Shown: positions 1 through 64,000 of the stretch, piece after piece
Position numbering within the stretch: position 1 is the first letter of the stretch
Layout: each line of letters begins with the position of its first letter
Translations under genes and position numbers: made by a program
Notes under the pieces: model-generated
Databases searched by the model: none
What the model saw: the letters and a program-made list of their open reading frames with translations, nothing else
Told to the model about the DNA's origin: nothing
Source of the DNA: an uncultured Defluviitaleaceae bacterium
GTDB taxonomy: Bacteria; Bacillota; Clostridia; Lachnospirales; WRBF01
Length of the DNA stretch: 64,000 nucleotides
Direction of reading: 5' to 3'
Assembly (NCBI GenBank): GCA_964533945.1
Contig: CAZHPA010000005.1
Span: 18,213 to 82,212, forward strand

Positions 1-167
1 CGTTTTTATTGTTAAAACCAACAAAAACTTTGTGCTACTAATTACAATTTATAGCAAATAGGCAAAAATGTCAAGAGTAATTTTGTAAAATGGGCAATGC
101 ATATGCTGGAAGAGCAGCTAATTTGTTCAATATTATTAAAAATATCTAACTTTATCAAATTTTGATG

Positions 168-195
168 TTTACATTCTGTTGAAATATAGTATAAT
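168..195 (+). promoter_or_regulatory. sigma-A-type promoter candidate (TTTACA-16 nt-TATAAT) upstream of the dockerin/scaffoldin genes
   Basis: TTTACA at 168-173 and TATAAT at 190-195 read directly; about 165 nt upstream of ATG 360. Confidence 0.4.
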
Positions 196-359
196 AGACA
201 TAAGCAGTTATAAAGGCAGCTGCTTTACTTTTGGAATTTTATGGTTAAAGCGGCATTTAGTCAAAATTAAGCGAAAGAAATCAAGGGGGTGCTTTATACT
301 TTTTTGTTTTTGGTATAAAAAATACACATATATTAATTTTTAATAAGGAAGGTGTTATA

Positions 360-947
360 ATGTTAAAATCAATTAAAAAAGTAGTTTCTTTGGCTGTTGC
401 TTCTGCTGTTGTTTTCTGTGGTGCAACTAACTCATATGCATTATCTATTAATTCTGTTGAAGCAGTTTATACTCAATCTGGGGGAGACATAACAACAACA
501 GAATACACTATTGAACCAGAAGCAGGGTATATAATTGTTCCTGCAAAAACAACAGTTGCAACATTTTTAAGCAAAATAACAGCAGTAGGCGGAGAAGTTG
601 AAGTTTTTAAAGGCACAGAAAAAGTATCAGGCACAACACCTGTTGCAACTTCAATGGAAGCTAGACTTATGGTTCAACAACAAGCTGGTTTGCCTCCTGT
701 TTTGGCTAAAACGTTAACAATAGTTGTTTTAGGCGACGTAGATATAGACGGAGACGGAGCAGGAAGAGTTAGTTCAAGCGACGCTTTAAGAGTTCTTCAA
801 CATTCAAGCAGAAATATAACATTAACAGGCGCACAAAAAAGAGCAGGAAGTATTAGTGATAAATCTAGCGGTCCCGCTTCATACGACGCTCTTATAATAT
901 TACAATATTCTTCAGGCTCGATACCTAAAATTGAACAAATGAAGTAG
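360..947 (+). CDS. small secreted protein with C-terminal atypical dockerin module
   Basis: ATG preceded by AAGGAAGG RBS. Signal peptide KKVVSLAVASAVVFCGATNSYA. C-terminal aa ~125-186 (nt ~732-917) GDVDIDGDGAGRVSSSDALRVLQHS ... SYDALIILQYS shows the duplicated Ca-loop/helix dockerin pattern; the second repeat is degenerate. Confidence 0.7.
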   Translation: MLKSIKKVVSLAVASAVVFCGATNSYALSINSVEAVYTQSGGDITTTEYTIEPEAGYIIVPAKTTVATFLSKITAVGGEVEVFKGTEKVSGTTPVATSMEARLMVQQQAGLPPVLAKTLTIVVLGDVDIDGDGAGRVSSSDALRVLQHSSRNITLTGAQKRAGSISDKSSGPASYDALIILQYSSGSIPKIEQMK

Positions 948-955
948 CAACTTCT

Positions 956-986
956 TGAATATCTGAATATCTGAATATCTGAATAG
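956..986. repeat. tandem octamer TGAATATC x3 plus partial copy, between stop of ORF 360-947 and RBS of ORF 997
   Basis: tgaatatc tgaatatc tgaatatc tgaatag read directly at 956-986. Confidence 0.9.
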
Positions 987-996
987 AGGTGATACA

Positions 997-3900
997 ATGG
1001 CGAAAGTTGTCAAAAGGGCTATTGCTTTAATCGTCGCTTTAGCTTTGGTCATGTGTAATTTAGTTGTAGCAAGTGCCGCAGATGAAATTGCTACATACAG
1101 AGTGTCAACTTCATATGCTAGAGAAGGCGACGTGGTTGATGTTACTGTAACTTTAAACACAGCAGCAAAAATTGGTGCGGCGGATTATGAATTAAACTAT
1201 AATAAAAGTGAGCTTCAGCTTGTTGGCACCCCTGTAACATCTTTAATTGGTGGCATGCAAGATATTTTTGTTCCTGAAGAAGGCGGCATTATAAAAATGT
1301 CAAGAGCAAATGTATCTGGTGATACAGGCCTAAAAGTTGTTTTAAGTGCGCAATTTAAAGTTCTTAGAAAACAACCTGGAGAATCAAACTTAATCTTTAC
1401 AGTTTTAGGCTGTAAAGATAATAGTTTAGAGTTAAAAAACATTGCAACAGAAGTTGAAAACGGAAAAATTACTGTTATTCCAACAGATTCAAAAACAGTT
1501 ACATATGAAGTTTCAAGCCCTTATGCAATTGTTGGAAGCAACGTTAATGTTTTAGTAACAATGAAAGCTGGAATGACAAAAGTTGGTTCTGGGGATTATG
1601 AACTTAAATTTAACCCTGAAGAACTTGAAATAGTCGGAGAACCTATATCTTCTTTAATTGGAGGCACACAAAGCATTAATGCCGACCAACAAAACGGAAG
1701 CATTAAAATGGCAAGAGCCAACAAAGACGGCGATACAGGAGAAGCAGTTGCTTTAAATGTTACGTTTAAAGTTGTTAAAGACGTTAATTCTGATGGAAAA
1801 GCAGGTTTAACATTTTCAGCGGTAGGGTTAAAAGATACTTTAACTTCTAACCCAAACAACATAACAGCAACTATTAACCAAGGCGAAATTATAATAATTT
1901 CAAAAGACGAAACTAAGCAAGCTACATATAAGGTAAGCAGCCCACAAGGCAGAAAAGGCGAAAATGTTACAGTTGTTGTTTCAATGGATACAGCAGCGCA
2001 AGTTGGTGCCGGAGATTATGAACTTACATTCTTAAAAGACGAGCTTAAATTAATAGGCAACCCAACAACAAAATTGCCGGGTGCAACACCTTACTTAAAT
2101 TACGATATAAATTCAGACCCTGAATTAGGCTTTATTAGACTTGCAAGAGCAAATCAAAACGGCGATACAGGTAAAATAGAAATTTTAGAAGCAACATTTG
2201 AAATATTAAAAGATGGACCTTCTGAATCTGAATTAACTCTTAAAGTATCAGACTTAAAAGACACATCATTACCTGTTGCAAATGATATTATGCCTATACT
2301 TGAACAAGGGAAGGTAATTATTAAAGCAGATAAGCTTCAAATAGTTAATCCAACATTTACAAAAGTTCTTGTTCCAACAGGAAGCAACAACGCAGCAACT
2401 GCTGAAGACTTAGGTGAACAATACTTGCCAACAAGCGGAAAAGTTACGCTTAACGGTACAAACATTAATTACACTATAGCTTGGAACGGAACAATTGATA
2501 CAACAACGCCGGGAACTATAGCAACATTTAACGGTACAATAACATATACAAATGTACCTGAATGGGCACAAATTCCTGAAGATTTAACAGTTACAAGAGA
2601 AGTTGAAGTTTCTAATAAAAAAGGTGCAAATATTGACATAACAGTTCCTCAAGATACAGTATACGGAACAGATTTCACTATTGGCGCAACAGCAACAGGC
2701 GAAGGCTTGGATGAATACTCATTTACATATGAATATTTAGGAACTTTAACAGATGGCACACCATATGGCCCAACATCAACAAAACCAACACAAGCAGGAA
2801 CATATACAGTTACGGCAACTTTAGTTAGTGATACTCACATTGGGCAAAAAACTGTTTCATTTGAAATTGCTAAAAAACCAATTGACGTAACAATTGAAAA
2901 CAAAACAAAATTAGTTGGGGCACAACTCCCTACACTTACATTCAATTTTAATGCTTCAGACTTAGCTTATGATGATACTTCAAAAGACCTTGCAGTTACT
3001 TTATCAGTAATAGGTTATAAAGATGAAATAGGAACTTACACAATTACAGGTGCTTCAACAAGCAATAATTATGCTGTTACATTTAAAAACGGTGTTTTAA
3101 CAGTAAGCGATAAGCAAATGTACCCTATTACTTTAGTTGCAGAACCTATAAAAGGCGGAACTGCTACATCACAAAAAACTGCTTATGAAGCAGGCGAAAC
3201 AGTTACAATTACAGCAACTGCAAATACAGGCTATGAATTTGACAAATGGGAAGTTGTAAAAGGTGGCGTAACTCTTGCAAGCACAGCAAGCCCAACAACA
3301 ACATTTACAATGCCTGCAGCAGAAGTTGAAATAACTGCACATTTTGTAGTAGCAACAGGCAAACAAGACCAAGCTGCAACAACTGTTACGCTTTCTAAAA
3401 CAACTATGAACTACGGAGAACAAGCACCAACAGCAACTGCCGGCGGCGGTAGCGGAACAGGCGCATATGTAAACTTTGCAAGCTCTAATACACAAGTTGC
3501 AACAATTGATGCTGCAACAGGTGTAATTACTATAGTTGGCGCAGGTACTACTAACATAACTGTCGAACGTTTAGGCGATAGCAATTATAATCATTCTAAA
3601 ATACATACGCCAATAACATTAACCGTAAACAAGCTTACAATTCCAAAACCAGCAGCATTCTCTAAAATTATTATCCCTCGTGGAAGCAACAACGCAGCAA
3701 CTGCTGAAGACTTAGGTGAACAATACTTGCCAACAAGTGGAAGCGTTACGCTTAACGGTACAACTATTAATTACACTATAGCTTGGAGCGGAACCATTGA
3801 TACAACAACACCGGGAACTATAGTAACATTTAACGGTACGTTAACATATACAAATGCACCTCAATGGGCACAAGCTCCTTCGGATTTAACAGTTACAAGA

Positions 3901-6714
3901 GAAGTTGAAGTTTCTGATAAAAGAGCAGCAACTGTAACTATGCCTAATGTTGCCAATATAACTTATGGAGAAACACTTGTTATTCCAGCCGCAACAGCAA
4001 CAGGCGAAGGATTAAGCAATCCTTCATTTAAATATGAATATTCCGGAATTTTGGCAGACAGTACAGCGTATGGTCCAACAGAAACAAAACCAACACAAGC
4101 AGGAGCATATACCGTTACAGCAATTTTAATTAGCAGCACTCATGCCGGACAAAGCGAAGCGAAACAATTTACCATTAATCCAAAATCTGTTACCCTTAAT
4201 AAAGGCAGCTTAGTTGTAACAACTAAATTTTACGATGGCAACACAGCGGCACAAGTTAACGGAAGTGTACAAATTATTGGATTGTTATCAGGAGACGCTG
4301 TTTCTGTAACAGGTGGAAACATTATGTTCCCAGATAAAAATGCAGGAATAGAAAAACAAATGGTTGCTTCTGGCTTCTCATTAACAGGAGCAGGCAGCAA
4401 AAACTATGTTTTATCTTCACAACAAATTGCAGGCTTAACAGGCACTATTAACAAAAAACCAATTACAGTAACAATTGACAACAAAACAAAATTACTTGGA
4501 GCAGCACTTCCAGCTTTAACGTTCACATTTGATAGCAAAGATTTAGTTTCTGGCGAAACTGCTGCAGACCTTGCAATTACTTTAAAATTGGAAGATAAAT
4601 ACGAAGACAAAAATGGAACTTATGCAATTACAGGTACTTCTGCAAGCAATAACTATGCTGTTGAATTTAAAGACGGTGTTTTAACAGTAAGCGATAAGTT
4701 AATATACCCTGTTACTTTAACTGCAGAACCAACACAAGGCGGAACTGTTGCAACATATAAAACTGCTTATGAAGTAGGAGAAACCGTTACAATTACAGCA
4801 ACTGCAAATACAGGTTATGTATTTGATAAATGGGAAGTTGTAAAAGGTGGAGTAACTGTTGCAAGCACAACAAGCGCAATAACAACATTTACAATGCCTG
4901 CAGCAGAAGTTGCAATTAAAGCAATATTTAAACAAACAACAATACAAAAATATACTGTTACTCTTTCATCAACAGAAGGTGGTACTGCTTCTGGCGGTGG
5001 CGAATATGAAGTTGGAGGACAAGTTACAATTTCAGCAACTCCAAATTCGGGCTACTACTTCACAGGCTGGACAGTAATTTCGGGCAATGTAACACTTAAC
5101 AATGCAAACAACATAGCAACGTTTACAATGCCTGCTCAAAATGTTGCAATTAGAGCAAACTTTGCCAAATCTCCAACTACTCAATATGAAGTTAAATTGA
5201 CTACAAGCGGTAGCGGAACAGTTACAGGTGCTGGCAAATATACTGCAGGCCAAACTGTTAATATTGCGGCAACTCCATCATCTGGCTTCTATTTTGTTGA
5301 TTGGGTAGTTACAGAAGGTAACGTTTCACTTGTAAACAGATTAAGTACAAGAACATCATTTGTAATGCCCGCCGGAAACGTTACAATAAGAGCAAACTTT
5401 AGACTTCAAGAAACTAGCAGTGGCGGAGGAAGCAGCAGTGGAAGCAGTGATACATATGTAACACCTCCATACACACCGTCACCTGGCGACACTAAACATG
5501 CTCAACGTACTAAGTCAACTCACAACAAAAATGGCTTAATAGAAGAAATTGATGTTGAGGGAACTTTAGGAGCAGGAAATATTGCTTCGGGTAAAGTTGA
5601 ACATAGTTCTGTAGTTAGAGTTCTTGAAGATGTTAAAAAATATTTAAAACCGGGTGAATATACTGAGCTTGATATTTATATGATACCGGTTGGAAATGCT
5701 AAAGGGTACTCAGTTGAAATACTACGTCCTGATTTCCAAGACATTATTAAAGCTAAATTACCGGTTAAAATTAAAACAGAGCTAGGTTATATTTTATTCG
5801 ATGTAAACGCTTTAAAACACATACTTAACGCATCAACTAAGGGAAATATTTTAATTACAATTGCGCAATCTTCCGAATTATCACTTACATCAAAATCAAG
5901 AGAAACAATAGGCGACAAACCAGTTCTTGACTTTATAGTTAAATCGGGAGAAAACGTTGTTACAAATCTTAACAATAAGGGTAAAGCTGAAATTGGTTTA
6001 CGCTATAAAGCAAGAAAAGGCGAAGAATTATCTGCTATTATAACTAACTACGTAAATCCAAAAGGCGAGCTTGAAGTTGTTAAAAACGGAAAATATGTTT
6101 CTCAAACAGAACATGCTGTTCTTAAAACAGAAACACTTATTCCAAGATATGCTGCAAGCTACAACCCTGTTGTGTTTAGTGATGTTTCTAAAGATTCTGT
6201 ATACTATGATGCTGTTTTATTTGCAGCAGCAAGAAGTATAACTTCAGGAACTTCAAAAGACACATTCAGCCCAGCACAAACATTAACAAGAGCGCAATTT
6301 ACAGTGCTTCTTATGAACGCTTACGAAATAGCGCCTGATGCTGAACCTAAAAACAACTTTGATGATGCCGGAGATGATTACTATACTCCATATCTCTCAG
6401 CTGCTAAACGTTTAGGCATTTCGGCAGGCGTTGGTAACAACATGTTTGCACCTAACAAAGAATTAACTAACCAAGAAATGTATACATTGTTATACAACGC
6501 ACTAAAAGTAATTAAAAAACTTCCTGAAACAAAAGCTACAAGAACTATTGACTCGTTTGGTGATTCGGACGAAATTGCAGATTGGGCAAAAACTGCAATG
6601 AAAACTCTTGTGGAATCAAAAGTTATTGGTCTTGGAACTGATAAACTATATCCAACAAGCGAAGCAACAAGAGCTAAAATGGTTCAAACTTTATATACAT
6701 TGCTTAATCTATAA
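997..6714 (+). CDS. giant cell-surface scaffoldin-like protein: signal peptide, 3 cohesin-like modules, Ig-like/MBG/YDG-type and InlB-B-repeat-type modules, Ser/Gly linker, C-terminal SLH repeats
   Basis: RBS AGAGGTGA before ATG. Three ~135-aa repeats (nt ~1090-2325) fit the cohesin pattern (GDVVDVTVTL..GAADYELNYN..L.LVG ... NGKITVI). TGYEFDKWEVVKGGVT-type InlB B-repeats x5. C-terminus (nt ~6172-6711) FSDV..YYDAV.F...R.ITSGTS...FSP...LTRAQF = SLH repeats. Confidence 0.85.
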   Translation: MAKVVKRAIALIVALALVMCNLVVASAADEIATYRVSTSYAREGDVVDVTVTLNTAAKIGAADYELNYNKSELQLVGTPVTSLIGGMQDIFVPEEGGIIKMSRANVSGDTGLKVVLSAQFKVLRKQPGESNLIFTVLGCKDNSLELKNIATEVENGKITVIPTDSKTVTYEVSSPYAIVGSNVNVLVTMKAGMTKVGSGDYELKFNPEELEIVGEPISSLIGGTQSINADQQNGSIKMARANKDGDTGEAVALNVTFKVVKDVNSDGKAGLTFSAVGLKDTLTSNPNNITATINQGEIIIISKDETKQATYKVSSPQGRKGENVTVVVSMDTAAQVGAGDYELTFLKDELKLIGNPTTKLPGATPYLNYDINSDPELGFIRLARANQNGDTGKIEILEATFEILKDGPSESELTLKVSDLKDTSLPVANDIMPILEQGKVIIKADKLQIVNPTFTKVLVPTGSNNAATAEDLGEQYLPTSGKVTLNGTNINYTIAWNGTIDTTTPGTIATFNGTITYTNVPEWAQIPEDLTVTREVEVSNKKGANIDITVPQDTVYGTDFTIGATATGEGLDEYSFTYEYLGTLTDGTPYGPTSTKPTQAGTYTVTATLVSDTHIGQKTVSFEIAKKPIDVTIENKTKLVGAQLPTLTFNFNASDLAYDDTSKDLAVTLSVIGYKDEIGTYTITGASTSNNYAVTFKNGVLTVSDKQMYPITLVAEPIKGGTATSQKTAYEAGETVTITATANTGYEFDKWEVVKGGVTLASTASPTTTFTMPAAEVEITAHFVVATGKQDQAATTVTLSKTTMNYGEQAPTATAGGGSGTGAYVNFASSNTQVATIDAATGVITIVGAGTTNITVERLGDSNYNHSKIHTPITLTVNKLTIPKPAAFSKIIIPRGSNNAATAEDLGEQYLPTSGSVTLNGTTINYTIAWSGTIDTTTPGTIVTFNGTLTYTNAPQWAQAPSDLTVTREVEVSDKRAATVTMPNVANITYGETLVIPAATATGEGLSNPSFKYEYSGILADSTAYGPTETKPTQAGAYTVTAILISSTHAGQSEAKQFTINPKSVTLNKGSLVVTTKFYDGNTAAQVNGSVQIIGLLSGDAVSVTGGNIMFPDKNAGIEKQMVASGFSLTGAGSKNYVLSSQQIAGLTGTINKKPITVTIDNKTKLLGAALPALTFTFDSKDLVSGETAADLAITLKLEDKYEDKNGTYAITGTSASNNYAVEFKDGVLTVSDKLIYPVTLTAEPTQGGTVATYKTAYEVGETVTITATANTGYVFDKWEVVKGGVTVASTTSAITTFTMPAAEVAIKAIFKQTTIQKYTVTLSSTEGGTASGGGEYEVGGQVTISATPNSGYYFTGWTVISGNVTLNNANNIATFTMPAQNVAIRANFAKSPTTQYEVKLTTSGSGTVTGAGKYTAGQTVNIAATPSSGFYFVDWVVTEGNVSLVNRLSTRTSFVMPAGNVTIRANFRLQETSSGGGSSSGSSDTYVTPPYTPSPGDTKHAQRTKSTHNKNGLIEEIDVEGTLGAGNIASGKVEHSSVVRVLEDVKKYLKPGEYTELDIYMIPVGNAKGYSVEILRPDFQDIIKAKLPVKIKTELGYILFDVNALKHILNASTKGNILITIAQSSELSLTSKSRETIGDKPVLDFIVKSGENVVTNLNNKGKAEIGLRYKARKGEELSAIITNYVNPKGELEVVKNGKYVSQTEHAVLKTETLIPRYAASYNPVVFSDVSKDSVYYDAVLFAAARSITSGTSKDTFSPAQTLTRAQFTVLLMNAYEIAPDAEPKNNFDDAGDDYYTPYLSAAKRLGISAGVGNNMFAPNKELTNQEMYTLLYNALKVIKKLPETKATRTIDSFGDSDEIADWAKTAMKTLVESKVIGLGTDKLYPTSEATRAKMVQTLYTLLNL
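2340..4930 (+). repeat. internal segmental duplication inside the scaffoldin gene (block ~2340-3350 repeated at ~3640-4930 with an insertion)
   Basis: The ~240-nt run starting at ggaagcaacaacgcagcaactgctgaagacttaggtgaacaatacttgccaacaag is near-identical at 2380-2620 and 3682-3922 (offset 1302 nt). Second block 2872-3345 matches 4452-4925. Confidence 0.8.
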
Positions 6715-6808
6715 AGATTAAAGTGAACGCAAGAAATTTAAAATAGCTTTAATCTTAAAGTATTTGATTTTAAATTATGCTATAGATTAAGTGATAATGC
6801 TTGCAAAA

Positions 6809-6848
6809 ACAGGCTTCTTGTTCGCTGCAAGAAGTCTGTTTAATTTTT
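6809..6848 (+). terminator. rho-independent terminator after scaffoldin gene
   Basis: 12-bp stem acaggcttcttg/caagaagtctgt (one G-T), 7-nt loop, followed by ttaattttt. Confidence 0.6.
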
Positions 6849-6939
6849 AACTTAATGCAAATACTATAGAATGGTAACTAATAAACATAAGTTTGGCAAA
6901 CAAACCGTTTGCTTCAGTTTTGAAAGGCTGGTGTACATC

Positions 6940-8622
6940 TTGAAAAAAATACCTTTAATAATATCAATTATTATGATTTTTTCCGTTATAAATATAACAA
7001 CCGCTTTTGCCGCCGGAGCTACATTTACCGTTAATGCAGACTACAATAAAAATACATCAGTAGCAACCGTAACGGTTTCAATGACGGCAAATTCCAACAT
7101 TGCTGCTGCAACTTTTGCTTTAACATACGACACCCAAGTTTTAACACTTAATTCCAATTCTGCAAAAGTAGGTGACGCTTTAAAAGGCGGCTTTTCAGAT
7201 GTTAACGAAAAAGCAGCTTCTAATGAAATACGTGTTGCTTGTATTAATGTAAGCGGCTTTAATACAGCTGGAACCGTACTAACTGCAAGCTTTAAAGTTA
7301 AATCGGGAACAGATAAAATACCTCTTGAATTTAAAGTTTTAGAATCTAAAACATTAGATGCTAAAAACGTATCAACAACCGCTTCATATGGAAACTCTGT
7401 TGTTCAAAAAACTACAACACCTACAACAACAACTACTACAACAAATCCAGCTCAAACTGCTACAGAAACTATTGACTTAACTTCAAAAAGCGCAACTGAG
7501 GCTGAAAAAATTGTTCAAACATCAATGGAAAAATTGTTAAATGCTGCAAAAGCTGCTGAAAAAGCAGGGCACCGTGCAGTTGTTGAACTTAAAATTGCAG
7601 GTACTCCAGACCAAACAACAGCTTCTATTGATATTCCAAGAAAGTCTTTTGCAGATATGGCTAGTTTAACTAAGACAAACTTAAAATTAACTACAAATGT
7701 TGCAACAGTTTCTTTTGACTCTAAAGCTATTAAAGCTATTGCCGCTTCAAAAGACAATGGTAACATCTCTGTTAAAATAGCAAAAGAAGCAACACCAACA
7801 CTTAGCGACGAAAACAAAACAATAATTGGAAGCAATTCTGCATATACATTAACTGTTAAAGCAGGGGCATTAACAATTTCAGATTTTGGCAACGGAAAAG
7901 CAGAAATCGGCATACCATATACACTTAAACAAGGCGAAGACCAAAATGCAGTGGTTGCATATTACATTAAAGATGCAAACAGCATAAATGCAGCAAGAGG
8001 TAAATTTAATGCAAAATCAAGCACATATGAATATACTGTAACAGCTCCTTCAAAAGTTGCATTAGGTTACAACAAAGTAGCATTTAGTGATGTTGCAACA
8101 ACAGATTGGTTCTATAAGCCTGTAACATTTATTGCTTCACGTAAAATAACATCAGGCACAGGCGATAACAAATATAGTCCTGCTAAAGTTTTAACTCGTG
8201 CCGAATTTATTGTTTTAATGATGAATGCATACGAAATTAAAATAGACGAAAATCCAACAGACAATTTCTCTGATGCCGGAAATACGTATTATACAAACTA
8301 CTTAGCAACTGCTAAACGTACAGGCATTTCGGCAGGCGTTGGCAACAATATGTTTGCACCTAACAAAGAGCTTTCACGTCAAGAAATGTATACATTGTTA
8401 TACAATACGTTAAAAGTTCTTGATGAATTGCCAAAAGCAGGAACAGGAAAAGAACTTGAAAAGTTTACAGATTCTACAGAAATTGACAGTTGGGCAACAG
8501 AAGCAATTAAAGTTTTAACTGCTGCCGATGTTGTTGGAGAAGGAACAGACAAAATAGCTCCTAAAAATCCTTCAACAAGGGCAGAAATGGCATTGGCGCT
8601 ATTTAACCTCTTATCAAGATAA
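6940..8622 (+). CDS. cohesin-SLH cell-wall anchoring protein (single cohesin-like module, Thr-rich linker, shared middle domain, C-terminal SLH repeats)
   Basis: TTG 6940 gives a classic signal peptide MKKIPLIISIIMIFSVINITTAFA; the track start ATG 6871 has no RBS. Cohesin-like nt ~7015-7400. The C-terminal ~330 aa are strongly similar to the C-terminus of ORF 997-6714 (GISAGVGNNMFAPNKEL..QEMYTLLYN identical). Confidence 0.8.
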   Translation: MKKIPLIISIIMIFSVINITTAFAAGATFTVNADYNKNTSVATVTVSMTANSNIAAATFALTYDTQVLTLNSNSAKVGDALKGGFSDVNEKAASNEIRVACINVSGFNTAGTVLTASFKVKSGTDKIPLEFKVLESKTLDAKNVSTTASYGNSVVQKTTTPTTTTTTTNPAQTATETIDLTSKSATEAEKIVQTSMEKLLNAAKAAEKAGHRAVVELKIAGTPDQTTASIDIPRKSFADMASLTKTNLKLTTNVATVSFDSKAIKAIAASKDNGNISVKIAKEATPTLSDENKTIIGSNSAYTLTVKAGALTISDFGNGKAEIGIPYTLKQGEDQNAVVAYYIKDANSINAARGKFNAKSSTYEYTVTAPSKVALGYNKVAFSDVATTDWFYKPVTFIASRKITSGTGDNKYSPAKVLTRAEFIVLMMNAYEIKIDENPTDNFSDAGNTYYTNYLATAKRTGISAGVGNNMFAPNKELSRQEMYTLLYNTLKVLDELPKAGTGKELEKFTDSTEIDSWATEAIKVLTAADVVGEGTDKIAPKNPSTRAEMALALFNLLSR

Positions 8623-8825
8623 TTTTAATTCCCCCAATATCTTTTAACATATTTGATGTTGGGGGTAAAAATAAAACTTGACAATACATTCTATTTGTAT
8701 TAAACTCTATTTGTTATGAATTTTTTGTAGTATTTTAGATAAAAACGTAAAAATATGAAGAAAACAGAAAAATAAAAATTACGAAAGGAAAAGCTACAAT
8801 AACTTTAAGTAGCAAACTAACTATT

Positions 8826-9272
8826 ATGGATAAAATTACTTTGAAAAAAACTATTGGAGAAAATATTCGCAAGCATAGAATTGCAAAAGATATGTCTATT
8901 GACGAACTTTCTGAACTTTTAGGATTATCTCCGGGATTTATAGGTCTTATTGAAAGAGGGCAACGTGGAGCAACAGCATACACATTGCATAAATTATCTC
9001 AAATTTTTCAAATTAAAGTTGATGAGTTGTTTTGTGAAACTTCTGAAACATCAATTGCGCTTTGCGAATCTGCAGTAGACCATACTAAAGTTAAGCGTGA
9101 AAAAGTTTCAACTTTGTTATATGATTTAAGGTCTAAAGAGTTAGATTTTGTAATTGAATTTATTAAAGGCTTAAAAAATATGCTTGGCAAAAACAATCAA
9201 TTGGAAGACGATGACGAAAATTATTCATATGATACAGATAACGCTATGGAAGCTTTTGATGAAGAAGAATAA
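8826..9272 (+). CDS. XRE-family helix-turn-helix transcriptional regulator with acidic C-terminus
   Basis: IGENIRKHRIAKDMSIDELSELLGLSPGFIGLIERGQR = HTH_3 pattern. Confidence 0.8.
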   Translation: MDKITLKKTIGENIRKHRIAKDMSIDELSELLGLSPGFIGLIERGQRGATAYTLHKLSQIFQIKVDELFCETSETSIALCESAVDHTKVKREKVSTLLYDLRSKELDFVIEFIKGLKNMLGKNNQLEDDDENYSYDTDNAMEAFDEEE

Positions 9273-9340
9273 TATTAAACCGGCGTTCTAATTATATGCT
9301 ATATGCTATATTCATTTTAAAAATTTTTTTAAATTAGCTA

Positions 9341-9369
9341 TTGACAATATGTTAATGCTGTAGTATAAT
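9341..9369 (+). promoter_or_regulatory. consensus sigma-A promoter for the tRNA cluster
   Basis: TTGACA 9341-9346, 17-nt spacer, TATAAT 9364-9369. Confidence 0.6.
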
Positions 9370-9414
9370 GCTTTTTGTGTTCAAGAATTAGCATTGTGCA
9401 TATGAGAATGCAAT

Positions 9415-9497
9415 GCAGTTGTGGCGGAATTGGCATACGCGCTAGACTAAGGATCTAGTGGTCCTAGACCTTGGGGGTTCGAGTCCCCCCAACTGCA
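9415..9497 (+). tRNA. tRNA-Leu, anticodon AAG (type II, long variable arm)
   Basis: Hand-folded cloverleaf: acceptor gcagttg/caactgc, anticodon stem ctaga/tctag, loop c-t-AAG-g-a (9447-9453), T arm ggggg-ttcgagt-ccccc; no encoded CCA. Confidence 0.85.
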
Positions 9498-9509
9498 CGA
9501 ATATAGTAT

Positions 9510-9581
9510 GCACAAGTGGCTCAGTGGTAGAGCATCGCCTTGCCAAGGCGAGGGTCGCGGGTTCGAATCCCGTCTTGTGCT
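9510..9581 (+). tRNA. tRNA-Gly, anticodon GCC
   Basis: Acceptor gcacaag/cttgtgc, anticodon loop ttGCCaa, T loop ttcgaat. Confidence 0.9.
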
Positions 9582-9619
9582 GATTCTAAATTATTTTTTT
9601 AATATTTAGCTTTCAATTT

Positions 9620-9691
9620 TGGGCTGTCGCCAAGCGGTAAGGCACAGGACTTTGACTCCTGCAGTCGAAGGTTCGAATCCTTCCAGCCCAG
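9620..9691 (+). tRNA. tRNA-Gln, anticodon TTG
   Basis: Acceptor tgggctg/cagccca, anticodon stem cagga/tcctg, loop ctTTGac, T loop ttcgaat. Confidence 0.9.
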
Positions 9692-9734
9692 TTTTTCAAT
9701 CTCAAGTTCCCGTTATAAATAGGGAAGCATTTTT

Positions 9735-9777
9735 AAGACTTTAAAAGGCGAAAAGTTTTCCTTTTAAAGTCTTTTTT
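9735..9777 (+). terminator. rho-independent terminator after tRNA cluster
   Basis: 14-bp perfect stem aagactttaaaagg/ccttttaaagtctt followed by tttt. Confidence 0.7.
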
Positions 9778-9822
9778 ATGTCGAATTTTGAATTTTTAAT
9801 TTTTTAAATCGGAGGCTAATTT

Positions 9823-10320
9823 ATGTTAGGAAGGCTATATCCAAAAGCATATGTTGATTCTATATTTCATATAGACTACAAAAAACTTCATAAAGATGGC
9901 ATTAAAAACATTGTTTTCGATATAGACAATACGCTTGTTCCATATACCGAAAAAAAACCAACCGAAAAAATTATTAAACTATTTTCAAATCTTCAAAAAA
10001 TAGGCTTTAAAGTTTGTCTTCTTTCAAATAATAAAAAAGAGCGTGTTGAATTGTTTAACGAAGGTTTAATGCTTAAAGCTGTATATAAAGCAGGCAAGCC
10101 TTCTTCTAAAGGTATTAACAAAATGCTTTCAATGCTTAACGCAAACCCAAACGAAACAGCTTTAATAGGAGACCAAATTTTTACAGATGTTTGGTGTGGC
10201 AATAGAAAAGGGCTTTATACAATTTTGGTTAAGCCTGTTTCAACAAGTGATGAATTTACAGTTAGATTAAAAAGAGGCGTTGAAAAAATTGTTTTAAATT
10301 TATACTTAAACAAAACGTAA
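9823..10320 (+). CDS. yqeG: YqeG-family HAD-IIIA phosphatase
   Basis: NIVFDIDNTLVPY, LLSNN, GDQIFTDV motifs; conserved yqeG-aroE synteny of Firmicutes. Confidence 0.8.
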   Translation: MLGRLYPKAYVDSIFHIDYKKLHKDGIKNIVFDIDNTLVPYTEKKPTEKIIKLFSNLQKIGFKVCLLSNNKKERVELFNEGLMLKAVYKAGKPSSKGINKMLSMLNANPNETALIGDQIFTDVWCGNRKGLYTILVKPVSTSDEFTVRLKRGVEKIVLNLYLNKT

Positions 10321-10334
10321 AGAGGTGTTGCAAT

Positions 10335-11177
10335 TTGGAAATTAACGGCAAAACAAAAGTATGCGGTGTTATAGGCGACCCCATTTCGCATACTCTTTCC
10401 CCTAAAATTCACAATATGCTGGCAAGCTGCACAAATAACAATTTTGCCTATTTGCCGTTTCATGTTGAAGAGCAAAATTTAGAATGTGCCATTAAAGGAG
10501 CGTTTAGTTTAGGTATTTGCGGACTTAACGTAACGACTCCCCATAAAAAAAATATTATGCCTTTTTTATATAAACTAGATGACAGTGCGATGAAAGCTTT
10601 GGCTGTAAATACTATAAAATATACAAAAGACGGCTATATTGGCTATAACACCGATTGGATTGGGCTTTCGAGAACTCTTGAAAAAAATAATGTTTCTGTT
10701 TCCAAAAAAGATGTTGTTGTTTTAGGAGCCGGCGGAAGTTCTTATGCAGCAGTTGTTTCTGCAATTAATAGCGGTGCTTCTAAAATTTTTGTTGTTAATA
10801 GAAATATTCAAACTGCAATTAAGCTTGCGTTGCATTTTAAAGACAATTGCAATGCAAATATAGATGTTTTGGATTATTCACGCCTAAGCGAAATTAAAAA
10901 CGTTGATATATTAATCCAAACAACATCGGTAGGGTTTTCAAAACAAGAACAACTTTCCCCTATAAACGATTTAAGCTTTTTTAAAAAAGTTAAAGTTGCC
11001 ATAGATTTTATTTATAATCCTTGGGAAACAAAGTTTTTAAAAGACGCTAAATCATTCGGCTGTTATGCAATTAATGGTTTTGATATATTGTTTTTTCAAG
11101 CTGTTGCTGCTTATGAAATTTTTAACGACTTAACAGTTTGTAAAAATGTTATTGATGAAATTTATAAGCAACTGTGA
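10335..11177 (+). CDS. aroE: shikimate dehydrogenase
   Basis: TTG start after AGAGGTG RBS; VIGDPISHTLSPKIHN and GAGGSSYA motifs. Confidence 0.9.
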   Translation: MEINGKTKVCGVIGDPISHTLSPKIHNMLASCTNNNFAYLPFHVEEQNLECAIKGAFSLGICGLNVTTPHKKNIMPFLYKLDDSAMKALAVNTIKYTKDGYIGYNTDWIGLSRTLEKNNVSVSKKDVVVLGAGGSSYAAVVSAINSGASKIFVVNRNIQTAIKLALHFKDNCNANIDVLDYSRLSEIKNVDILIQTTSVGFSKQEQLSPINDLSFFKKVKVAIDFIYNPWETKFLKDAKSFGCYAINGFDILFFQAVAAYEIFNDLTVCKNVIDEIYKQL

Positions 11178-11250
11178 TATACTATTTTAGATTTCTGTGC
11201 TTCTAAGATGATAGTATTTTTGAAACAATAAAATTTAGGAGGTTCATTTT

Positions 11251-11520
11251 ATGCCAATATTAAAAAATTATATGGAAGTTTGTGTTGAAGACCAAATTGA
11301 AGCAGTTTTAAAACAAATTAATTGCTGTTCATGCGAAAATTGCCAGCTTGATATTACAGCAATTGCATTAAATTCGCTTCCTCCAAAATACGTTGTAACA
11401 AGAAAAGGGCAATTTTATACAAAGCTTTCGGGTTTGCAGCAGCAATTTGATGTTGATGTTATTGCAGCCATAACGAAAGCGGCAGAAATTGTTAGCAGAA
11501 GCCCGCGCCATGAAGAATAA
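11251..11520 (+). CDS. ComFB-domain protein (late competence development protein ComFB family)
   Basis: CCSCENCQLDITAIALNSLPPKYV matches the Cys-rich ComFB pattern; embedded in the shikimate operon. Confidence 0.75.
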   Translation: MPILKNYMEVCVEDQIEAVLKQINCCSCENCQLDITAIALNSLPPKYVVTRKGQFYTKLSGLQQQFDVDVIAAITKAAEIVSRSPRHEE

Positions 11521-12019
11521 AAATATAGTCTTAATAGGCTTTATGTGTTGTGGCAAAACAACGTTGGGGAATGAATTGGCAAATTCTATCGGGTATAAGT
11601 TTTTAGACATTGACGATGAAATTGTTAAGCTTGCAAATATGAACATTCCCCAAATTTTTGAAAATTATGGGGAATGTTATTTTAGAAAACTTGAAAATCA
11701 AGTTGTTAAAAACATTAGAAATGTTTCTAATGCAGTTATTTCTTGCGGCGGCGGAATTGTTAAAAATAAAGAAAATATAAATATTTTAAAAGAAAATGGA
11801 ATTGTTGTTTTTATAGATGCCAACACGGACAAGCTTTTTAAAAACTACAAAGAAAGCAACACCTTAAGACCGCTTTTGCAAACAGATAATGTTAAGCAAA
11901 CAATTGAAAATTTGTTAAATGAGCGAATGCCCTTATATTTAAGTTGCTGTGATATTAAAATTGATGTTTCAAATTTTGATATTGCACAAAGTATTAATGC
12001 TTTAAAGGAGCTAATATGA
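11510..12019 (+). CDS. aroK: shikimate kinase
   Basis: MKNKNIVLIGFMCCGKTT P-loop. ATG 11510 overlaps the comFB stop; the track start 11489 is probably too long. Confidence 0.9.
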   Translation: MKNKNIVLIGFMCCGKTTLGNELANSIGYKFLDIDDEIVKLANMNIPQIFENYGECYFRKLENQVVKNIRNVSNAVISCGGGIVKNKENINILKENGIVVFIDANTDKLFKNYKESNTLRPLLQTDNVKQTIENLLNERMPLYLSCCDIKIDVSNFDIAQSINALKELI

Positions 12020-12444
12020 AAAAAATTAAAGTTATTCATGGTGCAAATTTAAACTTCCTAGGCATAAGAGAAAAACAAATATATGGCGAAAACAACCTTC
12101 AATATATAAACGAAAAAATTGCAGAAAAAGCAAAACAATTAAATTTAGATGTTTCATGCTTCCAATCAAACTTGGAAGGGGAAATAATTAATTGCTTACA
12201 GCAATGCTATTTTGAAAAATTTGATGGCATTATAATTAATCCCGGAGCTTTCACTCATTATAGCTATGCTGTACGTGATGCAATAGCTTCAATAAATATT
12301 AAAACTATAGAAGTTCATATTTCAAACGTCTATAGCCGTGAGGAATTTAGGAAAACATCAGTTATTGCCCCTGTTTGCGTTGGGCAAATTAGCGGCTTTG
12401 GGGTTAATTCATATTTATTAGCGCTTTCAGCTTTAAATCTATAA
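12016..12444 (+). CDS. aroQ: type II 3-dehydroquinate dehydratase
   Basis: IHGANLNFLGIREKQIYG and HISNVYSREEFR motifs; ATGA overlap with aroK. Confidence 0.92.
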   Translation: MKKIKVIHGANLNFLGIREKQIYGENNLQYINEKIAEKAKQLNLDVSCFQSNLEGEIINCLQQCYFEKFDGIIINPGAFTHYSYAVRDAIASINIKTIEVHISNVYSREEFRKTSVIAPVCVGQISGFGVNSYLLALSALNL

Positions 12445-12469
12445 TATATAATTAAGGAGGAATTTATTT

Positions 12470-13027
12470 ATGATTTCAGCAGGTGAATTTAGAAACGGAA
12501 TTACATTTGAATTTGATGGGGGTATATTTGTTATTTTAGATTTTCAACATGTTAAGCCTGGAAAAGGAGCGGCTTTTGTTAGAACTAAAATTAAAAATTT
12601 AGTTACAGGAAGCACAGTTGAACGTACATTCCGTCCAACAGAAAAAATGCCGAAAGCCCATATAGACCGCTTGGATATGCAGTATTTATATTCAGACGGC
12701 GAATTATTTCACTTTATGGATACAGAAACTTTTGAACAATCAGCAATTAATGCAAGCGACGTTGGCGACACTTTAAAATTTGTTAAAGAAAACGAAATGG
12801 TTAAAATACTTTCACATAATGGCAAAGTTTTTGGCATTGAACCTCCAACATTCGTTGAACTTATAGTTATAGATACAGAACCGGGCTTTAAAGGCGATAC
12901 AGCAACAGGCGCAACAAAACCAGCAGTTGTTGAAACGGGAACAACCGTTAATGTTCCGCTATTTATTAACGTTGACGATAAAATTAAAATAGACACACGC
13001 ACAGGCGAATATTTAAGCAGAGCATAA
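12470..13027 (+). CDS. efp: elongation factor P
   Basis: [18 protein letters not shown] motif, 185 aa. Confidence 0.95.
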
Positions 13028-13049
13028 AATTTAGCAAGGAGGTAGTTTA

Positions 13050-13409
13050 TTGCAATTTTTATATGAAAAAGTTGCCTACCTTAAAGGTTTGGCAGAGGGA
13101 TTAGAAATAGATTCAAGAACAAAAGAAGGCAAGCTTTTAATTGCAATTATTGATACGCTTTCTGAATTTGCAGATGCAGTAACGTTTTTAACAGAAGGAA
13201 ACGAAGCATATGAGCTTGAACAAGAAACTAAAGAATTTAATGCCCTAAACTGCTATGCAGACGATGAAATAAGCGGAGTTGGGTGTGTTTGTCCTAATTG
13301 TGGAAAATCTATAGAAATAAAAGAAACTATGGAAACAACACTTGAACAAAGAAAAATTGTATGCCCCGAATGCTTAGAGCCAATTATTTTTATTCAGGAA
13401 AAATTATAG
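13050..13409 (+). CDS. small zinc-ribbon protein (CD1247 N-terminal domain type), function unknown
   Basis: TTG start after AAGGAGG; CPNCG ... CPEC pair. Confidence 0.6.
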   Translation: MQFLYEKVAYLKGLAEGLEIDSRTKEGKLLIAIIDTLSEFADAVTFLTEGNEAYELEQETKEFNALNCYADDEISGVGCVCPNCGKSIEIKETMETTLEQRKIVCPECLEPIIFIQEKL

Positions 13410-13431
13410 AAATCTATAAAAATTTATAAAA

Positions 13432-13452
13432 GGGGACGTTTTAGGCGTCCCC
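13432..13452. terminator. bidirectional hairpin between convergent genes
   Basis: ggggacg-ttttagg-cgtcccc. Confidence 0.55.
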
Positions 13453-13465
13453 CAAAACATATAAA

Positions 13466-13852
13466 TTAAATAACAATGTTTGAAAATAAACTTGGTAGCG
13501 TATATGGTGTAATTTCTTTTATATTTAAATTTTCGCAAGCACATTTTACGGTGCTTTTATCTATGTTATATATGTATGCAATATCTTCAGCCGAATATGT
13601 ATATGGCGAATTGCATTCCATTTCACGTTTAAAAAGCTTGCATATTTCGCTGCTTCCATGCTTCATAACTTTGAAAAAAGATTTTGAATCAATTGCTTCA
13701 ATTCTTTCTTTTTGCATTATATGTTCAAGTTCTTCCGCCGATATACTTAAAACATTCGAAGCTTCACATAATTCTATGTTGCCTTCATTAGTTTTTATTA
13801 GCAAATCTATTTCTTTAAGCTTTGGACGTATGTAATAAGTATAGTATTCCAA
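13466..13852 (-). CDS. hypothetical protein
   Basis: 128-aa ORF with balanced composition; the overlapping + strand ORF 13476-13835 is Ser/Leu/Phe-rich, as expected for an antisense artefact. Confidence 0.5.
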   Translation of the reverse strand: MEYYTYYIRPKLKEIDLLIKTNEGNIELCEASNVLSISAEELEHIMQKERIEAIDSKSFFKVMKHGSSEICKLFKREMECNSPYTYSAEDIAYIYNIDKSTVKCACENLNIKEITPYTLPSLFSNIVI

Positions 13853-14000
13853 ATATGTTTTAATAACTTTCGCCCCCCGATTTAACTTGCATTTTCTTTT
13901 AAGAAATAATGCGGTTAAATTTATAATATCATAATGGGTACAATAATAATAGATGAAATTGCTGGAATAGCAGAATAGCTAAATAGCTTTAAAGAAAAAG

Positions 14001-14504
14001 GTGTTTGACTTGAATATTATTCAAAAATATTTTAAATATAGGCAAAGTTTAATAGACCAATATGTAAAAGGGGATATGACGAAAAGCGAATACTTATCAA
14101 AAAATTTAGATGCAGTTTTAGAATTGAATATAAAGCCTTTTAAAAATGTTGATAATGTTGAAAAAGCACTATTTAACTACCAATATTACAACGCTATGGC
14201 AAAATATGAAAAAATGAATTGTGAACCTAATAACAAAGAATATATTAATTATTACTATAGCAAAAAAGATAAAGCGACGCTTTCAATTTTAAAACTTATA
14301 GAATATGAAAATGTTGTATCGTATATTATTAAAGTAAATTCTAAATATTTAAAAAATTCGCTTTGCGAAATTGTGTTAAACGACTATAATATGATTTTGC
14401 ATTCTGCAAATAAAGTGATAATTGAAAATTTGAAAAGAGAAGGCGTTTTTCTGCCCGAAGTTAGAAAATCCGTCATAGATGGATATATTAACCAAAAATA
14501 TTAA
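14001..14504 (+). CDS. hypothetical protein
   Basis: 167-aa ORF, no recognised motif. Confidence 0.5.
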   Translation: MFDLNIIQKYFKYRQSLIDQYVKGDMTKSEYLSKNLDAVLELNIKPFKNVDNVEKALFNYQYYNAMAKYEKMNCEPNNKEYINYYYSKKDKATLSILKLIEYENVVSYIIKVNSKYLKNSLCEIVLNDYNMILHSANKVIIENLKREGVFLPEVRKSVIDGYINQKY

Positions 14505-14514
14505 GGAGAATTTT

Positions 14515-14796
14515 ATGATTGTCGGAACTTGTAAAGTATATATGTTTGCCGAATGGGTATATTCATTAAAGGAGAAACGCACAATTGTCAAAAGCATTAC
14601 AGATAAAGTTAAAGCCAAATTTAACGTTTCTATTGCAGAAATTGAAAACCAAGACATTCATAAAAATATTGTAATAGGATTTACTTGCGTAACAAATAAA
14701 ACAGAACATGCAAACAGCATAATTCAAAATGTTATTAACTATATTGAAAATACAGCAGATGCCGTTGTTTCTGATGTTGTTATAGAAATTTTTTAA
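14515..14796 (+). CDS. DUF503 (YlxP-like) protein
   Basis: ATG 14515 after AAGGAG; MIVGTCKVYMFAEWVYSLKEKR...IAEIENQD pattern. Confidence 0.7.
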   Translation: MIVGTCKVYMFAEWVYSLKEKRTIVKSITDKVKAKFNVSIAEIENQDIHKNIVIGFTCVTNKTEHANSIIQNVINYIENTADAVVSDVVIEIF

Positions 14797-14873
14797 AAGC
14801 TATAGATTTTAGCTTTATGCTATGTTATAATCATCTGATGTTAAATTGACAATTTTTAGGGAGGAAATAATTA

Positions 14874-16160
14874 ATGGAAATGGAAAGAGTTTCGGAAAAT
14901 AAGGTGAAATTAAGTTTCTCTGTTTCGCCTGAAAGATTTGAAGAGGGGCTTAAATATTCATATAATAAAAATAAATCTAAATTAAGAGTTCAAGGATTTA
15001 GAAGCGGAAAAGTTCCAAGAAAAATTATTGAAATGCAATATGGTAAAGAAATTCTTTTTGAAGATGCTATAGATTTTGTTTTAGGCGACGCTTACGAAGA
15101 TGCAATTTCAAAATTCGACCTTGAAGTTGTTTCTAAACCAAATATTCAAATTTTAGAAGTTTCAACTGAAAACGGAGCTTCCTTTTCTGCAGAAGTTTAT
15201 GTTAAGCCAAAAGCTTCTATAGAGCAGCAAGATTACAAAGGTGTTACATACACTTTAACGGACACAACAGTTTCAGACGGCGAAATTGATAAAGAAATTG
15301 ATATTGCAAGAAATAAAAACGCAAGAGTAATGACTATTATAGAAAGACCGGTTAAATTAAACGATATAGTTAAAATTGACTTTAAAGGATATATAGACGA
15401 CGTTCCTTTTGAAAACGGCGAAGGCAAAGACTTTGAACTTGTTATTGGCTCTAAAACATTTATAGATACTTTCGAAGAACAAATAATTGGGCATTCGCTA
15501 AACGAAAGCATTGATGTTAACGTAACTTTCCCAGAAAACTATCACGTTACTGAATTAAGTGGCAAGCCTGCTGTTTTTAAAGTTACTATTAACGACATTA
15601 GAGAAAAAGAGCTTCCAGAAGCAAACGACGATTTTGCACAAGACGTTTCAGAATTTGAAACATTTGCCGAATACCGTGAAAACATTAAACAAAAGCTGCA
15701 ACAAATTAAAGAAAATAAAGCGGCAAAAGATAAAGAAGACCAAATTATGGGCAAAATAATTGAAAAATCGGTTGTAGATGTTCCGCAAGTTATGATTGAA
15801 AATACAGCTCAAAATATGGTTTATGAATTTGAAATGAGGCTTAAATCACAAGGCGTTACAATGGACGCATATTTAGAATACACAGGCGAAACTAAAGAAG
15901 AAATTTTAAAAAGACACTTAAAACCAGCAGAAATGCAAGTTAAAGGAAGGCTTGCCCTTGAAGCTGTTGCGGAAAGCGAAGGCTTTGAAGTTACTGAAAA
16001 AGATGTTAAAGATGAATATGAAAAAATAGCTAAAAATTATAATATGGATATAGAAAAAGTTGCCGCAATGTTTTCTGAAAAAGATGTTTTAGTATTGAAA
16101 AACGATTTAAAAGTTAATAAAGCTTTTGAACTTGTTATGGAAAATGCTGTTGCTGTTTAA
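14874..16160 (+). CDS. tig: trigger factor
   Basis: VQGFRSGKVPRKIIE signature, FKBP-type middle domain, position upstream of clpP-clpX. Confidence 0.93.
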   Translation: MEMERVSENKVKLSFSVSPERFEEGLKYSYNKNKSKLRVQGFRSGKVPRKIIEMQYGKEILFEDAIDFVLGDAYEDAISKFDLEVVSKPNIQILEVSTENGASFSAEVYVKPKASIEQQDYKGVTYTLTDTTVSDGEIDKEIDIARNKNARVMTIIERPVKLNDIVKIDFKGYIDDVPFENGEGKDFELVIGSKTFIDTFEEQIIGHSLNESIDVNVTFPENYHVTELSGKPAVFKVTINDIREKELPEANDDFAQDVSEFETFAEYRENIKQKLQQIKENKAAKDKEDQIMGKIIEKSVVDVPQVMIENTAQNMVYEFEMRLKSQGVTMDAYLEYTGETKEEILKRHLKPAEMQVKGRLALEAVAESEGFEVTEKDVKDEYEKIAKNYNMDIEKVAAMFSEKDVLVLKNDLKVNKAFELVMENAVAV

Positions 16161-16210
16161 TTTTTATTTAATATTTAATAAGAAAAAGCAAACACAAAAG
16201 GAGGCTTAAT

Positions 16211-16795
16211 ATGAGTTTAGTACCATATGTAATTGAGCAAACAAACAGAGGCGAACGCTCATACGACATTTACTCAAGGCTTTTAAAAGACAGAATAATA
16301 TTTTTAGGCGAAGAAGTTACAGATGTTTCTGCAAGCGTTGTTGTTGCACAGCTTTTATTTTTAGATGCCGAAGACCCCGATAAAGACATTAATTTGTATA
16401 TTAACAGTCCCGGCGGTTCTGTTACGGCAGGGTTTGCAATTTACGATACAATGCAGCACATTAAAGCAGACGTTTCAACTATTTGTATTGGTTTGGCGGC
16501 AAGCATGGGTTCATTTTTACTTGCTGGCGGAACAAAAGGTAAAAGATATGCTTTGCCAAATTCTGAAATTTTAATTCATCAGCCGCTTGGCGGAGCAAGA
16601 GGTCAAGCATCAGATATTCAAATTCAAGCAGAGCATATTATTAGAAGCAAAAAAAGATTAAACACAATACTTTCTCAAAACACGGGCAAATCTTTAGAAG
16701 CAATTTACAGAGATACAGACCGTGATTACTATATGACAGCAGAAGAAGCTAAAGATTATGGCTTAATTGATGCCGTTATAACTAAGCGCTTATAA
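16211..16795 (+). CDS. clpP: ATP-dependent Clp protease proteolytic subunit
   Basis: [32 protein letters not shown]. Confidence 0.97.
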
Positions 16796-16850
16796 TTTTA
16801 AACCCCTAAAACCTTTGTTTTAGGGTATTGCATAGGGGGCTATAAATTAA

Positions 16851-18158
16851 ATGACTTCAAAATCTGATGAAAAGCGATTTCTGCGTTGTTCCTTTTGTGC
16901 AAAAGCTCAAGAACAAGTTGAAAAGCTAATTGCCGGACCAAATATATATATATGTAACGAATGCGTTGAACTATGTTATGATATGCTTATTGAAGAAGGC
17001 TTGGAAGCTAAAAATGCAGTATACAACAACGATTTTAGAGTTCCAACACCTAAAGAAATAAGAGATTTTTTAGATGAATATGTTGTTGGGCAAGATGATG
17101 CTAAAAAGGCACTTTCTGTTGCTGTTTACAATCACTATAAACGGGTTGCAATGAATGAATATTCAGAAGATATTGAGCTTCAAAAAAGTAATATTTTAGT
17201 TGTTGGCCCAACAGGCGTAGGCAAAACGTTTCTTGCTCAAACTTTAGCAAAAATACTAGATGTTCCGTTTGCAATTGCAGACGCAACAAGTTTAACAGAA
17301 GCAGGCTATGTTGGCGAAGATGTTGAAAACATTTTGTTAAAATTAATTCAAGCGGCAGACTACGACATTGAACGTGCCGAACGTGGAATTATTTATGTTG
17401 ACGAAATTGACAAAATTGCTCGTAAATCTGATAATCCTTCAATAACAAGAGATGTTAGCGGCGAAGGTGTTCAGCAGGCGCTTTTAAAAATTTTAGAAGG
17501 AACTGTTGCTTCTGTTCCTCCTCAAGGTGGCAGAAAACACCCTCATCAAGACTTTCTTCAAATTGACACAACAAATATTTTATTTATTTGCGGCGGAGCT
17601 TTTGGTGGGCTCGACAAAATAGTAGAACAAAGATTAAATAAAAAAGTAATTGGTTTTGGTGCTGAATATAAAAGCAAAAAAGAAAAAGTTGAAAATGAAA
17701 TTGAAATAATGAGAGAATTGCAACCTCAAGACTTGCTAAAATATGGCTTAATTCCTGAATTTGTAGGAAGACTTCCTGTTTTAATAACGTTAAGCAGCCT
17801 TGACGAAAAAGCGCTTTTGGCAATTTTAACAGAACCAAGAAACGCTTTAGCTAAACAATATAAATATTTATTTGAGCTTGACAACGTTAAACTTGAATTT
17901 GAGCAAGATGCATTAATTGCCGTTGCAAACCTTGCAATTGAAAGAGGAACCGGCGCAAGAGGGCTTAGAGCAATTGTTGAAAACTTTATGACAAACATTA
18001 TGTTTGAAATTCCATCAAACAATACAATAGAAAAAGTTATAATTAATAAAGATACAGTTGAAAATAAAGCAATGCCTGAAATAATATATAATGAAAATCG
18101 CCAACCTTTAGTACGCAAGCAAAAACACAAAAAGCAACGCAAATTTTCGGCTTCGTAA
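16851..18158 (+). CDS. clpX: ATP-dependent Clp protease ATP-binding subunit ClpX
   Basis: N-terminal CSFC..CNEC zinc finger, GPTGVGKT Walker A. Confidence 0.97.
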
Positions 18159-18250
18159 AATTTAGCTCTTGACAAGATATGGTATAATATATTTAGCTCT
18201 TATTCTGTAATTTTAGGATAAGGGCTAAAAAAATTTAAAGGAGAGTTGAA

Positions 18251-19612
18251 ATGATACCGTATAAAACGTATTTATCAGAAAATGAACTTCCTAAAGCTTG
18301 GTATAATTTAAGGGCAGATTTAAAAGAGCAGCCCCAACCATTTCTTAATCCCCAAACTAAAAAACCTGTAACACCTGATGAACTTCGACCTGTATTTTGT
18401 GACGAAATAATTGAACAGGAAATGAATATAAAAGACAGATTTATTGAAATACCAAAACCTATACTTGACTTTTACAAAATGTATCGTCCTTCGGCTTTGG
18501 TTAGAGCATACTGTCTTGAAGATGCACTTGGAACACCAGCACACATATATTATAAATTTGAAGGAGCAAATACAAGCGGCTCACATAAGCTAAATTCAGC
18601 CGCTGCTCAAGTATATTATGCAAAACAACAAGGAATTACAAATCTTGCAACTGAAACTGGAGCAGGCCAATGGGGAACGGCTCTTTCTATGGCTTGTGCC
18701 TTTTTTGGTGTTAATTTGCAAGTTTTTATGGTTAAAGTTTCAAGTGAACAAAAGCCATATAGAAAAGCTGTTATGGAAACATACGGTGCAAAAATTACGC
18801 CTTCACCATCAAATACTACCATTGTTGGAAGGAAGATTTTAGAAGAAAATCCAAGCACAGGCGGTTCATTAGGCTGCGCTATAAGTGAAGCTATTGAATA
18901 TGCAACAAAAACCGAAAATTGCCGTTATGTTTTAGGAAGTGTTTTAAATCATGTATTGCTGCATCAAAGCGTTATTGGGCTTGAAGTTAAAGCGGCATTA
19001 GATAAATATGAAATAATCCCCGATGTAATAATTGGCTGTGCGGGCGGTGGTTCTAATTTAGGGGGATTAATGTCGCCATTTTTGGCAGATAAAATAAACG
19101 GTAAATCGAATACAAAATTTATAGCTGTAGAACCAGCTTCATGTCCTTCATTAACAAGAGGAAAATATGCCTATGATTTCGGCGATACAGGCAAAATGAC
19201 ACCGTTAATAAAAATGTATACTATTGGCAGCGGTTTTATACCTTCTCCAAACCATGCCGGTGGGCTTAGGTATCATGGCATGAACTCTATCATTTCAAAG
19301 CTATACCATGATGGGTATATTGAAGCAGTTTCTGCTGAACAAACTAAAGTTTTTGATGCCGCTACGCTTTTTGCAAGAAGTGAAGGAATACTTCCTGCGC
19401 CCGAATCTTCACATGCAATTAAGGTTGCAATTGATGAGGCGTTAAAATGTAAAGAAACAGGAGAACATAAAAATATTATTTTTGGATTGTCTGGCACAGG
19501 CTATTTTGATTTAGGGGCATATATGAGCTATAACAACAAGTCTATGACAGACTTTATACCTACAGACAAGCAACTGGAAGAAGGCTTTAAAACGCTTCCT
19601 GTTTTAGATTAA
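18251..19612 (+). CDS. TrpB-like PLP-dependent enzyme (tryptophan synthase beta type 2 family)
   Basis: YYKFEGANTSGSHKLNSA, TETGAGQWGTALS; 453 aa with the long N-terminal extension typical of TrpB2. Confidence 0.8.
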   Translation: MIPYKTYLSENELPKAWYNLRADLKEQPQPFLNPQTKKPVTPDELRPVFCDEIIEQEMNIKDRFIEIPKPILDFYKMYRPSALVRAYCLEDALGTPAHIYYKFEGANTSGSHKLNSAAAQVYYAKQQGITNLATETGAGQWGTALSMACAFFGVNLQVFMVKVSSEQKPYRKAVMETYGAKITPSPSNTTIVGRKILEENPSTGGSLGCAISEAIEYATKTENCRYVLGSVLNHVLLHQSVIGLEVKAALDKYEIIPDVIIGCAGGGSNLGGLMSPFLADKINGKSNTKFIAVEPASCPSLTRGKYAYDFGDTGKMTPLIKMYTIGSGFIPSPNHAGGLRYHGMNSIISKLYHDGYIEAVSAEQTKVFDAATLFARSEGILPAPESSHAIKVAIDEALKCKETGEHKNIIFGLSGTGYFDLGAYMSYNNKSMTDFIPTDKQLEEGFKTLPVLD

Positions 19613-19614
19613 TT

Positions 19615-20418
19615 TTGGAATCTAAGTTTTTAAAACTTAAAGAAACATTAATGTCGTTTGAAAAAATTGCAATAGCTTTTTCAGGCGGCGTTGATTCAAC
19701 GTTTCTGCTAAAAGTTGCACATAACGTTTTAGGTAACAATGCTATAGCCATAACAATTAAAAGCGTAAACAATCCAAAAAGAGAGCTTGAAGAAGCTATA
19801 CAGTTTACAAAACAACATAATATTGAATTAATTATCTTAGAAGCCAATACTTTAAGCATTCCAGAATTTTCAAAAAACCCCAAAAACAGATGCTATTTAT
19901 GCAAGAAGCAGCTTTTAAGTCAAATTATTGAAGTAGCAAATCAAAAAGGAATAAATGTTGTTGCAGAAGGTTCAAATGCTGATGATAGCCTGGAATATAG
20001 ACCGGGGTCTGTTGCAATTTCGGAACTTAATGTTAAAAGCCCTTTAAAAGATGTTGGTTTAACAAAAGACGAAATACGCATTCTTTCAAAACAGCTTAAT
20101 TTAAAAACTGCAGACAAGCCTTCCTTTGCGTGTTTAGTAACAAGAATACCATATAATGAAGAAATTACGGTTGAAAAACTTCAAATGATTGAGCAAGCCG
20201 AGCAAATTATGTTTAATTTAGGGTTTAAGCAATTGCGTGTTAGGCATCATGGAAATATTGCAAGAATTGAGGTTTCTAAAAATAACTTAAATAGTTTTGA
20301 AGAAGTTTTTAAAGAGTCTTTAAGAAGCGAAATTTATAACAGCTTTAAAAAAATTGGCTTTGAATTTGTATGTATTGATTTATTAGGATATAGAACAGGG
20401 AGTTTTGACACAAAATGA
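19615..20418 (+). CDS. larE: LarE-type PP-loop ATP-dependent sulfur transferase
   Basis: AIAFSGGVDSTFLL PP-loop, SFACLVTRIPY; TTG start 3 nt after the trpB2 stop. Confidence 0.75.
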   Translation: MESKFLKLKETLMSFEKIAIAFSGGVDSTFLLKVAHNVLGNNAIAITIKSVNNPKRELEEAIQFTKQHNIELIILEANTLSIPEFSKNPKNRCYLCKKQLLSQIIEVANQKGINVVAEGSNADDSLEYRPGSVAISELNVKSPLKDVGLTKDEIRILSKQLNLKTADKPSFACLVTRIPYNEEITVEKLQMIEQAEQIMFNLGFKQLRVRHHGNIARIEVSKNNLNSFEEVFKESLRSEIYNSFKKIGFEFVCIDLLGYRTGSFDTK

Positions 20419-21131
20419 GCACATTTTTACGCACAAAATTGCTTTTGGGGAAAGAAGCAACCGATAAACTTGAAAATTCAAAAGTTGCCGTTTTTGGCAT
20501 TGGGGGCGTTGGTTCGTTTGCTGCCGAAGCGCTTGCAAGAACAGGCGTTTTTAACATTTGGTTAATAGACAAGGATGTTGTTAGTATAACTAACATTAAT
20601 CGGCAATTGGTTGCCAACCATAACACTATAGGAATGAAAAAAGTTGATGTTATGAAGCAACGCATACTTGAAATAAACCCAGAAGCTTCTATTTGTGCAG
20701 TTCCTATTTTTTACGGTGAAGAAATAGCAGAAGATATAGATTTATCGCAATTTGACTACATTATAGATGCTATAGATACAGTTTCTTCAAAGTTAACACT
20801 TATTGAAAGAGCTAAAAAAGCTAATGTTAAAATAATTAGCAGCATGGGAGCAGGCAATAAGCTTGACCCAACTCAGCTTCTAGTTTCCGATATTTACAAA
20901 ACTTCTGTTTGTGCACTTGCCAAAGTTATGCGTAAAGAACTTAAAGCAAGAAACATTGAAAGTTTAAAAGTAGTATATTCAAAAGAGCAGGCTATTCCCA
21001 TTAAAGAAGAAGATGAAAACTATAATGACGAAAGCAACAACAAGCGTAAAATTATAGGAAGCGCCATATTTGTTCCTTCTGCTTTTGGTATTTGCATGGC
21101 AGCAGAAGTTGTTAAAGACTTAACCACTTAA
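20415..21131 (+). CDS. tcdA: tRNA threonylcarbamoyladenosine dehydratase (ThiF/E1-like)
   Basis: VAVFGIGGVGSFAAEALARTG, NINRQ, DAIDTV, GAGNKLDPTQ closely follow the E. coli TcdA/CsdL pattern; ATGA overlap with larE. Confidence 0.8.
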   Translation: MSTFLRTKLLLGKEATDKLENSKVAVFGIGGVGSFAAEALARTGVFNIWLIDKDVVSITNINRQLVANHNTIGMKKVDVMKQRILEINPEASICAVPIFYGEEIAEDIDLSQFDYIIDAIDTVSSKLTLIERAKKANVKIISSMGAGNKLDPTQLLVSDIYKTSVCALAKVMRKELKARNIESLKVVYSKEQAIPIKEEDENYNDESNNKRKIIGSAIFVPSAFGICMAAEVVKDLTT

Positions 21132-21296
21132 CCAAAAAGCTATATTAGCTGGGGGTGTTATAAAATTTATAAAGAAAATGTATTAAAGTTTATTATTATA
21201 ATACCTATTATTGCAATTTCTATAAGATTTCCTATTTTCTTTTTACTCCTTTTTATATATTTAGTTGTATTATTTCTAGGTTCTATTTTAGCCTTT

Positions 21297-21953
21297 ATGG
21301 GCAATTACCAATTTGCGCTTGGCAATGCAAACAAAGCCATTGCCCTTTATAAGTTAGCAATATCTAAAAACACCAAAAATTCTGTTGCATATTTAAATTA
21401 TGCAATTATATTGGTTAAGGACGGCAACCCTAAAGAAGCGCTTTTGTATTTAGAAAAAGCCAGAAAATTTAATGGAGCCAAAAACGTAATTACAGCCAAA
21501 GGTATTGCTTTAACAATAGGTACTTGTTATTGGGTTATGGGAGAAATTGACAAAGCTATTGGGGAACTTGAAAACCTTAAAGCTAAATATGAATATGTTA
21601 ACCACCATGTTTTAACAACGCTTGGGTATTTATATATCGTTAAAGGAGATTTAGAAAAAGCTTTACAATATACGAACGAAGCTATAGAAGACACACCTAA
21701 TTCGGGTTCTGCGTTTGATAATTTAGGTCAAATTTTCCTCTTAAAAGGCGAACAGGATAAAGCTAGGGAAGCATTTTTAAAAGCTGTTGAATTTAATAAA
21801 GATTTAGTAGACAGCTACTACTATTTAGGGATAATTGCAGAAGAACAAAGCAATAAGCAAGAAGCCAAAAGCTATTTTGAAAAGGCTGCTGCTTGCAGTA
21901 TTACATCACTTAATACGGTTACAAAAGAACAAATTTTAGAAAAACTAGCTTAA
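21297..21953 (+). CDS. tetratricopeptide-repeat protein (possibly longer at N-terminus)
   Basis: Repeated A..YL..A....G....A pattern. The in-frame region 21150-21296 is stop-free and hydrophobic. Confidence 0.7.
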   Translation: MGNYQFALGNANKAIALYKLAISKNTKNSVAYLNYAIILVKDGNPKEALLYLEKARKFNGAKNVITAKGIALTIGTCYWVMGEIDKAIGELENLKAKYEYVNHHVLTTLGYLYIVKGDLEKALQYTNEAIEDTPNSGSAFDNLGQIFLLKGEQDKAREAFLKAVEFNKDLVDSYYYLGIIAEEQSNKQEAKSYFEKAAACSITSLNTVTKEQILEKLA

Positions 21954-22006
21954 AAACTTTAAGGAAAGGAAAAGCTGCAAAATATATTTTTGTAGCAATT
22001 TAACAA

Positions 22007-24217
22007 ATGAAAAGCGTTGTATTAGCGGAAAAACCATCTGTTGGACGTGACATTGCAAGAGTTTTAAATTGCAAGCAAAAAGGAAACGGATATTTAGAAG
22101 GCGACAAATATATTGTAACATGGGCGCTTGGGCATCTTGTGACGCTTGCAACGCCTGAACAATACGATAAAAAATATAAAACATGGAATATAGACGATTT
22201 GCCTATTATTCCTGAAAAGATGAAGCTTGTTGTAATTAAAGAAACAGGCGGGCAATATAAAGCTGTTAGAGAGCAACTATGCAGAAAAGACGTAAACCAG
22301 ATTATAATTGCAACAGATGCCGGAAGAGAAGGAGAACTTGTTGCACGCTGGATTATTGAAATGTCGGGGGTTAGAAAACCAATTAAGCGGCTTTGGATTT
22401 CATCCGTTACCGACAAAGCTATTAAAGAAGGATTTAGCAGTTTAAAAGATGGCAAGCTTTACGAAGGATTGTACAATTCTGCCGTGTCTCGTTCGGAGGC
22501 AGATTGGATTGTTGGAATGAACGCTTCCCGTGCATTAACTTGCAAATATAACGCACAGCTTTCATGTGGTAGAGTTCAAACACCAACGCTTGCAATTATT
22601 GCACATAGAGAGCAGGAAATTAGAAACTTTGTGCCTAAGCCATATTATGGAATAACGGCAAGTGCAGCTTCTGGTCAAGGAAGTTTGAAGCTAACTTGGC
22701 AAGATTCAAAAACAAATTCAACCCGCTGTTTCGATAAGCAGCAAGCAGACAGCATTTTTGAAAGTGTTAAAGGTAAAAACGGAACAATTGTAGAAGTTAA
22801 TAAAGCTATGAAAAAGAAATATGCCCCAAAACTATACGATTTAACTGAATTACAGCGTGATGCCAACAAGTTATATAATTTTTCGGCAAAAGATACATTA
22901 TCATATATGCAGTCTTTGTATGAAAGACATAAAGTTTTAACATATCCTCGTACAGATTCACGCTATATTTCAACAGACATTGTACCTACGCTTAAAGACA
23001 GAGTTCGTGCTTGTGGAGTTGGTTCATTTTCTAAGTTTTGTCATAAAATATTGCAAAAACCAATTATAGGAAACAATACATTTGTTGATAACGCCAAAGT
23101 TTCAGACCACCATGCAATTATACCAACAGAACAAACAGTTATATTATCCGATTTTTCGGCAAGTGAACGAAAAATATATGAACTTGTTGTTAAAAGATTT
23201 TTAGCCGTGCTTATGCCGCCTTTTGAATACGAGCAAACTACAATTAAAGCAAAAATTGGAAACGAAACTTTTTATGCTAAAGGTAAAATTGTTAAGTCGC
23301 TAGGTTTTAAAGAAATATACGGCTCAAATGCAATAGCGGAAGATGATGACGAAAACGACGACGATATTTCAGAGCAAAACTTGCCTAACGTTAAAAAAGG
23401 CGAACAACTAAAAATAACAAATTTAACACAAACTCAAGGCAAAACAAAACCGCCATCGCCGTTTAATGAAGCAACGCTTCTTTCGGCTATGGAAAACCCT
23501 GCTGCATATATGAAAACTTCCGACAAGGCATTAATTAAAACAATCGGTGAAACAGGCGGCCTAGGAACTGTTGCAACACGAGCCGATATTATAGAAAAGC
23601 TTTTTAATTCATTTTGCATTGAAAAAAGCGGCAAAAACATTAACATAACATCAAAAGGAAAACAACTTTTGGAACTTGTGCCTAAAGAATTAAAATCCCC
23701 AGAACTAACGGCAAAATGGGAACAAACTCTTGGGGCAATTGCTAAAAATAATGTTGATAAAAAACAATTTTTAGGTGAAATGAAAAACTATACAATTAAT
23801 ATTGTTAGTACAATTGCTAAAAGTTCGGAAATTTATAAGCATGACAACATAACTATGGAACGCTGTCCTGAATGCGGAAAATTTATGCTTGATGTAAACG
23901 GCAAAAACGGCAAAATGCTAGTTTGCCAAAACAGAGATTGCGGACATAGGAAAGTTGTTGCAACAATAAGTAATGCACGTTGTCCAAATTGCCACAAAAA
24001 GCTTACCATAAAAGGCAAAGGGGAAACGCAAACTTTTGTTTGCCCTTGCGGATTTAGCGAAAAAATGTCTGCATTTAAAAAACGCCGAGAAGCGGAAGGC
24101 GACAAAGCTTCTAAGAAAGACGTTTCAAAAATTATTAATCAAATTAACAAAGAAAATGATAAAGCTGGATTTAACAATGCATTTGCTAAAGCTTTTAAAG
24201 ATTTAGGGTTAAAATAA
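22007..24217 (+). CDS. topB: DNA topoisomerase III with C-terminal zinc ribbons
   Basis: MKSVVLAEKPSVGRDIA toprim start, TYPRTDSRY active-site Tyr motif, CPECG/CPNC fingers. Confidence 0.9.
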   Translation: MKSVVLAEKPSVGRDIARVLNCKQKGNGYLEGDKYIVTWALGHLVTLATPEQYDKKYKTWNIDDLPIIPEKMKLVVIKETGGQYKAVREQLCRKDVNQIIIATDAGREGELVARWIIEMSGVRKPIKRLWISSVTDKAIKEGFSSLKDGKLYEGLYNSAVSRSEADWIVGMNASRALTCKYNAQLSCGRVQTPTLAIIAHREQEIRNFVPKPYYGITASAASGQGSLKLTWQDSKTNSTRCFDKQQADSIFESVKGKNGTIVEVNKAMKKKYAPKLYDLTELQRDANKLYNFSAKDTLSYMQSLYERHKVLTYPRTDSRYISTDIVPTLKDRVRACGVGSFSKFCHKILQKPIIGNNTFVDNAKVSDHHAIIPTEQTVILSDFSASERKIYELVVKRFLAVLMPPFEYEQTTIKAKIGNETFYAKGKIVKSLGFKEIYGSNAIAEDDDENDDDISEQNLPNVKKGEQLKITNLTQTQGKTKPPSPFNEATLLSAMENPAAYMKTSDKALIKTIGETGGLGTVATRADIIEKLFNSFCIEKSGKNINITSKGKQLLELVPKELKSPELTAKWEQTLGAIAKNNVDKKQFLGEMKNYTINIVSTIAKSSEIYKHDNITMERCPECGKFMLDVNGKNGKMLVCQNRDCGHRKVVATISNARCPNCHKKLTIKGKGETQTFVCPCGFSEKMSAFKKRREAEGDKASKKDVSKIINQINKENDKAGFNNAFAKAFKDLGLK

Positions 24218-24254
24218 CAACAAGCCGCCCGGTTAGTTTCGGACGGCTTGTTTA

Positions 24255-26483
24255 TTAATTTTTAGGAAATAATTTTTCAAATTCTGAAATAGGTATTGGT
24301 TTTGAATATAAATAACCTTGCGCCATATCGCATTCTAAAGATTTTAAAAGGCTTGCTTGTGGCAATGTTTCAACGCCTTCTGTAACAACTGTCATTTGAA
24401 GTTCTTTTGCTAACCTAATCATATTAGCCAAAACTGTTTGACCTCTTTCATCATCTTCTGTTTTATTTAAAAATTCTTTATCTATTTTAAGTACACTTGC
24501 AGGTATTTGTTTAAGGAAATTAAGCGATGAATACCCAGAGCCAAAGTCATCAATTGAAATACCAAAGCCCAAACTTAAAAGTTTGTTGGTAATTTGTAAA
24601 AGCGACTCCATATCTTCTTGAAATGTTGTTTCTGTCAGTTCAATCTCAATTGCATTGGGCGGAATGTTGTATTTTTTAACAATATCGTGAACAATGTTTA
24701 CGTAATTTGGAGAGTTCATAAGCACTTTAGATTGATTTACAGAAATTGGTACAATATCAACGCCATCATCTAACAACTTTCTTTGAAGCTTACATGCCTC
24801 CTCAAGCACAAATAAATCTATTTCAACTATAAACCCATTTCTTTCAAAAAGAGGAATAAAATTTGCAGGAGCGATAATGCCTTTGGTTGGGTGTATCCAG
24901 CGAACCAATGCCTCTGCTCCTTCTATTTTTTCGCTTGAAAGCCCAAACTTTGGCTGCATATACACAACAAATTCGCTATTTGAAAGTGCTTGATGCATAG
25001 AGTTTTCAATTTCATTTGCTTTTAATGCATCTTCCCTTATTCTATCATCGTACATAGTTAAAGTTTGTTTTCCGCTTTTTTTAGAAACTTTTTGCGCCAT
25101 GGTTGCTTTCTCTAAAAGTACTGCAATATTATCAGTACCGTTCCATTTGCTAACCCCAATTGAAAGATGTATTTTTTGATTAGCAATTACGTTTTTATTC
25201 ATTTCATGGAATGTTTTTAAAAAAATTCCACCACGTCTTAAAATTTCATCTTCTCCATTGTATTGTATCATAACAACAAAATTATCATTGGAACTTCTTG
25301 AAAAAATTTCTTCCTGTGCTAAACTCGAAGATACTGACTTTGCTAAATTAATTAAAACTTTATCTCCAATTTTGAATCCAAAAATATCATTTACTAGTTT
25401 AAAATTAATAATATCAAATTTAATAACAGCAAAATTGCAATCTTTATGTTTTTTAAGCATTTCTTCTGCATCAATTTTAAATTTGGCTAAATTTTTAGCG
25501 CCTGTAAGCTCATCATAATAAGCAAGCTTTTCAATTTGTTTTCTGTTATTTTTTTCCATAAACAATATTTTAATAAAAACAATAATACTTAAACTGGCAA
25601 TTAAAACAAGAATCATAATCATTGAATTTCCAGTGCTTTTTTGGTTTGATGAAATACTGTAGTTTGGTATTGCACATAGCAAGTACCAATCGTTAATTCC
25701 TTCTAAAGGTGTGTAACTAACAATTTTAGTTTCTCCTTTAAACGAAAAGCTAATTACACCGGATTTTTTATGAGCAAAATCTGTTTTTAACTTAATTGCA
25801 AGCCCTGGGTCTTTGCTTTCAAATTCAATTTTTTCAAAATATGTTCCTTCAAACTCTTTTGTGTCGCTGTAGTTTGAATGAACTAAAACTTCACCGTTGC
25901 TTGTAGCTATAAACGAATGCCCCTTTCCGTCGTAAAAATTGTTTGTAAGCTTATCAAGCACCGTATCTAAATATCTTGAACCAACGATACCATAATGCAT
26001 TGTTCCGTGCAAAGGAACAGGTGCTGAAAAAGCTATAATTTCAGTTGAGCCTGATGTATCTTCCGTTGGTTTTGAAATAGCAGGCTCCATACTAACATTT
26101 TTTTTATATGTGTAAGAGCCATATATGTTGCCAAAAATGTCGTCTGTTGTAGTTAAATTTCCTTGTAAATCGTAATATGAAAAGCGCAAATAGTTATTTT
26201 TGCTTGCAAAAAACTTTAAGAATTGCAAAATTTCTTCTTTACTTTTTACTTGATTTGACAGGCTATATGAAACTGCCACAACTTCTTCAAGACTTCTTTG
26301 CAGTTCTGATTGTATTAATGCTGCAACGTGAATTGTTTCATTTGTTATTCTGTCAACAATTTCATTATATAAATTTCTTTTAATTCTGTCTAAATAAAAA
26401 ATGCAAGCGATTATAAAAGCTAAAACAACGACTCCTATTAATAAAATGCTATTCCATTTTTTCAGTGCATGAAATTTATGCAT
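24255..26483 (-). CDS. membrane sensor protein: Cache-like periplasmic domain, degenerate GGDEF domain, intact EAL phosphodiesterase domain
   Basis: Two TM segments. SRSSNDNFVVM stands in place of the GGDEF motif. EALVRW, DDFGSGYSSL, KIDKEF and EGVET motifs are present. Confidence 0.85.
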   Translation of the reverse strand: MHKFHALKKWNSILLIGVVVLAFIIACIFYLDRIKRNLYNEIVDRITNETIHVAALIQSELQRSLEEVVAVSYSLSNQVKSKEEILQFLKFFASKNNYLRFSYYDLQGNLTTTDDIFGNIYGSYTYKKNVSMEPAISKPTEDTSGSTEIIAFSAPVPLHGTMHYGIVGSRYLDTVLDKLTNNFYDGKGHSFIATSNGEVLVHSNYSDTKEFEGTYFEKIEFESKDPGLAIKLKTDFAHKKSGVISFSFKGETKIVSYTPLEGINDWYLLCAIPNYSISSNQKSTGNSMIMILVLIASLSIIVFIKILFMEKNNRKQIEKLAYYDELTGAKNLAKFKIDAEEMLKKHKDCNFAVIKFDIINFKLVNDIFGFKIGDKVLINLAKSVSSSLAQEEIFSRSSNDNFVVMIQYNGEDEILRRGGIFLKTFHEMNKNVIANQKIHLSIGVSKWNGTDNIAVLLEKATMAQKVSKKSGKQTLTMYDDRIREDALKANEIENSMHQALSNSEFVVYMQPKFGLSSEKIEGAEALVRWIHPTKGIIAPANFIPLFERNGFIVEIDLFVLEEACKLQRKLLDDGVDIVPISVNQSKVLMNSPNYVNIVHDIVKKYNIPPNAIEIELTETTFQEDMESLLQITNKLLSLGFGISIDDFGSGYSSLNFLKQIPASVLKIDKEFLNKTEDDERGQTVLANMIRLAKELQMTVVTEGVETLPQASLLKSLECDMAQGYLYSKPIPISEFEKLFPKN

Positions 26484-26648
26484 TAAAAAAACTCCTTAAA
26501 ATTTAAAATCCATATTATGATACAACAAAAAATCTTATTTGTCTATTATAATTTTCCTCTTTTAATTTAGGTTAAAATAGTATAAAATGAATAAAGGGCA
26601 TACAAAAGCTACATACTAAATAGTTAAAATATATAAGGGGTGTTTTTT

Positions 26649-27740
26649 ATGGTTTCGTATCAAATTTTACAAAACACAATTGAGGGGCTTAAAAATATTA
26701 CAAGACACGAAATATCTGTTGTTGAAAGAGAAGGAAAAGTAATTGCAAGCACGGAAGAAGAAATGATTGGGAAAGAAATTGATGGGCTAAATGGCTTTTT
26801 AATTTCTCAAGCCGAAAGCCAAAGTAGTTTGGGCTACCAATACTTTAAAGTGTTTGACAACGGCATTGTTGAATATGTCATTTTAATAAAAGGGGTTGAA
26901 GAAGAATCATATTTAATCGGGCGAATTACTTCTTTCCAAATTCAAAGCTTGCTCGTTGCATATAAAGAACGCTACGATAAGGACAATTTCATTAAAAACT
27001 TGCTTTTAGACAATTTGCTTTTAGTTGATATATATAATAGAGCTAAAAAGCTTCATGTTGAAAATAACGTTAGAAGAGTTGTTTATTTAATTGAGGCGGA
27101 AATAGACAGAGAATTAAATGCTGTTGAAATTGTTAGAAACATTTTCCCAACAAGGCTTAAAGATTTTGTAACTGCAGTTGACGAAAGAAGCATAATTTTA
27201 GTTAAAGAACTTAGAGATAAAGACGACGACGAAGCTATTGAATCTATAGCAAAAACAATTTACGATACATTAAGTGTTGAAGCTATGTGCAGCGTTCATG
27301 TTGCAATTGGAACGGTTGTTATGGATTTAAAAAATGTTAGCGCTTCATATAAAGAAGCTAAAATGGCACTTGAAGTTGGAAAAATATTTGAAGCAAGCAA
27401 AAATATTGTAAATTACAAGCAATTGGGAATAGGTAGGTTAATATACCAACTTCCAACCCCTCTTTGCAAAATGTTTGTAAATGAAGTTTTGCATGGCATT
27501 TCATTAAGCCAATTTGACGACGAAATATTTACAACAGCAAATAAATTTTTTGAAAACAATTTAAATGTTTCTGAAACGTCACGTCAATTATATATTCACC
27601 GCAACACGCTAGTTTACAGGCTTGATAAGCTTCAAAAAATGACAGGGCTTGACCTTAGAAACTTTGATGATGCAATAACTTTTAAAATTACATTAATGGT
27701 TAGTAAATATATGGAATATAAAGATAAATTTATGTTCTAA
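26649..27740 (+). CDS. PucR/CdaR-family transcriptional regulator
   Basis: ATG 26649 after AAGGGG; C-terminal HTH ETSRQLYIHRNTLVYRLDKL. Confidence 0.8.
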   Translation: MVSYQILQNTIEGLKNITRHEISVVEREGKVIASTEEEMIGKEIDGLNGFLISQAESQSSLGYQYFKVFDNGIVEYVILIKGVEEESYLIGRITSFQIQSLLVAYKERYDKDNFIKNLLLDNLLLVDIYNRAKKLHVENNVRRVVYLIEAEIDRELNAVEIVRNIFPTRLKDFVTAVDERSIILVKELRDKDDDEAIESIAKTIYDTLSVEAMCSVHVAIGTVVMDLKNVSASYKEAKMALEVGKIFEASKNIVNYKQLGIGRLIYQLPTPLCKMFVNEVLHGISLSQFDDEIFTTANKFFENNLNVSETSRQLYIHRNTLVYRLDKLQKMTGLDLRNFDDAITFKITLMVSKYMEYKDKFMF

Positions 27741-28012
27741 TTGCCCAACAACAAATTTATTTATGCAAAATGGCTAAATTAAATGCTTTTTGCCTTACAA
27801 AGCATAGCATAAAGCCTATTGTTTTTAATTGCAATAAATAAAATTAACATATTGTATCTAAAAAAATATAAAATTCTGCTTGAATTGTACAAAGGTTTGT
27901 GATATTTTAAATTTAGGGGTTTTAAACAAACCTTTAAAAGCTTCAAACATTTTTGTTAGCTATAGACAAAGTTTTTGCTTGCTTAAAACTATTTCGTCAG
28001 GAGGTTTTTAAT

Positions 28013-30091
28013 ATGAAAAGTTATTCTGCAAAAGAAATTCGCAACGTTGCCGTTTTAGGACATAGCGGCTGCGGCAAAACATCAATAATCGAGGCAGTGC
28101 TTAATGTTTGCGGACTTACAACAAGACTTGGAAAAGTTGAAGATGGCAATACAATAAGCGATTATGACCCCGAAGAAATTCGCAGAAAAGTTTCAATTAG
28201 TACATCAATTATACCTGTTGAGTGGTTGAACAATAAAATAAACTTTCTTGATACACCCGGCTATTTTGATTTTGTTGGAGAAGTTAAACAAGCGCTATCT
28301 GTTGCCGATTTGGCTTTAATTGTTGTTTCGGCAAAATCTGGAATTGAAGTTGGAACAGAAAAAGCGTGGGAATATGCGGAACAACTTGGCATTCCTAAAA
28401 TAATTTTTGTAAACGGAATGGACGATGAAAACGCCGATTTTGACAAAGTTGTAGAACAATTAAAATCAGTTTTTGGCAAAAGCATTGCCCCGTTGCAAGT
28501 TCCTTTCAAAGAAAACAACAAGTTTGTTGGCTATATTAACTCAATTAAAAAAGAAGGAAGAAGATTTGTTGGTGGTAAAAACGAGCCTTGTTCTGTTCCT
28601 CCTGGAATGGAAGATGCTGTTGATGAAGCACGCCTAATGATTGAAGAAGCTGTTGCAGAAACAGACGACGATTTAATGGAAAAATTCTTTAATGAAGAGC
28701 GCTTTACTGTTGATGAACTTAAGCAAGGGGTTGCAAGAGGCGTTTTGACTCGTGAAGTTAGCCCTGTTATATGTGGCTCTGCGGCACAAAACATTGGTAT
28801 GCGTGGACTTTTAAACAGCTTAATTGCATTTATGCCGCCTGCTTCTGAATTGCGTCCTTTGGTTTTGGCAAAAGACTTCAAAACAGGCGAGGAAATTGAA
28901 GTTAAATGTGACGAAAGTTCCCCTGTTTCTGCTTTTGTGTTTAAAACAATTGCAGACCCATATGTTGGGCGTTTAAGCTTATTTAGGGTAATTTCCGGCG
29001 TAATTAAAAAAGACACATTGCTTTTCAATCCACGACAAGAAAAAGACGAAAAACCGGGGCATATTTACATTATGCGAGGAAAAGAACAAATTGAAGTTAG
29101 CGAACTACGTGCAGGCGATATTGGAGCTGTTGCAAAGCTTCAAAGCGTTGGCACTCAAGATACACTTTGCTCTAAAGACAAGCCTGTTTTACTTAAAGAA
29201 ATAGAATTTCCGGAATCATTAATGTCTATGGCTATAGTTCCAAAAGGAAAAGGCGACGAAGATAAAATTAGTCAAGCCCTTTCAAAATTGCTTGAAGAAG
29301 ATAAAACCCTTAAATTTGAAGTTAATACAGAAACAAAGCAGTCTGTTGTTTCGGGAGTTGGCGATAACCAATTAGATGTTTTGGTTAACAAATTAAAAAC
29401 ACGCTATAAGCTAGATGTTGAATTACTTACGCCAATTGTTCCGTATCGTGAAGTTATTAAAGGCAAAGTTAAAGTTCAAGGCAAATACAAAAAGCAATCG
29501 GGTGGGCATGGGCAATACGGTGACGTTCATATGGAATTTGAGCCTTCCCACGATTTAACTACTCAATATATATTCGAGGAAAAAATATTTGGAGGAGCAG
29601 TTCCCCGTCAATATTTCCCCGCTGTTGAAAAAGGCATTCAAGAATGCGTTAAAGCAGGCCCACTTGCAGGCTATCCTGTTGTTGGCATAAAAACAACGCT
29701 TGTTGATGGCTCGTATCACCCTGTTGATTCTTCTGAAATGGCGTTTAAAATGGCGGCAACTCAAGCATTTAAAGATGCCTTTATGAAGGCAAAACCAGCA
29801 TTGTTAGAACCAATTGCAAAAGTTGAAGTAATTGTTCCCGATGATTACACAGGTGATATTATGGGCGACTTGAACAAAAGACGTGGTAGAATTTTGGGCA
29901 TGGACAAAGAAGGCAAAAAGCAAAAGATTTCAGCAGAAGTGCCTTTGGCAGAAATGTTTAAATATGCAACCGATTTGCGTTCTATAACTCAAGGCAGAGG
30001 AATGTTTACATTAAAGTTTGAACGTTATGATGAAGCACCAAATGACGTTCAACAAAAAGTTATTGAAGCAAGGAAAAAAGAATTGGCTTAG
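28013..30091 (+). CDS. elongation factor G paralog (EF-G-like GTPase)
   Basis: ATG 28013 after CAGGAGG; GHSGCGKT G1, DTPG G3, full five-domain length (692 aa). Confidence 0.85.
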   Translation: MKSYSAKEIRNVAVLGHSGCGKTSIIEAVLNVCGLTTRLGKVEDGNTISDYDPEEIRRKVSISTSIIPVEWLNNKINFLDTPGYFDFVGEVKQALSVADLALIVVSAKSGIEVGTEKAWEYAEQLGIPKIIFVNGMDDENADFDKVVEQLKSVFGKSIAPLQVPFKENNKFVGYINSIKKEGRRFVGGKNEPCSVPPGMEDAVDEARLMIEEAVAETDDDLMEKFFNEERFTVDELKQGVARGVLTREVSPVICGSAAQNIGMRGLLNSLIAFMPPASELRPLVLAKDFKTGEEIEVKCDESSPVSAFVFKTIADPYVGRLSLFRVISGVIKKDTLLFNPRQEKDEKPGHIYIMRGKEQIEVSELRAGDIGAVAKLQSVGTQDTLCSKDKPVLLKEIEFPESLMSMAIVPKGKGDEDKISQALSKLLEEDKTLKFEVNTETKQSVVSGVGDNQLDVLVNKLKTRYKLDVELLTPIVPYREVIKGKVKVQGKYKKQSGGHGQYGDVHMEFEPSHDLTTQYIFEEKIFGGAVPRQYFPAVEKGIQECVKAGPLAGYPVVGIKTTLVDGSYHPVDSSEMAFKMAATQAFKDAFMKAKPALLEPIAKVEVIVPDDYTGDIMGDLNKRRGRILGMDKEGKKQKISAEVPLAEMFKYATDLRSITQGRGMFTLKFERYDEAPNDVQQKVIEARKKELA

Positions 30092-30148
30092 AAAAACGGG
30101 CGGCGGTCAAAAACTTAAAATTAAGTTAATGCCGCCCATTTATAATGT

Positions 30149-30751
30149 TCATTTAATCTTTCCAATAATTTCTATCTCTCCGCCGGCCTTATAGCTTCCC
30201 GTGCAATTGTATGCCCATCTTCCTTTGGAAAGCTTTATTTCTTCAGACGTGTTAGCAGAACCAATTGCAAACGCTTCAACTTGCTGGCCTTTGGGATTAA
30301 AGAAATATAAATTCACGTTTCCGTCGATATTAGAGTTAATTTCTAAAACTAATGTTTGATTGTCTTTTGCTTCAAAAAAACCTGATGAAATTATTCTATC
30401 ACCTTGACTTCTTAAAGCCATAATAACATTTTCTTCAACGTTTTCGGAATTGCTTTTGCTAATATTTTTACTTGAAGTTAAATCAACAGAATTATTTTTC
30501 TCATTCCAATTAACATCATACCCTATATGTTCAAGTATTTCTCTAACCGGCATATATAACTTTGAATCTTTTTCGCCATCTTTAACAATTGAAACAAGCG
30601 AATTGTTTAAAGGAATTTGCTTTCCATCAAGCGTTACTGTAGTGTTACTAAAATTAGCCTTTTTAATTCCGCCGGCAGCAAATGCCGTTGTAATTCCAAC
30701 GCTTCCAATTAAAATTCCGGCAACTAAGCTTTTTAGATGAAACTTTTTCAT
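30149..30751 (-). CDS. secreted protein with copper-amine-oxidase N-terminal-like (stalk) domain
   Basis: Signal peptide; LYMPVREILEHIGYDVNWNEKNNSV pattern. Confidence 0.65.
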   Translation of the reverse strand: MKKFHLKSLVAGILIGSVGITTAFAAGGIKKANFSNTTVTLDGKQIPLNNSLVSIVKDGEKDSKLYMPVREILEHIGYDVNWNEKNNSVDLTSSKNISKSNSENVEENVIMALRSQGDRIISSGFFEAKDNQTLVLEINSNIDGNVNLYFFNPKGQQVEAFAIGSANTSEEIKLSKGRWAYNCTGSYKAGGEIEIIGKIK

Positions 30752-30844
30752 AAAATACCCCCAAGCTCTAAAAATATAAACAACCTAAAAAGGCAATCAA
30801 AGACTGCCTTTTTGTTAATTTGAATTAAATTTTTAATTAAGATT

Positions 30845-31552
30845 TTAGTCAGCAAAAATAACTGTAACATCATTATGATATTGTAATACAGAAGCAGGGT
30901 TTGAAGGTGTTACAGGTTCGTTAAATGCTTTTTCAAGCATTTCTTTCTTTTCTGCGCCATTAGCAACTAACAAAATGCTTTTTGCTCTCATAATTGTACC
31001 AATACCCATAGTTATGGCAGTTTTAGGTACTTCATCTTTGCTGTTATAAAAACGTGCATTAGCTTCTATTGTGTCTTCTGTTAATTTAACTTGATGTGTT
31101 GCAACTGAAAAAACTTCTTCTGGTTCATTAAAAGCAATATGTCCGTTTCTTCCAATTCCTAAAAGCTGTAAATCAACGCCGCCTTTTTCTTTAATTTTTT
31201 GCTCGTATTCTGCACAGTTTTTGCAGCAGTCGTCGCCAATGCCGCTTGGAATGTATATTTTGTCTTCGGAAATGTTAATGTGGTTAAATAATTGTTCGTG
31301 CATAAAAGCATAGTAGCTGTTTGGATCTGTTATTGGAACGCCCCAATATTCATCTAAGTTAAATGATGTAACGCCGCTAAAATCAACTATGCCTGCTTTA
31401 TATAACTCAATTAATTGTTTATATGTTCCGACAGGAGAGCTTCCTGTTGCAAAGCCCAAAACCGAGTTTGGATTTTTAAGCACTTGTGCTGCTATTATTG
31501 TTGCTGCTTTTTTGCTTAAATCTTCATAGCTTTTTGCTTTAATAAATACCAT
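30845..31552 (-). CDS. nagB: glucosamine-6-phosphate deaminase
   Basis: GFATGSSPVGTYKQLIE, LLGIGRNGHIAFNEP. Confidence 0.93.
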   Translation of the reverse strand: MVFIKAKSYEDLSKKAATIIAAQVLKNPNSVLGFATGSSPVGTYKQLIELYKAGIVDFSGVTSFNLDEYWGVPITDPNSYYAFMHEQLFNHINISEDKIYIPSGIGDDCCKNCAEYEQKIKEKGGVDLQLLGIGRNGHIAFNEPEEVFSVATHQVKLTEDTIEANARFYNSKDEVPKTAITMGIGTIMRAKSILLVANGAEKKEMLEKAFNEPVTPSNPASVLQYHNDVTVIFAD

Positions 31553-31635
31553 ACACTAATTCCCCTTTAATCTATATTTTTATTAAGAATTTAAAAGCCG
31601 AAAAGCCGACTTCCAAAAAAGGCAGTCGGCTTTAA

Positions 31636-31709
31636 CGTACGCAAAAGGATTTGAACCCTCGACCTTCTGGTCCGTAGCCAGACGCTCTATCCAGCTGAGC
31701 TATGCGTAC
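31636..31709 (-). tRNA. tRNA-Arg, anticodon ACG
   Basis: The reverse complement folds as acceptor gtacgca/tgcgtac, anticodon stem tctgg/ccaga, loop ctACGga, T loop ttcaaat. Confidence 0.9.
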
Positions 31710-31990
31710 ATATTGCATTAATTACTACATATGGCACGAACGAATAAAAGACGTTCGGTTGCTATGAATTGCTACAACGTTTAATATTATAGCACATGAA
31801 AAATGTGTTGGCAACAGCTTTTACACAAAATATTTATTTTCATCATAATACATAAAATATTATATAAATATAGGCGTAATATGTTAGTATTTACTAATAT
31901 AATATTTTTAATTTTAAAATACTTATATACAAATGTAAAAAAATATGATACTTTTGTTAAGAATATACATTAAGTTTAGGAGGGGAATGT

Positions 31991-34900
31991 GTGGGGAAGA
32001 AATTTTTTAGCCTTTTGTTATCTTTAATAATGGTTTTTGGAGTTTTTAATGTTACAGCATTTTCTAATATTGAAAATGTTGAAACAATTATTAATGATTT
32101 TACAATAGGCGACAACATTAATCAATTTAAGTTTTACGGAAATTGGGGTACAAGCACAGGCTACCCTGATAGCTTTTATAATGGTGATGAACATTGGACA
32201 AGAAGAACAGATGACCAAACTACAATGTCGTACACAATTAGGTTTTTTGGGAACGGAATTAAAGTTTATGGCAATAAAGACGTTGCACATGGAGTTGCAA
32301 ACGTTAGCATTGACAGCGGAGAAGTTTTTGAAGTTGATTTAAGCAATTCAACAAGACTTTCTAAAGTGTTATTATTTGAAGTTTTGGATTTAGAAGAAGG
32401 CGAGCACACTTTAACTTTTGTGGGTGCAAATAAGCGTGGGCAATTTAGCGACGCAACAGGAATGGCGCTTCAAGTTGATTATGCAGTTATTTTACACAAG
32501 CCTTATGTTGCAACCGATATTTTAATTGATGAGCATATTAATATGTTTGAGTTAGGTGAAAAACAGCTTACGTTTTCTGTTGTTCCAAGTTTTGCTTCAG
32601 TATCAGACATAGCTTATTTGTCGGAAGATGAAAATATTGCAAAAGTTTCTTCAAGCGGTGTTGTTACAGGCGTTTCGCAAGGGACTACAGCAATTACAAT
32701 TTCTTCTGCAGCTGCAGGAATAAGCAAAACTGTTAAAATTAATGTGCTTAAAGCACCAAGTGCAGCTCATGTTATAGTTGGTAACAGTAACATTCACTAT
32801 ACGCAAAACTTATATGAACAAGTTGTTAATACTATAAATAACATAGAAAAAGCTTATGCGTGGAAAAACGACAAAATAAATTCTGAATTAGTTATTGCAT
32901 CAATACAGCCTTTAACTAACGTTACTGTTACGGCAAGCGATTTTATATCAAATGCACAAACTTTATCTAAAGACAGTATTAAAGTTAACTACATAAAAGA
33001 AGTTAAAGGAAATCCGGCATATGGAATGGGTGTTGAACCCAAACCGCTATTTCCCGATATAATTGATACCGACGGCAATACACCAATTAACATAGCTGCA
33101 AATAGGCTTCAACCTGTTTGGATTGAAATTAATACACCTAAAAATGCAAAGGCAGGAATTTATAGTGGGAAAATTTTTGTTAGTGCAGCAGAGCTTTTAG
33201 AGCCTATTGAAATTAATTACACACTTGAAATTTTAGACATAACCATGCCGGAAACAAGTGAATATAGCTTATCAATTGAGGCGTGGCAATATCCAGACAG
33301 CGTTGCAGCACACTACCAAGTTGCGCCGTGGTCTGAAGAGCATATTAACATACTTAAAAAACAAGCGATTATGGCTAAAGAATTTGCTTCAAACCAAATA
33401 ACCGTACCTTTAGTTGATACTCCGTGGATTTCAGCCGGAGGCATAGACCAAACATACACTCCAACATCTGGAATGGTTAAGTGGGTTAAAGCGGCAAACG
33501 GAACATTAACATTCGATTTTTCAATTATGGATAAATGGATTGAGCTTAACATGGAAACTGGAAATGTTGATAAAATTGCACTTTTTGGAATGATTCCTTG
33601 GTCTACTCCATACTCATTTTATGATGCTAATAACAATAAAACTATAGAGCATATAAGCGTTGGAAGTGCTAGGTGGGTTGAAGTTTGGACGGCTTTTCTT
33701 GAAGCTTTTGTGCCCCATATGGAACAAAAAGGCTGGTTTAATAAATGCTATATGGCAGCAGACGAAAGAAGTAAAGAACAAATGCTTGCAATGATTAACT
33801 TAATTGCCAAATTTCCTAGTTTGGATGGAAAAATACTTAAAAAATCATTCGCTCTTGACCATTTCGACGGAGAATACGCAAGCGTTTCTGCTGAAGCAGA
33901 TGCCGTTTTTGTTGGATATAGTGCAGTAGCAAACAACACTTCTGCGTATGAAGCATTTAAAAATATGCGTGAGGCAAGCAGCGAAAAGCAATATACAACA
34001 GGTATATACACTTGCACAGGAATGTTTCCGAATAGTTTTACATATAGTATGCCTGGTGAAAGCTATTACACTATGCTTTATACGGGAGCCAAAGGCGCAA
34101 ACGGCTATTTACGTTGGGCTTTAGACGCATATGTAGCAGACCCTTTGCGTGATACATCGCACAGACTTTTTGAATCCGGCGATTGCTTTTTAATATATCC
34201 TGATGAAGTGCAAAATAAGTTAAACCCAACAACAAAATTTTCCGTTAGACTAAGAAAGTTAATAGAAGGAAATAGCGATGTTAACAAACTTAGATATATT
34301 GCAAAAAATTCGGAAGTTTTAAAAGAAGACGTTAGCAAAGTTTTTGCAAGTGTTAAAAATGGGTATTCTCAAACAGGTGGCGGCAATGCTTCTGCCGAAA
34401 CTAAAGCTTTACTTCCTTCTGATATGGATAAAATAAAACAGCAAATTTTTGAGATTTCTAAAAAATATGAAGCTATTAATCCTGATAATAATGAGCAAAT
34501 GAAGCTGGAAGTATTTAATGCAAAAGGCACGCTTGGCAAAGAAGTTGTTGTAACAGTTAAATTATTAAATAATAGCGGAGTTAGCTCAGGAAGATTTAGG
34601 CTTTTATATGACAATTCTAAATTAACCCCTATTTCATATGAAAAATTTGGAATGTTTGATAGCAATGTATTTACTTCAAACATTGACAGCGGCGCAAGTC
34701 TTGAAAGTCTTGAATTTGTTACTTTTGCTTGGGGAAATAGCTTTGATGTATTTGATAATGGAGAAATAAAAATTAAGTTTAAAATAAGCGATAAAGCTAA
34801 TGTTACATTAATTCCTATCACTATAGGATATACAGACTTTTCAAATGATGCTTATGAAAAAATTGATGTTTTATGTGTTGATGGTGAAGTTGAAGTTACA

Positions 34901-35107
34901 GACATTCTTTATGGAGATATTTATGAAGACGGCGTTGTTAATGCTAGAGACTTAACAAGGCTTTTGCAATATCTTGCCCATTGGAACATTGAACTTTCTG
35001 AAAGAGAATTACAAGCAGCAGACGTATGCAAAGATGGAGAAATTAACGGAAACGACTTAGTAAGGCTTTTGCAGTATTTGGCTGAATGGGATGTTTTGCT
35101 TGGATAA
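31991..35107 (+). CDS. secreted DUF4091-type glycoside-hydrolase-like protein with N-terminal CBM-like domain, Big_2 domain, C-terminal cohesin-like module and dockerin
   Basis: GTG start after TAGGAGGGG; signal peptide; Big_2 (VVTGVSQGTTAITIS). Cohesin-like nt ~34499-34893. Dockerin nt 34910-35104: YGDIYEDGVVNARDLTRLLQYLA ... DVCKDGEINGNDLVRLLQYLA. Confidence 0.75.
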   Translation: MGKKFFSLLLSLIMVFGVFNVTAFSNIENVETIINDFTIGDNINQFKFYGNWGTSTGYPDSFYNGDEHWTRRTDDQTTMSYTIRFFGNGIKVYGNKDVAHGVANVSIDSGEVFEVDLSNSTRLSKVLLFEVLDLEEGEHTLTFVGANKRGQFSDATGMALQVDYAVILHKPYVATDILIDEHINMFELGEKQLTFSVVPSFASVSDIAYLSEDENIAKVSSSGVVTGVSQGTTAITISSAAAGISKTVKINVLKAPSAAHVIVGNSNIHYTQNLYEQVVNTINNIEKAYAWKNDKINSELVIASIQPLTNVTVTASDFISNAQTLSKDSIKVNYIKEVKGNPAYGMGVEPKPLFPDIIDTDGNTPINIAANRLQPVWIEINTPKNAKAGIYSGKIFVSAAELLEPIEINYTLEILDITMPETSEYSLSIEAWQYPDSVAAHYQVAPWSEEHINILKKQAIMAKEFASNQITVPLVDTPWISAGGIDQTYTPTSGMVKWVKAANGTLTFDFSIMDKWIELNMETGNVDKIALFGMIPWSTPYSFYDANNNKTIEHISVGSARWVEVWTAFLEAFVPHMEQKGWFNKCYMAADERSKEQMLAMINLIAKFPSLDGKILKKSFALDHFDGEYASVSAEADAVFVGYSAVANNTSAYEAFKNMREASSEKQYTTGIYTCTGMFPNSFTYSMPGESYYTMLYTGAKGANGYLRWALDAYVADPLRDTSHRLFESGDCFLIYPDEVQNKLNPTTKFSVRLRKLIEGNSDVNKLRYIAKNSEVLKEDVSKVFASVKNGYSQTGGGNASAETKALLPSDMDKIKQQIFEISKKYEAINPDNNEQMKLEVFNAKGTLGKEVVVTVKLLNNSGVSSGRFRLLYDNSKLTPISYEKFGMFDSNVFTSNIDSGASLESLEFVTFAWGNSFDVFDNGEIKIKFKISDKANVTLIPITIGYTDFSNDAYEKIDVLCVDGEVEVTDILYGDIYEDGVVNARDLTRLLQYLAHWNIELSERELQAADVCKDGEINGNDLVRLLQYLAEWDVLLG

Positions 35108-35178
35108 TATTAATTGTTTTATTTCAAGCAGATTATATAATTAGAAAATAAACCTCTTCATAAATTACTTTAAACTAA

Positions 35179-35225
35179 AACCCTGTAAATATGACTTTGT
35201 CATACTACAGGGTTCCTTTTATTTT
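35179..35225. terminator. bidirectional rho-independent terminator between DUF4091 gene and murP
   Basis: aaccctgta...tacagggtt outer stem extended to ~17 bp, followed by ccttttatttt. Confidence 0.65.
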
Positions 35226-35251
35226 AGTACTGTTTTACTAATACCATTAGG

Positions 35252-36676
35252 CTAAACATTTGCAACTAAATCGTCTTTTATAAATAAATAAGTAATTAAA
35301 AATCCGCCAATATAAGAAATTAAAATACCTATTGTATAATTAAGCATAGAACCCGGCTGCATTAACGGAATTGCAACTATCCCTGAAGGTCCCCATGCTG
35401 TTGCCATTACCTTAGTTAGCATTACATAAGCACCACCAAAACCTGCGCCTAATCCAGCTGTTATAAATGGTTTTCCAAGAGGAAGTGTTACACCATAAAT
35501 AAGCGGTTCGCCAACGCCTAAAATACCTGCAGGAAGTGCGCCTGTTATAACTTGTTTAATTCTTACGTTATTAACTTTTTTAGCTTTTAAATATATAGCT
35601 ATAGCTGCTCCAACTTGCCCTGCCCCTGCCATTGCCAAAACAGGAAATAGTGATACGCCGCCCATTTGTTCAAGTTGTACTGCATAAATTGGTATAAGCC
35701 CGTGATGCAGCCCCAAAAGAACCATTGGTAAAAATGCTGCTGATAACACATAGCCAGAAATTACACTTACAACAGGGTTTTGAGAATTAATAATAACGCT
35801 TAACGCTGCCACAAGCCAATCGGATACAAAGCCCGAAATTGGCATTATTGCAAAGACAAATACTACACCAACTATAATTAAGCTTAAAAGCGGAGTTACT
35901 ATTAAATCTAAAACATCGGGAGTTCTTTTTCTTATAAATTTTTCTACTTTTGCAAGAACCCAAACGCCTACTACAACACCTATAATACCGCCTTTTCCTG
36001 TTGTTAATATTGATTTAAGGGCGTTGTCTGCGTTATATAGCCCAACCATTTCTGAAATTTGATTAATTTGCGCCATTATTGACATTGCGCCAACCATACC
36101 GCCCAATGCTTCTGTTGCGCCGAATTTTTTAGCTGAATTTACGCCTGTGAATATTGCAAAATAGCTTAAAAATGAACCGCCTGCAAGCCCGCACATAAGC
36201 TTTGTTAAGCTCCAGAAAGTGCTTTCAGCACTTAATGCACCTGTGTTTTGCATTGTTCCAAGAAGGCTTGAAAGACCGTTAAAAATACCGGCAGCTATAA
36301 TTGCAGGTATGAGAGGAATAAAAATTTCGCCGATTGTTCTTAAAGCGCTTTTAAGAGGGTTTTCTTTTTGTGCGCTTTTTAAGGCGGTTTTATTTTCTTT
36401 CCAATCATCTGTTACGGCTGCATCTCTTGTTAGGTTAAACTCTTCAACCATTGTGTCGCATAGTTTTTTTGCTTTTCCGGGTCCAACAATAATTTGTGTT
36501 GTTACGCCTTCAACTAAACCTAAAACTCCTTGTGTATTTTTAATACCTTGAAAATCAGCTTTTGCGTTGTCTTTTAATTTAATTCTAAGCCTTGTCATAC
36601 AATTTGTTATTGTTTGTATATTTTCTTTTCCGCCGCAAAGATTAAGAATAATTTTGCCAAGTTCGCTATTTGTCAT
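35252..36676 (-). CDS. murP: PTS EIIBC component, probably N-acetylmuramic acid specific
   Basis: ATG 36676 after GAGGTG. EIIB motif NCMTRLR and a multi-TM EIIC. Specificity is inferred from the murQ/murR/mupG neighbours. Confidence 0.8.
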   Translation of the reverse strand: MTNSELGKIILNLCGGKENIQTITNCMTRLRIKLKDNAKADFQGIKNTQGVLGLVEGVTTQIIVGPGKAKKLCDTMVEEFNLTRDAAVTDDWKENKTALKSAQKENPLKSALRTIGEIFIPLIPAIIAAGIFNGLSSLLGTMQNTGALSAESTFWSLTKLMCGLAGGSFLSYFAIFTGVNSAKKFGATEALGGMVGAMSIMAQINQISEMVGLYNADNALKSILTTGKGGIIGVVVGVWVLAKVEKFIRKRTPDVLDLIVTPLLSLIIVGVVFVFAIMPISGFVSDWLVAALSVIINSQNPVVSVISGYVLSAAFLPMVLLGLHHGLIPIYAVQLEQMGGVSLFPVLAMAGAGQVGAAIAIYLKAKKVNNVRIKQVITGALPAGILGVGEPLIYGVTLPLGKPFITAGLGAGFGGAYVMLTKVMATAWGPSGIVAIPLMQPGSMLNYTIGILISYIGGFLITYLFIKDDLVANV

Positions 36677-36724
36677 GATTTTACACCTCACTTTTTTTAT
36701 GTTATGCCCTACAAATTAAATAAA

Positions 36725-37633
36725 CTAAATAATTGCTTTTCTAATATGTCCGCTTGCATTATTAAGTTTTTCTTTGGCAGCTTCTGCACTACAATTTAAA
36801 AGTATCATTACAATTGCAAGTTTAGCGCTTCCTTCAGCTTCTTGTAATTTTTGCTTTGCCGTTTCTCTATCGGTATCTGTTGCAGACATTACAATATTTT
36901 CTGCACGGGTTTTTAATTTTTCATTAGTTTGCATTACATCTACCATAAAGTTTTTATATACTTTTCCGAATCCAACCATAGAAGCGGTTGAAATCATGTT
37001 AAGTATCATTTTTTGTGCTGTTCCGGCTTTAAGCCTTGTTGAACCTGTTAAAACTTCGGGTCCTGTTACAGCTTCGATTTTAAGCTTTGCATATTGCCCA
37101 ATTTTTGAATTATCGTTGCAAGAAATAGATACAGTTTTGCAGCCTAACGAGTTTGCATATTCTAATCCTGCGCAAATATAAGGAGTTCTTCCGCTTGCGG
37201 CAATTCCTATAACTGTGTCTTTGTTATTTAAATTAATTGCTTTTAATTCAGAAACGCCTAATTCTAGGCTATCTTCAGCACCTTCCACAGCTTTAATAAA
37301 AGCTTTTTCGCCTCCGGCTATTAACCCTACTACAAGTTCTGGTGAAACCCCAAACGTTGGTGGGCATTCGGCAGCATCTAAAACACCAAGCCTTCCACTT
37401 GTTCCTGCGCCCATATAAATTAGCCGTCCGCCTGCCTCAAAAGATTGCGTTGCCCATTTAGCAGCTTCTGCTATTTCAGGCAAAACTCCTTCTATTACTT
37501 TTGCAATTTTTGCATCTTCGCTGTTCATTACTGTTACTATTTCCAAATGGCTCATTGCATCAAGGTTTTTTGTTAATTCGTTCTGGGTTTCGGTTGCCAT
37601 ACCTTTTAAATCAACCATTACCATGCCCCCCAT
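36725..37633 (-). CDS. murQ: N-acetylmuramic acid 6-phosphate etherase
   Basis: SIS domain, GAGTSGRLGVLDAAECPPTFG signature. TAATG overlap with murR; an alternative ATG at 37618 sits behind a GGGGGG run. Confidence 0.9.
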   Translation of the reverse strand: MGGMVMVDLKGMATETQNELTKNLDAMSHLEIVTVMNSEDAKIAKVIEGVLPEIAEAAKWATQSFEAGGRLIYMGAGTSGRLGVLDAAECPPTFGVSPELVVGLIAGGEKAFIKAVEGAEDSLELGVSELKAINLNNKDTVIGIAASGRTPYICAGLEYANSLGCKTVSISCNDNSKIGQYAKLKIEAVTGPEVLTGSTRLKAGTAQKMILNMISTASMVGFGKVYKNFMVDVMQTNEKLKTRAENIVMSATDTDRETAKQKLQEAEGSAKLAIVMILLNCSAEAAKEKLNNASGHIRKAII

Positions 37634-38475
37634 TATTTTGGTTTATATATATGTGTTCTTGAAAGTTGTTTAACAGAATATTCATATTGGCTATTTGCGA
37701 ACGCTGTATACAATATATCTATTATATTAAGTTGAGAAATTCTTGAAGACATAGCGCCACTTCTAAAAATTGATTCGTTTGCTGCAACATAAAGTGAATA
37801 GTCGCTATATTCCGATATTGCAGTTAATCCATATTTTACTATAGTAATTACTGGCGCTCCCGATTCTCTTGCGGCTTTGGCACATTCAATCATTTCGATT
37901 GTTTGGCCTGAATATGTTATTATTATTGCAACGTCATCTTTACGCATATTTCGTGCCTGCAAAAGCTGTGCGTGCCAATCTTCGCTTATTACACAAGGTT
38001 TATTTAACCTTAAAAACTTTAAATAGGCATCTTTTGCAACAAGCAATGAAGAACCTACGCCAAAAAGGCATATGCTTCTGCAATTAATAATTAATTTAAC
38101 ACAGCTTTCTAAAGTTTTTAAATTTGTTAAGTCTTTTGTGTTTTCAAGGCAAACTACATTTTTATAAGTTACCTTTTCAACTATGTCGGTTAGGCTATCG
38201 TGGCGTGTTATTTCTTTTTTTTCGGCAAATTGATTTTGCTTGCCAAGTGCAAGCTCACAAATCATAACTTTACGAAAATCTTTATACCCGTCGAATCCTA
38301 ATTTTTTACAAAGCCTTATTATCGAGGCAGCTGAAGCAAATGTATGCTCTGAAAGCTTATGTATGTTATCGTCAGCTACAAGCTCGGCGTTTTCTAAAAT
38401 GTATTTTATTATTGAAGCTTCAGTTGGGCTTGCATTTTTCTTATATGCATTAAGCCTTGCAAAAACGCTCTTCAT
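37633..38475 (-). CDS. murR: MurR/RpiR-family transcriptional regulator
   Basis: N-terminal HTH_6 plus C-terminal SIS domain pattern. Confidence 0.85.
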   Translation of the reverse strand: MKSVFARLNAYKKNASPTEASIIKYILENAELVADDNIHKLSEHTFASAASIIRLCKKLGFDGYKDFRKVMICELALGKQNQFAEKKEITRHDSLTDIVEKVTYKNVVCLENTKDLTNLKTLESCVKLIINCRSICLFGVGSSLLVAKDAYLKFLRLNKPCVISEDWHAQLLQARNMRKDDVAIIITYSGQTIEMIECAKAARESGAPVITIVKYGLTAISEYSDYSLYVAANESIFRSGAMSSRISQLNIIDILYTAFANSQYEYSVKQLSRTHIYKPK

Positions 38476-38559
38476 TTTTCCTCCTCCCCACTTAAGCTAC
38501 ACATACTTTGTTGAACTTTGTTTATAATTTAATTTTAAATTATGTAAACATAGTTTGCA

Positions 38560-38593
38560 ATTGAAATTATTAATTATGAAACTAAATTTCAAT
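38560..38593. promoter_or_regulatory. inverted repeat ATTGAAAT-N18-ATTTCAAT in the murR/mupG divergent intergenic region (candidate operator)
   Basis: Read directly; location between divergent MurNAc genes. Confidence 0.25.
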
Positions 38594-38760
38594 ACTTTGA
38601 AACGGTCTAAGTAATATATTATAATGTTGCTGTATTTTACGTAGTGCGTTTTATGCAAAATATACTAAATACTGAAACTTGCATATAATAAATTTTATTG
38701 ATATGAAATACATTTAATGATATAATTTATTAAAATTTAACAAACAATGGTGATAATAAT

Positions 38761-39807
38761 ATGTTTGGACGTTCTGTTTATTTATCTTCTTTCGACGATG
38801 AAAATATAAAAGAAAATTTAAAAAAATTAAAGCCGGGGTTTGTCTTTAGCTCATTTCATATAAGCGAAGAATTTAGCCATAGCTATTGTTTAAAAGCGAA
38901 AGAAATGTGCCTATGGCTTTGTGAAAATGGGTTTGAAATAATTGCGGATGTTTCTAAAAAGACTTTAGAAAAATTTAACTGCAAAAGCTTATTACATTTT
39001 GCGGATGAAATGAATATTTCGGTTTTACGAATTGACTATGGGTTTACACATGAAGAAATAAAAAATGCTGCAAAAAGTATGCCTGTTGCAGTTAATGCAT
39101 CTACAGTTGATAATGAAATTGCAAAAGACATCTTGAATTCTGGAAGTTTCGAAAAAGACGTTTATGCTATACATAATTTTTATCCAAGACCGGAAACAGG
39201 GCTTGATGTTGAATTTTTCAACAACTTGAATTTTAAATTAAAAGGCGATGGAATTAAAGTTTTAGCTTTTATTGCCGGAGATGAAAATTTAAGAGCCCCT
39301 ATTTATAAAGGACTTCCAACTTTGGAAAAGCACAGAAATGTTTTACCTTATATAGCATTTTTAGATATGATTAAAAACTACAGCATTGACCATGTTTTAT
39401 TGGGCGACCCCGGAATTTCAAATTTGCAGGCAAATTTAATAGATGAATATTTATCAACGGGCGTTATTTGCATTCCTTGCTGTATTGATGATGAATTTAA
39501 AGAGCTTTACGGGAAAACATTTACAATTAGATACGACAGCCCTTCAAGCATTGCTAGATTTTTAGAAAGCCGTGAATACAGCACTTTTGGAAAAGTTATA
39601 AATCCTAGAAACTGCATCGAAAGAAAACGTGGTAGCATTACTATTGACAATATAGGTTATGCTAGGTATTCGGGGGAAATTCAGCTTGTTAAGCGTGATT
39701 TTGGAGCGAATAAAAATGTTAATGTTATTGGAAAAGTTAAAGAGGAATATTTAGGGCTTTTAGATTGCTTAATGAATGGGGAAAAATTCAAATTAATTGG
39801 AGTTTGA
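38761..39807 (+). CDS. mupG: DUF871-family 6-phospho-N-acetylmuramidase
   Basis: 348 aa, MFGRSVYLSSF start typical of DUF871, context with murQ/murP. Confidence 0.75.
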   Translation: MFGRSVYLSSFDDENIKENLKKLKPGFVFSSFHISEEFSHSYCLKAKEMCLWLCENGFEIIADVSKKTLEKFNCKSLLHFADEMNISVLRIDYGFTHEEIKNAAKSMPVAVNASTVDNEIAKDILNSGSFEKDVYAIHNFYPRPETGLDVEFFNNLNFKLKGDGIKVLAFIAGDENLRAPIYKGLPTLEKHRNVLPYIAFLDMIKNYSIDHVLLGDPGISNLQANLIDEYLSTGVICIPCCIDDEFKELYGKTFTIRYDSPSSIARFLESREYSTFGKVINPRNCIERKRGSITIDNIGYARYSGEIQLVKRDFGANKNVNVIGKVKEEYLGLLDCLMNGEKFKLIGV

Positions 39808-39810
39808 TAT

Positions 39811-40042
39811 TTAAAGCTTAACATTATAAGGTTAGCAGACATTCAAAAGCCAAGTGCCTGTCGTATTTTATGTTAGTTGTTTAAAGCTTGACATTTTAAG
39901 ACAGACAGACGTTCAAAGAACGAACGTCTGTTGCGTGTTATCTTTATTACTTCTAAAACCTGACATTATAAGGTTGACAGACGCTCAAAAACCGAGCGTT
40001 TGCCGTGTGTTATTCCTATTGTTTCTAAAACCTGACATTTTA
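39811..40042. repeat. tandem array of ~3.3 degenerate 70-72-bp units, each containing a 9-bp-stem hairpin
   Basis: Units start near 39811, 39881, 39954 and 40026. The (t/c)t(g/a)acatt core recurs at 39818, 39888, 39960 and 40032. Hairpins lie at 39836-39860, 39906-39930 and 39978-40002. Confidence 0.85.
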
Positions 40043-40067
40043 TTGACGTTTTTTAGCATGTTTTTTA

Positions 40068-40076
40068 TGTTATAAT
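40068..40076 (+). promoter_or_regulatory. extended -10 promoter element TGtTATAAT (with TTGACG at 40043)
   Basis: tgttataat at 40068-40076. The TTGACG at 40043-40048 is 22 nt upstream of TATAAT; the alternative -10 TATGTT sits at 17 nt. Confidence 0.4.
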
Positions 40077-40113
40077 GCTATTGTTAAAAATTATATAAAC
40101 AACTTAATTAATC

Positions 40114-40154
40114 GGGCAGACATTTATATATTAAATGTTTGCCTTTGTTATTTT
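40114..40154 (+). terminator. intrinsic terminator-like hairpin in the leader of the phage-like cluster
   Basis: 11-bp stem ggcagacattt/aaatgtttgcc (one G-T), 7-nt loop, tail tttgttatttt. Confidence 0.55.
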
Positions 40155-40185
40155 AAAAATGTTGCCTTTAAAACGTGGCGGTTTG

Positions 40186-40217
40186 TTGACATTTTTCGAC
40201 ATATTTTTTGTGATAAT
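40186..40217 (+). promoter_or_regulatory. promoter candidate upstream of the RinA-like gene (TTGACA; TGtGATAAT extended -10)
   Basis: TTGACA 40186-40191. TGTGATAAT at 40209-40217; the 20-nt spacer is long, so the extended -10 may act alone. Confidence 0.4.
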
Positions 40218-40258
40218 ATAAAAGCATAGAAAAGGGAAATTAAAAGGAGGAATATTTC

Positions 40259-40678
40259 GTGAAGCTACCTAAAGTTGTTTACAGATATATTGAATACGAA
40301 CTGTTTCACTACGAAGAATATAAAAAGGAATTGTTGCTTGAAAGAGAGAGAATTTTGGAAAGCTACTCGTCATCTATTGGTGCCGAAATTCGTGGAAGCC
40401 AAAAAACCGACGCAACGCAAAGAAAGGTAATTAATCTTATGGAATCGACGGCTGTTTTGTCCCTTGAAAGAAAAATACGGGCTATTGATTATACGCTTGC
40501 AACTCTTTCCAAAACCCATGCTATGCTATTTAACGCATTGTATAACCAAAAAAGAACCGATATTTACAAAATTTGCAATGAGTTATCTATTTCAAAAGAA
40601 ACCTACGCACGCTATAAGCAGCATATAATACACAATGTTGGAAAAGAACTTGGAATTTTCAGTGGTATTGGGGTTTAG
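40259..40678 (+). CDS. RinA-family phage late-gene transcriptional activator
   Basis: GTG after AAAAGGAGG. YRYIEYELFHYEEYKKEL start and 139-aa size are typical of RinA/ArpU-type regulators placed just before terS. Confidence 0.65.
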   Translation: MKLPKVVYRYIEYELFHYEEYKKELLLERERILESYSSSIGAEIRGSQKTDATQRKVINLMESTAVLSLERKIRAIDYTLATLSKTHAMLFNALYNQKRTDIYKICNELSISKETYARYKQHIIHNVGKELGIFSGIGV

Positions 40679-40704
40679 AAAACTTAAAAGAGAGAGGTGG
40701 TGGA

Positions 40705-41331
40705 ATGCCTAAGAAAAAAGAAACCAATAAGCAGCAAGCCGAATTAACGCTTTTTGAAAAAAGCTTTTGCATTAGTTACATTCAAACTTTTAATGCAACG
40801 CAAGCAGCATTAAACGCTGGCTGTTCAATTGCCGACGCATATGAAACCGGACAGCACTTATTGCAAACACCCCGCATTAAAGCTGAAATTGAAAAGCTTA
40901 AAGAAATTAAAAGCGAAATGCTTGTATTTGATAAAGAAGACATACTTTTAAAGCAGATGAAAATAGCATTTGCCGACATTACAGATTTTGTGCAATTTGG
41001 AACAGAGGAAGTTGTAGTTGTCGATAAAAAAACTAACGAACCTCAAACTAAATTAATTAATTCTGTTTACTTGAAAGATTCCAAAAAGGTTGATGGTGGA
41101 ATTATTGATGAAGTTTACTGCACATCAACGGGTGTTGCAAGAATTAAGCTTGCCGACAGGCAAAAAGCTTTAGATTGGCTTTCTAAATATTTTAAAATGT
41201 ATCCTCTTGATGAGCATAAAATCGAGTACGACAGGCAGAAGCTTCTTACTGAAAAGAAAGGAAAACACGAACCGATTGAAATAAATATCAAAACGGCTAA
41301 ACCCAAAGAAGAAGAGGGAGAAAATCAATGA
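40705..41331 (+). CDS. terminase small subunit
   Basis: FCISYIQTFNATQAALNAGCS HTH pattern (Terminase_2 type), position before terL. Confidence 0.8.
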   Translation: MPKKKETNKQQAELTLFEKSFCISYIQTFNATQAALNAGCSIADAYETGQHLLQTPRIKAEIEKLKEIKSEMLVFDKEDILLKQMKIAFADITDFVQFGTEEVVVVDKKTNEPQTKLINSVYLKDSKKVDGGIIDEVYCTSTGVARIKLADRQKALDWLSKYFKMYPLDEHKIEYDRQKLLTEKKGKHEPIEINIKTAKPKEEEGENQ

Positions 41332-42567
41332 ATGAATAAGCTAATTAATCCTCATTTTGAACATTATTTGCATGATTGGCAACATAAATTTTATTTTTTA
41401 GTCGGGGGTTACGGTTCGTCTAAAAGCTATCATACTGCTTTAAAAATTGTTTTAAAGCTTTTGCAAGAAAAGCGAACAGCTTTAGTTGTGCGTCAAGTTT
41501 TTGATACACTTAGAAATAGTTGCTTTTCATTGCTTTGCGAAATAATAGACGAACTTATGCTTGATGAGTATGTTAGCTATACCGTTTCCCCTATTCAAAT
41601 TAAGTTTTCAAATGGTTCGGTTATATTGTTTAAAGGAATGGACAGACCAGAAAAGCTTAAATCTATTAACAACGTTACAATTGCTTGGCTTGAAGAATGT
41701 GCAGAACTTTCATATGGGGGATTTAAAGAAATTTTAGGAAGACTTAGGCACAAAACATTGCCGCTTCACTTTATTTTAACAACTAACCCTGTTGGCAAAA
41801 ATAATTGGGTTTACGAGCATTTTTTCATTAAGCTTAAAAATATACCTGCCAATTTTGAACAGCTGCTTTATGAAAGAAAAGAAATTTCGGTTGGAAATAT
41901 GTACTTTAATCATTCAACGGTTGAAGATAATTTATTTGTTCAAGATGAATATGTTAAACAGCTTGATGAACTTTTAGAATACGACCCCGATTTATACCGC
42001 ATTGCAAGAGAGGGAAAGTTTGGAGTATGCACAAACGTTGTCCTTCCTCAATTTAAAATAGCTAGGCATTACGAAGTTATTGAAGCTATTAATAATTGCG
42101 AAAATATAGTTAGGCGTGTTGGTATGGATTTTGGCTTTGAAACAAGCTATAACGCCGTTGTTAGAATGGCGATTGACGAGCAGAGCAAGGTTTTATACAT
42201 ATATTGGGAATATTATAAAAACAAAATGACAGACGATAAAACAGCATTAGAGCTTTCGGAATTTAAAGTTACAAAAGAGCTGATTTTTGCAGATTGTGCC
42301 GAACCTAAAACTATTATGTATTTTAGGCAGCAAGGCTTTAAAATGATTGGCGCTAAAAAATTTCAAGGAAGCAGGCTTGAAAATTTAAAAAAGGTTAAAC
42401 GCTTTAAACAAATTATTTGTTCTGAAAATTGCATTAATACAATTAAAGAACTTTCCGAATTAACTTATGCTAAAGATAAAAACGGATTTATTATTCAAGA
42501 CAAGTTCAACATTGACCCTCATACTTTAAGCGCTATTTGGTATGGGCTTGAAGGGGTTAAAATTTAA
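41332..42567 (+). CDS. terminase large subunit (PBSX-type)
   Basis: Walker A-like [15 protein letters not shown] Walker B-like, 411 aa. Confidence 0.88.
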
Positions 42568-42608
42568 TATGGGTGGTGGGCGGGATTAAAACAAAAGGAG
42601 GTGGCAAA

Positions 42609-44030
42609 ATGGACTACATGGACAGCATAAAAACCGAACTTAGCGGCATTTATGGGGAAGAAGTTTTAAAAGATTTATCGGAAATAATTCGCCTTTATGG
42701 AATGTATGACGGAGCAGGACAAAATTGGAGCATTGGACAACCCCTTGACTATATACCTACAAAAAAACGTACTAATTTTATTAAGAAGCTAATTAAAGAA
42801 GAAGCAAGGTTTTTGTTTGGAAAGACCCCTGAATTTACTTTTATTTCAAAAAGCGGACAAGATGTTTCTGGTGTTGAAGCATTTGTTAATAGAGCGCTTG
42901 AGGAAAATTTGTTTTCTGAAAAAATTGTTAAAGCTGCAAGAGATTGTTTTATAGGTAAAAGAGTTGCTGTTAAGCTATCGTATGCAGAAGATGAAGAAAT
43001 GCCTATCAAAATTAACTTTGTTCCGTCGCTTGGATTTGTGTTTTCGCCTTACGATGACGATATTGACAAGCTGCAATCAATAATTTTCTTTCACGGGCTA
43101 AATGATAAGTCAATGAAAGGCGAGCAGCGCATTTGGAAACAAAAGTATTGGATTGAAAACGGGCGCTGCTTTTTAGATGAAGGTGTTTACAATGGCTACG
43201 GTCAGTTGATTGAAAAACGTTTTAACAAACTTGATACAGGGCTTACGTTTATACCAGCAAAAGTTATTGTTAATGACGGCTTAACAGGAGATTTGAAAGG
43301 TGAAAGTGACGTTGCGGAAATTGTTGAACTGCAAAATGTTTATAATAGAATTTCAAGCGATGATATTGATGCGCTTAAATTTAATATGTTTCCGCAAACC
43401 GTTGCCGTTAACGCAAGCGAAGACAGTCTAAACCGCATAAGTATATGCCCTTCGGCTTTAATTGATTTGCAACCCGAATATACAACCGGAGATGCCATAC
43501 CTCAGCTTTATAAGCTTGAATCTAGTTTCAGCTATGACACAAGGGCAGAAAACGTTTTAAACAGGTTAAAAAGTGATATGCATGAACTTTTAAGCATTCC
43601 CAATCTAAGCCATAATGAACTTAGGTCTTTTGTTGCAAGCGGAAAAACATTAAAAGCTTTATATTGGCAACTTACAACACGCTGCGAGGAAAAGTTTTCC
43701 GCTTGGCGGCCTGCTTTAGTTTGGCTTGCTAAAAGCATTTTAAAAATGGGACAGCTTCATAATCTTTTTGAATTTGACATTCCTAAAGATTTATCAATTG
43801 ACGCTATAAACATCTACCCATTGCTTCAAGATGAACTTGATGAAAAGAAATCGGACATTGAAGCTGTTACACAAGGTGCTATGAGCAAAAAAGCTTATAT
43901 TAAAAAATGGAACAAAGACTATAATGACTTAATGGCAGAAAAGGAAATTACAGAAATTAAAAAAGACTATATTGACTTAGCGTCAGAAACAGCAGAAGAA
44001 AATTTAGAAGTTAAAGAGGAGGTGGAATAA
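42609..44030 (+). CDS. portal protein (SPP1 gp6-like)
   Basis: ATG 42609 after AAAGGAGGTGG; 473 aa directly after terL. Confidence 0.8.
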   Translation: MDYMDSIKTELSGIYGEEVLKDLSEIIRLYGMYDGAGQNWSIGQPLDYIPTKKRTNFIKKLIKEEARFLFGKTPEFTFISKSGQDVSGVEAFVNRALEENLFSEKIVKAARDCFIGKRVAVKLSYAEDEEMPIKINFVPSLGFVFSPYDDDIDKLQSIIFFHGLNDKSMKGEQRIWKQKYWIENGRCFLDEGVYNGYGQLIEKRFNKLDTGLTFIPAKVIVNDGLTGDLKGESDVAEIVELQNVYNRISSDDIDALKFNMFPQTVAVNASEDSLNRISICPSALIDLQPEYTTGDAIPQLYKLESSFSYDTRAENVLNRLKSDMHELLSIPNLSHNELRSFVASGKTLKALYWQLTTRCEEKFSAWRPALVWLAKSILKMGQLHNLFEFDIPKDLSIDAINIYPLLQDELDEKKSDIEAVTQGAMSKKAYIKKWNKDYNDLMAEKEITEIKKDYIDLASETAEENLEVKEEVE

Positions 44031-44512
44031 TGGACATTGAAGCTTTAAAGCAAATTGGAATTTTAGATGAGCAAGCGGAACAAATTTTATGTATGCACAA
44101 TTTAGCTTTAAAATCAGTTGAGGAACAAGCTGAAAAAAGTCGTTCTGAATTCGAACATAATTTAAAGTTTAAAACTGCACTTGAAAAACAACTTGCAAGT
44201 TCAAAAGCCAGAAATGTGCAGCTTGTAAATTCGCTTTTAGACTATAATGCATTGTCGCTTGGAGATGATGGCGAAATTGTTGGGCTTGCAGAGCAATTAG
44301 AAAAAATTAAAAAAGAAGCGGATTATATGTTTTATGAAGAAACCGAAAAACAGCCCTATGCCTTTACAGGAAGCGTTGGAAGTTTTTTGCGTAAAGACAA
44401 AGATGTTAAAAATCCTTTTGCAAAAGAAAGCTTTAACTTAACAGAGCAAAGTAAAATATTTAAAGAAGACAAAGAGCTTGCGCAAACTATGATAAGGCAG
44501 GCTTCTATTTAG
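44030..44512 (+). CDS. scaffolding protein (GP20-like)
   Basis: TAATG overlap with the portal gene; helical, charged 160-aa protein between portal and capsid. Confidence 0.65.
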   Translation: MDIEALKQIGILDEQAEQILCMHNLALKSVEEQAEKSRSEFEHNLKFKTALEKQLASSKARNVQLVNSLLDYNALSLGDDGEIVGLAEQLEKIKKEADYMFYEETEKQPYAFTGSVGSFLRKDKDVKNPFAKESFNLTEQSKIFKEDKELAQTMIRQASI

Positions 44513-44652
44513 TTAAGTTAGTTAAGACCAAATTAATCAAAAGTAAGTCAATCAAAGCAGAAAACTTTTAAGATTTTAATAAAACAGGCTTCCATATTAA
44601 CAAAATAGCAATCTATCTAAAAATAAAATTAAAATAAAAAGGGGTTTTAAAT

Positions 44653-45615
44653 ATGGTAAATGATTTGTCTGCAATTATTGTTCCTGAACTTTTTGCACCT
44701 TACGTTTCACAGCGAACTATGGAAAAATCGGCGCTTGTGCAATCAGGAATTATAACTCAAAATGCACAGTTCGACTCGCTTGCTTCGCAACCGACAGCAA
44801 TTGTTAATATGCCATTTTTCGAAGATTTAATAGGGGAATCTGAACAAATTATTGAAGGCGCCAGTCTTAACACAACTAAAATTTCCCCAATGAATGACAA
44901 AGCCGCAATAATTAGGCGCGCTAAAATGTGGAGTTCTACTGATTTAACAGCAGCTTTAAGCGGAGCAGACCCATCTGCGGCTATTGCTGAATTGGTTGCC
45001 GGTTTTTGGGTTCGTGATATGCAAAAAGAATTAATTGCAATTTTAAATGGGGCATTTGGTTCTTCAAGTATGGTGGAAAACATTTTAGATATTTCAAACT
45101 TAACAGGAACTGCTGCAAAATGGTCTGGAAGTTCATTCATTGACGCACAGCAGCTTTTAGGAGATGCTTCCGAATATTTAACAGCAGTTGTTATGCACAG
45201 TAAAACAAAATCTGCACTTAAAAAGCAAAACCTTTTAGATTCTATACCTCCTTCTGAAAATGCAGGGTTTGACACGTATCAAGGTGTTAGAGTTATTGTT
45301 GACGACAGTTGTCCTGTTTCCGAAGATGTTTATACATCATATTTATTTGGGCAAGGAGCAATTGCATACGGCAATGGAAACCCAGCAGGCTTTGTTTCAA
45401 TTGAAACAGATAGAGATAAAAAGAAAGGTTCCGGCGTTGACTATTTAATTAGCCGCAAAACTTTTATACTTCACCCAAGGGGAATTAAATTTACATCTGC
45501 AAGCGTTGCATTGCCTGAAGGTCCTTCAAGAGCAGAACTTTCGCTTGACCAAAATTGGATACGTGTTTACGAGCCTAAGCAAGTTAGAATTGTGCAGTTT
45601 AAACATAAGCTATAA
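44653..45615 (+). CDS. major capsid protein
   Basis: 320 aa; N-terminal IVPELFAPYVSQRTMEKSALVQSGI pattern typical of SPP1-gp13-like capsid proteins; position. Confidence 0.8.
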   Translation: MVNDLSAIIVPELFAPYVSQRTMEKSALVQSGIITQNAQFDSLASQPTAIVNMPFFEDLIGESEQIIEGASLNTTKISPMNDKAAIIRRAKMWSSTDLTAALSGADPSAAIAELVAGFWVRDMQKELIAILNGAFGSSSMVENILDISNLTGTAAKWSGSSFIDAQQLLGDASEYLTAVVMHSKTKSALKKQNLLDSIPPSENAGFDTYQGVRVIVDDSCPVSEDVYTSYLFGQGAIAYGNGNPAGFVSIETDRDKKKGSGVDYLISRKTFILHPRGIKFTSASVALPEGPSRAELSLDQNWIRVYEPKQVRIVQFKHKL

Positions 45616-45645
45616 TTTTGGCTAAAACACATAGAGGTGTTATTT

Positions 45646-45930
45646 ATGAATTTACAACAAAGGGAAATTTTAGCCAATCTAAAGCTTAATTTACGTGAGG
45701 AAAAGTTCCCGTGCTTTAGTGACGATGAGCTTACATATGTTTTAAACAAATATAATTTTGATTTAGAGCGAACAACTTATGAATGCTTGGTTATGAAAGC
45801 ACAAGACGATACAATAAGACTTCCTTCAGGACTATCAATTCAAAGCAGCAGAAACTATTGGCTTTCTATTGCTAAGCGGTATCGGCAAAATGCAGGGGGC
45901 AGCATTAAAAGAGAAGGTGAAGAATATTAA
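45646..45930 (+). CDS. head-tail connector / DNA-packaging adaptor protein
   Basis: ATG 45646 after AGAGG; small protein after the capsid gene. Confidence 0.55.
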   Translation: MNLQQREILANLKLNLREEKFPCFSDDELTYVLNKYNFDLERTTYECLVMKAQDDTIRLPSGLSIQSSRNYWLSIAKRYRQNAGGSIKREGEEY

Positions 45931-46303
45931 AGCTAACATTGAATCAATACGGCAAAAAATTAAACGCAGTATTGAAACTTTCTCTAATAAAGTTAAAGTT
46001 TACCGCAACACAAAAAATGAATTTAATGAACCTTTGCCTTTAGAAGAAATTTTTATTGCCGAGATTTTGGGGCAATATTACAAAGGGCAAATGCTTAGAA
46101 TAGGAACAAGCACAAGCACAAAGGGAGCAATTAAAACTGAATATGCCGAAAGGTTTTTGACGATTATCGACCTTAATTCATTAAAGATTAAAGAGGGCGA
46201 TTTTTTTATGCTTAACGGCATTAAATATAAAATTTTTGACTTAGGAAACGTTGAAAACATATATTTTGATTTTTCTATTGTTAGAACATCTTGGAATATT
46301 TGA
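45869..46303 (+). CDS. head-tail joining (head closure) protein; true start probably near 45917-45926
   Basis: Position and size. The track start overlaps the upstream ORF by 62 nt; GTG 45917 or ATT 45926 behind AAGGTGA would give ~126 aa. Confidence 0.55.
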   Translation: MLSGIGKMQGAALKEKVKNIKANIESIRQKIKRSIETFSNKVKVYRNTKNEFNEPLPLEEIFIAEILGQYYKGQMLRIGTSTSTKGAIKTEYAERFLTIIDLNSLKIKEGDFFMLNGIKYKIFDLGNVENIYFDFSIVRTSWNI

Positions 46304-46313
46304 GGTGGTTTTA

Positions 46314-46661
46314 ATGGGTTTAACGCTTAACAGCTTAAAACTTGACAATTTTCTGCAGAGCAGTGAAAACCATGTTAAAGAAGCTATGTACGCTACAGGG
46401 AAAAAAGCCGCTCTTGAGCTTGAAAGTGCTGCTAAATCAAGTGCGCCTTGGTTAGACAGGACAGGGCGTGCGCGGCGTAGCTTAACGGGCGAATGTACTA
46501 TAGACGGCAATATGCTTATTATTTCTCTTTATGGCAAAGAAAAGCATTCGGTTCTCCTTGAACTTTGCAAAGAACAAAAGTTTTCTATACTTGCTCCAGC
46601 CATTTACAAAAACTATGAAAACATACTGCATAAAATTACTGCATCTGCTTTTAACCCCTAA
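46314..46661 (+). CDS. HK97 gp10-like tail-connector protein
   Basis: ATG 46314 after GAGGTGG; APWLDRTGRARRSL resembles the gp10-family P.dTG.Lr.S motif. Confidence 0.6.
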   Translation: MGLTLNSLKLDNFLQSSENHVKEAMYATGKKAALELESAAKSSAPWLDRTGRARRSLTGECTIDGNMLIISLYGKEKHSVLLELCKEQKFSILAPAIYKNYENILHKITASAFNP

Positions 46662-46688
46662 AGCCTTTGCTTTAGGGGTTTGCTATTA
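46655..46688 (+). terminator. terminator-like hairpin between head-completion and tail genes
   Basis: 10-bp perfect stem cccctaaagc/gctttagggg (46655-46678), 4-nt loop, tail tttgctatt. Confidence 0.5.
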
Positions 46689-47054
46689 AAGAAAAAAGGA
46701 GGGGGGAAATTTACGTTTAAAAAAATATATATGTTGCTTAAAGAAAATGGATTTAACGTTTATTCTATAGGGCAGCATGAAGGAATTTGCAACGAGCCTT
46801 ATGTTGTAATTGGCGAAAACGGGCAATTCCCGTTTTCAAAGCCTCAAATTGTATATAGCATCGTTGACATTATGCTATTTTACCCTATAGGAAAATATAC
46901 GGAATTTTCAGATTTTGTTGAAGCAGTTAGAGAATGCTTGAAGCAAATTCGAGAGTTGAAAAATATGTGCGAAATGAGTGCAATTGTTATAGACCACGAG
47001 TTAAAAGCATATACGCAAACTATTAAGTATCAGGTTTATAAAAGGAGGGCGTAG
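46680..47054 (+). CDS. tail completion/terminator-like protein (start uncertain: TTG 46680 or ATG 46731)
   Basis: Position before the major tail gene. A strong AAGGAGGGGGG lies inside the 5-prime end of the track ORF. Confidence 0.5.
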   Translation: MLLKKKGGGKFTFKKIYMLLKENGFNVYSIGQHEGICNEPYVVIGENGQFPFSKPQIVYSIVDIMLFYPIGKYTEFSDFVEAVRECLKQIRELKNMCEMSAIVIDHELKAYTQTIKYQVYKRRA

Positions 47055-47056
47055 CT

Positions 47057-47599
47057 ATGGTAATTGAAAAAGCTTTAACAGGAGTTGCATTAGTTGTTTT
47101 AAAAGATAAAAAAAATAAAACCTATTCTTTTACAACGGCAACGATGGCTAATGCAAAAGTTAATATTGAAGAAGGCAAAAAGACAGAGCTTATAATTAAA
47201 GGCGTACTTAAAGCTCAAAAGAAATTTGATTCAACAATTAAAGGTGTTGATGTTGAATTTCAAGATAATATGTTTTTGCCCGAAGTTGTTGCATTACTTC
47301 AAGGCGGAACTGTTGAAAAAGATACTCAAGGAAGGTTTGTTAAATATACACCTATACCAGCAGGAACTGCACCAAACCTTGAAAGCTTTGATGTTGAAAT
47401 TTATACAGAAGAAACAGACACAAGCGGTCAAACGCTTAGGTATGCCAAATTAACACTTCCAAACGGAAAAGGGGAGCCTGTGGAACTTAACTTTGAAGAT
47501 GATAAGTTTTTTTCGGCAAAATATGTTATTAAAACGTATCCAGCGTATGGCGAGCCACCTTATAAAATAGAAATGGTTACTAGCTTGCCTGCAATTTAA
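47057..47599 (+). CDS. major tail protein
   Basis: 180 aa, located immediately before the chaperone/tape-measure genes. Confidence 0.7.
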   Translation: MVIEKALTGVALVVLKDKKNKTYSFTTATMANAKVNIEEGKKTELIIKGVLKAQKKFDSTIKGVDVEFQDNMFLPEVVALLQGGTVEKDTQGRFVKYTPIPAGTAPNLESFDVEIYTEETDTSGQTLRYAKLTLPNGKGEPVELNFEDDKFFSAKYVIKTYPAYGEPPYKIEMVTSLPAI

Positions 47600-47635
47600 T
47601 AAAATATTGCTATATCAAAAGAAAGGGGGAACAAT

Positions 47636-48034
47636 ATGGAGTTAAATAAAATAGCACAAGGAGAAGTTGTTAAACTTTCGCCTTTTATTTCAGATGAACC
47701 ATTTGTTGTTAGGCTAAAGCGTCCATCACTGTTACAGCTTGCAGCAAGCGGAAAAATTCCAAATCCGCTTTTAGGTGTTGCAGAACAGCTTTTTAATGGC
47801 AACTTTAGCAATTCTAAGCAAAACATTAAAGAAACAGCAGAATTTCTTTTGCTTATTGCCAAAAACGCTTTAGTTTTTCCAACATTCGATGAGCTTTGCG
47901 AAAAAGAAATTAATTTAACAGATTTACAGCTAATTGAAATTTTTAACTACACACAAATGGGAGTTAAAGCTTTGGAAAATTTTCGTGGCTTCAAAGGAAG
48001 TTATGAGAATACTGACGCTTTGCATGACATATAA
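47636..48034 (+). CDS. tail assembly chaperone (XkdN-like)
   Basis: LKRPSLLQLAASGKIPNPLLGVAEQLF motif; position before the tape measure gene. Confidence 0.7.
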   Translation: MELNKIAQGEVVKLSPFISDEPFVVRLKRPSLLQLAASGKIPNPLLGVAEQLFNGNFSNSKQNIKETAEFLLLIAKNALVFPTFDELCEKEINLTDLQLIEIFNYTQMGVKALENFRGFKGSYENTDALHDI

Positions 48035-48200
48035 AACAAAACCCAGCGAAATTTTAAAGCTTGATGATGAATATACCGCCTTTTGCTTTGATGAAGCGCT
48101 AAGCTATATTTTGAATGAGCTTTTAAAACAAAATGGCAAAATCCCAAAATGGGATAATCGAAGCGATAATTTAATTTCATTTTTGCTAAATGGACTTTGA
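48003..48200 (+). CDS. second tail-chaperone ORF (gpT-like part), overlapping the 3-prime end of 47636-48034 in the +1 frame
   Basis: The ORF is open from 47934. An internal ATG at 48003 follows AAAGGAAG. PSEILKLDDEYTAFCFDEAL resembles the C-terminal extensions of chaperone frameshift products. Confidence 0.5.
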   Translation: MRILTLCMTYKTKPSEILKLDDEYTAFCFDEALSYILNELLKQNGKIPKWDNRSDNLISFLLNGL

Positions 48201-48209
48201 GGTGGTTTT

Positions 48210-49304
48210 ATGGCTATAAACGCAGGTACAGTTGCGGCTTATTTAACGCTTGATACAAGCAAATATTTGCAATCTTTAAAAGACGCAACAGAACAAACAC
48301 GGCTTTTCAAAACATCAAGCGGCGAAGCTAACGTATCACTCGAACTGCTTAAAAACACAGCTTCTATTACTGAAATGTATATTGGCAAAAATTTATCGGG
48401 GCAAATTAAAAGCACAACCGAAAACGTTTCGCTGCTTGATAAAGTTTTTTCAGAACTTAATAATGCACTTTCAAAAACAGAACATATAGAAGCTGTAATT
48501 CAAAACTTAGGAAAACTATCTAATGAAGCTGTTTTTACGGCAGCTTCATTAGGGGATTTAAGCAACACTGTTACAACTGAAATGCTTTTTAATTTCGACT
48601 TGCTTATGGATAAAAAGAAATTATCATTTAAAGAAGAATTAGAAGAATTTGGGAAAACAGAACAAGAAAAAGTAATAATTTTTTCAACAGAGCTTACAAA
48701 AAGAGAACAAATGCTTAAAAAATCACTTGATGAAAACAAAACAGTATTAAAAAGTTTTGTTCCAACATTTGCAAGCATAGGCGAAGAATATGGCAATGCT
48801 CTATTAAACGGTATTCAATCAACACGAAACAGAATACTTAATTATATTTCGCAAATTGCATCAGCAGTTAGAAATGCGGCAAATTACGGCTCATATACTC
48901 CATATTTCAATGGATATTCAAGCGGCACAAATAATGCTGCAGCAGGGCTTTCTGTTGTAGGCGAAAACGGTATGCCTGAAATTGTTGATTTTTCAGGAGG
49001 AGAGCAAGTTGTTAATTTCAAAGACAGCATTCAGCTATTAAATACAGCAGCAAAAACAGCGTTTGAATATAGTAATGCTTTTGCTGATATTTTGTATTCA
49101 AATAAAAATGTAAATAAAGATACAAACTTCGACTACAACCAGCTATCAAATACTATTGTAAACGCTGTTACAAATGCCATTGAAAAAAGCGTTAAGCCTA
49201 ACATCGTTTATAGCCCTACTTATAACAGCCCAGCAGAAGCTTCTATTTCTGAACTTATGCAACAAGATAAAATTAATTTGCGGCGCATTGGGCTTGGTTT
49301 TTAA
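48210..49304 (+). CDS. tape measure protein (short, 364 aa)
   Basis: Position after the chaperone pair; helical repetitive composition. Confidence 0.7.
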   Translation: MAINAGTVAAYLTLDTSKYLQSLKDATEQTRLFKTSSGEANVSLELLKNTASITEMYIGKNLSGQIKSTTENVSLLDKVFSELNNALSKTEHIEAVIQNLGKLSNEAVFTAASLGDLSNTVTTEMLFNFDLLMDKKKLSFKEELEEFGKTEQEKVIIFSTELTKREQMLKKSLDENKTVLKSFVPTFASIGEEYGNALLNGIQSTRNRILNYISQIASAVRNAANYGSYTPYFNGYSSGTNNAAAGLSVVGENGMPEIVDFSGGEQVVNFKDSIQLLNTAAKTAFEYSNAFADILYSNKNVNKDTNFDYNQLSNTIVNAVTNAIEKSVKPNIVYSPTYNSPAEASISELMQQDKINLRRIGLGF

Positions 49305-49324
49305 AAAAGAAAGGGGTGGCATAA

Positions 49325-50197
49325 ATTAAACTTGAATATATTAACAAACACACAAAAAATTCGGTTGTTTTTGGAAATGAAGCGCCGTTTTTTTATTTAA
49401 GCCAAAAAGGAATGGACGGAAGCGGAGGGGACGCTATTTTAGTTAAAGCACCGCTTCAGTATGGGCAAACTTATTTAGGGGCAAATATTAGCGAAAGACT
49501 TATTACGGTTGAATGCTGCTTAGTTACTAGTTCAGCTCAAGAAGAAGAAGTGTTAAGGCAAACTTTAATTTCAACATTAAATCCTTTAGCAGTTGGTGAT
49601 TTAATTGTTTATGGGGAAACGTTCGAAAAAATGTTTCCAGATGTTCAAGTTGTAGATGGTCCAGTTTTTAAAGATGCTAATTACACTTTGCCTGATGGAA
49701 TTTTATATTTTAACTTTACTGTTGTTGTGCCACAAAACTTTGCAACCGACTTAAATTTAAGTAACCACACTTTAGTGGAAGTTGAGCCTCTTTTTGAATT
49801 TATACTTAAATTTGATGACTATGTTGAATTTGGAAATATTGCAAGCGGAAATATTGTTATCGACAACACAGGAGATGCCGAAGCCGCTTTAGCTATTGAA
49901 ATACCCGGGCCTGTTCATACCCCGACTATAAAAAATTTAACAACAGGGGAATTTATACGAATTTTTACTCCTATTGCAGCTAACGAAACTATGCATATTA
50001 ACACAGGCTTTGGCAATAAATCGGTTGTAATAAAAGATGATAACGGAAATTCAAGAAATGCTTTTCATTACATTGATTTAAACAGCACTTTTTTTAGGCT
50101 GAAAGTTGGCTTAAACAATGTTGAATTTAGGGCAGAAGTTGGCAACGATACAGCAAATATTAAAATTAGATATAGAAAAGTTTATTTAGGAATTTAG
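49325..50197 (+). CDS. distal tail protein (Dit-like), probably initiating at ATT 49325
   Basis: The frame is open from 49325. GGGGTGG RBS at 49313-49319, 5 nt before the ATT. The track ATG 49412 would remove 29 in-frame residues IKLEYINKHTKNSVVFGNEAPFFYLSQKG. Confidence 0.65.
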   Translation: MKLEYINKHTKNSVVFGNEAPFFYLSQKGMDGSGGDAILVKAPLQYGQTYLGANISERLITVECCLVTSSAQEEEVLRQTLISTLNPLAVGDLIVYGETFEKMFPDVQVVDGPVFKDANYTLPDGILYFNFTVVVPQNFATDLNLSNHTLVEVEPLFEFILKFDDYVEFGNIASGNIVIDNTGDAEAALAIEIPGPVHTPTIKNLTTGEFIRIFTPIAANETMHINTGFGNKSVVIKDDNGNSRNAFHYIDLNSTFFRLKVGLNNVEFRAEVGNDTANIKIRYRKVYLGI

Positions 50198-50223
50198 CTA
50201 GAAATTAATTAGGAGGTTATGAT

Positions 50224-51108
50224 ATGGCTGAATGGAGCTGTTTTTTTAATAGCTTTGAGCATGATAGGCGGTACACAGCGGCTGAATTTGCCGAATATTT
50301 TTCAAGCTTAATTGGAAATGGCATTTTTCAAGGCGGAAACAATTTAAAAGTTAACGAATATAGAAATATGGACATATCTGTTGGAACAGGGAAAGCTTTT
50401 ATTAATGGCTACTATTATGTTAACAAGGAAGCACCAAAAACATTAACGCTTTCTAATTCACATGTTACATTGCCAAGAATTGATAAAGTTGTTTTAAGGC
50501 TTAATTTATCGCAATCGGAAAGATTAATTACGGCAACTATAAAGGAAGGAACGCCAAGTTCAAACCCAACTCCTCCCGAATTACAGCGTAACAACGCTAT
50601 ATGGGAACTTGGGCTTGCAGACATTCGGGTTAATGCTTCAACTACTCACATTACCCAATCAAACATTACAGATTTAAGACTTTCAAGCGATTTTTGCGGT
50701 ATTGTTACAGGATTTTTAGAACAGCCCGATTTAAACAGCGTATTTAATCAGTATTCTAGTAAGTTTGGCGAAATTACTAACTTTTGGGATAATTGGTTCA
50801 ATCAAACAAGTAGTTCCTATTACGGTTGGTTTAACCAATCTAAGGCGGAACTTTATTCATATGTTAGCACCGATTTTGATGATTGGTCTAGGCGTTCTGG
50901 ATATCAGTTAACAACAACGTTTGCAGCAGATGGAAGTATAGCCGAAATAATTAAAAATATAAACAACAATTCTTTATTTGCAACACGGCTTACAGAATTT
51001 TTAAGCAATGGGAGAATTAAAGAAACAATTTCATTTGCAGAGCCGCCTTTAACAGCTACAAAATTAACAACATTTTCGGCAACCGATATAATTTGCACTT
51101 ATTCTTAG
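50224..51108 (+). CDS. tail/baseplate structural protein (fiber-like N-terminal domain)
   Basis: DRRYTAAEFAEYFSSLIGNGIF...GKAFINGYYY...RIDKVVLRL pattern seen in phage tail proteins. Confidence 0.55.
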   Translation: MAEWSCFFNSFEHDRRYTAAEFAEYFSSLIGNGIFQGGNNLKVNEYRNMDISVGTGKAFINGYYYVNKEAPKTLTLSNSHVTLPRIDKVVLRLNLSQSERLITATIKEGTPSSNPTPPELQRNNAIWELGLADIRVNASTTHITQSNITDLRLSSDFCGIVTGFLEQPDLNSVFNQYSSKFGEITNFWDNWFNQTSSSYYGWFNQSKAELYSYVSTDFDDWSRRSGYQLTTTFAADGSIAEIIKNINNNSLFATRLTEFLSNGRIKETISFAEPPLTATKLTTFSATDIICTYS

Positions 51109-51111
51109 GCG

Positions 51112-52230
51112 GTGGATTTCTTGAATAATAAAGGAGTTAGAGTTTTAAGCAATTCACTTGCTTTTTTAGGTGAAATTGACAATTTCGAAGAGCTTATTTT
51201 CACAACACGCCTAACAAGCTTTGGGGAATTTGAAATAGTAATAAACAAAAACAAGCCGGAAAGCCAGCTTTTACAGCATGGAAACATTTTGTTTTTAGAT
51301 GCAAGCAAAGCAGGAATAATAGAACACGTTGAAATTCGCTTTAACAAAGGATTAGAAATAGTTTTTGCAAGCGGCTTTTCACTTTTACATATTATTTCCA
51401 AGCGAATTACTTTCCCTTTTTCTAAATTGAATAAATGGAAACTAAACAGCAATGGAGAAAACGTTATTAAGTCTTTAATGGATTACAATTTAGGAAATAC
51501 AGTGCAAAGCGCAAATCGAAAGATGGAACGGGTTTTAATTGCACCAAATCAAAACAGAGGCAGCCAAATAGAATTTGAAACCGAATTTGAACAGCTTAAC
51601 TATGAAATTGAGCGAATTGCAAATTCTACGGATTTAGGAATTAAAATGACGCTTGATACTTTAAATAAAAAGTTTGTATTTGATGTGTTTTGCGGAAAAG
51701 ACTTAACTATAAATCAAAATACACAGCCTCCTGTTATTTTTGCCTTAGAATATGATAATATTGCAAACCAAAATTTCACGCTAAGTTCTGTAGGTTATAA
51801 AAATGTAGCAATTGTTGCCACTGATATTGTTGAAATTAAAGGCGTTCAAGATAGAACTATAGTTAAAGTTAATGACGAAATTTGTGGAGAAGAAAGACGA
51901 GAAGTTTTTGTTAATGGCAGACTTGCTTCTAAAGAAGGGCAAGGAAGTGAAGCGTTAAAGCTTGAGCAATACGGCAAAGAAAAGCTTTTGGGTATGCCAT
52001 TTATTAATATGTTGGAAGGTACAATTAACCCAAACGATATAATGAAATATGGTAAAGATTATTTTTTGGGGGATACCGTCACAATGAAATACGACAAAAC
52101 AACGCTTAATTCCAAAATAACCGAAGTTACTGAAAAATGGACTGTTAAAGACGGATATTCAATTGATTGTACTTTTGGTAATAAAACGCCAACGCTAATC
52201 GACAAAATAAAACAAGAATTAAGGGGTTGA
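51112..52230 (+). CDS. Gp37-like siphovirus tail tip protein
   Basis: GEFEIVINKN...ILFLDASKAGIIEHVEI resembles the Sipho_Gp37 family; an alternative TTG start lies at 51121. Confidence 0.55.
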   Translation: MDFLNNKGVRVLSNSLAFLGEIDNFEELIFTTRLTSFGEFEIVINKNKPESQLLQHGNILFLDASKAGIIEHVEIRFNKGLEIVFASGFSLLHIISKRITFPFSKLNKWKLNSNGENVIKSLMDYNLGNTVQSANRKMERVLIAPNQNRGSQIEFETEFEQLNYEIERIANSTDLGIKMTLDTLNKKFVFDVFCGKDLTINQNTQPPVIFALEYDNIANQNFTLSSVGYKNVAIVATDIVEIKGVQDRTIVKVNDEICGEERREVFVNGRLASKEGQGSEALKLEQYGKEKLLGMPFINMLEGTINPNDIMKYGKDYFLGDTVTMKYDKTTLNSKITEVTEKWTVKDGYSIDCTFGNKTPTLIDKIKQELRG

Positions 52231-52235
52231 ATTAA

Positions 52236-52922
52236 TTGAGTTGGGCAGAAATTAAAAAATCAGTAAATAGTAATGTTATTTTTCCTTTAAATGAAATCGG
52301 TTTAAACAAGGTAACTTTTACAACAAACAGCACATGGACTTGCCCCGACGGAGTTAATGTTGTTTATGCAACGGGTATTGCAGCGGGAGGAGATGGGGGA
52401 ACTGCCGGGATTTTTTCTACGAATATTGAATGCGGAGGAGGCGGTGGCGACCGTGGGCAATTTTGCTTTAGAAGACCTATAAAAGTTACTCCTAACCAAA
52501 CATATTCTGTAACCGTTGGAGCAGGAGATACAGTTTTTCATACGCTAACTCTTAAAAAAGGTACTGGCGGCAATAGTGGAAGTGACGGAGGTACTGGCGG
52601 CGGAAACGGAGGCGGAAACGGTGCTAGAATTAGCGCAACCGGAGGTTATTATCAGCCCGCAACTAAAGGCAAAGGAACTAATGGAGGCAATACGCTAATT
52701 AGATATTCAACCATTACAGGTAATCCCATTATAGCGTTTGGGGGCGGTGGTGCTGGTGCTCCAGAATTTATTGGAACAGTTATTACTGATGCAAAAGGCT
52801 ATGGTGGAAATACTGGTTCTTCCCCAGGCATTTATGGAGCAGGCGGAGGAGGTGGCGCGTATGACGGAGGAAGCGGACTTGGCACAAAAGGTTCAAATGG
52901 TGTGTTGGCGTTGGAATGGTAA
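52236..52922 (+). CDS. glycine-rich tail-associated protein
   Basis: TTG after AAGGGG; TWTCPDGVNVVYATG.AAGGDGG followed by multiple GGxGG runs. Confidence 0.6.
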   Translation: MSWAEIKKSVNSNVIFPLNEIGLNKVTFTTNSTWTCPDGVNVVYATGIAAGGDGGTAGIFSTNIECGGGGGDRGQFCFRRPIKVTPNQTYSVTVGAGDTVFHTLTLKKGTGGNSGSDGGTGGGNGGGNGARISATGGYYQPATKGKGTNGGNTLIRYSTITGNPIIAFGGGGAGAPEFIGTVITDAKGYGGNTGSSPGIYGAGGGGGAYDGGSGLGTKGSNGVLALEW

Positions 52923-52934
52923 TAGGAGGTTAAC

Positions 52935-53279
52935 ATGTATATAAAACGTTCCGATACAGTAAATCTGAGTTTTAAAATTAAAATTTCAGATATTTTTTTA
53001 TGTCCACACCAAAACGATAAAATTTACATTACAATAAAGGAAGAAATTGGCGCAAACTCTCCTATTGTTTTGCAAAAATCATATCCTGAAAACATTAGCT
53101 TTGATAAGGAAAAATTAAGCTTTACCACAAAATTTACACAAGAAGAAAGCGCGCTGTTAACAAAAGACACATATTACTGTGATGTTAAAATCTATTTAAA
53201 AGATAACGATTTTTATGTGTCTAGCGATAATATAGAATTAATTCATGTTTATGGCACTGTAAACGGCGTTGTTTCATAA
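52935..53279 (+). CDS. hypothetical phage protein
   Basis: 114-aa ORF after AGGAGG. Confidence 0.5.
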   Translation: MYIKRSDTVNLSFKIKISDIFLCPHQNDKIYITIKEEIGANSPIVLQKSYPENISFDKEKLSFTTKFTQEESALLTKDTYYCDVKIYLKDNDFYVSSDNIELIHVYGTVNGVVS

Positions 53280-53308
53280 TAGCTTAATAATAGGAGGTGA
53301 TTAAACAA

Positions 53309-54007
53309 ATGACTTTTGTTTTTGATAGTAATCTGGAAATTGTTAAAGGCTCAGATGGCAAATCTGCATACGAATTAGCAGTTGAAAACGGTTTTAACGG
53401 AACTATAGAACAATGGCTTGAAAGCTTAAAACTTGGACAAGGAGTATCAACGGCAAGTAGCATAAATTTAGATGGATATTTAATAGGCAAAGATACAACT
53501 AGTGCTATAAATTCATCAACAAGCCTTTTAAAAGCAATAAGTTTGCTTGAAGCTGGGAAGATGGTTTATCGTGTTTATAATACATCTGATGTTAGCGTTT
53601 CTTCAGGTTTAGATACACCCCAGTACAGACTGCCCGGAATACATGTTTTTAATTCTCCACCAGAAAATAGCTATGGTTTTCCTGCAGATTTTGACTTTAC
53701 AACTACTTATACAAATGCAGCATTACTAAGCATTCCTATTGCTGCCGTAACTTCTTTCAATAATAATGCTTTAAGCCTTTACCAAAGACAAGCCTACCAA
53801 ATGCTATTTAAAGCAGCAGATAGTAGAATTTGGATTAGGTATTGGAGTGGCGGGACTGAAGTTAGTAAATGGGAGTTGCTTGTTGGAAAAAATGGCAGCA
53901 TAGTCAATTCTGCATATGAAGCGGCAAAAAGCGGCGGATTTAACGGGACAGAATCTGAATTTAATACAGCTCTTGCAAAAATCTGTAATGCTAATACTGC
54001 AACTTAA
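53309..54007 (+). CDS. tail fiber-like protein
   Basis: ATG 53309 after AGGAGG. N-terminal GKSAYELAVENGFNGTIEQWLESLK fiber motif, repeated near the C-terminus (NSAYEAAKSGGFNGTESEF). Confidence 0.6.
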   Translation: MTFVFDSNLEIVKGSDGKSAYELAVENGFNGTIEQWLESLKLGQGVSTASSINLDGYLIGKDTTSAINSSTSLLKAISLLEAGKMVYRVYNTSDVSVSSGLDTPQYRLPGIHVFNSPPENSYGFPADFDFTTTYTNAALLSIPIAAVTSFNNNALSLYQRQAYQMLFKAADSRIWIRYWSGGTEVSKWELLVGKNGSIVNSAYEAAKSGGFNGTESEFNTALAKICNANTAT

Positions 54008-54274
54008 GCTATTTCAAGTATATAGAAAATGGGTAAACAGCAGCTTCTAATGCAACATAGGAAAGCTAAACAAAATACAAAATAAGCAAAAACTTAATGT
54101 TTATTTTTAAGAACACAAAAACAGAAGCATAGCTTGCTGCACTTTATTTAAAGAGAATGAATAATATAAATTAAGCTATTTTTTAAATAAAAGTTTTATA
54201 CTTTGTTTTTAGTTATAGCTTGATAAGTTTAATTTTAGTTTTATTGTATTTTTATGCAAAAAGGAGTTGATTTT

Positions 54275-54925
54275 ATGCGTGATATAAGCTTATTATATCC
54301 CGAATTACAAACTATTGTTGAAAAGTTTTTGGCAGACTGTAAAGCAGCCGGCTTACCTGTTATAATAACAGAAACATGGCGAAGTAAAGAAGAGCAAGAT
54401 GCGCTTTATGCTAAAGGAAGAACGGCACCAGGTAATATTGTAACAAATGTTAAATATCCTGATAGTATGCACAATTGGGGCGTTGCTTTCGACTTTGCAA
54501 GAAATGTTAGAGGCAAAGAATATGACGATTCGGATGGATTTTTTGCTAAAGTAGGAAATATAGGAAAAAAATATGGCTTAACTTGGGGTGGCGATTGGAA
54601 AAGCTTTGTAGATAAACCACATCTTGAAATGACAAAATTTAATATTAAAGACTTAAAAGCAAAATACGGAACACCCGATAATTTTAAAAGTACATGGAAA
54701 AAGGCAAATGTTTCCGAAGCTCCAAAAGCAGAGACACCAAAGCCAGAAGCCAAAAGCCAAAATAAAGTTATTCAAAAACCTGAAATAGATATCGAAACAG
54801 CAATTAACATACTCATTGAAAATAAAATAATTACAAGCCCGGATTATTGGCTTAAAAACTATAATAAGCTTGAATATTTAGACAAGCTTATTATAAATAT
54901 GGCAAAAAGGTTGGTGTCGGTATGA
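54275..54925 (+). CDS. M15-family (VanY-like) peptidoglycan peptidase endolysin
   Basis: ATG 54275 after AAAGGAG; ETWRSKEEQDALYAKGRT, SMHNWGVAFD, DKPHLE zinc-peptidase motifs. Confidence 0.8.
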   Translation: MRDISLLYPELQTIVEKFLADCKAAGLPVIITETWRSKEEQDALYAKGRTAPGNIVTNVKYPDSMHNWGVAFDFARNVRGKEYDDSDGFFAKVGNIGKKYGLTWGGDWKSFVDKPHLEMTKFNIKDLKAKYGTPDNFKSTWKKANVSEAPKAETPKPEAKSQNKVIQKPEIDIETAINILIENKIITSPDYWLKNYNKLEYLDKLIINMAKRLVSV

Positions 54926-55191
54926 AAATAAATTGGAGTGTTCGATTTAAAAATCCACTATTTATAGCACAGGCTATAGGGGCAATTGTAGCTCCCATTT
55001 TAGTTTACTTTAACGTTCAAGTAAGCGATATAACAACATGGCAGGCAATGTTTGATATTATTACTAAAGCAATTCAAAACCCTTTTATTGTATTTAATAT
55101 TGGGCTTGCTATTTTTAATGCTATAACAGACCCAACAACAGCAGGAATTTCAGACAGCGAAAGGGCTTTAAGTTATTCAAAGCCCCAATGA
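54922..55191 (+). CDS. holin (phi LC3 family type)
   Basis: INWSVRFKNPLF start, two TM segments, ITDPTTAGISDSERALSYSKP tail; ATGA overlap with the endolysin gene. Confidence 0.75.
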   Translation: MKINWSVRFKNPLFIAQAIGAIVAPILVYFNVQVSDITTWQAMFDIITKAIQNPFIVFNIGLAIFNAITDPTTAGISDSERALSYSKPQ

Positions 55192-55210
55192 AAATAAGGT
55201 GGTTTAACAT

Positions 55211-55549
55211 ATGATAGATATATTTGCATTGGCAAAGTGGTTAACAGCTATAGGCACTATATGCGCCCTATTATTAGCTGTGTATACTAGATTTAGCGAG
55301 CTGGTGTTAAAAAGAATAGCAGCAAATGAAAAAGAAGTTAAAGAACTTAAAGCATGGACAACAGCACAGCAACAAGATATTAAAGACGCAATCGAAGGTA
55401 ATATATTGCTTTTAAGGGCAACACGAGTTGGGCTTGAGGCATTAAAAAACGGAGTTGCTAACGGAAACGTAACTAAAGCTGTTACAGAAATTACAGAATA
55501 CCTTGAAATGAGGGCAAGTTCTACTAAGAGCGGAACCGATTTCTTATAG
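55211..55549 (+). CDS. membrane-anchored coiled-coil protein (possible lysis accessory)
   Basis: N-terminal TM helix plus a helical C-terminus; last ORF of the cluster. Confidence 0.45.
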   Translation: MIDIFALAKWLTAIGTICALLLAVYTRFSELVLKRIAANEKEVKELKAWTTAQQQDIKDAIEGNILLLRATRVGLEALKNGVANGNVTKAVTEITEYLEMRASSTKSGTDFL

Positions 55550-55590
55550 TGTACTTAAAAACAAAAAATAGAAAATAAAAATAAATATAG

Positions 55591-55633
55591 AAGCGGACAT
55601 CTACTAACAATAGGTGTCCGCTTTAAAGTTTTT
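55591..55633 (+). terminator. rho-independent terminator closing the phage-like cluster
   Basis: Stem aagcggaca/tgtccgctt extendable to 13 bp, tail ttaaagttttt. Confidence 0.65.
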
Positions 55634-55663
55634 AATTTATTTGTTGTTATTAGTTTTTAACCT

Positions 55664-56233
55664 TTAGTTTTGAATTGGTTTGTTGTCGTTGTTTTCTGCT
55701 AAAATTTCAGAAATGCTTTGTGGAGTTTCTTTATTTTCTTCAATTTTAATTTCGGCCTTAACTTCTTCTTCATCTTTTTGAACTTCTTCTTGAACAGAAG
55801 CAGGCAGCGTATTTTCAACAGGTTGCTCATAGGCAGCTTGCTCGTTTAAAGCCGCTTCATCTTGTTGTTCTGATTGTTGGCAGCAGCATTTTTCATCTTC
55901 TTCTAAATTTCTAAGACTTTCATTTAATGATTTTGAAATGTCATCAACAATACGAACAGTTTTTTCAATTACTTTTTTAGTTGTTTTCTTTAATCTAGGT
56001 TCCATTTCTTTGTAAGTTTCGCTTACCTTATCGCCAAACTCTTTGGCAAAGTTTTCAATAGAGCTTGAAAAAGAATTTAATTTGTCTTCAACATCATATT
56101 TAAAATATTCTGCCGTTTCGTCAACATTAACGACAGATGCCGACTTTAATGCATGCAGAAGCTGTGTTGCTTCTTCAACCGTAATTATGCCATCTTCAAT
56201 CATAGATAATACTTTTAATTTTTCTTTTTTCAT
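55664..56233 (-). CDS. SHOCT-like-domain protein with acidic C-terminus
   Basis: ATG 56233 after AAGGAGG; LKVLSMIEDGIITVEEATQLLHALK. Confidence 0.6.
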   Translation of the reverse strand: MKKEKLKVLSMIEDGIITVEEATQLLHALKSASVVNVDETAEYFKYDVEDKLNSFSSSIENFAKEFGDKVSETYKEMEPRLKKTTKKVIEKTVRIVDDISKSLNESLRNLEEDEKCCCQQSEQQDEAALNEQAAYEQPVENTLPASVQEEVQKDEEEVKAEIKIEENKETPQSISEILAENNDNKPIQN

Positions 56234-56367
56234 TTTAAAAATCCTCCTTGTGTTCAAATACAATATATAACTTTACTATAACATACGTAACTTTTCCTAT
56301 AAAGTTTATTTAAAATTTATTTTGGAAATACTTTAAATCAAAATTAAAGTAGTTAGGGCGTGGTATA

Positions 56368-57639
56368 GTGGAAAACTGTATTGAAAAATTTATAATTGAG
56401 CAAAGTGCTCCGCTAAAAGGAAACGTTAAAGTAAATGGTTCTAAGAATGCTGTCTTGCCTATTTTGGCTGCAACGCTATTAACAGACGAACAATGCACAA
56501 TTTATGATGTGCCACCTTTAAGCGATGTGTTTATTATGGAAAAGTTGCTTAACAATTTTGGTGCCGAAACAAAATTTAATGAAAATAATTTTTCTATGAC
56601 TGTTAAATGCAATAAACCCAAAACGCATGAAGCGCCATACGAATTGGTTGGGCAAATGAGAGCGTCTTTTTTGCTTATGGGTTCACTGCTTTCAAAGCTT
56701 GGCAACGTTAAAATACCGCTTCCCGGCGGCTGTGCTATAGGCTCAAGACCTGTTGACCAGCATTTAAAAGGTTTTGCAGCTTTAGGGGCAACTATTAAAA
56801 ATGAACATGGTTGCGTTACAGCTTACGCAAATAAATTAGAAGGAGCAAATATATATTTAGACTTTCCAAGCGTTGGCGCAACAGAAAATATAATTATGGC
56901 AGCAGTTTTGGCAAAAGGGCAAACTATAATTGAAAATTGCGCTGTCGAGCCTGAAATAGTTGACCTTGCAAATTTTTTAAACAAAACAGGAGCGGATATT
57001 AGAGGCGCTGGAACAGATACTATAAAAATCAACGGCGTTAAAGTTTTAAAAGGTGTTGAACACGCAATTATACCAGACCGCATAGAAGCAGGCACATACA
57101 TGGTTGCCGCCGCTATAACAAAAGGTGATGTGGTTGTTGAAAACGTTATTTTAGACCATTTAAGACCTATGATTGCAAAGCTTAAAGAGGCAAACTTTAA
57201 TATTTTTGAAACAGAAAACGGCGTTAGAGTTTGCTGCAATGAAGAAAAAAAATCTAAATGTATTGATATTAAAACTATGCCGTATCCGGGCTTTCCAACA
57301 GATATGCAAGCTCAGTTTATGGGGCTTTTGTCTTTATCGGAAGGCACAAGCGTTGTTACGGAAACAGTTTTTGAAAATAGGTTTATGCATATTGGAGAAC
57401 TCAAAAGAATGGGCGCAAATATTAAAATTGAAAGCCGTTCTGCTATAGTTGAAGGCGTTAATAATCTTATGGGAACTCAAGTTAAAGCAACAGATTTAAG
57501 AGCAGGTGCGGCAATAATTATTTCTGCTTTAGCTGCAAAAGGCACAACGGAAGTTAGTGATATTTTCCACATAGACAGAGGATATTATAAAATTGATGAA
57601 AAGCTTAGAAAGCTTGGCGCTAAAATTGTTAGAGTATAA
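56368..57639 (+). CDS. murA: UDP-N-acetylglucosamine 1-carboxyvinyltransferase
   Basis: GTG start; VNGSKNAVLPILAATLL, LPGGCAIGSRPVDQHL (active-site Cys). Confidence 0.95.
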   Translation: MENCIEKFIIEQSAPLKGNVKVNGSKNAVLPILAATLLTDEQCTIYDVPPLSDVFIMEKLLNNFGAETKFNENNFSMTVKCNKPKTHEAPYELVGQMRASFLLMGSLLSKLGNVKIPLPGGCAIGSRPVDQHLKGFAALGATIKNEHGCVTAYANKLEGANIYLDFPSVGATENIIMAAVLAKGQTIIENCAVEPEIVDLANFLNKTGADIRGAGTDTIKINGVKVLKGVEHAIIPDRIEAGTYMVAAAITKGDVVVENVILDHLRPMIAKLKEANFNIFETENGVRVCCNEEKKSKCIDIKTMPYPGFPTDMQAQFMGLLSLSEGTSVVTETVFENRFMHIGELKRMGANIKIESRSAIVEGVNNLMGTQVKATDLRAGAAIIISALAAKGTTEVSDIFHIDRGYYKIDEKLRKLGAKIVRV

Positions 57640-57713
57640 AAATTACAAAAATGTAAAATTTTATGAATAATAAGCAATGCTGCAGTTAATAATAATAATC
57701 GGAGGTGGAAACA

Positions 57714-58727
57714 ATGAAAAGCAAGCCATCTAAAGATGAAAGCATTTTCAAAAAGAAAGGTTTTTACTACACTTTGTATGGAAGTTTGGGAATTGTTATG
57801 GTGCTTGGAGCTGTTGTTTCTTTTAATAATTTAAACAAAGTTGACGAGCCTTCCAAAAGAGTTGAATTAAGCCAATTGGAAGCAACAAACAACAGCACAA
57901 CAAAAAGCTATTTAGCACCAGATGACCGAGAAGTTGGATATGAACTTGAACTTTCGGAAAAAAGGATAACAAATCAAAACCAAACTACACCAAAAACAAC
58001 GGAAGCACCAAAGATAACGCCGGAAAAAACTAATCCTGCAACTGAAACTCCATCATCAAAAGAAACGCCGTCGAAAGCAGTTCCAGCGAAAGAGCAGCCG
58101 GCAAAAACAACAACGCCAAATCCGGCAAATTCAACTAAAGAAGCACCAAACAAAGAAGCTGCACCAAAATCAACTCCGGGGGCAACATCTCCTACTTCAA
58201 AGGAAGAAACCCCTAATAACGAAGCCAAACCTGATGCTGCAGATGAAAAGAAAAAGCCAACAGCTGAAGCTGAATTTGAAGAAGAACAGCCAATTTTCAC
58301 TGCATTTGATACAAGCGAAAAAATGGAATGGCCTGTTGTTGGAGAAATTGTTATGGAATTTAGCGACAACCATGCAATATATGATATAACGCTGGATCAA
58401 TACAGAACAAATGACACAATTTGTATTGCAGCAAGCATGGGAACGCAAGTTAAGGCAGCGGCGGAAGGTGTTATCCGTGAAGTTACAAAAACAAGAGAGC
58501 ATGGAAACACAGTAGTTATAGACAATGGAAACGGTTTTACGACTACATACGGTCAATTACAAGACGGTGTGTTAGTTAAGGAAGGCGATGTAGTTGAAAA
58601 AGGACAAGTTATCGGCGGTGTTGGCAGCCCATCAATTTATTCTGTGCTTTTAGGCAATCATTTAAGCTTTAAAGTTGCTCAAGAAGATGAGGTTTTAAAT
58701 CCGTTAACTTTATTAGATACCTATTAA
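57714..58727 (+). CDS. membrane-anchored LytM/M23-domain protein with degenerate catalytic motifs (SpoIIQ-like)
   Basis: ATG 57714 after GGAGGTGG; TM segment; Pro/Thr/Lys-rich linker. In the LytM fold, HxxxD is replaced by NDTIC and HxH by HLS. Confidence 0.7.
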   Translation: MKSKPSKDESIFKKKGFYYTLYGSLGIVMVLGAVVSFNNLNKVDEPSKRVELSQLEATNNSTTKSYLAPDDREVGYELELSEKRITNQNQTTPKTTEAPKITPEKTNPATETPSSKETPSKAVPAKEQPAKTTTPNPANSTKEAPNKEAAPKSTPGATSPTSKEETPNNEAKPDAADEKKKPTAEAEFEEEQPIFTAFDTSEKMEWPVVGEIVMEFSDNHAIYDITLDQYRTNDTICIAASMGTQVKAAAEGVIREVTKTREHGNTVVIDNGNGFTTTYGQLQDGVLVKEGDVVEKGQVIGGVGSPSIYSVLLGNHLSFKVAQEDEVLNPLTLLDTY

Positions 58728-58804
58728 AATCGCTTAACTAAAACTATTTTTTAAGAAGTAAGTATTATAAAAATTTAAAAAATTTTGCAAGGGAGTGTTT
58801 AAAA

Positions 58805-58990
58805 ATGGCAGCTAATCTTAGTCAAATGGAATTAAACTCTATAAGAGAAATTGTTTCATGTCATCAAACTATAGCATCAAAACTTAGCACATACGCTAAT
58901 CAATGCCAAGACCAACACATTAAACAAATGTTTTCTCAAGCAGCTCAAGAAGCTCAAAAAAGCGTACAAAATTTAATACAAATGCTTTAA
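58805..58990 (+). CDS. small CotF-like spore coat protein
   Basis: Helical 61-aa ORF with strong RBS, paired with the next ORF. Confidence 0.5.
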   Translation: MAANLSQMELNSIREIVSCHQTIASKLSTYANQCQDQHIKQMFSQAAQEAQKSVQNLIQML

Positions 58991-59012
58991 TAATTTATAA
59001 GGAGGGTTTAAA

Positions 59013-59288
59013 ATGCAAGAAAAAGATATGGTTTTAGATGTGTTAAGCGGAACAAAAGCAAGCATTGGAATGTATGCTAAAGTTATTACAGAATGCTGTG
59101 ACCAAAATTTAAGAAAAACATTCCAACAAATGCGTGACAACGACGAAAAATTTCAATACGATTTATATAAAAAGGCAGAAGAAAAAGGCTATTATATACC
59201 TTCTCCAACAGCAAGCCAACAAGAATCAAGCACTATAAAATCATCATTAATGCAAAGTGGCGGTAATGCTGCTTCTTCAATGAGATAA
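59013..59288 (+). CDS. spore coat protein, CotF family
   Basis: DMVLDVLSGTKASIGMYAKVITECCDQNLRKTFQQM pattern. Confidence 0.65.
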   Translation: MQEKDMVLDVLSGTKASIGMYAKVITECCDQNLRKTFQQMRDNDEKFQYDLYKKAEEKGYYIPSPTASQQESSTIKSSLMQSGGNAASSMR

Positions 59289-59300
59289 ATGATATAACTA

Positions 59301-59335
59301 AAACCCCACTTCAATAATAAGAAGTGGGGTTTTAT
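59301..59335 (+). terminator. rho-independent terminator
   Basis: 12-bp stem aaaccccacttc/gaagtggggttt. Confidence 0.65.
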
Positions 59336-59443
59336 ATGTTGCAATTTCCAAAATTTAGTGTTAGAATTAAACGTACAATAAATTTAAAAATTTTATAAAC
59401 TTAGAATCTTTGATTCTTATAAATGAAGGGAGAATGCGCTGTT

Positions 59444-60391
59444 ATGGCTTTAGTAACTACAAAAGAAATGTTTAAAAAAGCATTCGAAGGAAAATATGCA
59501 ATCGGTGCTTTTAATGTTAGCAATATGGAACTTATACAAGCTATAGCTTGGGCGGCAAAAGCAAAAAATTCGGCTGTTATTATGCAAGTTTCAAAAAGTG
59601 CGTTAAAATATGCTGGCCCTTTAATGCTTAAAGGAATGGTAAATGCTGCCGCAGAAGAAACAGGAATTGACATTGCACTTCACTTAGACCACGGCCCAGA
59701 CTTTGAAACTTGTAAATTCTGTATTGAAAACGGTTTTACATCAGTTATGTTTGACGGCTCACATTATGATTATGAGGAAAATGTTGCAAAAACTAAAGAA
59801 GTTGTTGAATATGCCCATGCAAGAGGAATTACAGTTGAAGCCGAATTAGGCAAGCTTGCTGGCGTTGAAGATGACGTTAACGTTTCTGCTGCAAATGCAA
59901 CATACACAGACCCAGACCAAGCTGTTGATTTTGTTAGCCGCACAGGTATAGACTCTTTAGCTGTTGCTATTGGAACAAGCCATGGTGCATATAAATTTAA
60001 AGGCGAAGCAAAACTTGACTTTGAAAGACTTGAAACAATAACAAATAAATTAGATGCAGTAGGTATAAAAGATTTTCCAATAGTTCTTCATGGCGCATCA
60101 AGCGTTGACCCATATTATATAGAACTTTGCAACCAATATGGTGGAGCATTAAAAGGCGCAAGCGGTATTCCTATTGAAATGCTTAGAAAAGCAACATCAA
60201 TGGCTGTTTGTAAAATAAATATGGATACAGATTTACGCCTTGCACTAACAGGTGGAATTAGAAAATATATGGCAGACAAACCAGATTCATTTGACCCAAG
60301 AGGCTATTTAGGAGATGCAAGAACATTAATGCAAAAATTAATTGAAGGCAAAATTGCAGATGTATTAGGTTCTGTTGACTCTATGAAATAG
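59444..60391 (+). CDS. fba: class II fructose-1,6-bisphosphate aldolase
   Basis: MALVTTKEMFKKAFEGKYAIGAFNV start, LHLDHG, GTSHGAYKF. Confidence 0.93.
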   Translation: MALVTTKEMFKKAFEGKYAIGAFNVSNMELIQAIAWAAKAKNSAVIMQVSKSALKYAGPLMLKGMVNAAAEETGIDIALHLDHGPDFETCKFCIENGFTSVMFDGSHYDYEENVAKTKEVVEYAHARGITVEAELGKLAGVEDDVNVSAANATYTDPDQAVDFVSRTGIDSLAVAIGTSHGAYKFKGEAKLDFERLETITNKLDAVGIKDFPIVLHGASSVDPYYIELCNQYGGALKGASGIPIEMLRKATSMAVCKINMDTDLRLALTGGIRKYMADKPDSFDPRGYLGDARTLMQKLIEGKIADVLGSVDSMK

Positions 60392-60459
60392 TTAATGTTA
60401 GTATAAAGGCATAGGGAATAAACCCTATGTCTTTTACTTTGCTTAAAGGAGTGCTAATA

Positions 60460-61104
60460 ATGGAATTTACAATTAGACTAGAACAACAAAGCGACTACAG
60501 AGCGGTTGAAAACTTGGCAAGAGAGGCATTTTGGAACATTCATGTACCCGGTTGCGATGAACATCTTTTGGTGCACGAATTAAGAACTAAATCTGCTTTT
60601 ATTCCAGAACTTCATTTTGTTGCTTTAAATATAGAAGACAGCCAAATTATAGGAAATATTATGTATGCTAAAACGATTATTGAAAATAGCAAGGGAGAAC
60701 ATATTGATGTTATAACGTTTGGTCCTTTAAGCGTTTTTCCAAAATTTCAAAACAAAGGAATTGGAGCAGCTTTAATTAACCATTCTGCAAAAGAAGCCGC
60801 CAAACTTGGATATAGAGCAATTTTAATTTATGGAGACCCTTTGTATTATGAACGTTTTGGATTTAAAGGCGGAAAGCATTTTAATATTAGAACAGTAGAT
60901 GGAAAGTTTAAAAATGCGCTTATGGCACTTGAATTATATGAGGGTGCATTAAAAGACGTTTCGGGGCGGTTTATTGAAGGGGAAGCATACCAAATTGATA
61001 AAGAAAAACTTGATGAGTTTGACAAATCTTTTCCTTATAAAGAGAAGCTTGTAATAAAAAGCCAAGAACGCTTTAATGAAATGGTAAATCAGTATGAAGA
61101 TTAA
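60460..61104 (+). CDS. GNAT-family N-acetyltransferase
   Basis: ATG 60460 after AAAGGAG; FQNKGIGAALINH acetyl-CoA motif. Confidence 0.8.
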   Translation: MEFTIRLEQQSDYRAVENLAREAFWNIHVPGCDEHLLVHELRTKSAFIPELHFVALNIEDSQIIGNIMYAKTIIENSKGEHIDVITFGPLSVFPKFQNKGIGAALINHSAKEAAKLGYRAILIYGDPLYYERFGFKGGKHFNIRTVDGKFKNALMALELYEGALKDVSGRFIEGEAYQIDKEKLDEFDKSFPYKEKLVIKSQERFNEMVNQYED

Positions 61105-61207
61105 AGCAAATGTAGTTAGTGCTTTTATTGGCAAAAGTATTGGGGGTTAGTATTCCCCCCTTAAATTCCTTATATTAAATTAAAAATATGTAGTAATAAA
61201 CATCAAA

Positions 61208-61432
61208 CTATCCTAAAGTAGCATTCCAATTAGCTAAATATTGATTTAGCAATACTGAGTCTGCAGAGTCTAAAATTCCGTCTTGATTAGTGTCGGCGGC
61301 TCCAGTATCAATTTGAATTTCCCAATAAGCTAAATATTGTTGGAGTCGCGTAAAGTCCAGCGAGTTTATAATGTTATCTTCAGTAACATCACCAATAGTA
61401 GCAACATTAGCGTCATGAGAAACTATATTTTT
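61208..61432 (-). other. complete dockerin module with no start codon, lying in the -1 frame directly behind ORF 61423-62448
   Basis: My own reverse-complement translation gives KNIVSHDANVATIGDVTEDNIINSLDFTRLQQYLAYWEIQIDTGAADTNQDGILDSADSVLLNQYLANWNATLG*. The frame is bounded upstream by TGA at 61433-61435. Confidence 0.75.
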
Positions 61433-62448
61433 TCAAGTTTGTTTTTTTCCTCATTTATTACTTTATAATTTTGCCCAAGCGCTTCCAAAAATTCTTTATG
61501 CTTTGCTTCAAGCACTTCAATGTTAATATTATCAATGTTAAATTCATTGCTTAAATAATATTCTGAAGCATCACTTAGTTGAAGATTTGGGGGGTCTTTA
61601 TAGTGTTGCAAAAGCCTAGGGTCATCACTGCATATTCTAAAAAAATAGTCATAAGAATTAGATTTTACATACCAATCTTGAATTTTATAGCCATTTTCTG
61701 TAGGTATTAAAACTAATTCGGCTAATTCACCATGACCAGAACCGCGCCCACTTGGGCTGTCGCATTCAAGCTTATATTCAACCCTAGAAGCTACTTCTAG
61801 CAAAATAATTGAACCAACCTTTCTTTCGGATATAAATTCAAGCTCGCATTTGTATTCTGTTACTAACCAGTTTGTTTTTAAAAGATAATGGCGTTGTTCT
61901 AGTTTATTTTTTATAAAGGTTTTTATGTTACCTGAAGTTAAATATTTATTTATGTCGTAGTTTTTAATTAAATAGTAATCTTCATAAAATTCTTCAAGCG
62001 CTTTTGTAACCATTGCAATATAATCGCCTTCAAAATCGTCTGAACCAACTGATTCAATGGCAGTATTAGAATTTTCAACTTCAAGTTCAGTCAAATTGGT
62101 ATTTTGGGATTCAATTTCTAAGTCTTCAGATTTTAAATCTAAGTTCAAGGAGCTGTCACTTTTAATGTCGGGGTCTTCTAAAAGAAAATTGTCTTCTGCT
62201 TTAGAATCTTCAGAAGTTTCTGGATTTTGTGAATCGGGCTGATTATTATTTTCAATTTCAATTTCATCATTTGCCAAATTGTCACCTTCTGAACTATCAA
62301 CAGTTGCCGCTGTGCTTTCATTAGGCGTTGAATTTAATATTTCAATTTCAGATGCGGTTTCAGATGCTGTGTTTTGAATCAAGGCGTTGCCGGAAATTCC
62401 AAAAGGAAGTGCAAAAGCCAATATTATAGAAAGAAGCTTGCTACTCAT
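61423..62448 (-). CDS. secreted acidic protein of unknown function (dockerin-less as written)
   Basis: Signal peptide MSSKLLSIILAFALPFGISG, acidic low-complexity region, ~200-aa C-terminal domain; ends ...KLEKI* inside an A6 run. Confidence 0.7.
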   Translation of the reverse strand: MSSKLLSIILAFALPFGISGNALIQNTASETASEIEILNSTPNESTAATVDSSEGDNLANDEIEIENNNQPDSQNPETSEDSKAEDNFLLEDPDIKSDSSLNLDLKSEDLEIESQNTNLTELEVENSNTAIESVGSDDFEGDYIAMVTKALEEFYEDYYLIKNYDINKYLTSGNIKTFIKNKLEQRHYLLKTNWLVTEYKCELEFISERKVGSIILLEVASRVEYKLECDSPSGRGSGHGELAELVLIPTENGYKIQDWYVKSNSYDYFFRICSDDPRLLQHYKDPPNLQLSDASEYYLSNEFNIDNINIEVLEAKHKEFLEALGQNYKVINEEKNKLEKI

Positions 62449-62730
62449 ATTCTTAATCCCCCTTAATAATTTTTAATTTTCTTTTTAAGTTTCAAAGGCT
62501 AGTTTTCTCACCACCTTATCTTGCAATTAAAACAACTAATAGGAACGAAAAACACAAAATGTAAAGTGATAGGATTATGTCGATGTGTTTTGATTTGAAA
62601 AATTTGGAAAATTTCTTTTAGTATTATTATTGTATAGTACATTTATGTTATGTGTCAAGTACTTTTTTGTAAAAATTTGCAATATAAAAACAAAACTTCC
62701 CTTAACTAAAAATTAAGAGAAGTTTTTATA

Positions 62731-63594
62731 TTAACCTAATTTAACAGCAATAACAGAGCCAACAAAAAGCATAATTGCTCCAATTACTATAGAAGTTGTG
62801 CTAATACCGCTTTGATATGTAATCGGTTCATTGAAAATGCCAAATATAGAGCCGAAAATTAAACCTAAAATTACCGAATATGTTAATGAATATACTTTGT
62901 TAAGCAATGTTGATATTAATTTTGAAACAAGCACTATTCCAAGCAAAGTTCCAATTCCAAGGGGAACTAAAATATATGATATGTTAAGCAAAAGCGAAAA
63001 ATTTGTTGGATTGGCCAAATAATCTTTAATTGCCGATATTGCATGAATAACTGTTGGATATATGCCCAAAAGCACCATAACAAACGAACCACTAACACCC
63101 GGAACAACCATTGAAGCAGAAGCTAGCATACCCCCAAAAAATAAAAACAATGTGCTTGATGCTGAAATTATTATTTCTTGTGACATATCAGCTTCTCTAT
63201 TGCCCAGTAACGACAACATTACAACTGTAATAAAAGAAATTGCAACAGGAAGAACCGTCTGTTTAAAACCAACAGAACCTCCTTGTTTTATGTTTTTAAG
63301 TATTAAAGGAATACTTCCAACAACAAGCCCTACAAAAAACATGCTTGTTTGAAATGAATATTTGTTAAGGCAATATTCAATTAAACTTGAAAATGCAACA
63401 ATTCCACAAACAGCACCTAATGCAATTGGAAAAATAAATTTAAGGTGACGTTTAAAGTCTTTTTTGTAAAAATTATTTATAGCATCAATTAATTGGTCGA
63501 ATATACCCAAAACAACAGCTATTGTGCCGCCACTAACACCGGGTATTACGTTGGCTATTCCAATTAAAATCCCCTTAAAAAAATCAACTACCAT
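62731..63594 (-). CDS. DUF368-family membrane protein (undecaprenyl-phosphate translocase family)
   Basis: GILIGIANVIPGVSGGTIAVVLGIF and a second PGVSGS motif; multi-TM. Confidence 0.8.
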   Translation of the reverse strand: MVVDFFKGILIGIANVIPGVSGGTIAVVLGIFDQLIDAINNFYKKDFKRHLKFIFPIALGAVCGIVAFSSLIEYCLNKYSFQTSMFFVGLVVGSIPLILKNIKQGGSVGFKQTVLPVAISFITVVMLSLLGNREADMSQEIIISASSTLFLFFGGMLASASMVVPGVSGSFVMVLLGIYPTVIHAISAIKDYLANPTNFSLLLNISYILVPLGIGTLLGIVLVSKLISTLLNKVYSLTYSVILGLIFGSIFGIFNEPITYQSGISTTSIVIGAIMLFVGSVIAVKLG

Positions 63595-63857
63595 TTTTAC
63601 TTCCCCTTCTTACAAATATTAAAAATCATTATAACAGATTTGTCTTTTTATTCAACCTCTGATTCTAAATTATTCATAAGCAATAAAATTTATACTTGAT
63701 GTAACTTAACTATTCATAGCGGACGAACGTTTTTTTGTTCGTTCGGTGACATATTTAAACTTAAAACTATACATTGACTTTTTTGCAATTAAAAACAACC
63801 TTGATAAAATGGCAAGGTTGTTTGAGTGTATTTTAGGCAAGCCTGATTATACACATT

Positions 63858-64000
63858 CTAATGTCTCATGGCATACATAGCAGCTTCGACACCGATAAAC
63901 GTTGCTGCTGATGTTTTGGCCGTATTATTTTCAAATAATTGTTTTTTGGGTTCTTTCTCCATTTTTTCTTTTAGTCTTATGCCTTCAAGGTGACAAGAAT
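63858..64000 (-). CDS. 3-prime end of an unidentified gene truncated by the window edge
   Basis: The reverse-strand frame reads ...HLEGIRLKEKMEKEPKKQLFENNTAKTSAATFIGVEAAMYAMRH* with the stop at 63858-63860. Confidence 0.3.
   Translation of the reverse strand, partial: SCHLEGIRLKEKMEKEPKKQLFENNTAKTSAATFIGVEAAMYAMRH

Follow-up and report, generated by a model that had tools for sequence, protein, structure and literature searches.

Predicted modular control region between mupG and a rinA-led phage-like gene cluster in an uncultured Defluviitaleaceae bacterium

The tandem repeat array that follows mupG appears to be only the upstream half of a larger control region and no separate element. In the window, i.e., the whole 64-kb stretch of DNA analyzed, mupG is separated from a rinA-family gene by a spacer of about 452 bp (39808–40258), which, as its sequence reads, is pieced together from about six related ~72-bp modules. 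Their order is B-T, B-T, B-T, B-P1, T, B'-P2, where B is a box, T is a terminator-type stem-loop, P is a promoter, and B' is a degenerate box. A module would consist of a ~19-bp box with a −35-like hexamer (TTTAAAGCTTGACATTTTAAG) and one of two endings, either a stem-loop with a T-rich tail (terminator type; U1, U2, U3, and U5) or an extended −10 element (promoter type; U4 = P1 and U6 = P2). The units very probably originated by duplication and share homology with a conserved promoter. The chances are about even that the array forms the upstream half of the control region of the rinA-led particle/lysis operon and that its serial tandem duplicates have been kept as insulators and docking boxes. 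Taken separately, an insulator role of the stem-loops is plausible, if somewhat short of likely, and a docking role of the boxes is a tentative and rather doubtful proposal. A preliminary description of this DNA had listed four candidate roles for the array and chosen none.

Locus and modular organization of the spacer

The genes and the ribosome-binding site that bound the spacer are as follows.

38761–39807, forward strand: mupG, 6-phospho-N-acetylmuramidase (Pfam MupG_N, 4e-57; MupG_C, 1e-25)
40244–40250, forward strand: ribosome-binding site AAGGAGG, preceding the rinA-family gene
40259 (GTG start)–40678, forward strand: rinA-family gene (TIGR01636, E = 8e-16; PHROG transcription regulators)

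The array lies downstream of mupG in the same orientation, and a mupG transcript would enter it. Its start 4 nt after the mupG stop, given in the preliminary description, was confirmed (gene end at 39807, first unit at 39812), as was the presence of a RinA-like gene downstream. The RinA-family protein scored 58.4 bits against TIGR01636 (cut-off 31.9). Its gene is the first of the phage-like operon and sits directly upstream of terS, with 26 nt between the rinA stop and the terS start. It is followed in order by terS, terL, portal, scaffold, and capsid genes, and then by connector, tail tube, tape-measure, Dit, and tail-protein genes. The 3' part of the cluster contains an M15 endolysin and small ORFs, and a strong terminator at 55589–55624 ends it. 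Overall, the cluster spans 40259–55624 (15.3 kb); the tape-measure protein is short (364 aa). Housekeeping genes flank it on both sides, mupG on the left and murA-like/housekeeping genes on the right.

The region 40259–55624 resembles a PBSX- or GTA-type particle cluster that has been domesticated. With PBSX-type defective prophages and GTA-like clusters it shares genes for packaging, head, tail, and lysis within 15 kb, a single positive regulator, the housekeeping flanks, and the lack of integrase and replication genes, none of which were found in the cluster within the window. It differs from them in that no repressor gene adjoins the cluster in the window and its particle is a predicted one; the likeness concerns the context, not the array. 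This wider context may be more interesting than the array itself: the 15-kb cluster lacks integrase, repressor, and replication genes, and its relatives occupy different chromosomal sites. The cluster has no flanking repeats, and no repeat of 12 nt or longer is common to the array and the right end of the cluster. An att-site scar was ruled out on this ground.

The modules of the spacer are listed below; U1, U2, and U3 correspond to units A, B, and C of the preliminary description.

39812–39881, forward strand: U1, box at 39812–39830 (TTAACA at 39818), decayed stem-loop at 39835–39861, and T-rich tail
39882–39953, forward strand: U2, box at 39882–39900 (TTGACA at 39888), perfect 10-bp inverted repeat at 39905–39914 / 39922–39931, and tail with TGTTATCTT
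39954–40025, forward strand: U3, box at 39954–39972 (CTGACA at 39960, TTGACA at 39975), stem-loop at 39978–40002, and tail with TGTGTTATTCC
40026–40097, forward strand: U4, predicted promoter P1, box at 40026–40042 (CTGACA at 40032), TTGACG at 40043–40048, and extended −10 element TGtTATAAT at 40068–40076
40098–40167, forward strand: U5, degenerate box, then a 13-bp stem at 40114–40144 with TTGTTATTTT, predicted intrinsic terminator or attenuator
40168–40219, forward strand: U6, predicted promoter P2, degenerate box TAAAACGTGGCGGTTTG, TTGACA at 40186–40191, and TGTGATAATAT at 40209–40219

A repeat search returned three units starting at 39812, 39882, and 39954 (extent 39812–40025), with spacings of 70 and 72 bp and 65–74% identity. 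Tandem Repeats Finder gave a 72-bp period across 39882–40039. The repeat search also found a 17-nt box, TAAARCYTRACATTWTA, in four copies at 39812, 39882, 39954, and 40026, spaced by 70, 72, and 72 bp. In 64 kb the box pattern had four matches vs. 0.66 expected, all of them in the array, in agreement with the earlier claim of one repeated box per unit. The earlier count of about 3.3 repeats with periods of 70, 72, and 72 bp holds as three units plus a fourth box, but the array does not end at 40042; related modules run on to the start of rinA. The fourth box had been taken for part of a truncated last unit; instead, it opens a full module, U4, where TTGACG, a T-rich spacer, and TGtTATAAT take the place of the stem-loop.

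The elements of the promoter-like TTGACG/TGtTATAAT sequence reported previously are present, but TTGACG stands 22 nt, not 17 nt, upstream of TATAAT (a 17-nt distance separates it from a weaker TATGTT). It also lies 11 bp downstream of CTGACA, and the module includes a conserved transcript start, GTTAAAAATTA. Alignment of U4 with U6 gave a score of 34–36, reached by 0/500 shuffles, so that P1 and P2 are evidently paralogous. When U3 + U4 were aligned globally with U5 + U6, end to end, the score was 66, vs. 24 ± 6 for shuffles. The arms of U5, GCAGACATT / GTTTGCC-TTTGTTATT, resemble those of U1 and U3, and U5 is the top terminator-like site in positions 30000–49000 (19 kb). A promoter scan detected no usable −10 element or promoter in U1–U3. 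The tails of U1 and U3 resemble the −10 region of P1 (27/2000 and 11/2000 shuffles reach the score, respectively), and the U3 tail also resembles that of U5 (7/2000 shuffles). Conservation among U1–U3 is uneven, with 84–89% identity in the box, 78–89% in the left arm, and 57–65% in the tail.

Several other identities were rejected. A 73-codon ORF at 39854–40075 on the forward strand, with the repeated peptide LKxDI(L/I)R.TD.Q...VC.VL.LL, has neither a ribosome-binding site nor a family match and accumulates many amino-acid changes between units; it stays open only because 72 is divisible by three, and is probably no gene. A MurR or LexA operator was ruled out, since the murR–mupG spacer has no similar motif. 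A Cheo-box in unit B was likewise rejected: the resemblance breaks down in the second half-site.

Relatives of rinA and the conserved promoter

RinA homologues are rare: 9 were found in 5.8 billion proteins, and searches of metagenome and viral contigs gave 16 and 6 loci, respectively. Sampling of the source lineage is poor, and the nearest MupG is only 63% identical. Logan contigs L001–L003 are identical to the window and represent one genotype only, hence no within-species variation is visible. In most of the distant homologues, rinA directly follows phage early genes without a spacer. Among the closer relatives, rinA is preceded by an upstream region of its own, and the adjoining host genes differ by lineage. 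These loci, with the coordinates of the promoter that they share, are listed below.

L004: cI/cro-like pair next to rinA; promoter at 4640–4690
L005, L006, L007, and L013: acetyltransferase and uvrB genes next to rinA; promoter at 4738–4790 in L005
L008: tRNA-Ser gene next to rinA; promoter at 2572–2610
L009 and L014: MalT-like gene next to rinA; promoter at 4925–4965 in L009
L045: short contig with RinA 57% identical to that of the window; promoters at 75–106 and 160–204

Alignment of P1 with the promoters upstream of rinA in L005, L008, and L009 gave scores of 46, 50, and 37, each reached by 0/300 shuffles, and the similarity included the transcript start. By these alignments, we regard P1 as orthologous to a promoter that other uncultured Clostridia conserve in front of their rinA homologues. 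In the promoter of the close relatives, the distance between a TTGAC-like hexamer and a TRTG-extended −10 element is 22 nt (not 17 nt), and another hexamer lies 11 bp upstream of the first.

The short contig L045 resembles the window most in layout. Its upstream region consists, in order, of a box GCGAAAAGTTGACATTTTAAAGCACA in two tandem copies, a −10 element, a small terminator-like hairpin with AATTTTTT, and a second, paralogous promoter. The box duplication is 26 bp long, and its copies are identical. The U2 box matched the L045 box with a score of 29, and U6 matched the second L045 promoter (P2) with a score of 38 (0/1000 shuffles in both cases); the box and the promoter–terminator–promoter layout are therefore common to the two lineages. 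Homology of whole units U1–U3 to the upstream regions of L004, L005, L008, and L009 was not significant.

A nhmmer profile of U1–U3 found no further copy in the 64-kb window or in 52 retrieved loci. Within that scope, the dispersed REP-like element considered earlier finds no support, and the unit appears locus-specific. A scan of 185,579 species genomes other than the source genome with exact patterns produced two matches only, both inside guaA genes and attributable to chance. Two patterns (box plus arm; conserved box) searched against viral contigs gave only chance matches in coding sequences, with no RinA homologue near. Comparison of the region with phage records by blastn gave no match. 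When Rfam was searched with 38000–42000 (E-value up to 10), none of the six matches fell within 39808–40056, and all were far below gathering scores; the nearest, AbsR25 (40057–40144), covers only U4/U5. As far as the window, the 52 retrieved loci, and the two scanned collections reach, the array is, by these comparisons, confined to this locus. Orthologues of mupG in L035 and L037 (62–63% identity) are followed by unrelated sequence, with neither an array nor a phage cluster. This excludes a mupG-associated element and indicates that the array belongs to the phage-like cluster, not to mupG.

These searches bear on the least probable group of explanations. One is the chance insertion of a dispersed REP-like or MITE-like repeat; the others are a repeated small-RNA gene and a site of packaging or recombination. 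We consider this group highly improbable. The units do have the form of palindrome-containing intergenic repeats, and a position near the terminase genes would suit a packaging site. However, by pattern, profile, and motif, the 64-kb window and the 52 loci are free of further copies, and exact patterns in the species genomes and viral contigs hit coding genes by chance only. A repeated small RNA, proposed in the preliminary description, finds no support, as U1–U3 have no usable −10 element or promoter and the Rfam result is negative. The packaging or recombination site proposed there likewise finds none: the array and the other end of the cluster have no repeat in common.

Stem-loops and possible insulation

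The predicted stem-loops differ in stability. The fold of U2 has an energy of −17.3 kcal/mol (z = −3.65; 0/200 shuffles), that of U3 has −13.4 kcal/mol (z = −1.96; 7/200 shuffles), and that of U5 has −17.0 kcal/mol (z = −6.1). These three are among the stronger hairpins in 64 kb, and all lie within 240 nt. The hairpin sequences quoted earlier for units B and C were exact, and both folds are stable; the U3 stem comprises 9 bp, including one G–T pair. The pattern CAGACGYTC..GARCGTYTG occurs in the window in units B and C only (0.00 expected). The hairpin attributed to unit A did not stand: two of its pairs are broken, and its fold (−4.3 kcal/mol; z = +0.26; 103/200 shuffles) is no better than that of shuffled sequences.

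Covariation was assessed on a gapless alignment of four hairpins (U1, U2, U3, and U5; 27 columns) with column shuffles (n = 500). In this alignment, 92.5% of cells pair, four pairs are altered on both sides, and G–T pairs also keep pairing. The stem covariation described previously is thus present, but shuffles matched the observed values in 36–84 of 500 trials, so that its presentation as a signature of selection on structure was overstated. With only three to four paralogous copies, too few for such a signature, we consider the covariation suggestive. Template-switch mutation in quasi-palindromes could also yield two-sided changes in stems. The U5 stem is in register with those of U1–U3; its hairpin is only weakly similar to the hairpins of U1, U2, and U3 (133/2000, 370/2000, and 7/2000 shuffles, respectively).

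Within 320 kb, the motif CA[GA]AC[GA][CT]...[AG][CT]GT[CT]TG, which was defined after L005 had been inspected, is limited to U2, U3, U5, and, in the L005 lineage, a 13-bp inverted repeat that precedes P1. The L005 copy aligns in register with the stems of the window, one pair being G–C, G–T, or A–T. A stem motif common to the window and the L005 lineage is suggested by these data.

The stems might also act as DNA, the inverted repeats being operators at which a dimeric repressor silences the operon. Unit B has perfect 10-bp arms, and the similar stem sequence in L005 stands upstream of P1. The window has no repressor gene nearby, and in L004 a cI-like repressor adjoins rinA; both observations are compatible with operators of this kind. 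We nevertheless consider them very unlikely. The half-sites change jointly (G–C to A–T, T–A to C–G), which fits base pairing better than protein contacts, the gap between the arms is 7 nt in the window vs. 22 nt in L005, and the palindromes lie upstream of the promoter core without overlapping it.

In the preferred reading, the stem-loops would stop or weaken transcription arriving on the same strand from mupG, 4 nt upstream, and U5 would additionally halt P1 transcripts. With read-through from mupG blocked and P1 stopped at U5, the lysis-capable operon would fire only from its own regulated promoters. If true, the array would show how a bacterium silences a lethal phage-derived operon directly downstream of an inducible housekeeping gene, namely, by multiplying the operon's own promoter–terminator module.

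A run of T defines an intrinsic terminator. In a scan that demanded a T run of at least 5 in the 8 nt directly 3' of the stem, U5 passed, and U2 and U3, which have no T run, failed. By this definition, only U5 counts as a canonical intrinsic terminator, and we do not class U1–U3 as such. The stacked insulator terminators proposed in the preliminary description remain viable. Stacked rho-independent insulators likewise consist of serial stem-loops that separate a gene from the operon following it on that strand; U2, U3, and U5 are strong hairpins in a cluster, U5 being canonical and the best terminator in 19 kb; and in L045 a terminator-like hairpin also lies between the two promoters. In phage phi11, the RinA-dependent late promoter is shielded by a terminator against transcription from upstream (PMC3152322). 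The region departs from stacked terminators in the missing T runs of U2 and U3, in the decay of U1, and in the promoter-derived box that the units also carry. Furthermore, the homologous hairpin in L005 stands between divergent genes, where shielding from an upstream gene is not needed.

The same decay may be read in another way, the units being leftovers of tandem duplications of the promoter region that are decaying without present function. Their identity of only 65–74%, the decayed −10-like tails, the broken U1 hairpin, the absence of T runs in U2 and U3, and the non-significant covariation all agree with this, and the identical 26-bp box duplication in L045 indicates that such duplications arise readily in these regions. 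Still, the divergence is uneven, with the box and left arm conserved and the tail not, and 9/9 pairs of the U2 and U3 stems survive ~26% divergence (a rough chance estimate is ~0.03 under even decay). Bacterial genomes also tend to shed useless DNA. We consider a purely neutral relic unlikely.

The explanation by insulators and docking boxes is supported by the reality of U1–U3 and the fourth box and their occurrence only here in the window, by the conservation of P1 in L005, L008, and L009, by the tandem box and terminator-split promoter pair of L045, and by the better conservation of the box and left arm compared to the tail. Against it stand the covariation, which is not significant with four copies, and the low similarity of U5 to the U1–U3 hairpins.

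Boxes and possible late-activator control

The repeated boxes may be extra docking sites for a reader of the −35-like hexamer, either region 4 of the RNA polymerase sigma factor or a sigma-4-like RinA. Contact with the −35 element is made by sigma region 4. AlphaFold predicted the RinA-like protein, with good confidence (mean pLDDT 81.7), to be all-helical, and Foldseek matches of its C-terminal half were dominated by sigma-factor region 4 (probability up to 0.99, target TM-score 0.65–0.76, E-value at least 0.28). A sequence search of PDB chains with RinA returned nothing meaningful.

Relative to the inferred P1 start, the boxes lie at about −265, −195, −123, and −51, with TTGACG at −40. Four boxes at these positions could form a platform to which the RinA-family protein, or another late activator, binds and switches on P1/P2. 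The multi-site binding platform suggested in the preliminary description therefore stays viable: relatives conserve a promoter whose −35-like element is this box, and L045 has the box in tandem copies. Within the unit, no part is better conserved than the box. Two hexamers stand 11 bp apart in all close relatives, the proximal one 22 nt from the −10 element, which is too far for sigma-A alone, and the predicted C-terminal domain of the RinA-like protein resembles a −35-binding domain (E-value at least 0.28, as above). Late activators described in the literature bind direct-repeat arrays that precede late promoters, and RinA depends on sequence >155 bp upstream (PMC13123087, PMC3152322). Since rinA is the first gene of the operon, such a platform would mean positive autoregulation.

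Several features weaken this possibility. Known activator repeats fall within about −110 to −30 and have a short period, whereas here the period is 70–72 bp, or ~6.8 helical turns, so that successive boxes are out of phase. Published targets of RinA are downstream of rinA, not upstream. In addition, TTGACA is the sigma-A −35 consensus, and the conservation of the box may reflect promoter ancestry alone. On balance, we regard the activator platform as fairly unlikely.

The array region is best filed as a variation on the known control architecture of phage late operons, as judged by analogy with two systems. The first is the RinA late operon of phi11/80alpha, in which a RinA-family regulator likewise lies directly upstream of terS, terL, morphogenesis, and lysis genes, and which also has a long control region and a terminator (Ferrer et al., 2011; PMC3152322). 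The phi11 control region spans 272 bp, and sequence well upstream of the start site is required (PMC3152322). In the window, by comparison, the promoters are upstream of rinA, not in the 26 nt between rinA and terS, which places rinA within the operon that it may control. Also different are the construction of the region from 72-bp tandem modules and a cluster without early or lysogeny genes.

The second system comprises the binding sites of the late activators Alt of TP901-1 and Ltr of Phi13, which bind four direct repeats (summarized in PMC13123087). Both there and here, about four imperfect direct repeats (n = 4 for the P1 boxes) lie upstream of a late promoter in a phage cluster of Gram-positive bacteria. 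The known repeats are short and extend from about −107 to −32, whereas the candidate sites in the window are 70–72 bp apart, reach about −265, and each have a stem-loop. Only the CTGACA/TTGACG pair (−51/−40) is close to P1, and the close packing of late-activator sites is not found in the array.

A further, rather improbable elaboration is a self-amplifying switch, in which RinA would bind the boxes and activate its own operon, the stem-loops would hold basal and read-through transcription under a threshold, and amplification of the module would tune commitment to lysis. Boxes 22 nt from the −10 element would then be beyond the reach of sigma-A and would be read by the sigma-4-like RinA. Tandem amplification, by 72 bp in the window and by 26 and 96 bp in L045, would serve as an evolutionary knob for the rarity of lysis commitment. 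The conserved cis-element TTGACATTTT, with its partner at 11 bp and its 22-nt gap to the −10 element, could offer a handle on recognition by the RinA family, which is still poorly defined.

Minor features were recorded at the relatives and in the window. In L009, a 1.2-kb non-coding stretch upstream of the rinA homologue contains a very long inverted repeat (3972–4338; arms of 143 nt, 76% complementary, and 81 nt apart), and a perfect palindrome with 17-nt arms (4862–4895) stands just before the promoter. In L004, the 310-nt leader that leads from the conserved promoter to rinA includes a CAA/CAACAA repeat run (caataacaataacaacaacaacaacaacaac; 4798–4830). The tRNA-Ser (GGA) gene of L008 (2252–2341, reverse strand) has a sigma-70-region-4 gene on one side and rinA on the other, lies about 230 nt upstream of the conserved promoter, and may be an integration site or element boundary. 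The window itself contains a cluster of tRNA genes for Leu-AAG, Gly-GCC, and Gln-TTG on the forward strand and tRNA-Arg (ACG) on the reverse strand, at 9415–9692 and 31635–31710, respectively.

Follow-up and report, generated by a model that had tools for sequence, protein, structure and literature searches.

The 64-kb window, the whole stretch of DNA analysed here, contains a 15.3-kb cluster of phage late genes at 40259–55549 (the "window copy"), which is filled by 23 intact ORFs, all on the + strand (Table 1). The head part runs in the order rinA, TerS, TerL, portal, scaffold, capsid and connectors, followed by the tail and lysis part with tube, chaperone pair, tape measure, Dit, tip and fibre proteins, M15 endolysin and holin. 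The preliminary description of this DNA gave the canonical late order and common orientation correctly, but counted about 24 ORFs. The translational coupling it had noted is confirmed by the ORF coordinates, with a 1-nt overlap at 44030 (TAATG) and a 4-nt overlap at 54922 (ATGA). Profile searches of the cluster ORFs (Pfam, PHROG and TIGR), which it had proposed, assign them to late-gene families, and all 23 are full length relative to their family profiles. Protein lengths are within the family range, with the exception of TerS (208 aa versus 253–279 aa in several relatives).

Table 1. Genes and sequence features of the window copy and its leader
Feature	Position	Strand	Match or remark
Leader array	39812..40042	+	16-nt motif AAAVCYTRACATTWTA, four copies, spacing 70/72/72 nt
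Candidate extended -10 promoter, TGTTATAAT	40066..40074	+	upstream of leader hairpin; predicted from sequence
Terminator-like hairpin, then T-run	40114..40144	+	between mupG/leader and rinA
Candidate rinA promoter	40186..40217	+	TTGACA, 20-nt spacer, TGTGATAAT (extended -10); predicted
RinA-family late transcriptional activator, 139 aa	40259..40678	+	TIGR01636, 58.4 bits (cut-off 31.9)
TerS, 208 aa	40705..41331	+	Terminase_2, 3.9e-32
TerL, PBSX/Terminase_3 type, 411 aa	41332..42567	+	Terminase_3 and Terminase_3C, both full length
SPP1-type portal	42573..44030	+	PF05133 (SPP1_portal), 4.8e-28
Scaffold, short form, 160 aa	44030..44512	+	PF06810 (Phage_scaffold)
Major capsid, SPP1 gp13 type, 320 aa	44653..45615	+	Gp13-like; phrog_247, 5.6e-105
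Head-tail connector candidate	45646..45930	+	phrog_4020; gene call in L001
Head-tail connector candidate	45890..46303	+	phrog_8435; gene call in L001
Neck1/tail-completion	46314..46661	+	phrog_5
Tail terminator	46731..47054	+	phrog_7585, phrog_176
Tail tube, 180 aa	47057..47599	+	phrog_6686, 1.9e-42
Tail assembly chaperone pair	47636..48200	+	phrog_6280, phrog_6541
Mini tape measure, 364 aa	48210..49304	+	weak tape-measure PHROG matches
Dit distal tail	49412..50197	+	SPP1_Dit and Sipho_tail; phrog_33
Tail-tip/virion structural protein, 294 aa	50224..51108	+	phrog_1220, 1.9e-69
Sipho_Gp37-type minor tail protein	51112..52230	+	PF14594, 2e-63; phrog_538
Glycine-rich tail protein, candidate receptor-binding	52236..52922	+	Gly_rich_2
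114-aa protein specific to window copy	52935..53279	+	no family match, no homologue in relatives
Fibre-like protein	53297..54007	+	several tail-fibre PHROGs over residues 12–70 (conserved N-terminal motif)
Endolysin, Peptidase_M15_4/VanY-type	54254..54925	+	Pfam Peptidase_M15_4
Holin	54922..55191	+	Phage_holin_1
112-aa protein, last cluster gene	55211..55549	+	phrog_1009, weak; N-terminal stretch reads hydrophobic
Strong terminator hairpin	55590..55624	.	ends cluster; faces convergent SHOCT gene

The RinA-family protein also matches phrog_36 and phrog_248, and is 55% identical to its homologue in the related element L002/L015. TerS keeps an N-terminal HTH DNA-binding domain, across which it aligns to the SF6 small terminase (3zqp, 4zc3), and TerL shares 62% identity with its counterpart in phiCp-D and 59.6% with the one in PBP180, a defective Bacillus phage. 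The head and packaging module, including the SPP1-type portal and scaffold, is of the same type as in phiCD24-1 of C. difficile and SPP1 of B. subtilis. The capsid protein matches SPP1 gp13 (PDB 4an5/6r3a) with E=4.9e-73 and is 68% identical to the capsid of phiCD24-1. The tail tubes of the window copy and phiCD24-1 are 37% identical. SPP1 gp13 forms a T=7 head with a capacity of ~45 kb. Unlike the window copy, where these functions are absent or reduced, phiCD24-1 is 44 kb long and carries an integrase, repressors, an excisionase, a replication protein and an SSB. At the position that a MuF-like minor head protein takes in related phages, between portal and scaffold, it encodes a protein of 472 aa.

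Two proteins are cut down. The scaffold lacks ~48 N-proximal residues of the 208–211-aa scaffolds of full phages (blastp against the prophage relative L020 and phiCD24-1, whose scaffold has 211 aa). The tape measure (364 aa) corresponds to the two ends of the 1603-aa tape measure of L020, ~120 aa at the N-terminus and ~225 aa at the C-terminus, its residues 1–121 aligning with residues 1–130 and its residues 140–364 with residues 1386–1599, the latter at 43% identity (blastp, E=4e-50). In the chaperone pair, the G part (47636–48034) is followed in the +1 frame by the T extension (47934–48200), and both parts are conserved in relatives.

Upstream of rinA, hairpins follow the first three of the four AAAVCYTRACATTWTA copies of the leader array. 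The four matches compare with 0.27 expected, and the motif is found nowhere else in the window; the array is absent from relatives and is possibly a regulator-binding array. The hairpin at 40114–40144 is either the mupG terminator or an attenuator. In the spacer of the candidate rinA promoter lies a Spo0A-box heptamer (40195–40201, − strand), which we regard as a lead only, the heptamer count being equal to chance expectation. An ORF in the leader (39854–40075) has no Pfam or PHROG match, spans the tandem DNA repeat and is probably spurious.

The cluster abuts host genes at both ends, mupG on the left and SHOCT followed by murA on the right, as previously described. The left flank as a whole consists of PTS-EIIBC, a murQ-like SIS gene, rpiR and mupG, and the right flank of SHOCT, murA and an M23 peptidase gene. 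No tRNA lies beside the cluster, and no direct repeats of at least 12 nt joining the two cluster boundaries (att) were found. The element is indistinguishable from its host in composition, with a GC content of 35.0% versus 34.6% and tetranucleotide correlations (r) of 0.977–0.990 between cluster and host versus 0.981–0.988 within the host. The source is a MAG/metagenome assembly, in which mis-joins can occur, and the cluster could in principle be part of an ordinary prophage whose early genes lie elsewhere, separated by assembly or binning. We consider this very improbable: the window is contiguous over its full length with housekeeping genes on each side, the junctions from the murQ-like gene, rpiR and mupG to the cluster are reproduced, at 99–100% identity, by a separate Logan assembly of SRR10912417, and other MAGs, assembled independently, show the late-only layout again.

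In accordance with the preliminary description, no integrase or recombinase, CI/Cro, antirepressor, primase, helicase, SSB or methylase gene is found in the 64 kb. The other ORFs of at least 90 aa with a Pfam match have housekeeping or cell-surface roles (aro genes, efp, tig, clpP, clpX, topoisomerase, EF-G, cohesin/SLH proteins), and the ORFs at 360–947, 13050–13409, 13466–13852 and 61423–62448 have no Pfam match. The single XRE-type HTH protein of the window (8826–9272) is encoded 31 kb from the cluster, adjoining tRNA genes. Relatives of the window copy carry phage-type switches, either an S24-HTH repressor or ImmR/ImmA, whereas the window copy is without one and no remnant of the relatives' repressor was found in it. 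The wiring of expression to host signals put forward in the preliminary description is conjectural. Judged by its predicted gene content, the window copy has every gene for building and releasing a short-tailed phage-like particle, and none for copying or moving itself. Because integrase, excisionase and replication genes are missing, it should be unable to propagate as a phage, and packaged DNA, if any, would have to be cut from the unreplicated chromosome. Such DNA might be random or might begin at a pac site in terS and extend into host genes downstream, and the particles might either transfer DNA or kill.

A new finding is that the window copy belongs to a family seen only in termite-gut Defluviitaleaceae-like MAGs. 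With the tail tube as the marker for a homologue census, all relatives of at least 63% identity come from termite-gut MAGs and metagenomes, among them at least eight GTDB species representatives, and all hosts are uncultured. The window copy is without a close relative: identity to the nearest is 84% for the tail tube and 72% for the capsid. Late-only clusters with host genes on both sides are also found at L007/L013, L008/L014 and L027/L018, giving four such loci in total; host genes are seen on the left of L029/L017 and on the right of L028/L012, the other ends being cut by the contig. The late module occupies 15 kb in the family versus 31 kb in full phages. In most members the tape measure has 322–403 aa, with only the termini kept, versus 1603 aa in L026/L020 and 1842 aa in phiCD24-1. 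In all members the scaffold is shorter, with 144–169 aa (gene calls) versus 208 and 211 aa; compared with these two phages, an SPP1 gp7/MuF-like minor head protein is absent from all members. In NJ trees of TerL, portal and capsid, the late-only elements form a clade without the full prophage (98% bootstrap), and a short-tape-measure core (window copy, L012, L013, L014, L015 and L016) has 100% support on tail genes. Another element with a short tape measure, L037, falls outside the core group with weak support.

In the relatives L013 and L014, which belong to two GTDB species, the element occupies one and the same locus. Between them, dS is 1.05–2.45 in four host flank genes and 0.72–2.04 (median 1.07) in 19 element genes, a similarity that is a coarse test with dS ~1 near saturation, and dN/dS is 0.036–0.196 for each of the 19. 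Purifying selection and co-divergence are thus seen in these relatives rather than in the window copy, whose synonymous sites are saturated against its nearest relatives and whose shared ORFs are all intact. The earlier suggestion that the locus is no simple decaying remnant is borne out to the extent that the comparative data, including the single clade formed by the late-only relatives, speak more for long-term maintenance than for recent decay. Fixation between mupG and murA, for which a test had been proposed, is not supported: the cluster was found between these genes in no relative, and the nearest murA locus available (74% identity) has SHOCT, murA and M23 without the element. Host synteny between these genera persists only as ~3-gene blocks.

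The window copy might nevertheless be an inert prophage remnant, from which the integrase, lysogeny and replication half was deleted and whose undecayed late half makes nothing useful. According to Bobay et al. 2014 (summarised in PMC10538166), late-only remnants of this kind are common; the window copy occurs in a single genome at a single locus and lacks even the repressor kept by its relatives, L029 retains a DUF927 fragment resembling a replication-gene leftover, and the Lab288 copy is broken up by cargo insertions. We nonetheless regard this reading as unlikely. All 23 ORFs are intact, their overlaps are preserved and the frameshifted chaperone extension is conserved. The late-only state is common to the whole clade, whose members are saturated at synonymous sites, so the early genes were lost long ago, yet no decay followed. 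In addition, every L013/L014 gene remains constrained at dS ~1, and tape measure and scaffold were shortened together with retention of their functional termini, unlike random decay.

Several observations on the family weigh against domestication: the insertion locus of the window copy is seen in no relative, members lie at differing loci with switches of the mobile-element type, lysis cassettes and distal tail genes are swapped among members, and one MAG contains both the mini element L015 (its left end contig-cut just past its repressor) and the full prophage relative L020/L026. The swapped modules, differing loci and mobile-type switches point to continued exchange with phages. All of these, apart from the locus of the window copy itself, would also suit a satellite-like "mini-phage" with its own virion and lysis genes, for which a co-resident full phage would supply induction, replication and excision/integration and carry it between genomes; the RinA of known phages acts downstream of an early circuit, which is missing here. 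This reading we hold to be improbable, somewhat more so than a remnant. No integrase, att repeats, primase/replication gene or excisionase is found in the window copy, L007, L008 or L027; L013 and L014 share a locus with host-like dS; differing flanks are no proof of mobility where synteny is limited to such short blocks; and identity between L015 and co-resident L020 in the head genes reaches only 61.6%, with no sign of helper-satellite matching. Capsid-forming PICIs and other satellites resemble the window copy in size (~15 kb) and in having their own terminase, portal and capsid genes. Described satellites have an integrase and a replication/primase module, and to our knowledge lack tail or lysis genes; the window copy shows the reverse pattern. 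We know of no described satellite with full tail and lysis genes yet without integrase, which also counts against a mini-phage.

Among host-controlled particles, PBSX and PBSX-like elements such as PBP180, whose TerL is of the same Terminase_3 ("PBSX") type, are likewise chromosomal, without integrase or working replication, and have an activator followed in order by terminase, portal, scaffold, capsid, tail and lysis genes; the relatives of the window copy share with PBSX a divergently placed Xre/CI-type repressor. However, the siphovirus tail of the window copy is non-contractile (no sheath or baseplate genes were found), the cluster is 15 kb versus ~28 kb, the activator is of the RinA family rather than Xpf, and a repressor is lacking. 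PBSX has a small head and packages random 13-kb DNA (PMC12946183). RcGTA is similar in its ~15-kb head-tail cluster, short siphovirus-like tail, lack of replication and integration genes, and vertical inheritance under purifying selection, for which L013/L014 are the example here. It is not homologous: the capsid here is SPP1 gp13-type, the window copy reaches only 12.7 bits with the RcGTA tape-measure model (cut-off 220), and the lysis genes of the window copy are inside the cluster. A TerS without an obvious DNA-binding domain is treated as a GTA feature in PMC12946183, in contrast to the TerS described above. FpGTA of Faecalibacterium is also a late-only phage-derived operon in anaerobic gut Clostridia, but is podovirus-like, split into 10.5-kb and 5.5-kb operons and has a TerS without DNA-binding domain, and its particles with 8.4–8.9 kb of packaged DNA have been demonstrated (PMC12946183); the window copy is siphovirus-like and a single operon.

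The reading we favour, by a modest degree of confidence, is that the window copy derives from an SPP1/phiCD24-like temperate siphovirus and has been streamlined and fixed in the chromosome as a domesticated element working like PBSX or a GTA, and that the late-only family to which it belongs is monophyletic and maintained by purifying selection; it is probably a phage taken over by the bacterium. Of the GTA-like or domesticated particle locus first suggested, the late-only, intact and long-maintained character stands; two RcGTA-type features do not, as TerS keeps its HTH domain and the capsid resembles that of a 44-kb phage, which leaves the small head and non-specific packaging of classical GTAs without support. 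Under domestication, a signal other than a lysogeny switch, which is absent here, would turn on a promoter in the 40.0–40.26 kb leader, and RinA, by family membership and the S. aureus RinA paradigm, would then activate the single long operon. Terminase, portal, short scaffold and SPP1-type capsid would form DNA-filled heads, and connectors, tube, chaperones, mini tape measure, Dit and tip proteins would assemble short non-contractile tails, with a predicted length of ~55 nm for the 364-aa tape measure versus ~240 nm for its 1603-aa relative. The holin and M15 endolysin encoded at the end of the cluster would then lyse the producing cell.

The 23 ORFs of the cluster, as delimited by ORF calling, are all co-oriented on the + strand, and their identities, taken from profile searches (Pfam, PHROGs and NCBIfam), follow the canonical order of a late-gene module, in accordance with the preliminary description. 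The two tight junctions that it reported follow from the ORF coordinates as well: the portal and scaffold genes share a single base, and the endolysin and holin genes overlap by 4 nt. The RinA-family gene lies directly upstream of terS, from which it is separated by 26 nt. The small terminase aligns with that of SF6, including the isolated DNA-binding domain (4zc3), and thus retains a helix-turn-helix (HTH) DNA-binding domain, and the large terminase shares 62% identity with its counterpart in phiCp-D and 59.6% with the one in PBP180, a PBSX-like defective phage. The major capsid protein shares 64–72% identity with its counterparts in many Clostridium prophages and 68% with that of phiCD24-1, a C. 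difficile siphovirus of 44 kb; in the PDB it matches SPP1 gp13 (E=4.9e-73). No sheath or baseplate family is found in the cluster, and the tail tube family, Dit and the Sipho_Gp37 protein point to a siphovirus tail. The capsid protein is thus ordinary; the tail is the more distinctive part. An F-type tailocin is rejected, because the cluster has intact genes for TerS, TerL, portal, scaffold and capsid. We note that the frame of the T part of the tail-chaperone pair is +1 with respect to that of the G part, instead of the usual −1; the pair contains an A_AAT_TTT heptamer, at which a −1 slip meets a stop codon, and the T extension is kept in all relatives.

Features of the cluster, its leader and flanks, and of related loci (positions refer to the window unless a relative's locus, L-number, is named)
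Feature	Position or place	Strand	Match or remark
AAAVCYTRACATTWTA motif, four copies	39812-40042		16 nt each, 70–72 nt spacing
ORF crossing the motif array	39854-40075		no family hit
Terminator-like hairpin	40114-40144		
Fifth AAAVCYTRACATTWTA-like sequence	40186-40201		
Spo0A-box heptamer TGTCGAA	40195-40201	-	perfect
Extended −10 candidate TGTGATAAT	40209-40217		
Late-gene cluster	40259-55549	+	
RinA-family activator	first ORF of cluster	+	TIGR01636, 58.4 bits (curated cut-off 31.9)
TerS	after rinA	+	Terminase_2, profile positions 1-138 of 141
TerL	after TerS	+	Terminase_3 (PF04466) and Terminase_3C (PF17288), both full length
SPP1-type portal, then scaffolding protein, then Gp13-like major capsid protein		+	Pfam; capsid phrog_247, 5.6e-105
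Portal/scaffold shared base	44030	+	
Two small connector candidates, Neck1/tail-completion, tail terminator, tail tube	after capsid	+	tube phrog_6686
Chaperone pair	after tail tube, 47636-48200	+	PHROGs; T part 47934-48200
Tape measure	after chaperone pair	+	PHROGs, weak match
Dit, 294-aa tip protein, Sipho_Gp37 protein, glycine-rich protein	after tape measure	+	
Two proteins without assigned function	after glycine-rich protein	+	one with fibre-type N-terminus
M15 endolysin, holin, small protein	end of cluster	+	small protein has hydrophobic N-terminal stretch
Endolysin/holin overlap	54922	+	
PTS-EIIBC, murQ-like gene, rpiR, mupG	left flank		host genes
SHOCT gene	right flank, 55664-56263	-	convergent host gene
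murA, M23 peptidase	right flank, after SHOCT gene		host genes
1905-aa protein	997-6714		cellulosome-type
GH123 enzyme	31991-35107		cellulosome-type
S24-HTH repressor and decarboxylase	L007 901-3058; L008 807-2964		overlap of 23 nt
AACGAA-N3-TTCGTT palindrome	L002 971-985; L007 3150-3164; L008 3055-3069		
Head-tail genes between ZapA and ACT/GGDEF	L027 3615-17239		
Labiotermes MAG copy	L078 2200-8700; L010 3294-6876, 10552-12086		
SHOCT homologue	L075 9378-9692		59% identity

No integrase, lysogeny/repressor-switch or replication gene is found by profile scans among the ORFs of at least 90 aa in the 64-kb window (scanned with Pfam, with PHROGs and NCBIfam also used), and the late-only state proposed from the sequence thus holds across the window. 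A single XRE-type HTH protein is encoded in the rest of the window, 31 kb from the cluster. The flanks are core cell-wall genes, as first described, with mupG on the left and the SHOCT gene followed by murA on the right; the SHOCT gene is a host gene outside the element, and its homologue in the closest relative (L075, 59% identity) likewise occurs with murA and the M23 peptidase gene. No direct or inverted repeat of at least 12 nt joins the two cluster boundaries and no tRNA gene lies beside the cluster, the nearest ones being 8 kb and 30 kb off. The base composition and codon usage of the element match those of the host. An intact temperate siphovirus prophage is rejected, because the 64 kb hold no integrase, repressor or replication module and there are no boundary repeats, whereas phiCD24-1 has all these genes. 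A phage satellite (PICI or cf-PICI) is rejected as well, because there is no integrase or replication gene and a full tail and lysis module are present. That the arrangement is an artefact of assembly is very improbable: in an independent assembly of SRR10912417, the left junction and the cluster recur with 99–100% identity.

Compared with phiCD24-1, whose late module measures 31 kb, and with L026/L020 (a full-size prophage relative), the late-only elements share three reductions. First, they lack the gp7/MuF-like head protein, present as a MuF-like protein of 318 aa in L026/L020. Second, their scaffolds are 144–169 aa long, against 208 aa in L026/L020 and 211 aa in phiCD24-1. Third, the tape measures of most members span 322–403 aa, against 1603 and 1842 aa, respectively. 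The tape measure of the window matches the 1603-aa protein at its two termini only, in that residues 1-121 correspond to 1-130, and residues 140-364 to 1386-1599 (43% identity, E=4e-50); it looks like the product of an internal deletion that kept both functional ends. Tape measures set tail length at roughly 0.15 nm per residue. The predicted tail would thus be ~55 nm long for the window element, against ~240 nm for the 1603-aa relative. The closeness of the capsid protein to SPP1 gp13 and to those of 44–46 kb phages speaks for a head of full size; the sole hint of a smaller one is the scaffold, which falls ~48 aa short of those of full phages and could reduce head size.

The relatives show that the late-only state is a family trait. 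In two species, the element (L007/L013 and L008/L014, each pair denoting one copy) is preceded by Lactamase_B, OmdA and decarboxylase genes and a divergent S24-HTH (CI-like) repressor gene, runs from TerS to holin plus a weakly NlpC/P60-like protein, and is followed by a host Amidase_3 gene. In both, the repressor gene overlaps the start of the downstream Orn/Lys/Arg decarboxylase gene, an arrangement that looks like an operon joining an element regulator with a host-type metabolic gene. The mini element L002/L015 begins with an S24 repressor gene (the contig ends just past it), a 63-aa ORF and a RinA homologue (55% identical), extends from TerS to holin, and borders a host GH18-SLH gene; the same MAG holds L026/L020, with early-type genes (Lar and YopX) on its left and a locus that ends within the tail genes. 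L029/L017 has Ala racemase, acetate kinase, ImmA/ImmR and a DUF927 fragment on its left and runs from TerS onward until the contig ends within the cluster, whereas the contig of L028/L012 starts within the cluster and carries connectors to lysis genes, with acetate kinase on the right. L027/L018, from the co2_145 MAG, lies between an FtsW-family gene, a U32 peptidase gene and ZapA on the left and ACT and GGDEF genes on the right; it extends from TerS to Gp37, with no lysis genes and no regulator, and its intermediate tape measure (752 aa) may mark a different reduction stage, or the element may have lysis genes at another site.

Lysis cassettes and distal tail genes vary among family members, and the copy in a Labiotermes MAG keeps all structural genes with toxin–antitoxin and toxin cargo between them, from which it follows that the family still exchanges genes with the phage pool. 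As read from translations, the terS–terL gap of this copy holds a nucleotidyltransferase-like and HEPN-like pair, a Phd-like antitoxin and a resolvase-like fragment; an M78 peptidase lies between terL and portal, and DUF4417 and a CdiA_C toxin domain lie between scaffold and capsid. The tail tubes form a tight group of ~20 relatives at 56–84% identity, every one from MAGs or metagenomes, with at least 8 GTDB species representatives and termite-gut metagenome contigs among them (species-representative genomes, JGI metagenomes and IMG/VR). Below this group there is a gap down to ~40% identity, at which level Caudoviricetes contigs of 45–50 kb are among the carriers. Termite-gut origin is documented for the Lab288 and Cu122 relatives only, these codes denoting the guts of Labiotermes labralis and Cubitermes ugandensis (PMC7024585).

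In a neighbour-joining tree of TerL, portal and capsid (1145 ungapped columns), all late-only elements form one clade with the full prophage outside (98% bootstrap), and the window element pairs with L015 (96%). In the tree of five tail genes (994 columns), the window element and L012, L013, L014, L015 and L016 form a core short-tape-measure group at 100%; L037, whose tape measure is short as well, branches apart from this group, with weak support. L013 and L014, representatives of two GTDB species in which the same host genes flank the element, were compared gene by gene by the Nei–Gojobori method. The four host flank genes are 71–79% identical in amino acids, with dS of 1.05–2.45 and dN/dS of 0.07–0.13; the 19 element genes are 66–93% identical, with dS of 0.72–2.04 (median 1.07) and dN/dS of 0.036–0.196; the repressor is 91% identical, with dS of 1.31 and dN/dS of 0.039. 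The synonymous divergence of the element is therefore comparable to that of the host, in a test that is coarse because dS near 1 is near saturation, and purifying selection on each of the element genes is strong, which together fit a vertically inherited, maintained element and not a decaying remnant. Purifying selection is thus seen for these relatives; with the window copy, every comparison is saturated at synonymous sites and gives no usable dN/dS, and all 15 shared ORFs are intact. For this copy, the intact ORFs and the late-only state of the whole clade are indirect evidence of vertical inheritance under purifying selection.

GTA gene clusters are hard to distinguish from dead prophages (PMC12946183). 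An inert remnant is unlikely here, in that the host-like dS and low dN/dS of L013 and L014 do not fit decay, coarse as a test with dS near 1 is. The reading that we favour, if only somewhat, is that of a domesticated locus: a streamlined siphovirus module that would produce particles and act in the manner of PBSX or a GTA. RinA would drive a single operon, whose products would assemble short-tailed particles with SPP1-type, DNA-filled heads and lyse the producer cell; by itself, the element would be unable to replicate or move. Domestication of defective prophages is described as a well-known general phenomenon (Bobay et al. 2014, as cited in PMC10538166).

The idea that the same cluster is fixed between mupG and murA does not hold among the relatives: none of those fetched has mupG or murA flanks around the element, and the closest available genome keeps the SHOCT–murA–M23 block, preceded by the clpC operon, with a site empty of the element. 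Synteny between this genome and the window host extends over about three genes only, so the empty site is compatible both with mobility and with a lack of it. The host is an uncultured Defluviitaleaceae-like clostridium, whose murA has its best matches (74%) in MAG proteins, one from GCA_964492715.1 ('uncultured Defluviitaleaceae bacterium'); matches with named hosts are to Defluviitalea and relatives at ~65%. A helper-dependent mobile mini-phage, mobilized by another phage, would suit the differing sites and the joint presence of a mini element and a full-size prophage in one MAG; set beside the shared site in L013 and L014 and the repeat-free boundaries of the window copy, we regard it as rather improbable.

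Like members of the GTA functional class, the window element is a cluster of phage-like structural genes that lacks genes for replication, integration and lysogeny, and the vertical inheritance and purifying selection of that class are seen for L013 and L014. A TerS without an obvious DNA-binding domain is described as a GTA feature (PMC12946183), whereas the TerS of the window keeps its HTH domain. With this domain retained and a capsid near those of 44–46 kb phages, neither non-specific packaging nor a small head is indicated. The element further differs from a textbook GTA in not being fixed at mupG–murA, in the phage-type switches of relatives and in module exchange among members. Homology to RcGTA is rejected: the only NCBIfam RcGTA match is RcGTA_tape at 12.7 bits (cut-off 220), and the capsid belongs to the SPP1 gp13 family. 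The likeness to PBSX-like defective phages lies in the PBSX-type Terminase_3 TerL, but the element has no contractile myovirus tail. By homology it stands outside the RcGTA and PBSX families, and it would form an independent lineage.

Only PBSX and the recently described FpGTA count as GTA-like systems in Gram-positive bacteria (PMC12946183). The locus and its relatives are a candidate third such lineage, phylogenetically trackable, with a siphovirus tail in a single ~15 kb operon and a stepwise reduction that can be clearly followed from a full prophage relative (mini tape measure, short scaffold, and loss of the gp7/MuF-like protein and all early genes). The comparative case is good, and all hosts are uncultured. 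If particles are made, they would offer a route of gene exchange or a means of strain warfare in a dominant, uncultured fibre-degrading termite-gut group; if not, the family is a clean case of purifying selection that has long preserved all the virion genes, a selection that would still need explaining. A bolder reading, which we find quite doubtful, is an undescribed Gram-positive lineage of domesticated siphovirus-type particles, vertical in termite-gut Defluviitaleaceae and acting as a dedicated lateral transducer. Since the element cannot excise or replicate and keeps a pac-type TerS with an SPP1-like headful machine, packaging would start in place, at a pac site fixed in the chromosome, and the downstream host genes (murA, the spoIIQ-like M23 gene, cotF, fba and beyond) would be exported repeatedly, rather than random DNA. 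The retained pac-type TerS would give a handle on whether domesticated elements can serve as fixed-site lateral transducers.

The 450-bp leader between mupG and rinA contains the four AAAVCYTRACATTWTA copies, where 0.27 hits are expected; the motif occurs neither in the rest of the window nor in the relatives' loci compared. Copies 1–3 are each followed by a hairpin, and folding of the leader beats shuffled controls (z = −3.5). No RNA element is found in the leader at Rfam gathering thresholds, and E<=1 gives one meaningless 19-bit hit. The ORF crossing the array is probably spurious. The terminator-like hairpin lies between two extended −10 candidates, TGTTATAAT and TGTGATAAT; in the candidate promoter with the latter, the −35-like TTGACATTTTT resembles the repeated motif. 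The fifth motif-like sequence overlaps the −35 element of the candidate rinA promoter. The Spo0A-box heptamer in the spacer of this promoter may be due to chance (4 in the window, against 3.99 expected); if real, it would tie particle production to sporulation entry.

The switches of relatives are an S24-HTH repressor or, in L029, ImmR/ImmA. Every relative with a divergent S24-HTH repressor carries the palindrome AACGAA-N3-TTCGTT, which lies immediately downstream of a TTGACA/TATAAT promoter that points towards the late genes and is probably the repressor's operator. The palindrome is absent from the window, and tblastn with the relatives' S24 repressor, 63-aa ORF, ImmR and ImmA finds nothing adjoining the window cluster. 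Host-wired expression of the window copy is plausible and unproven.

Elsewhere in the window, Pfam assigns shikimate-pathway genes, efp, tig, clpP, clpX, topoisomerase, EF-G, c-di-GMP enzymes and cohesin/SLH/dockerin proteins. Two are of the cellulosome type: the 1905-aa protein combines three cohesin domains with InlB B-repeat/MBG/YDG domains and SLH repeats, and the GH123 enzyme, taken from a precomputed Pfam list, carries cohesin and dockerin domains.
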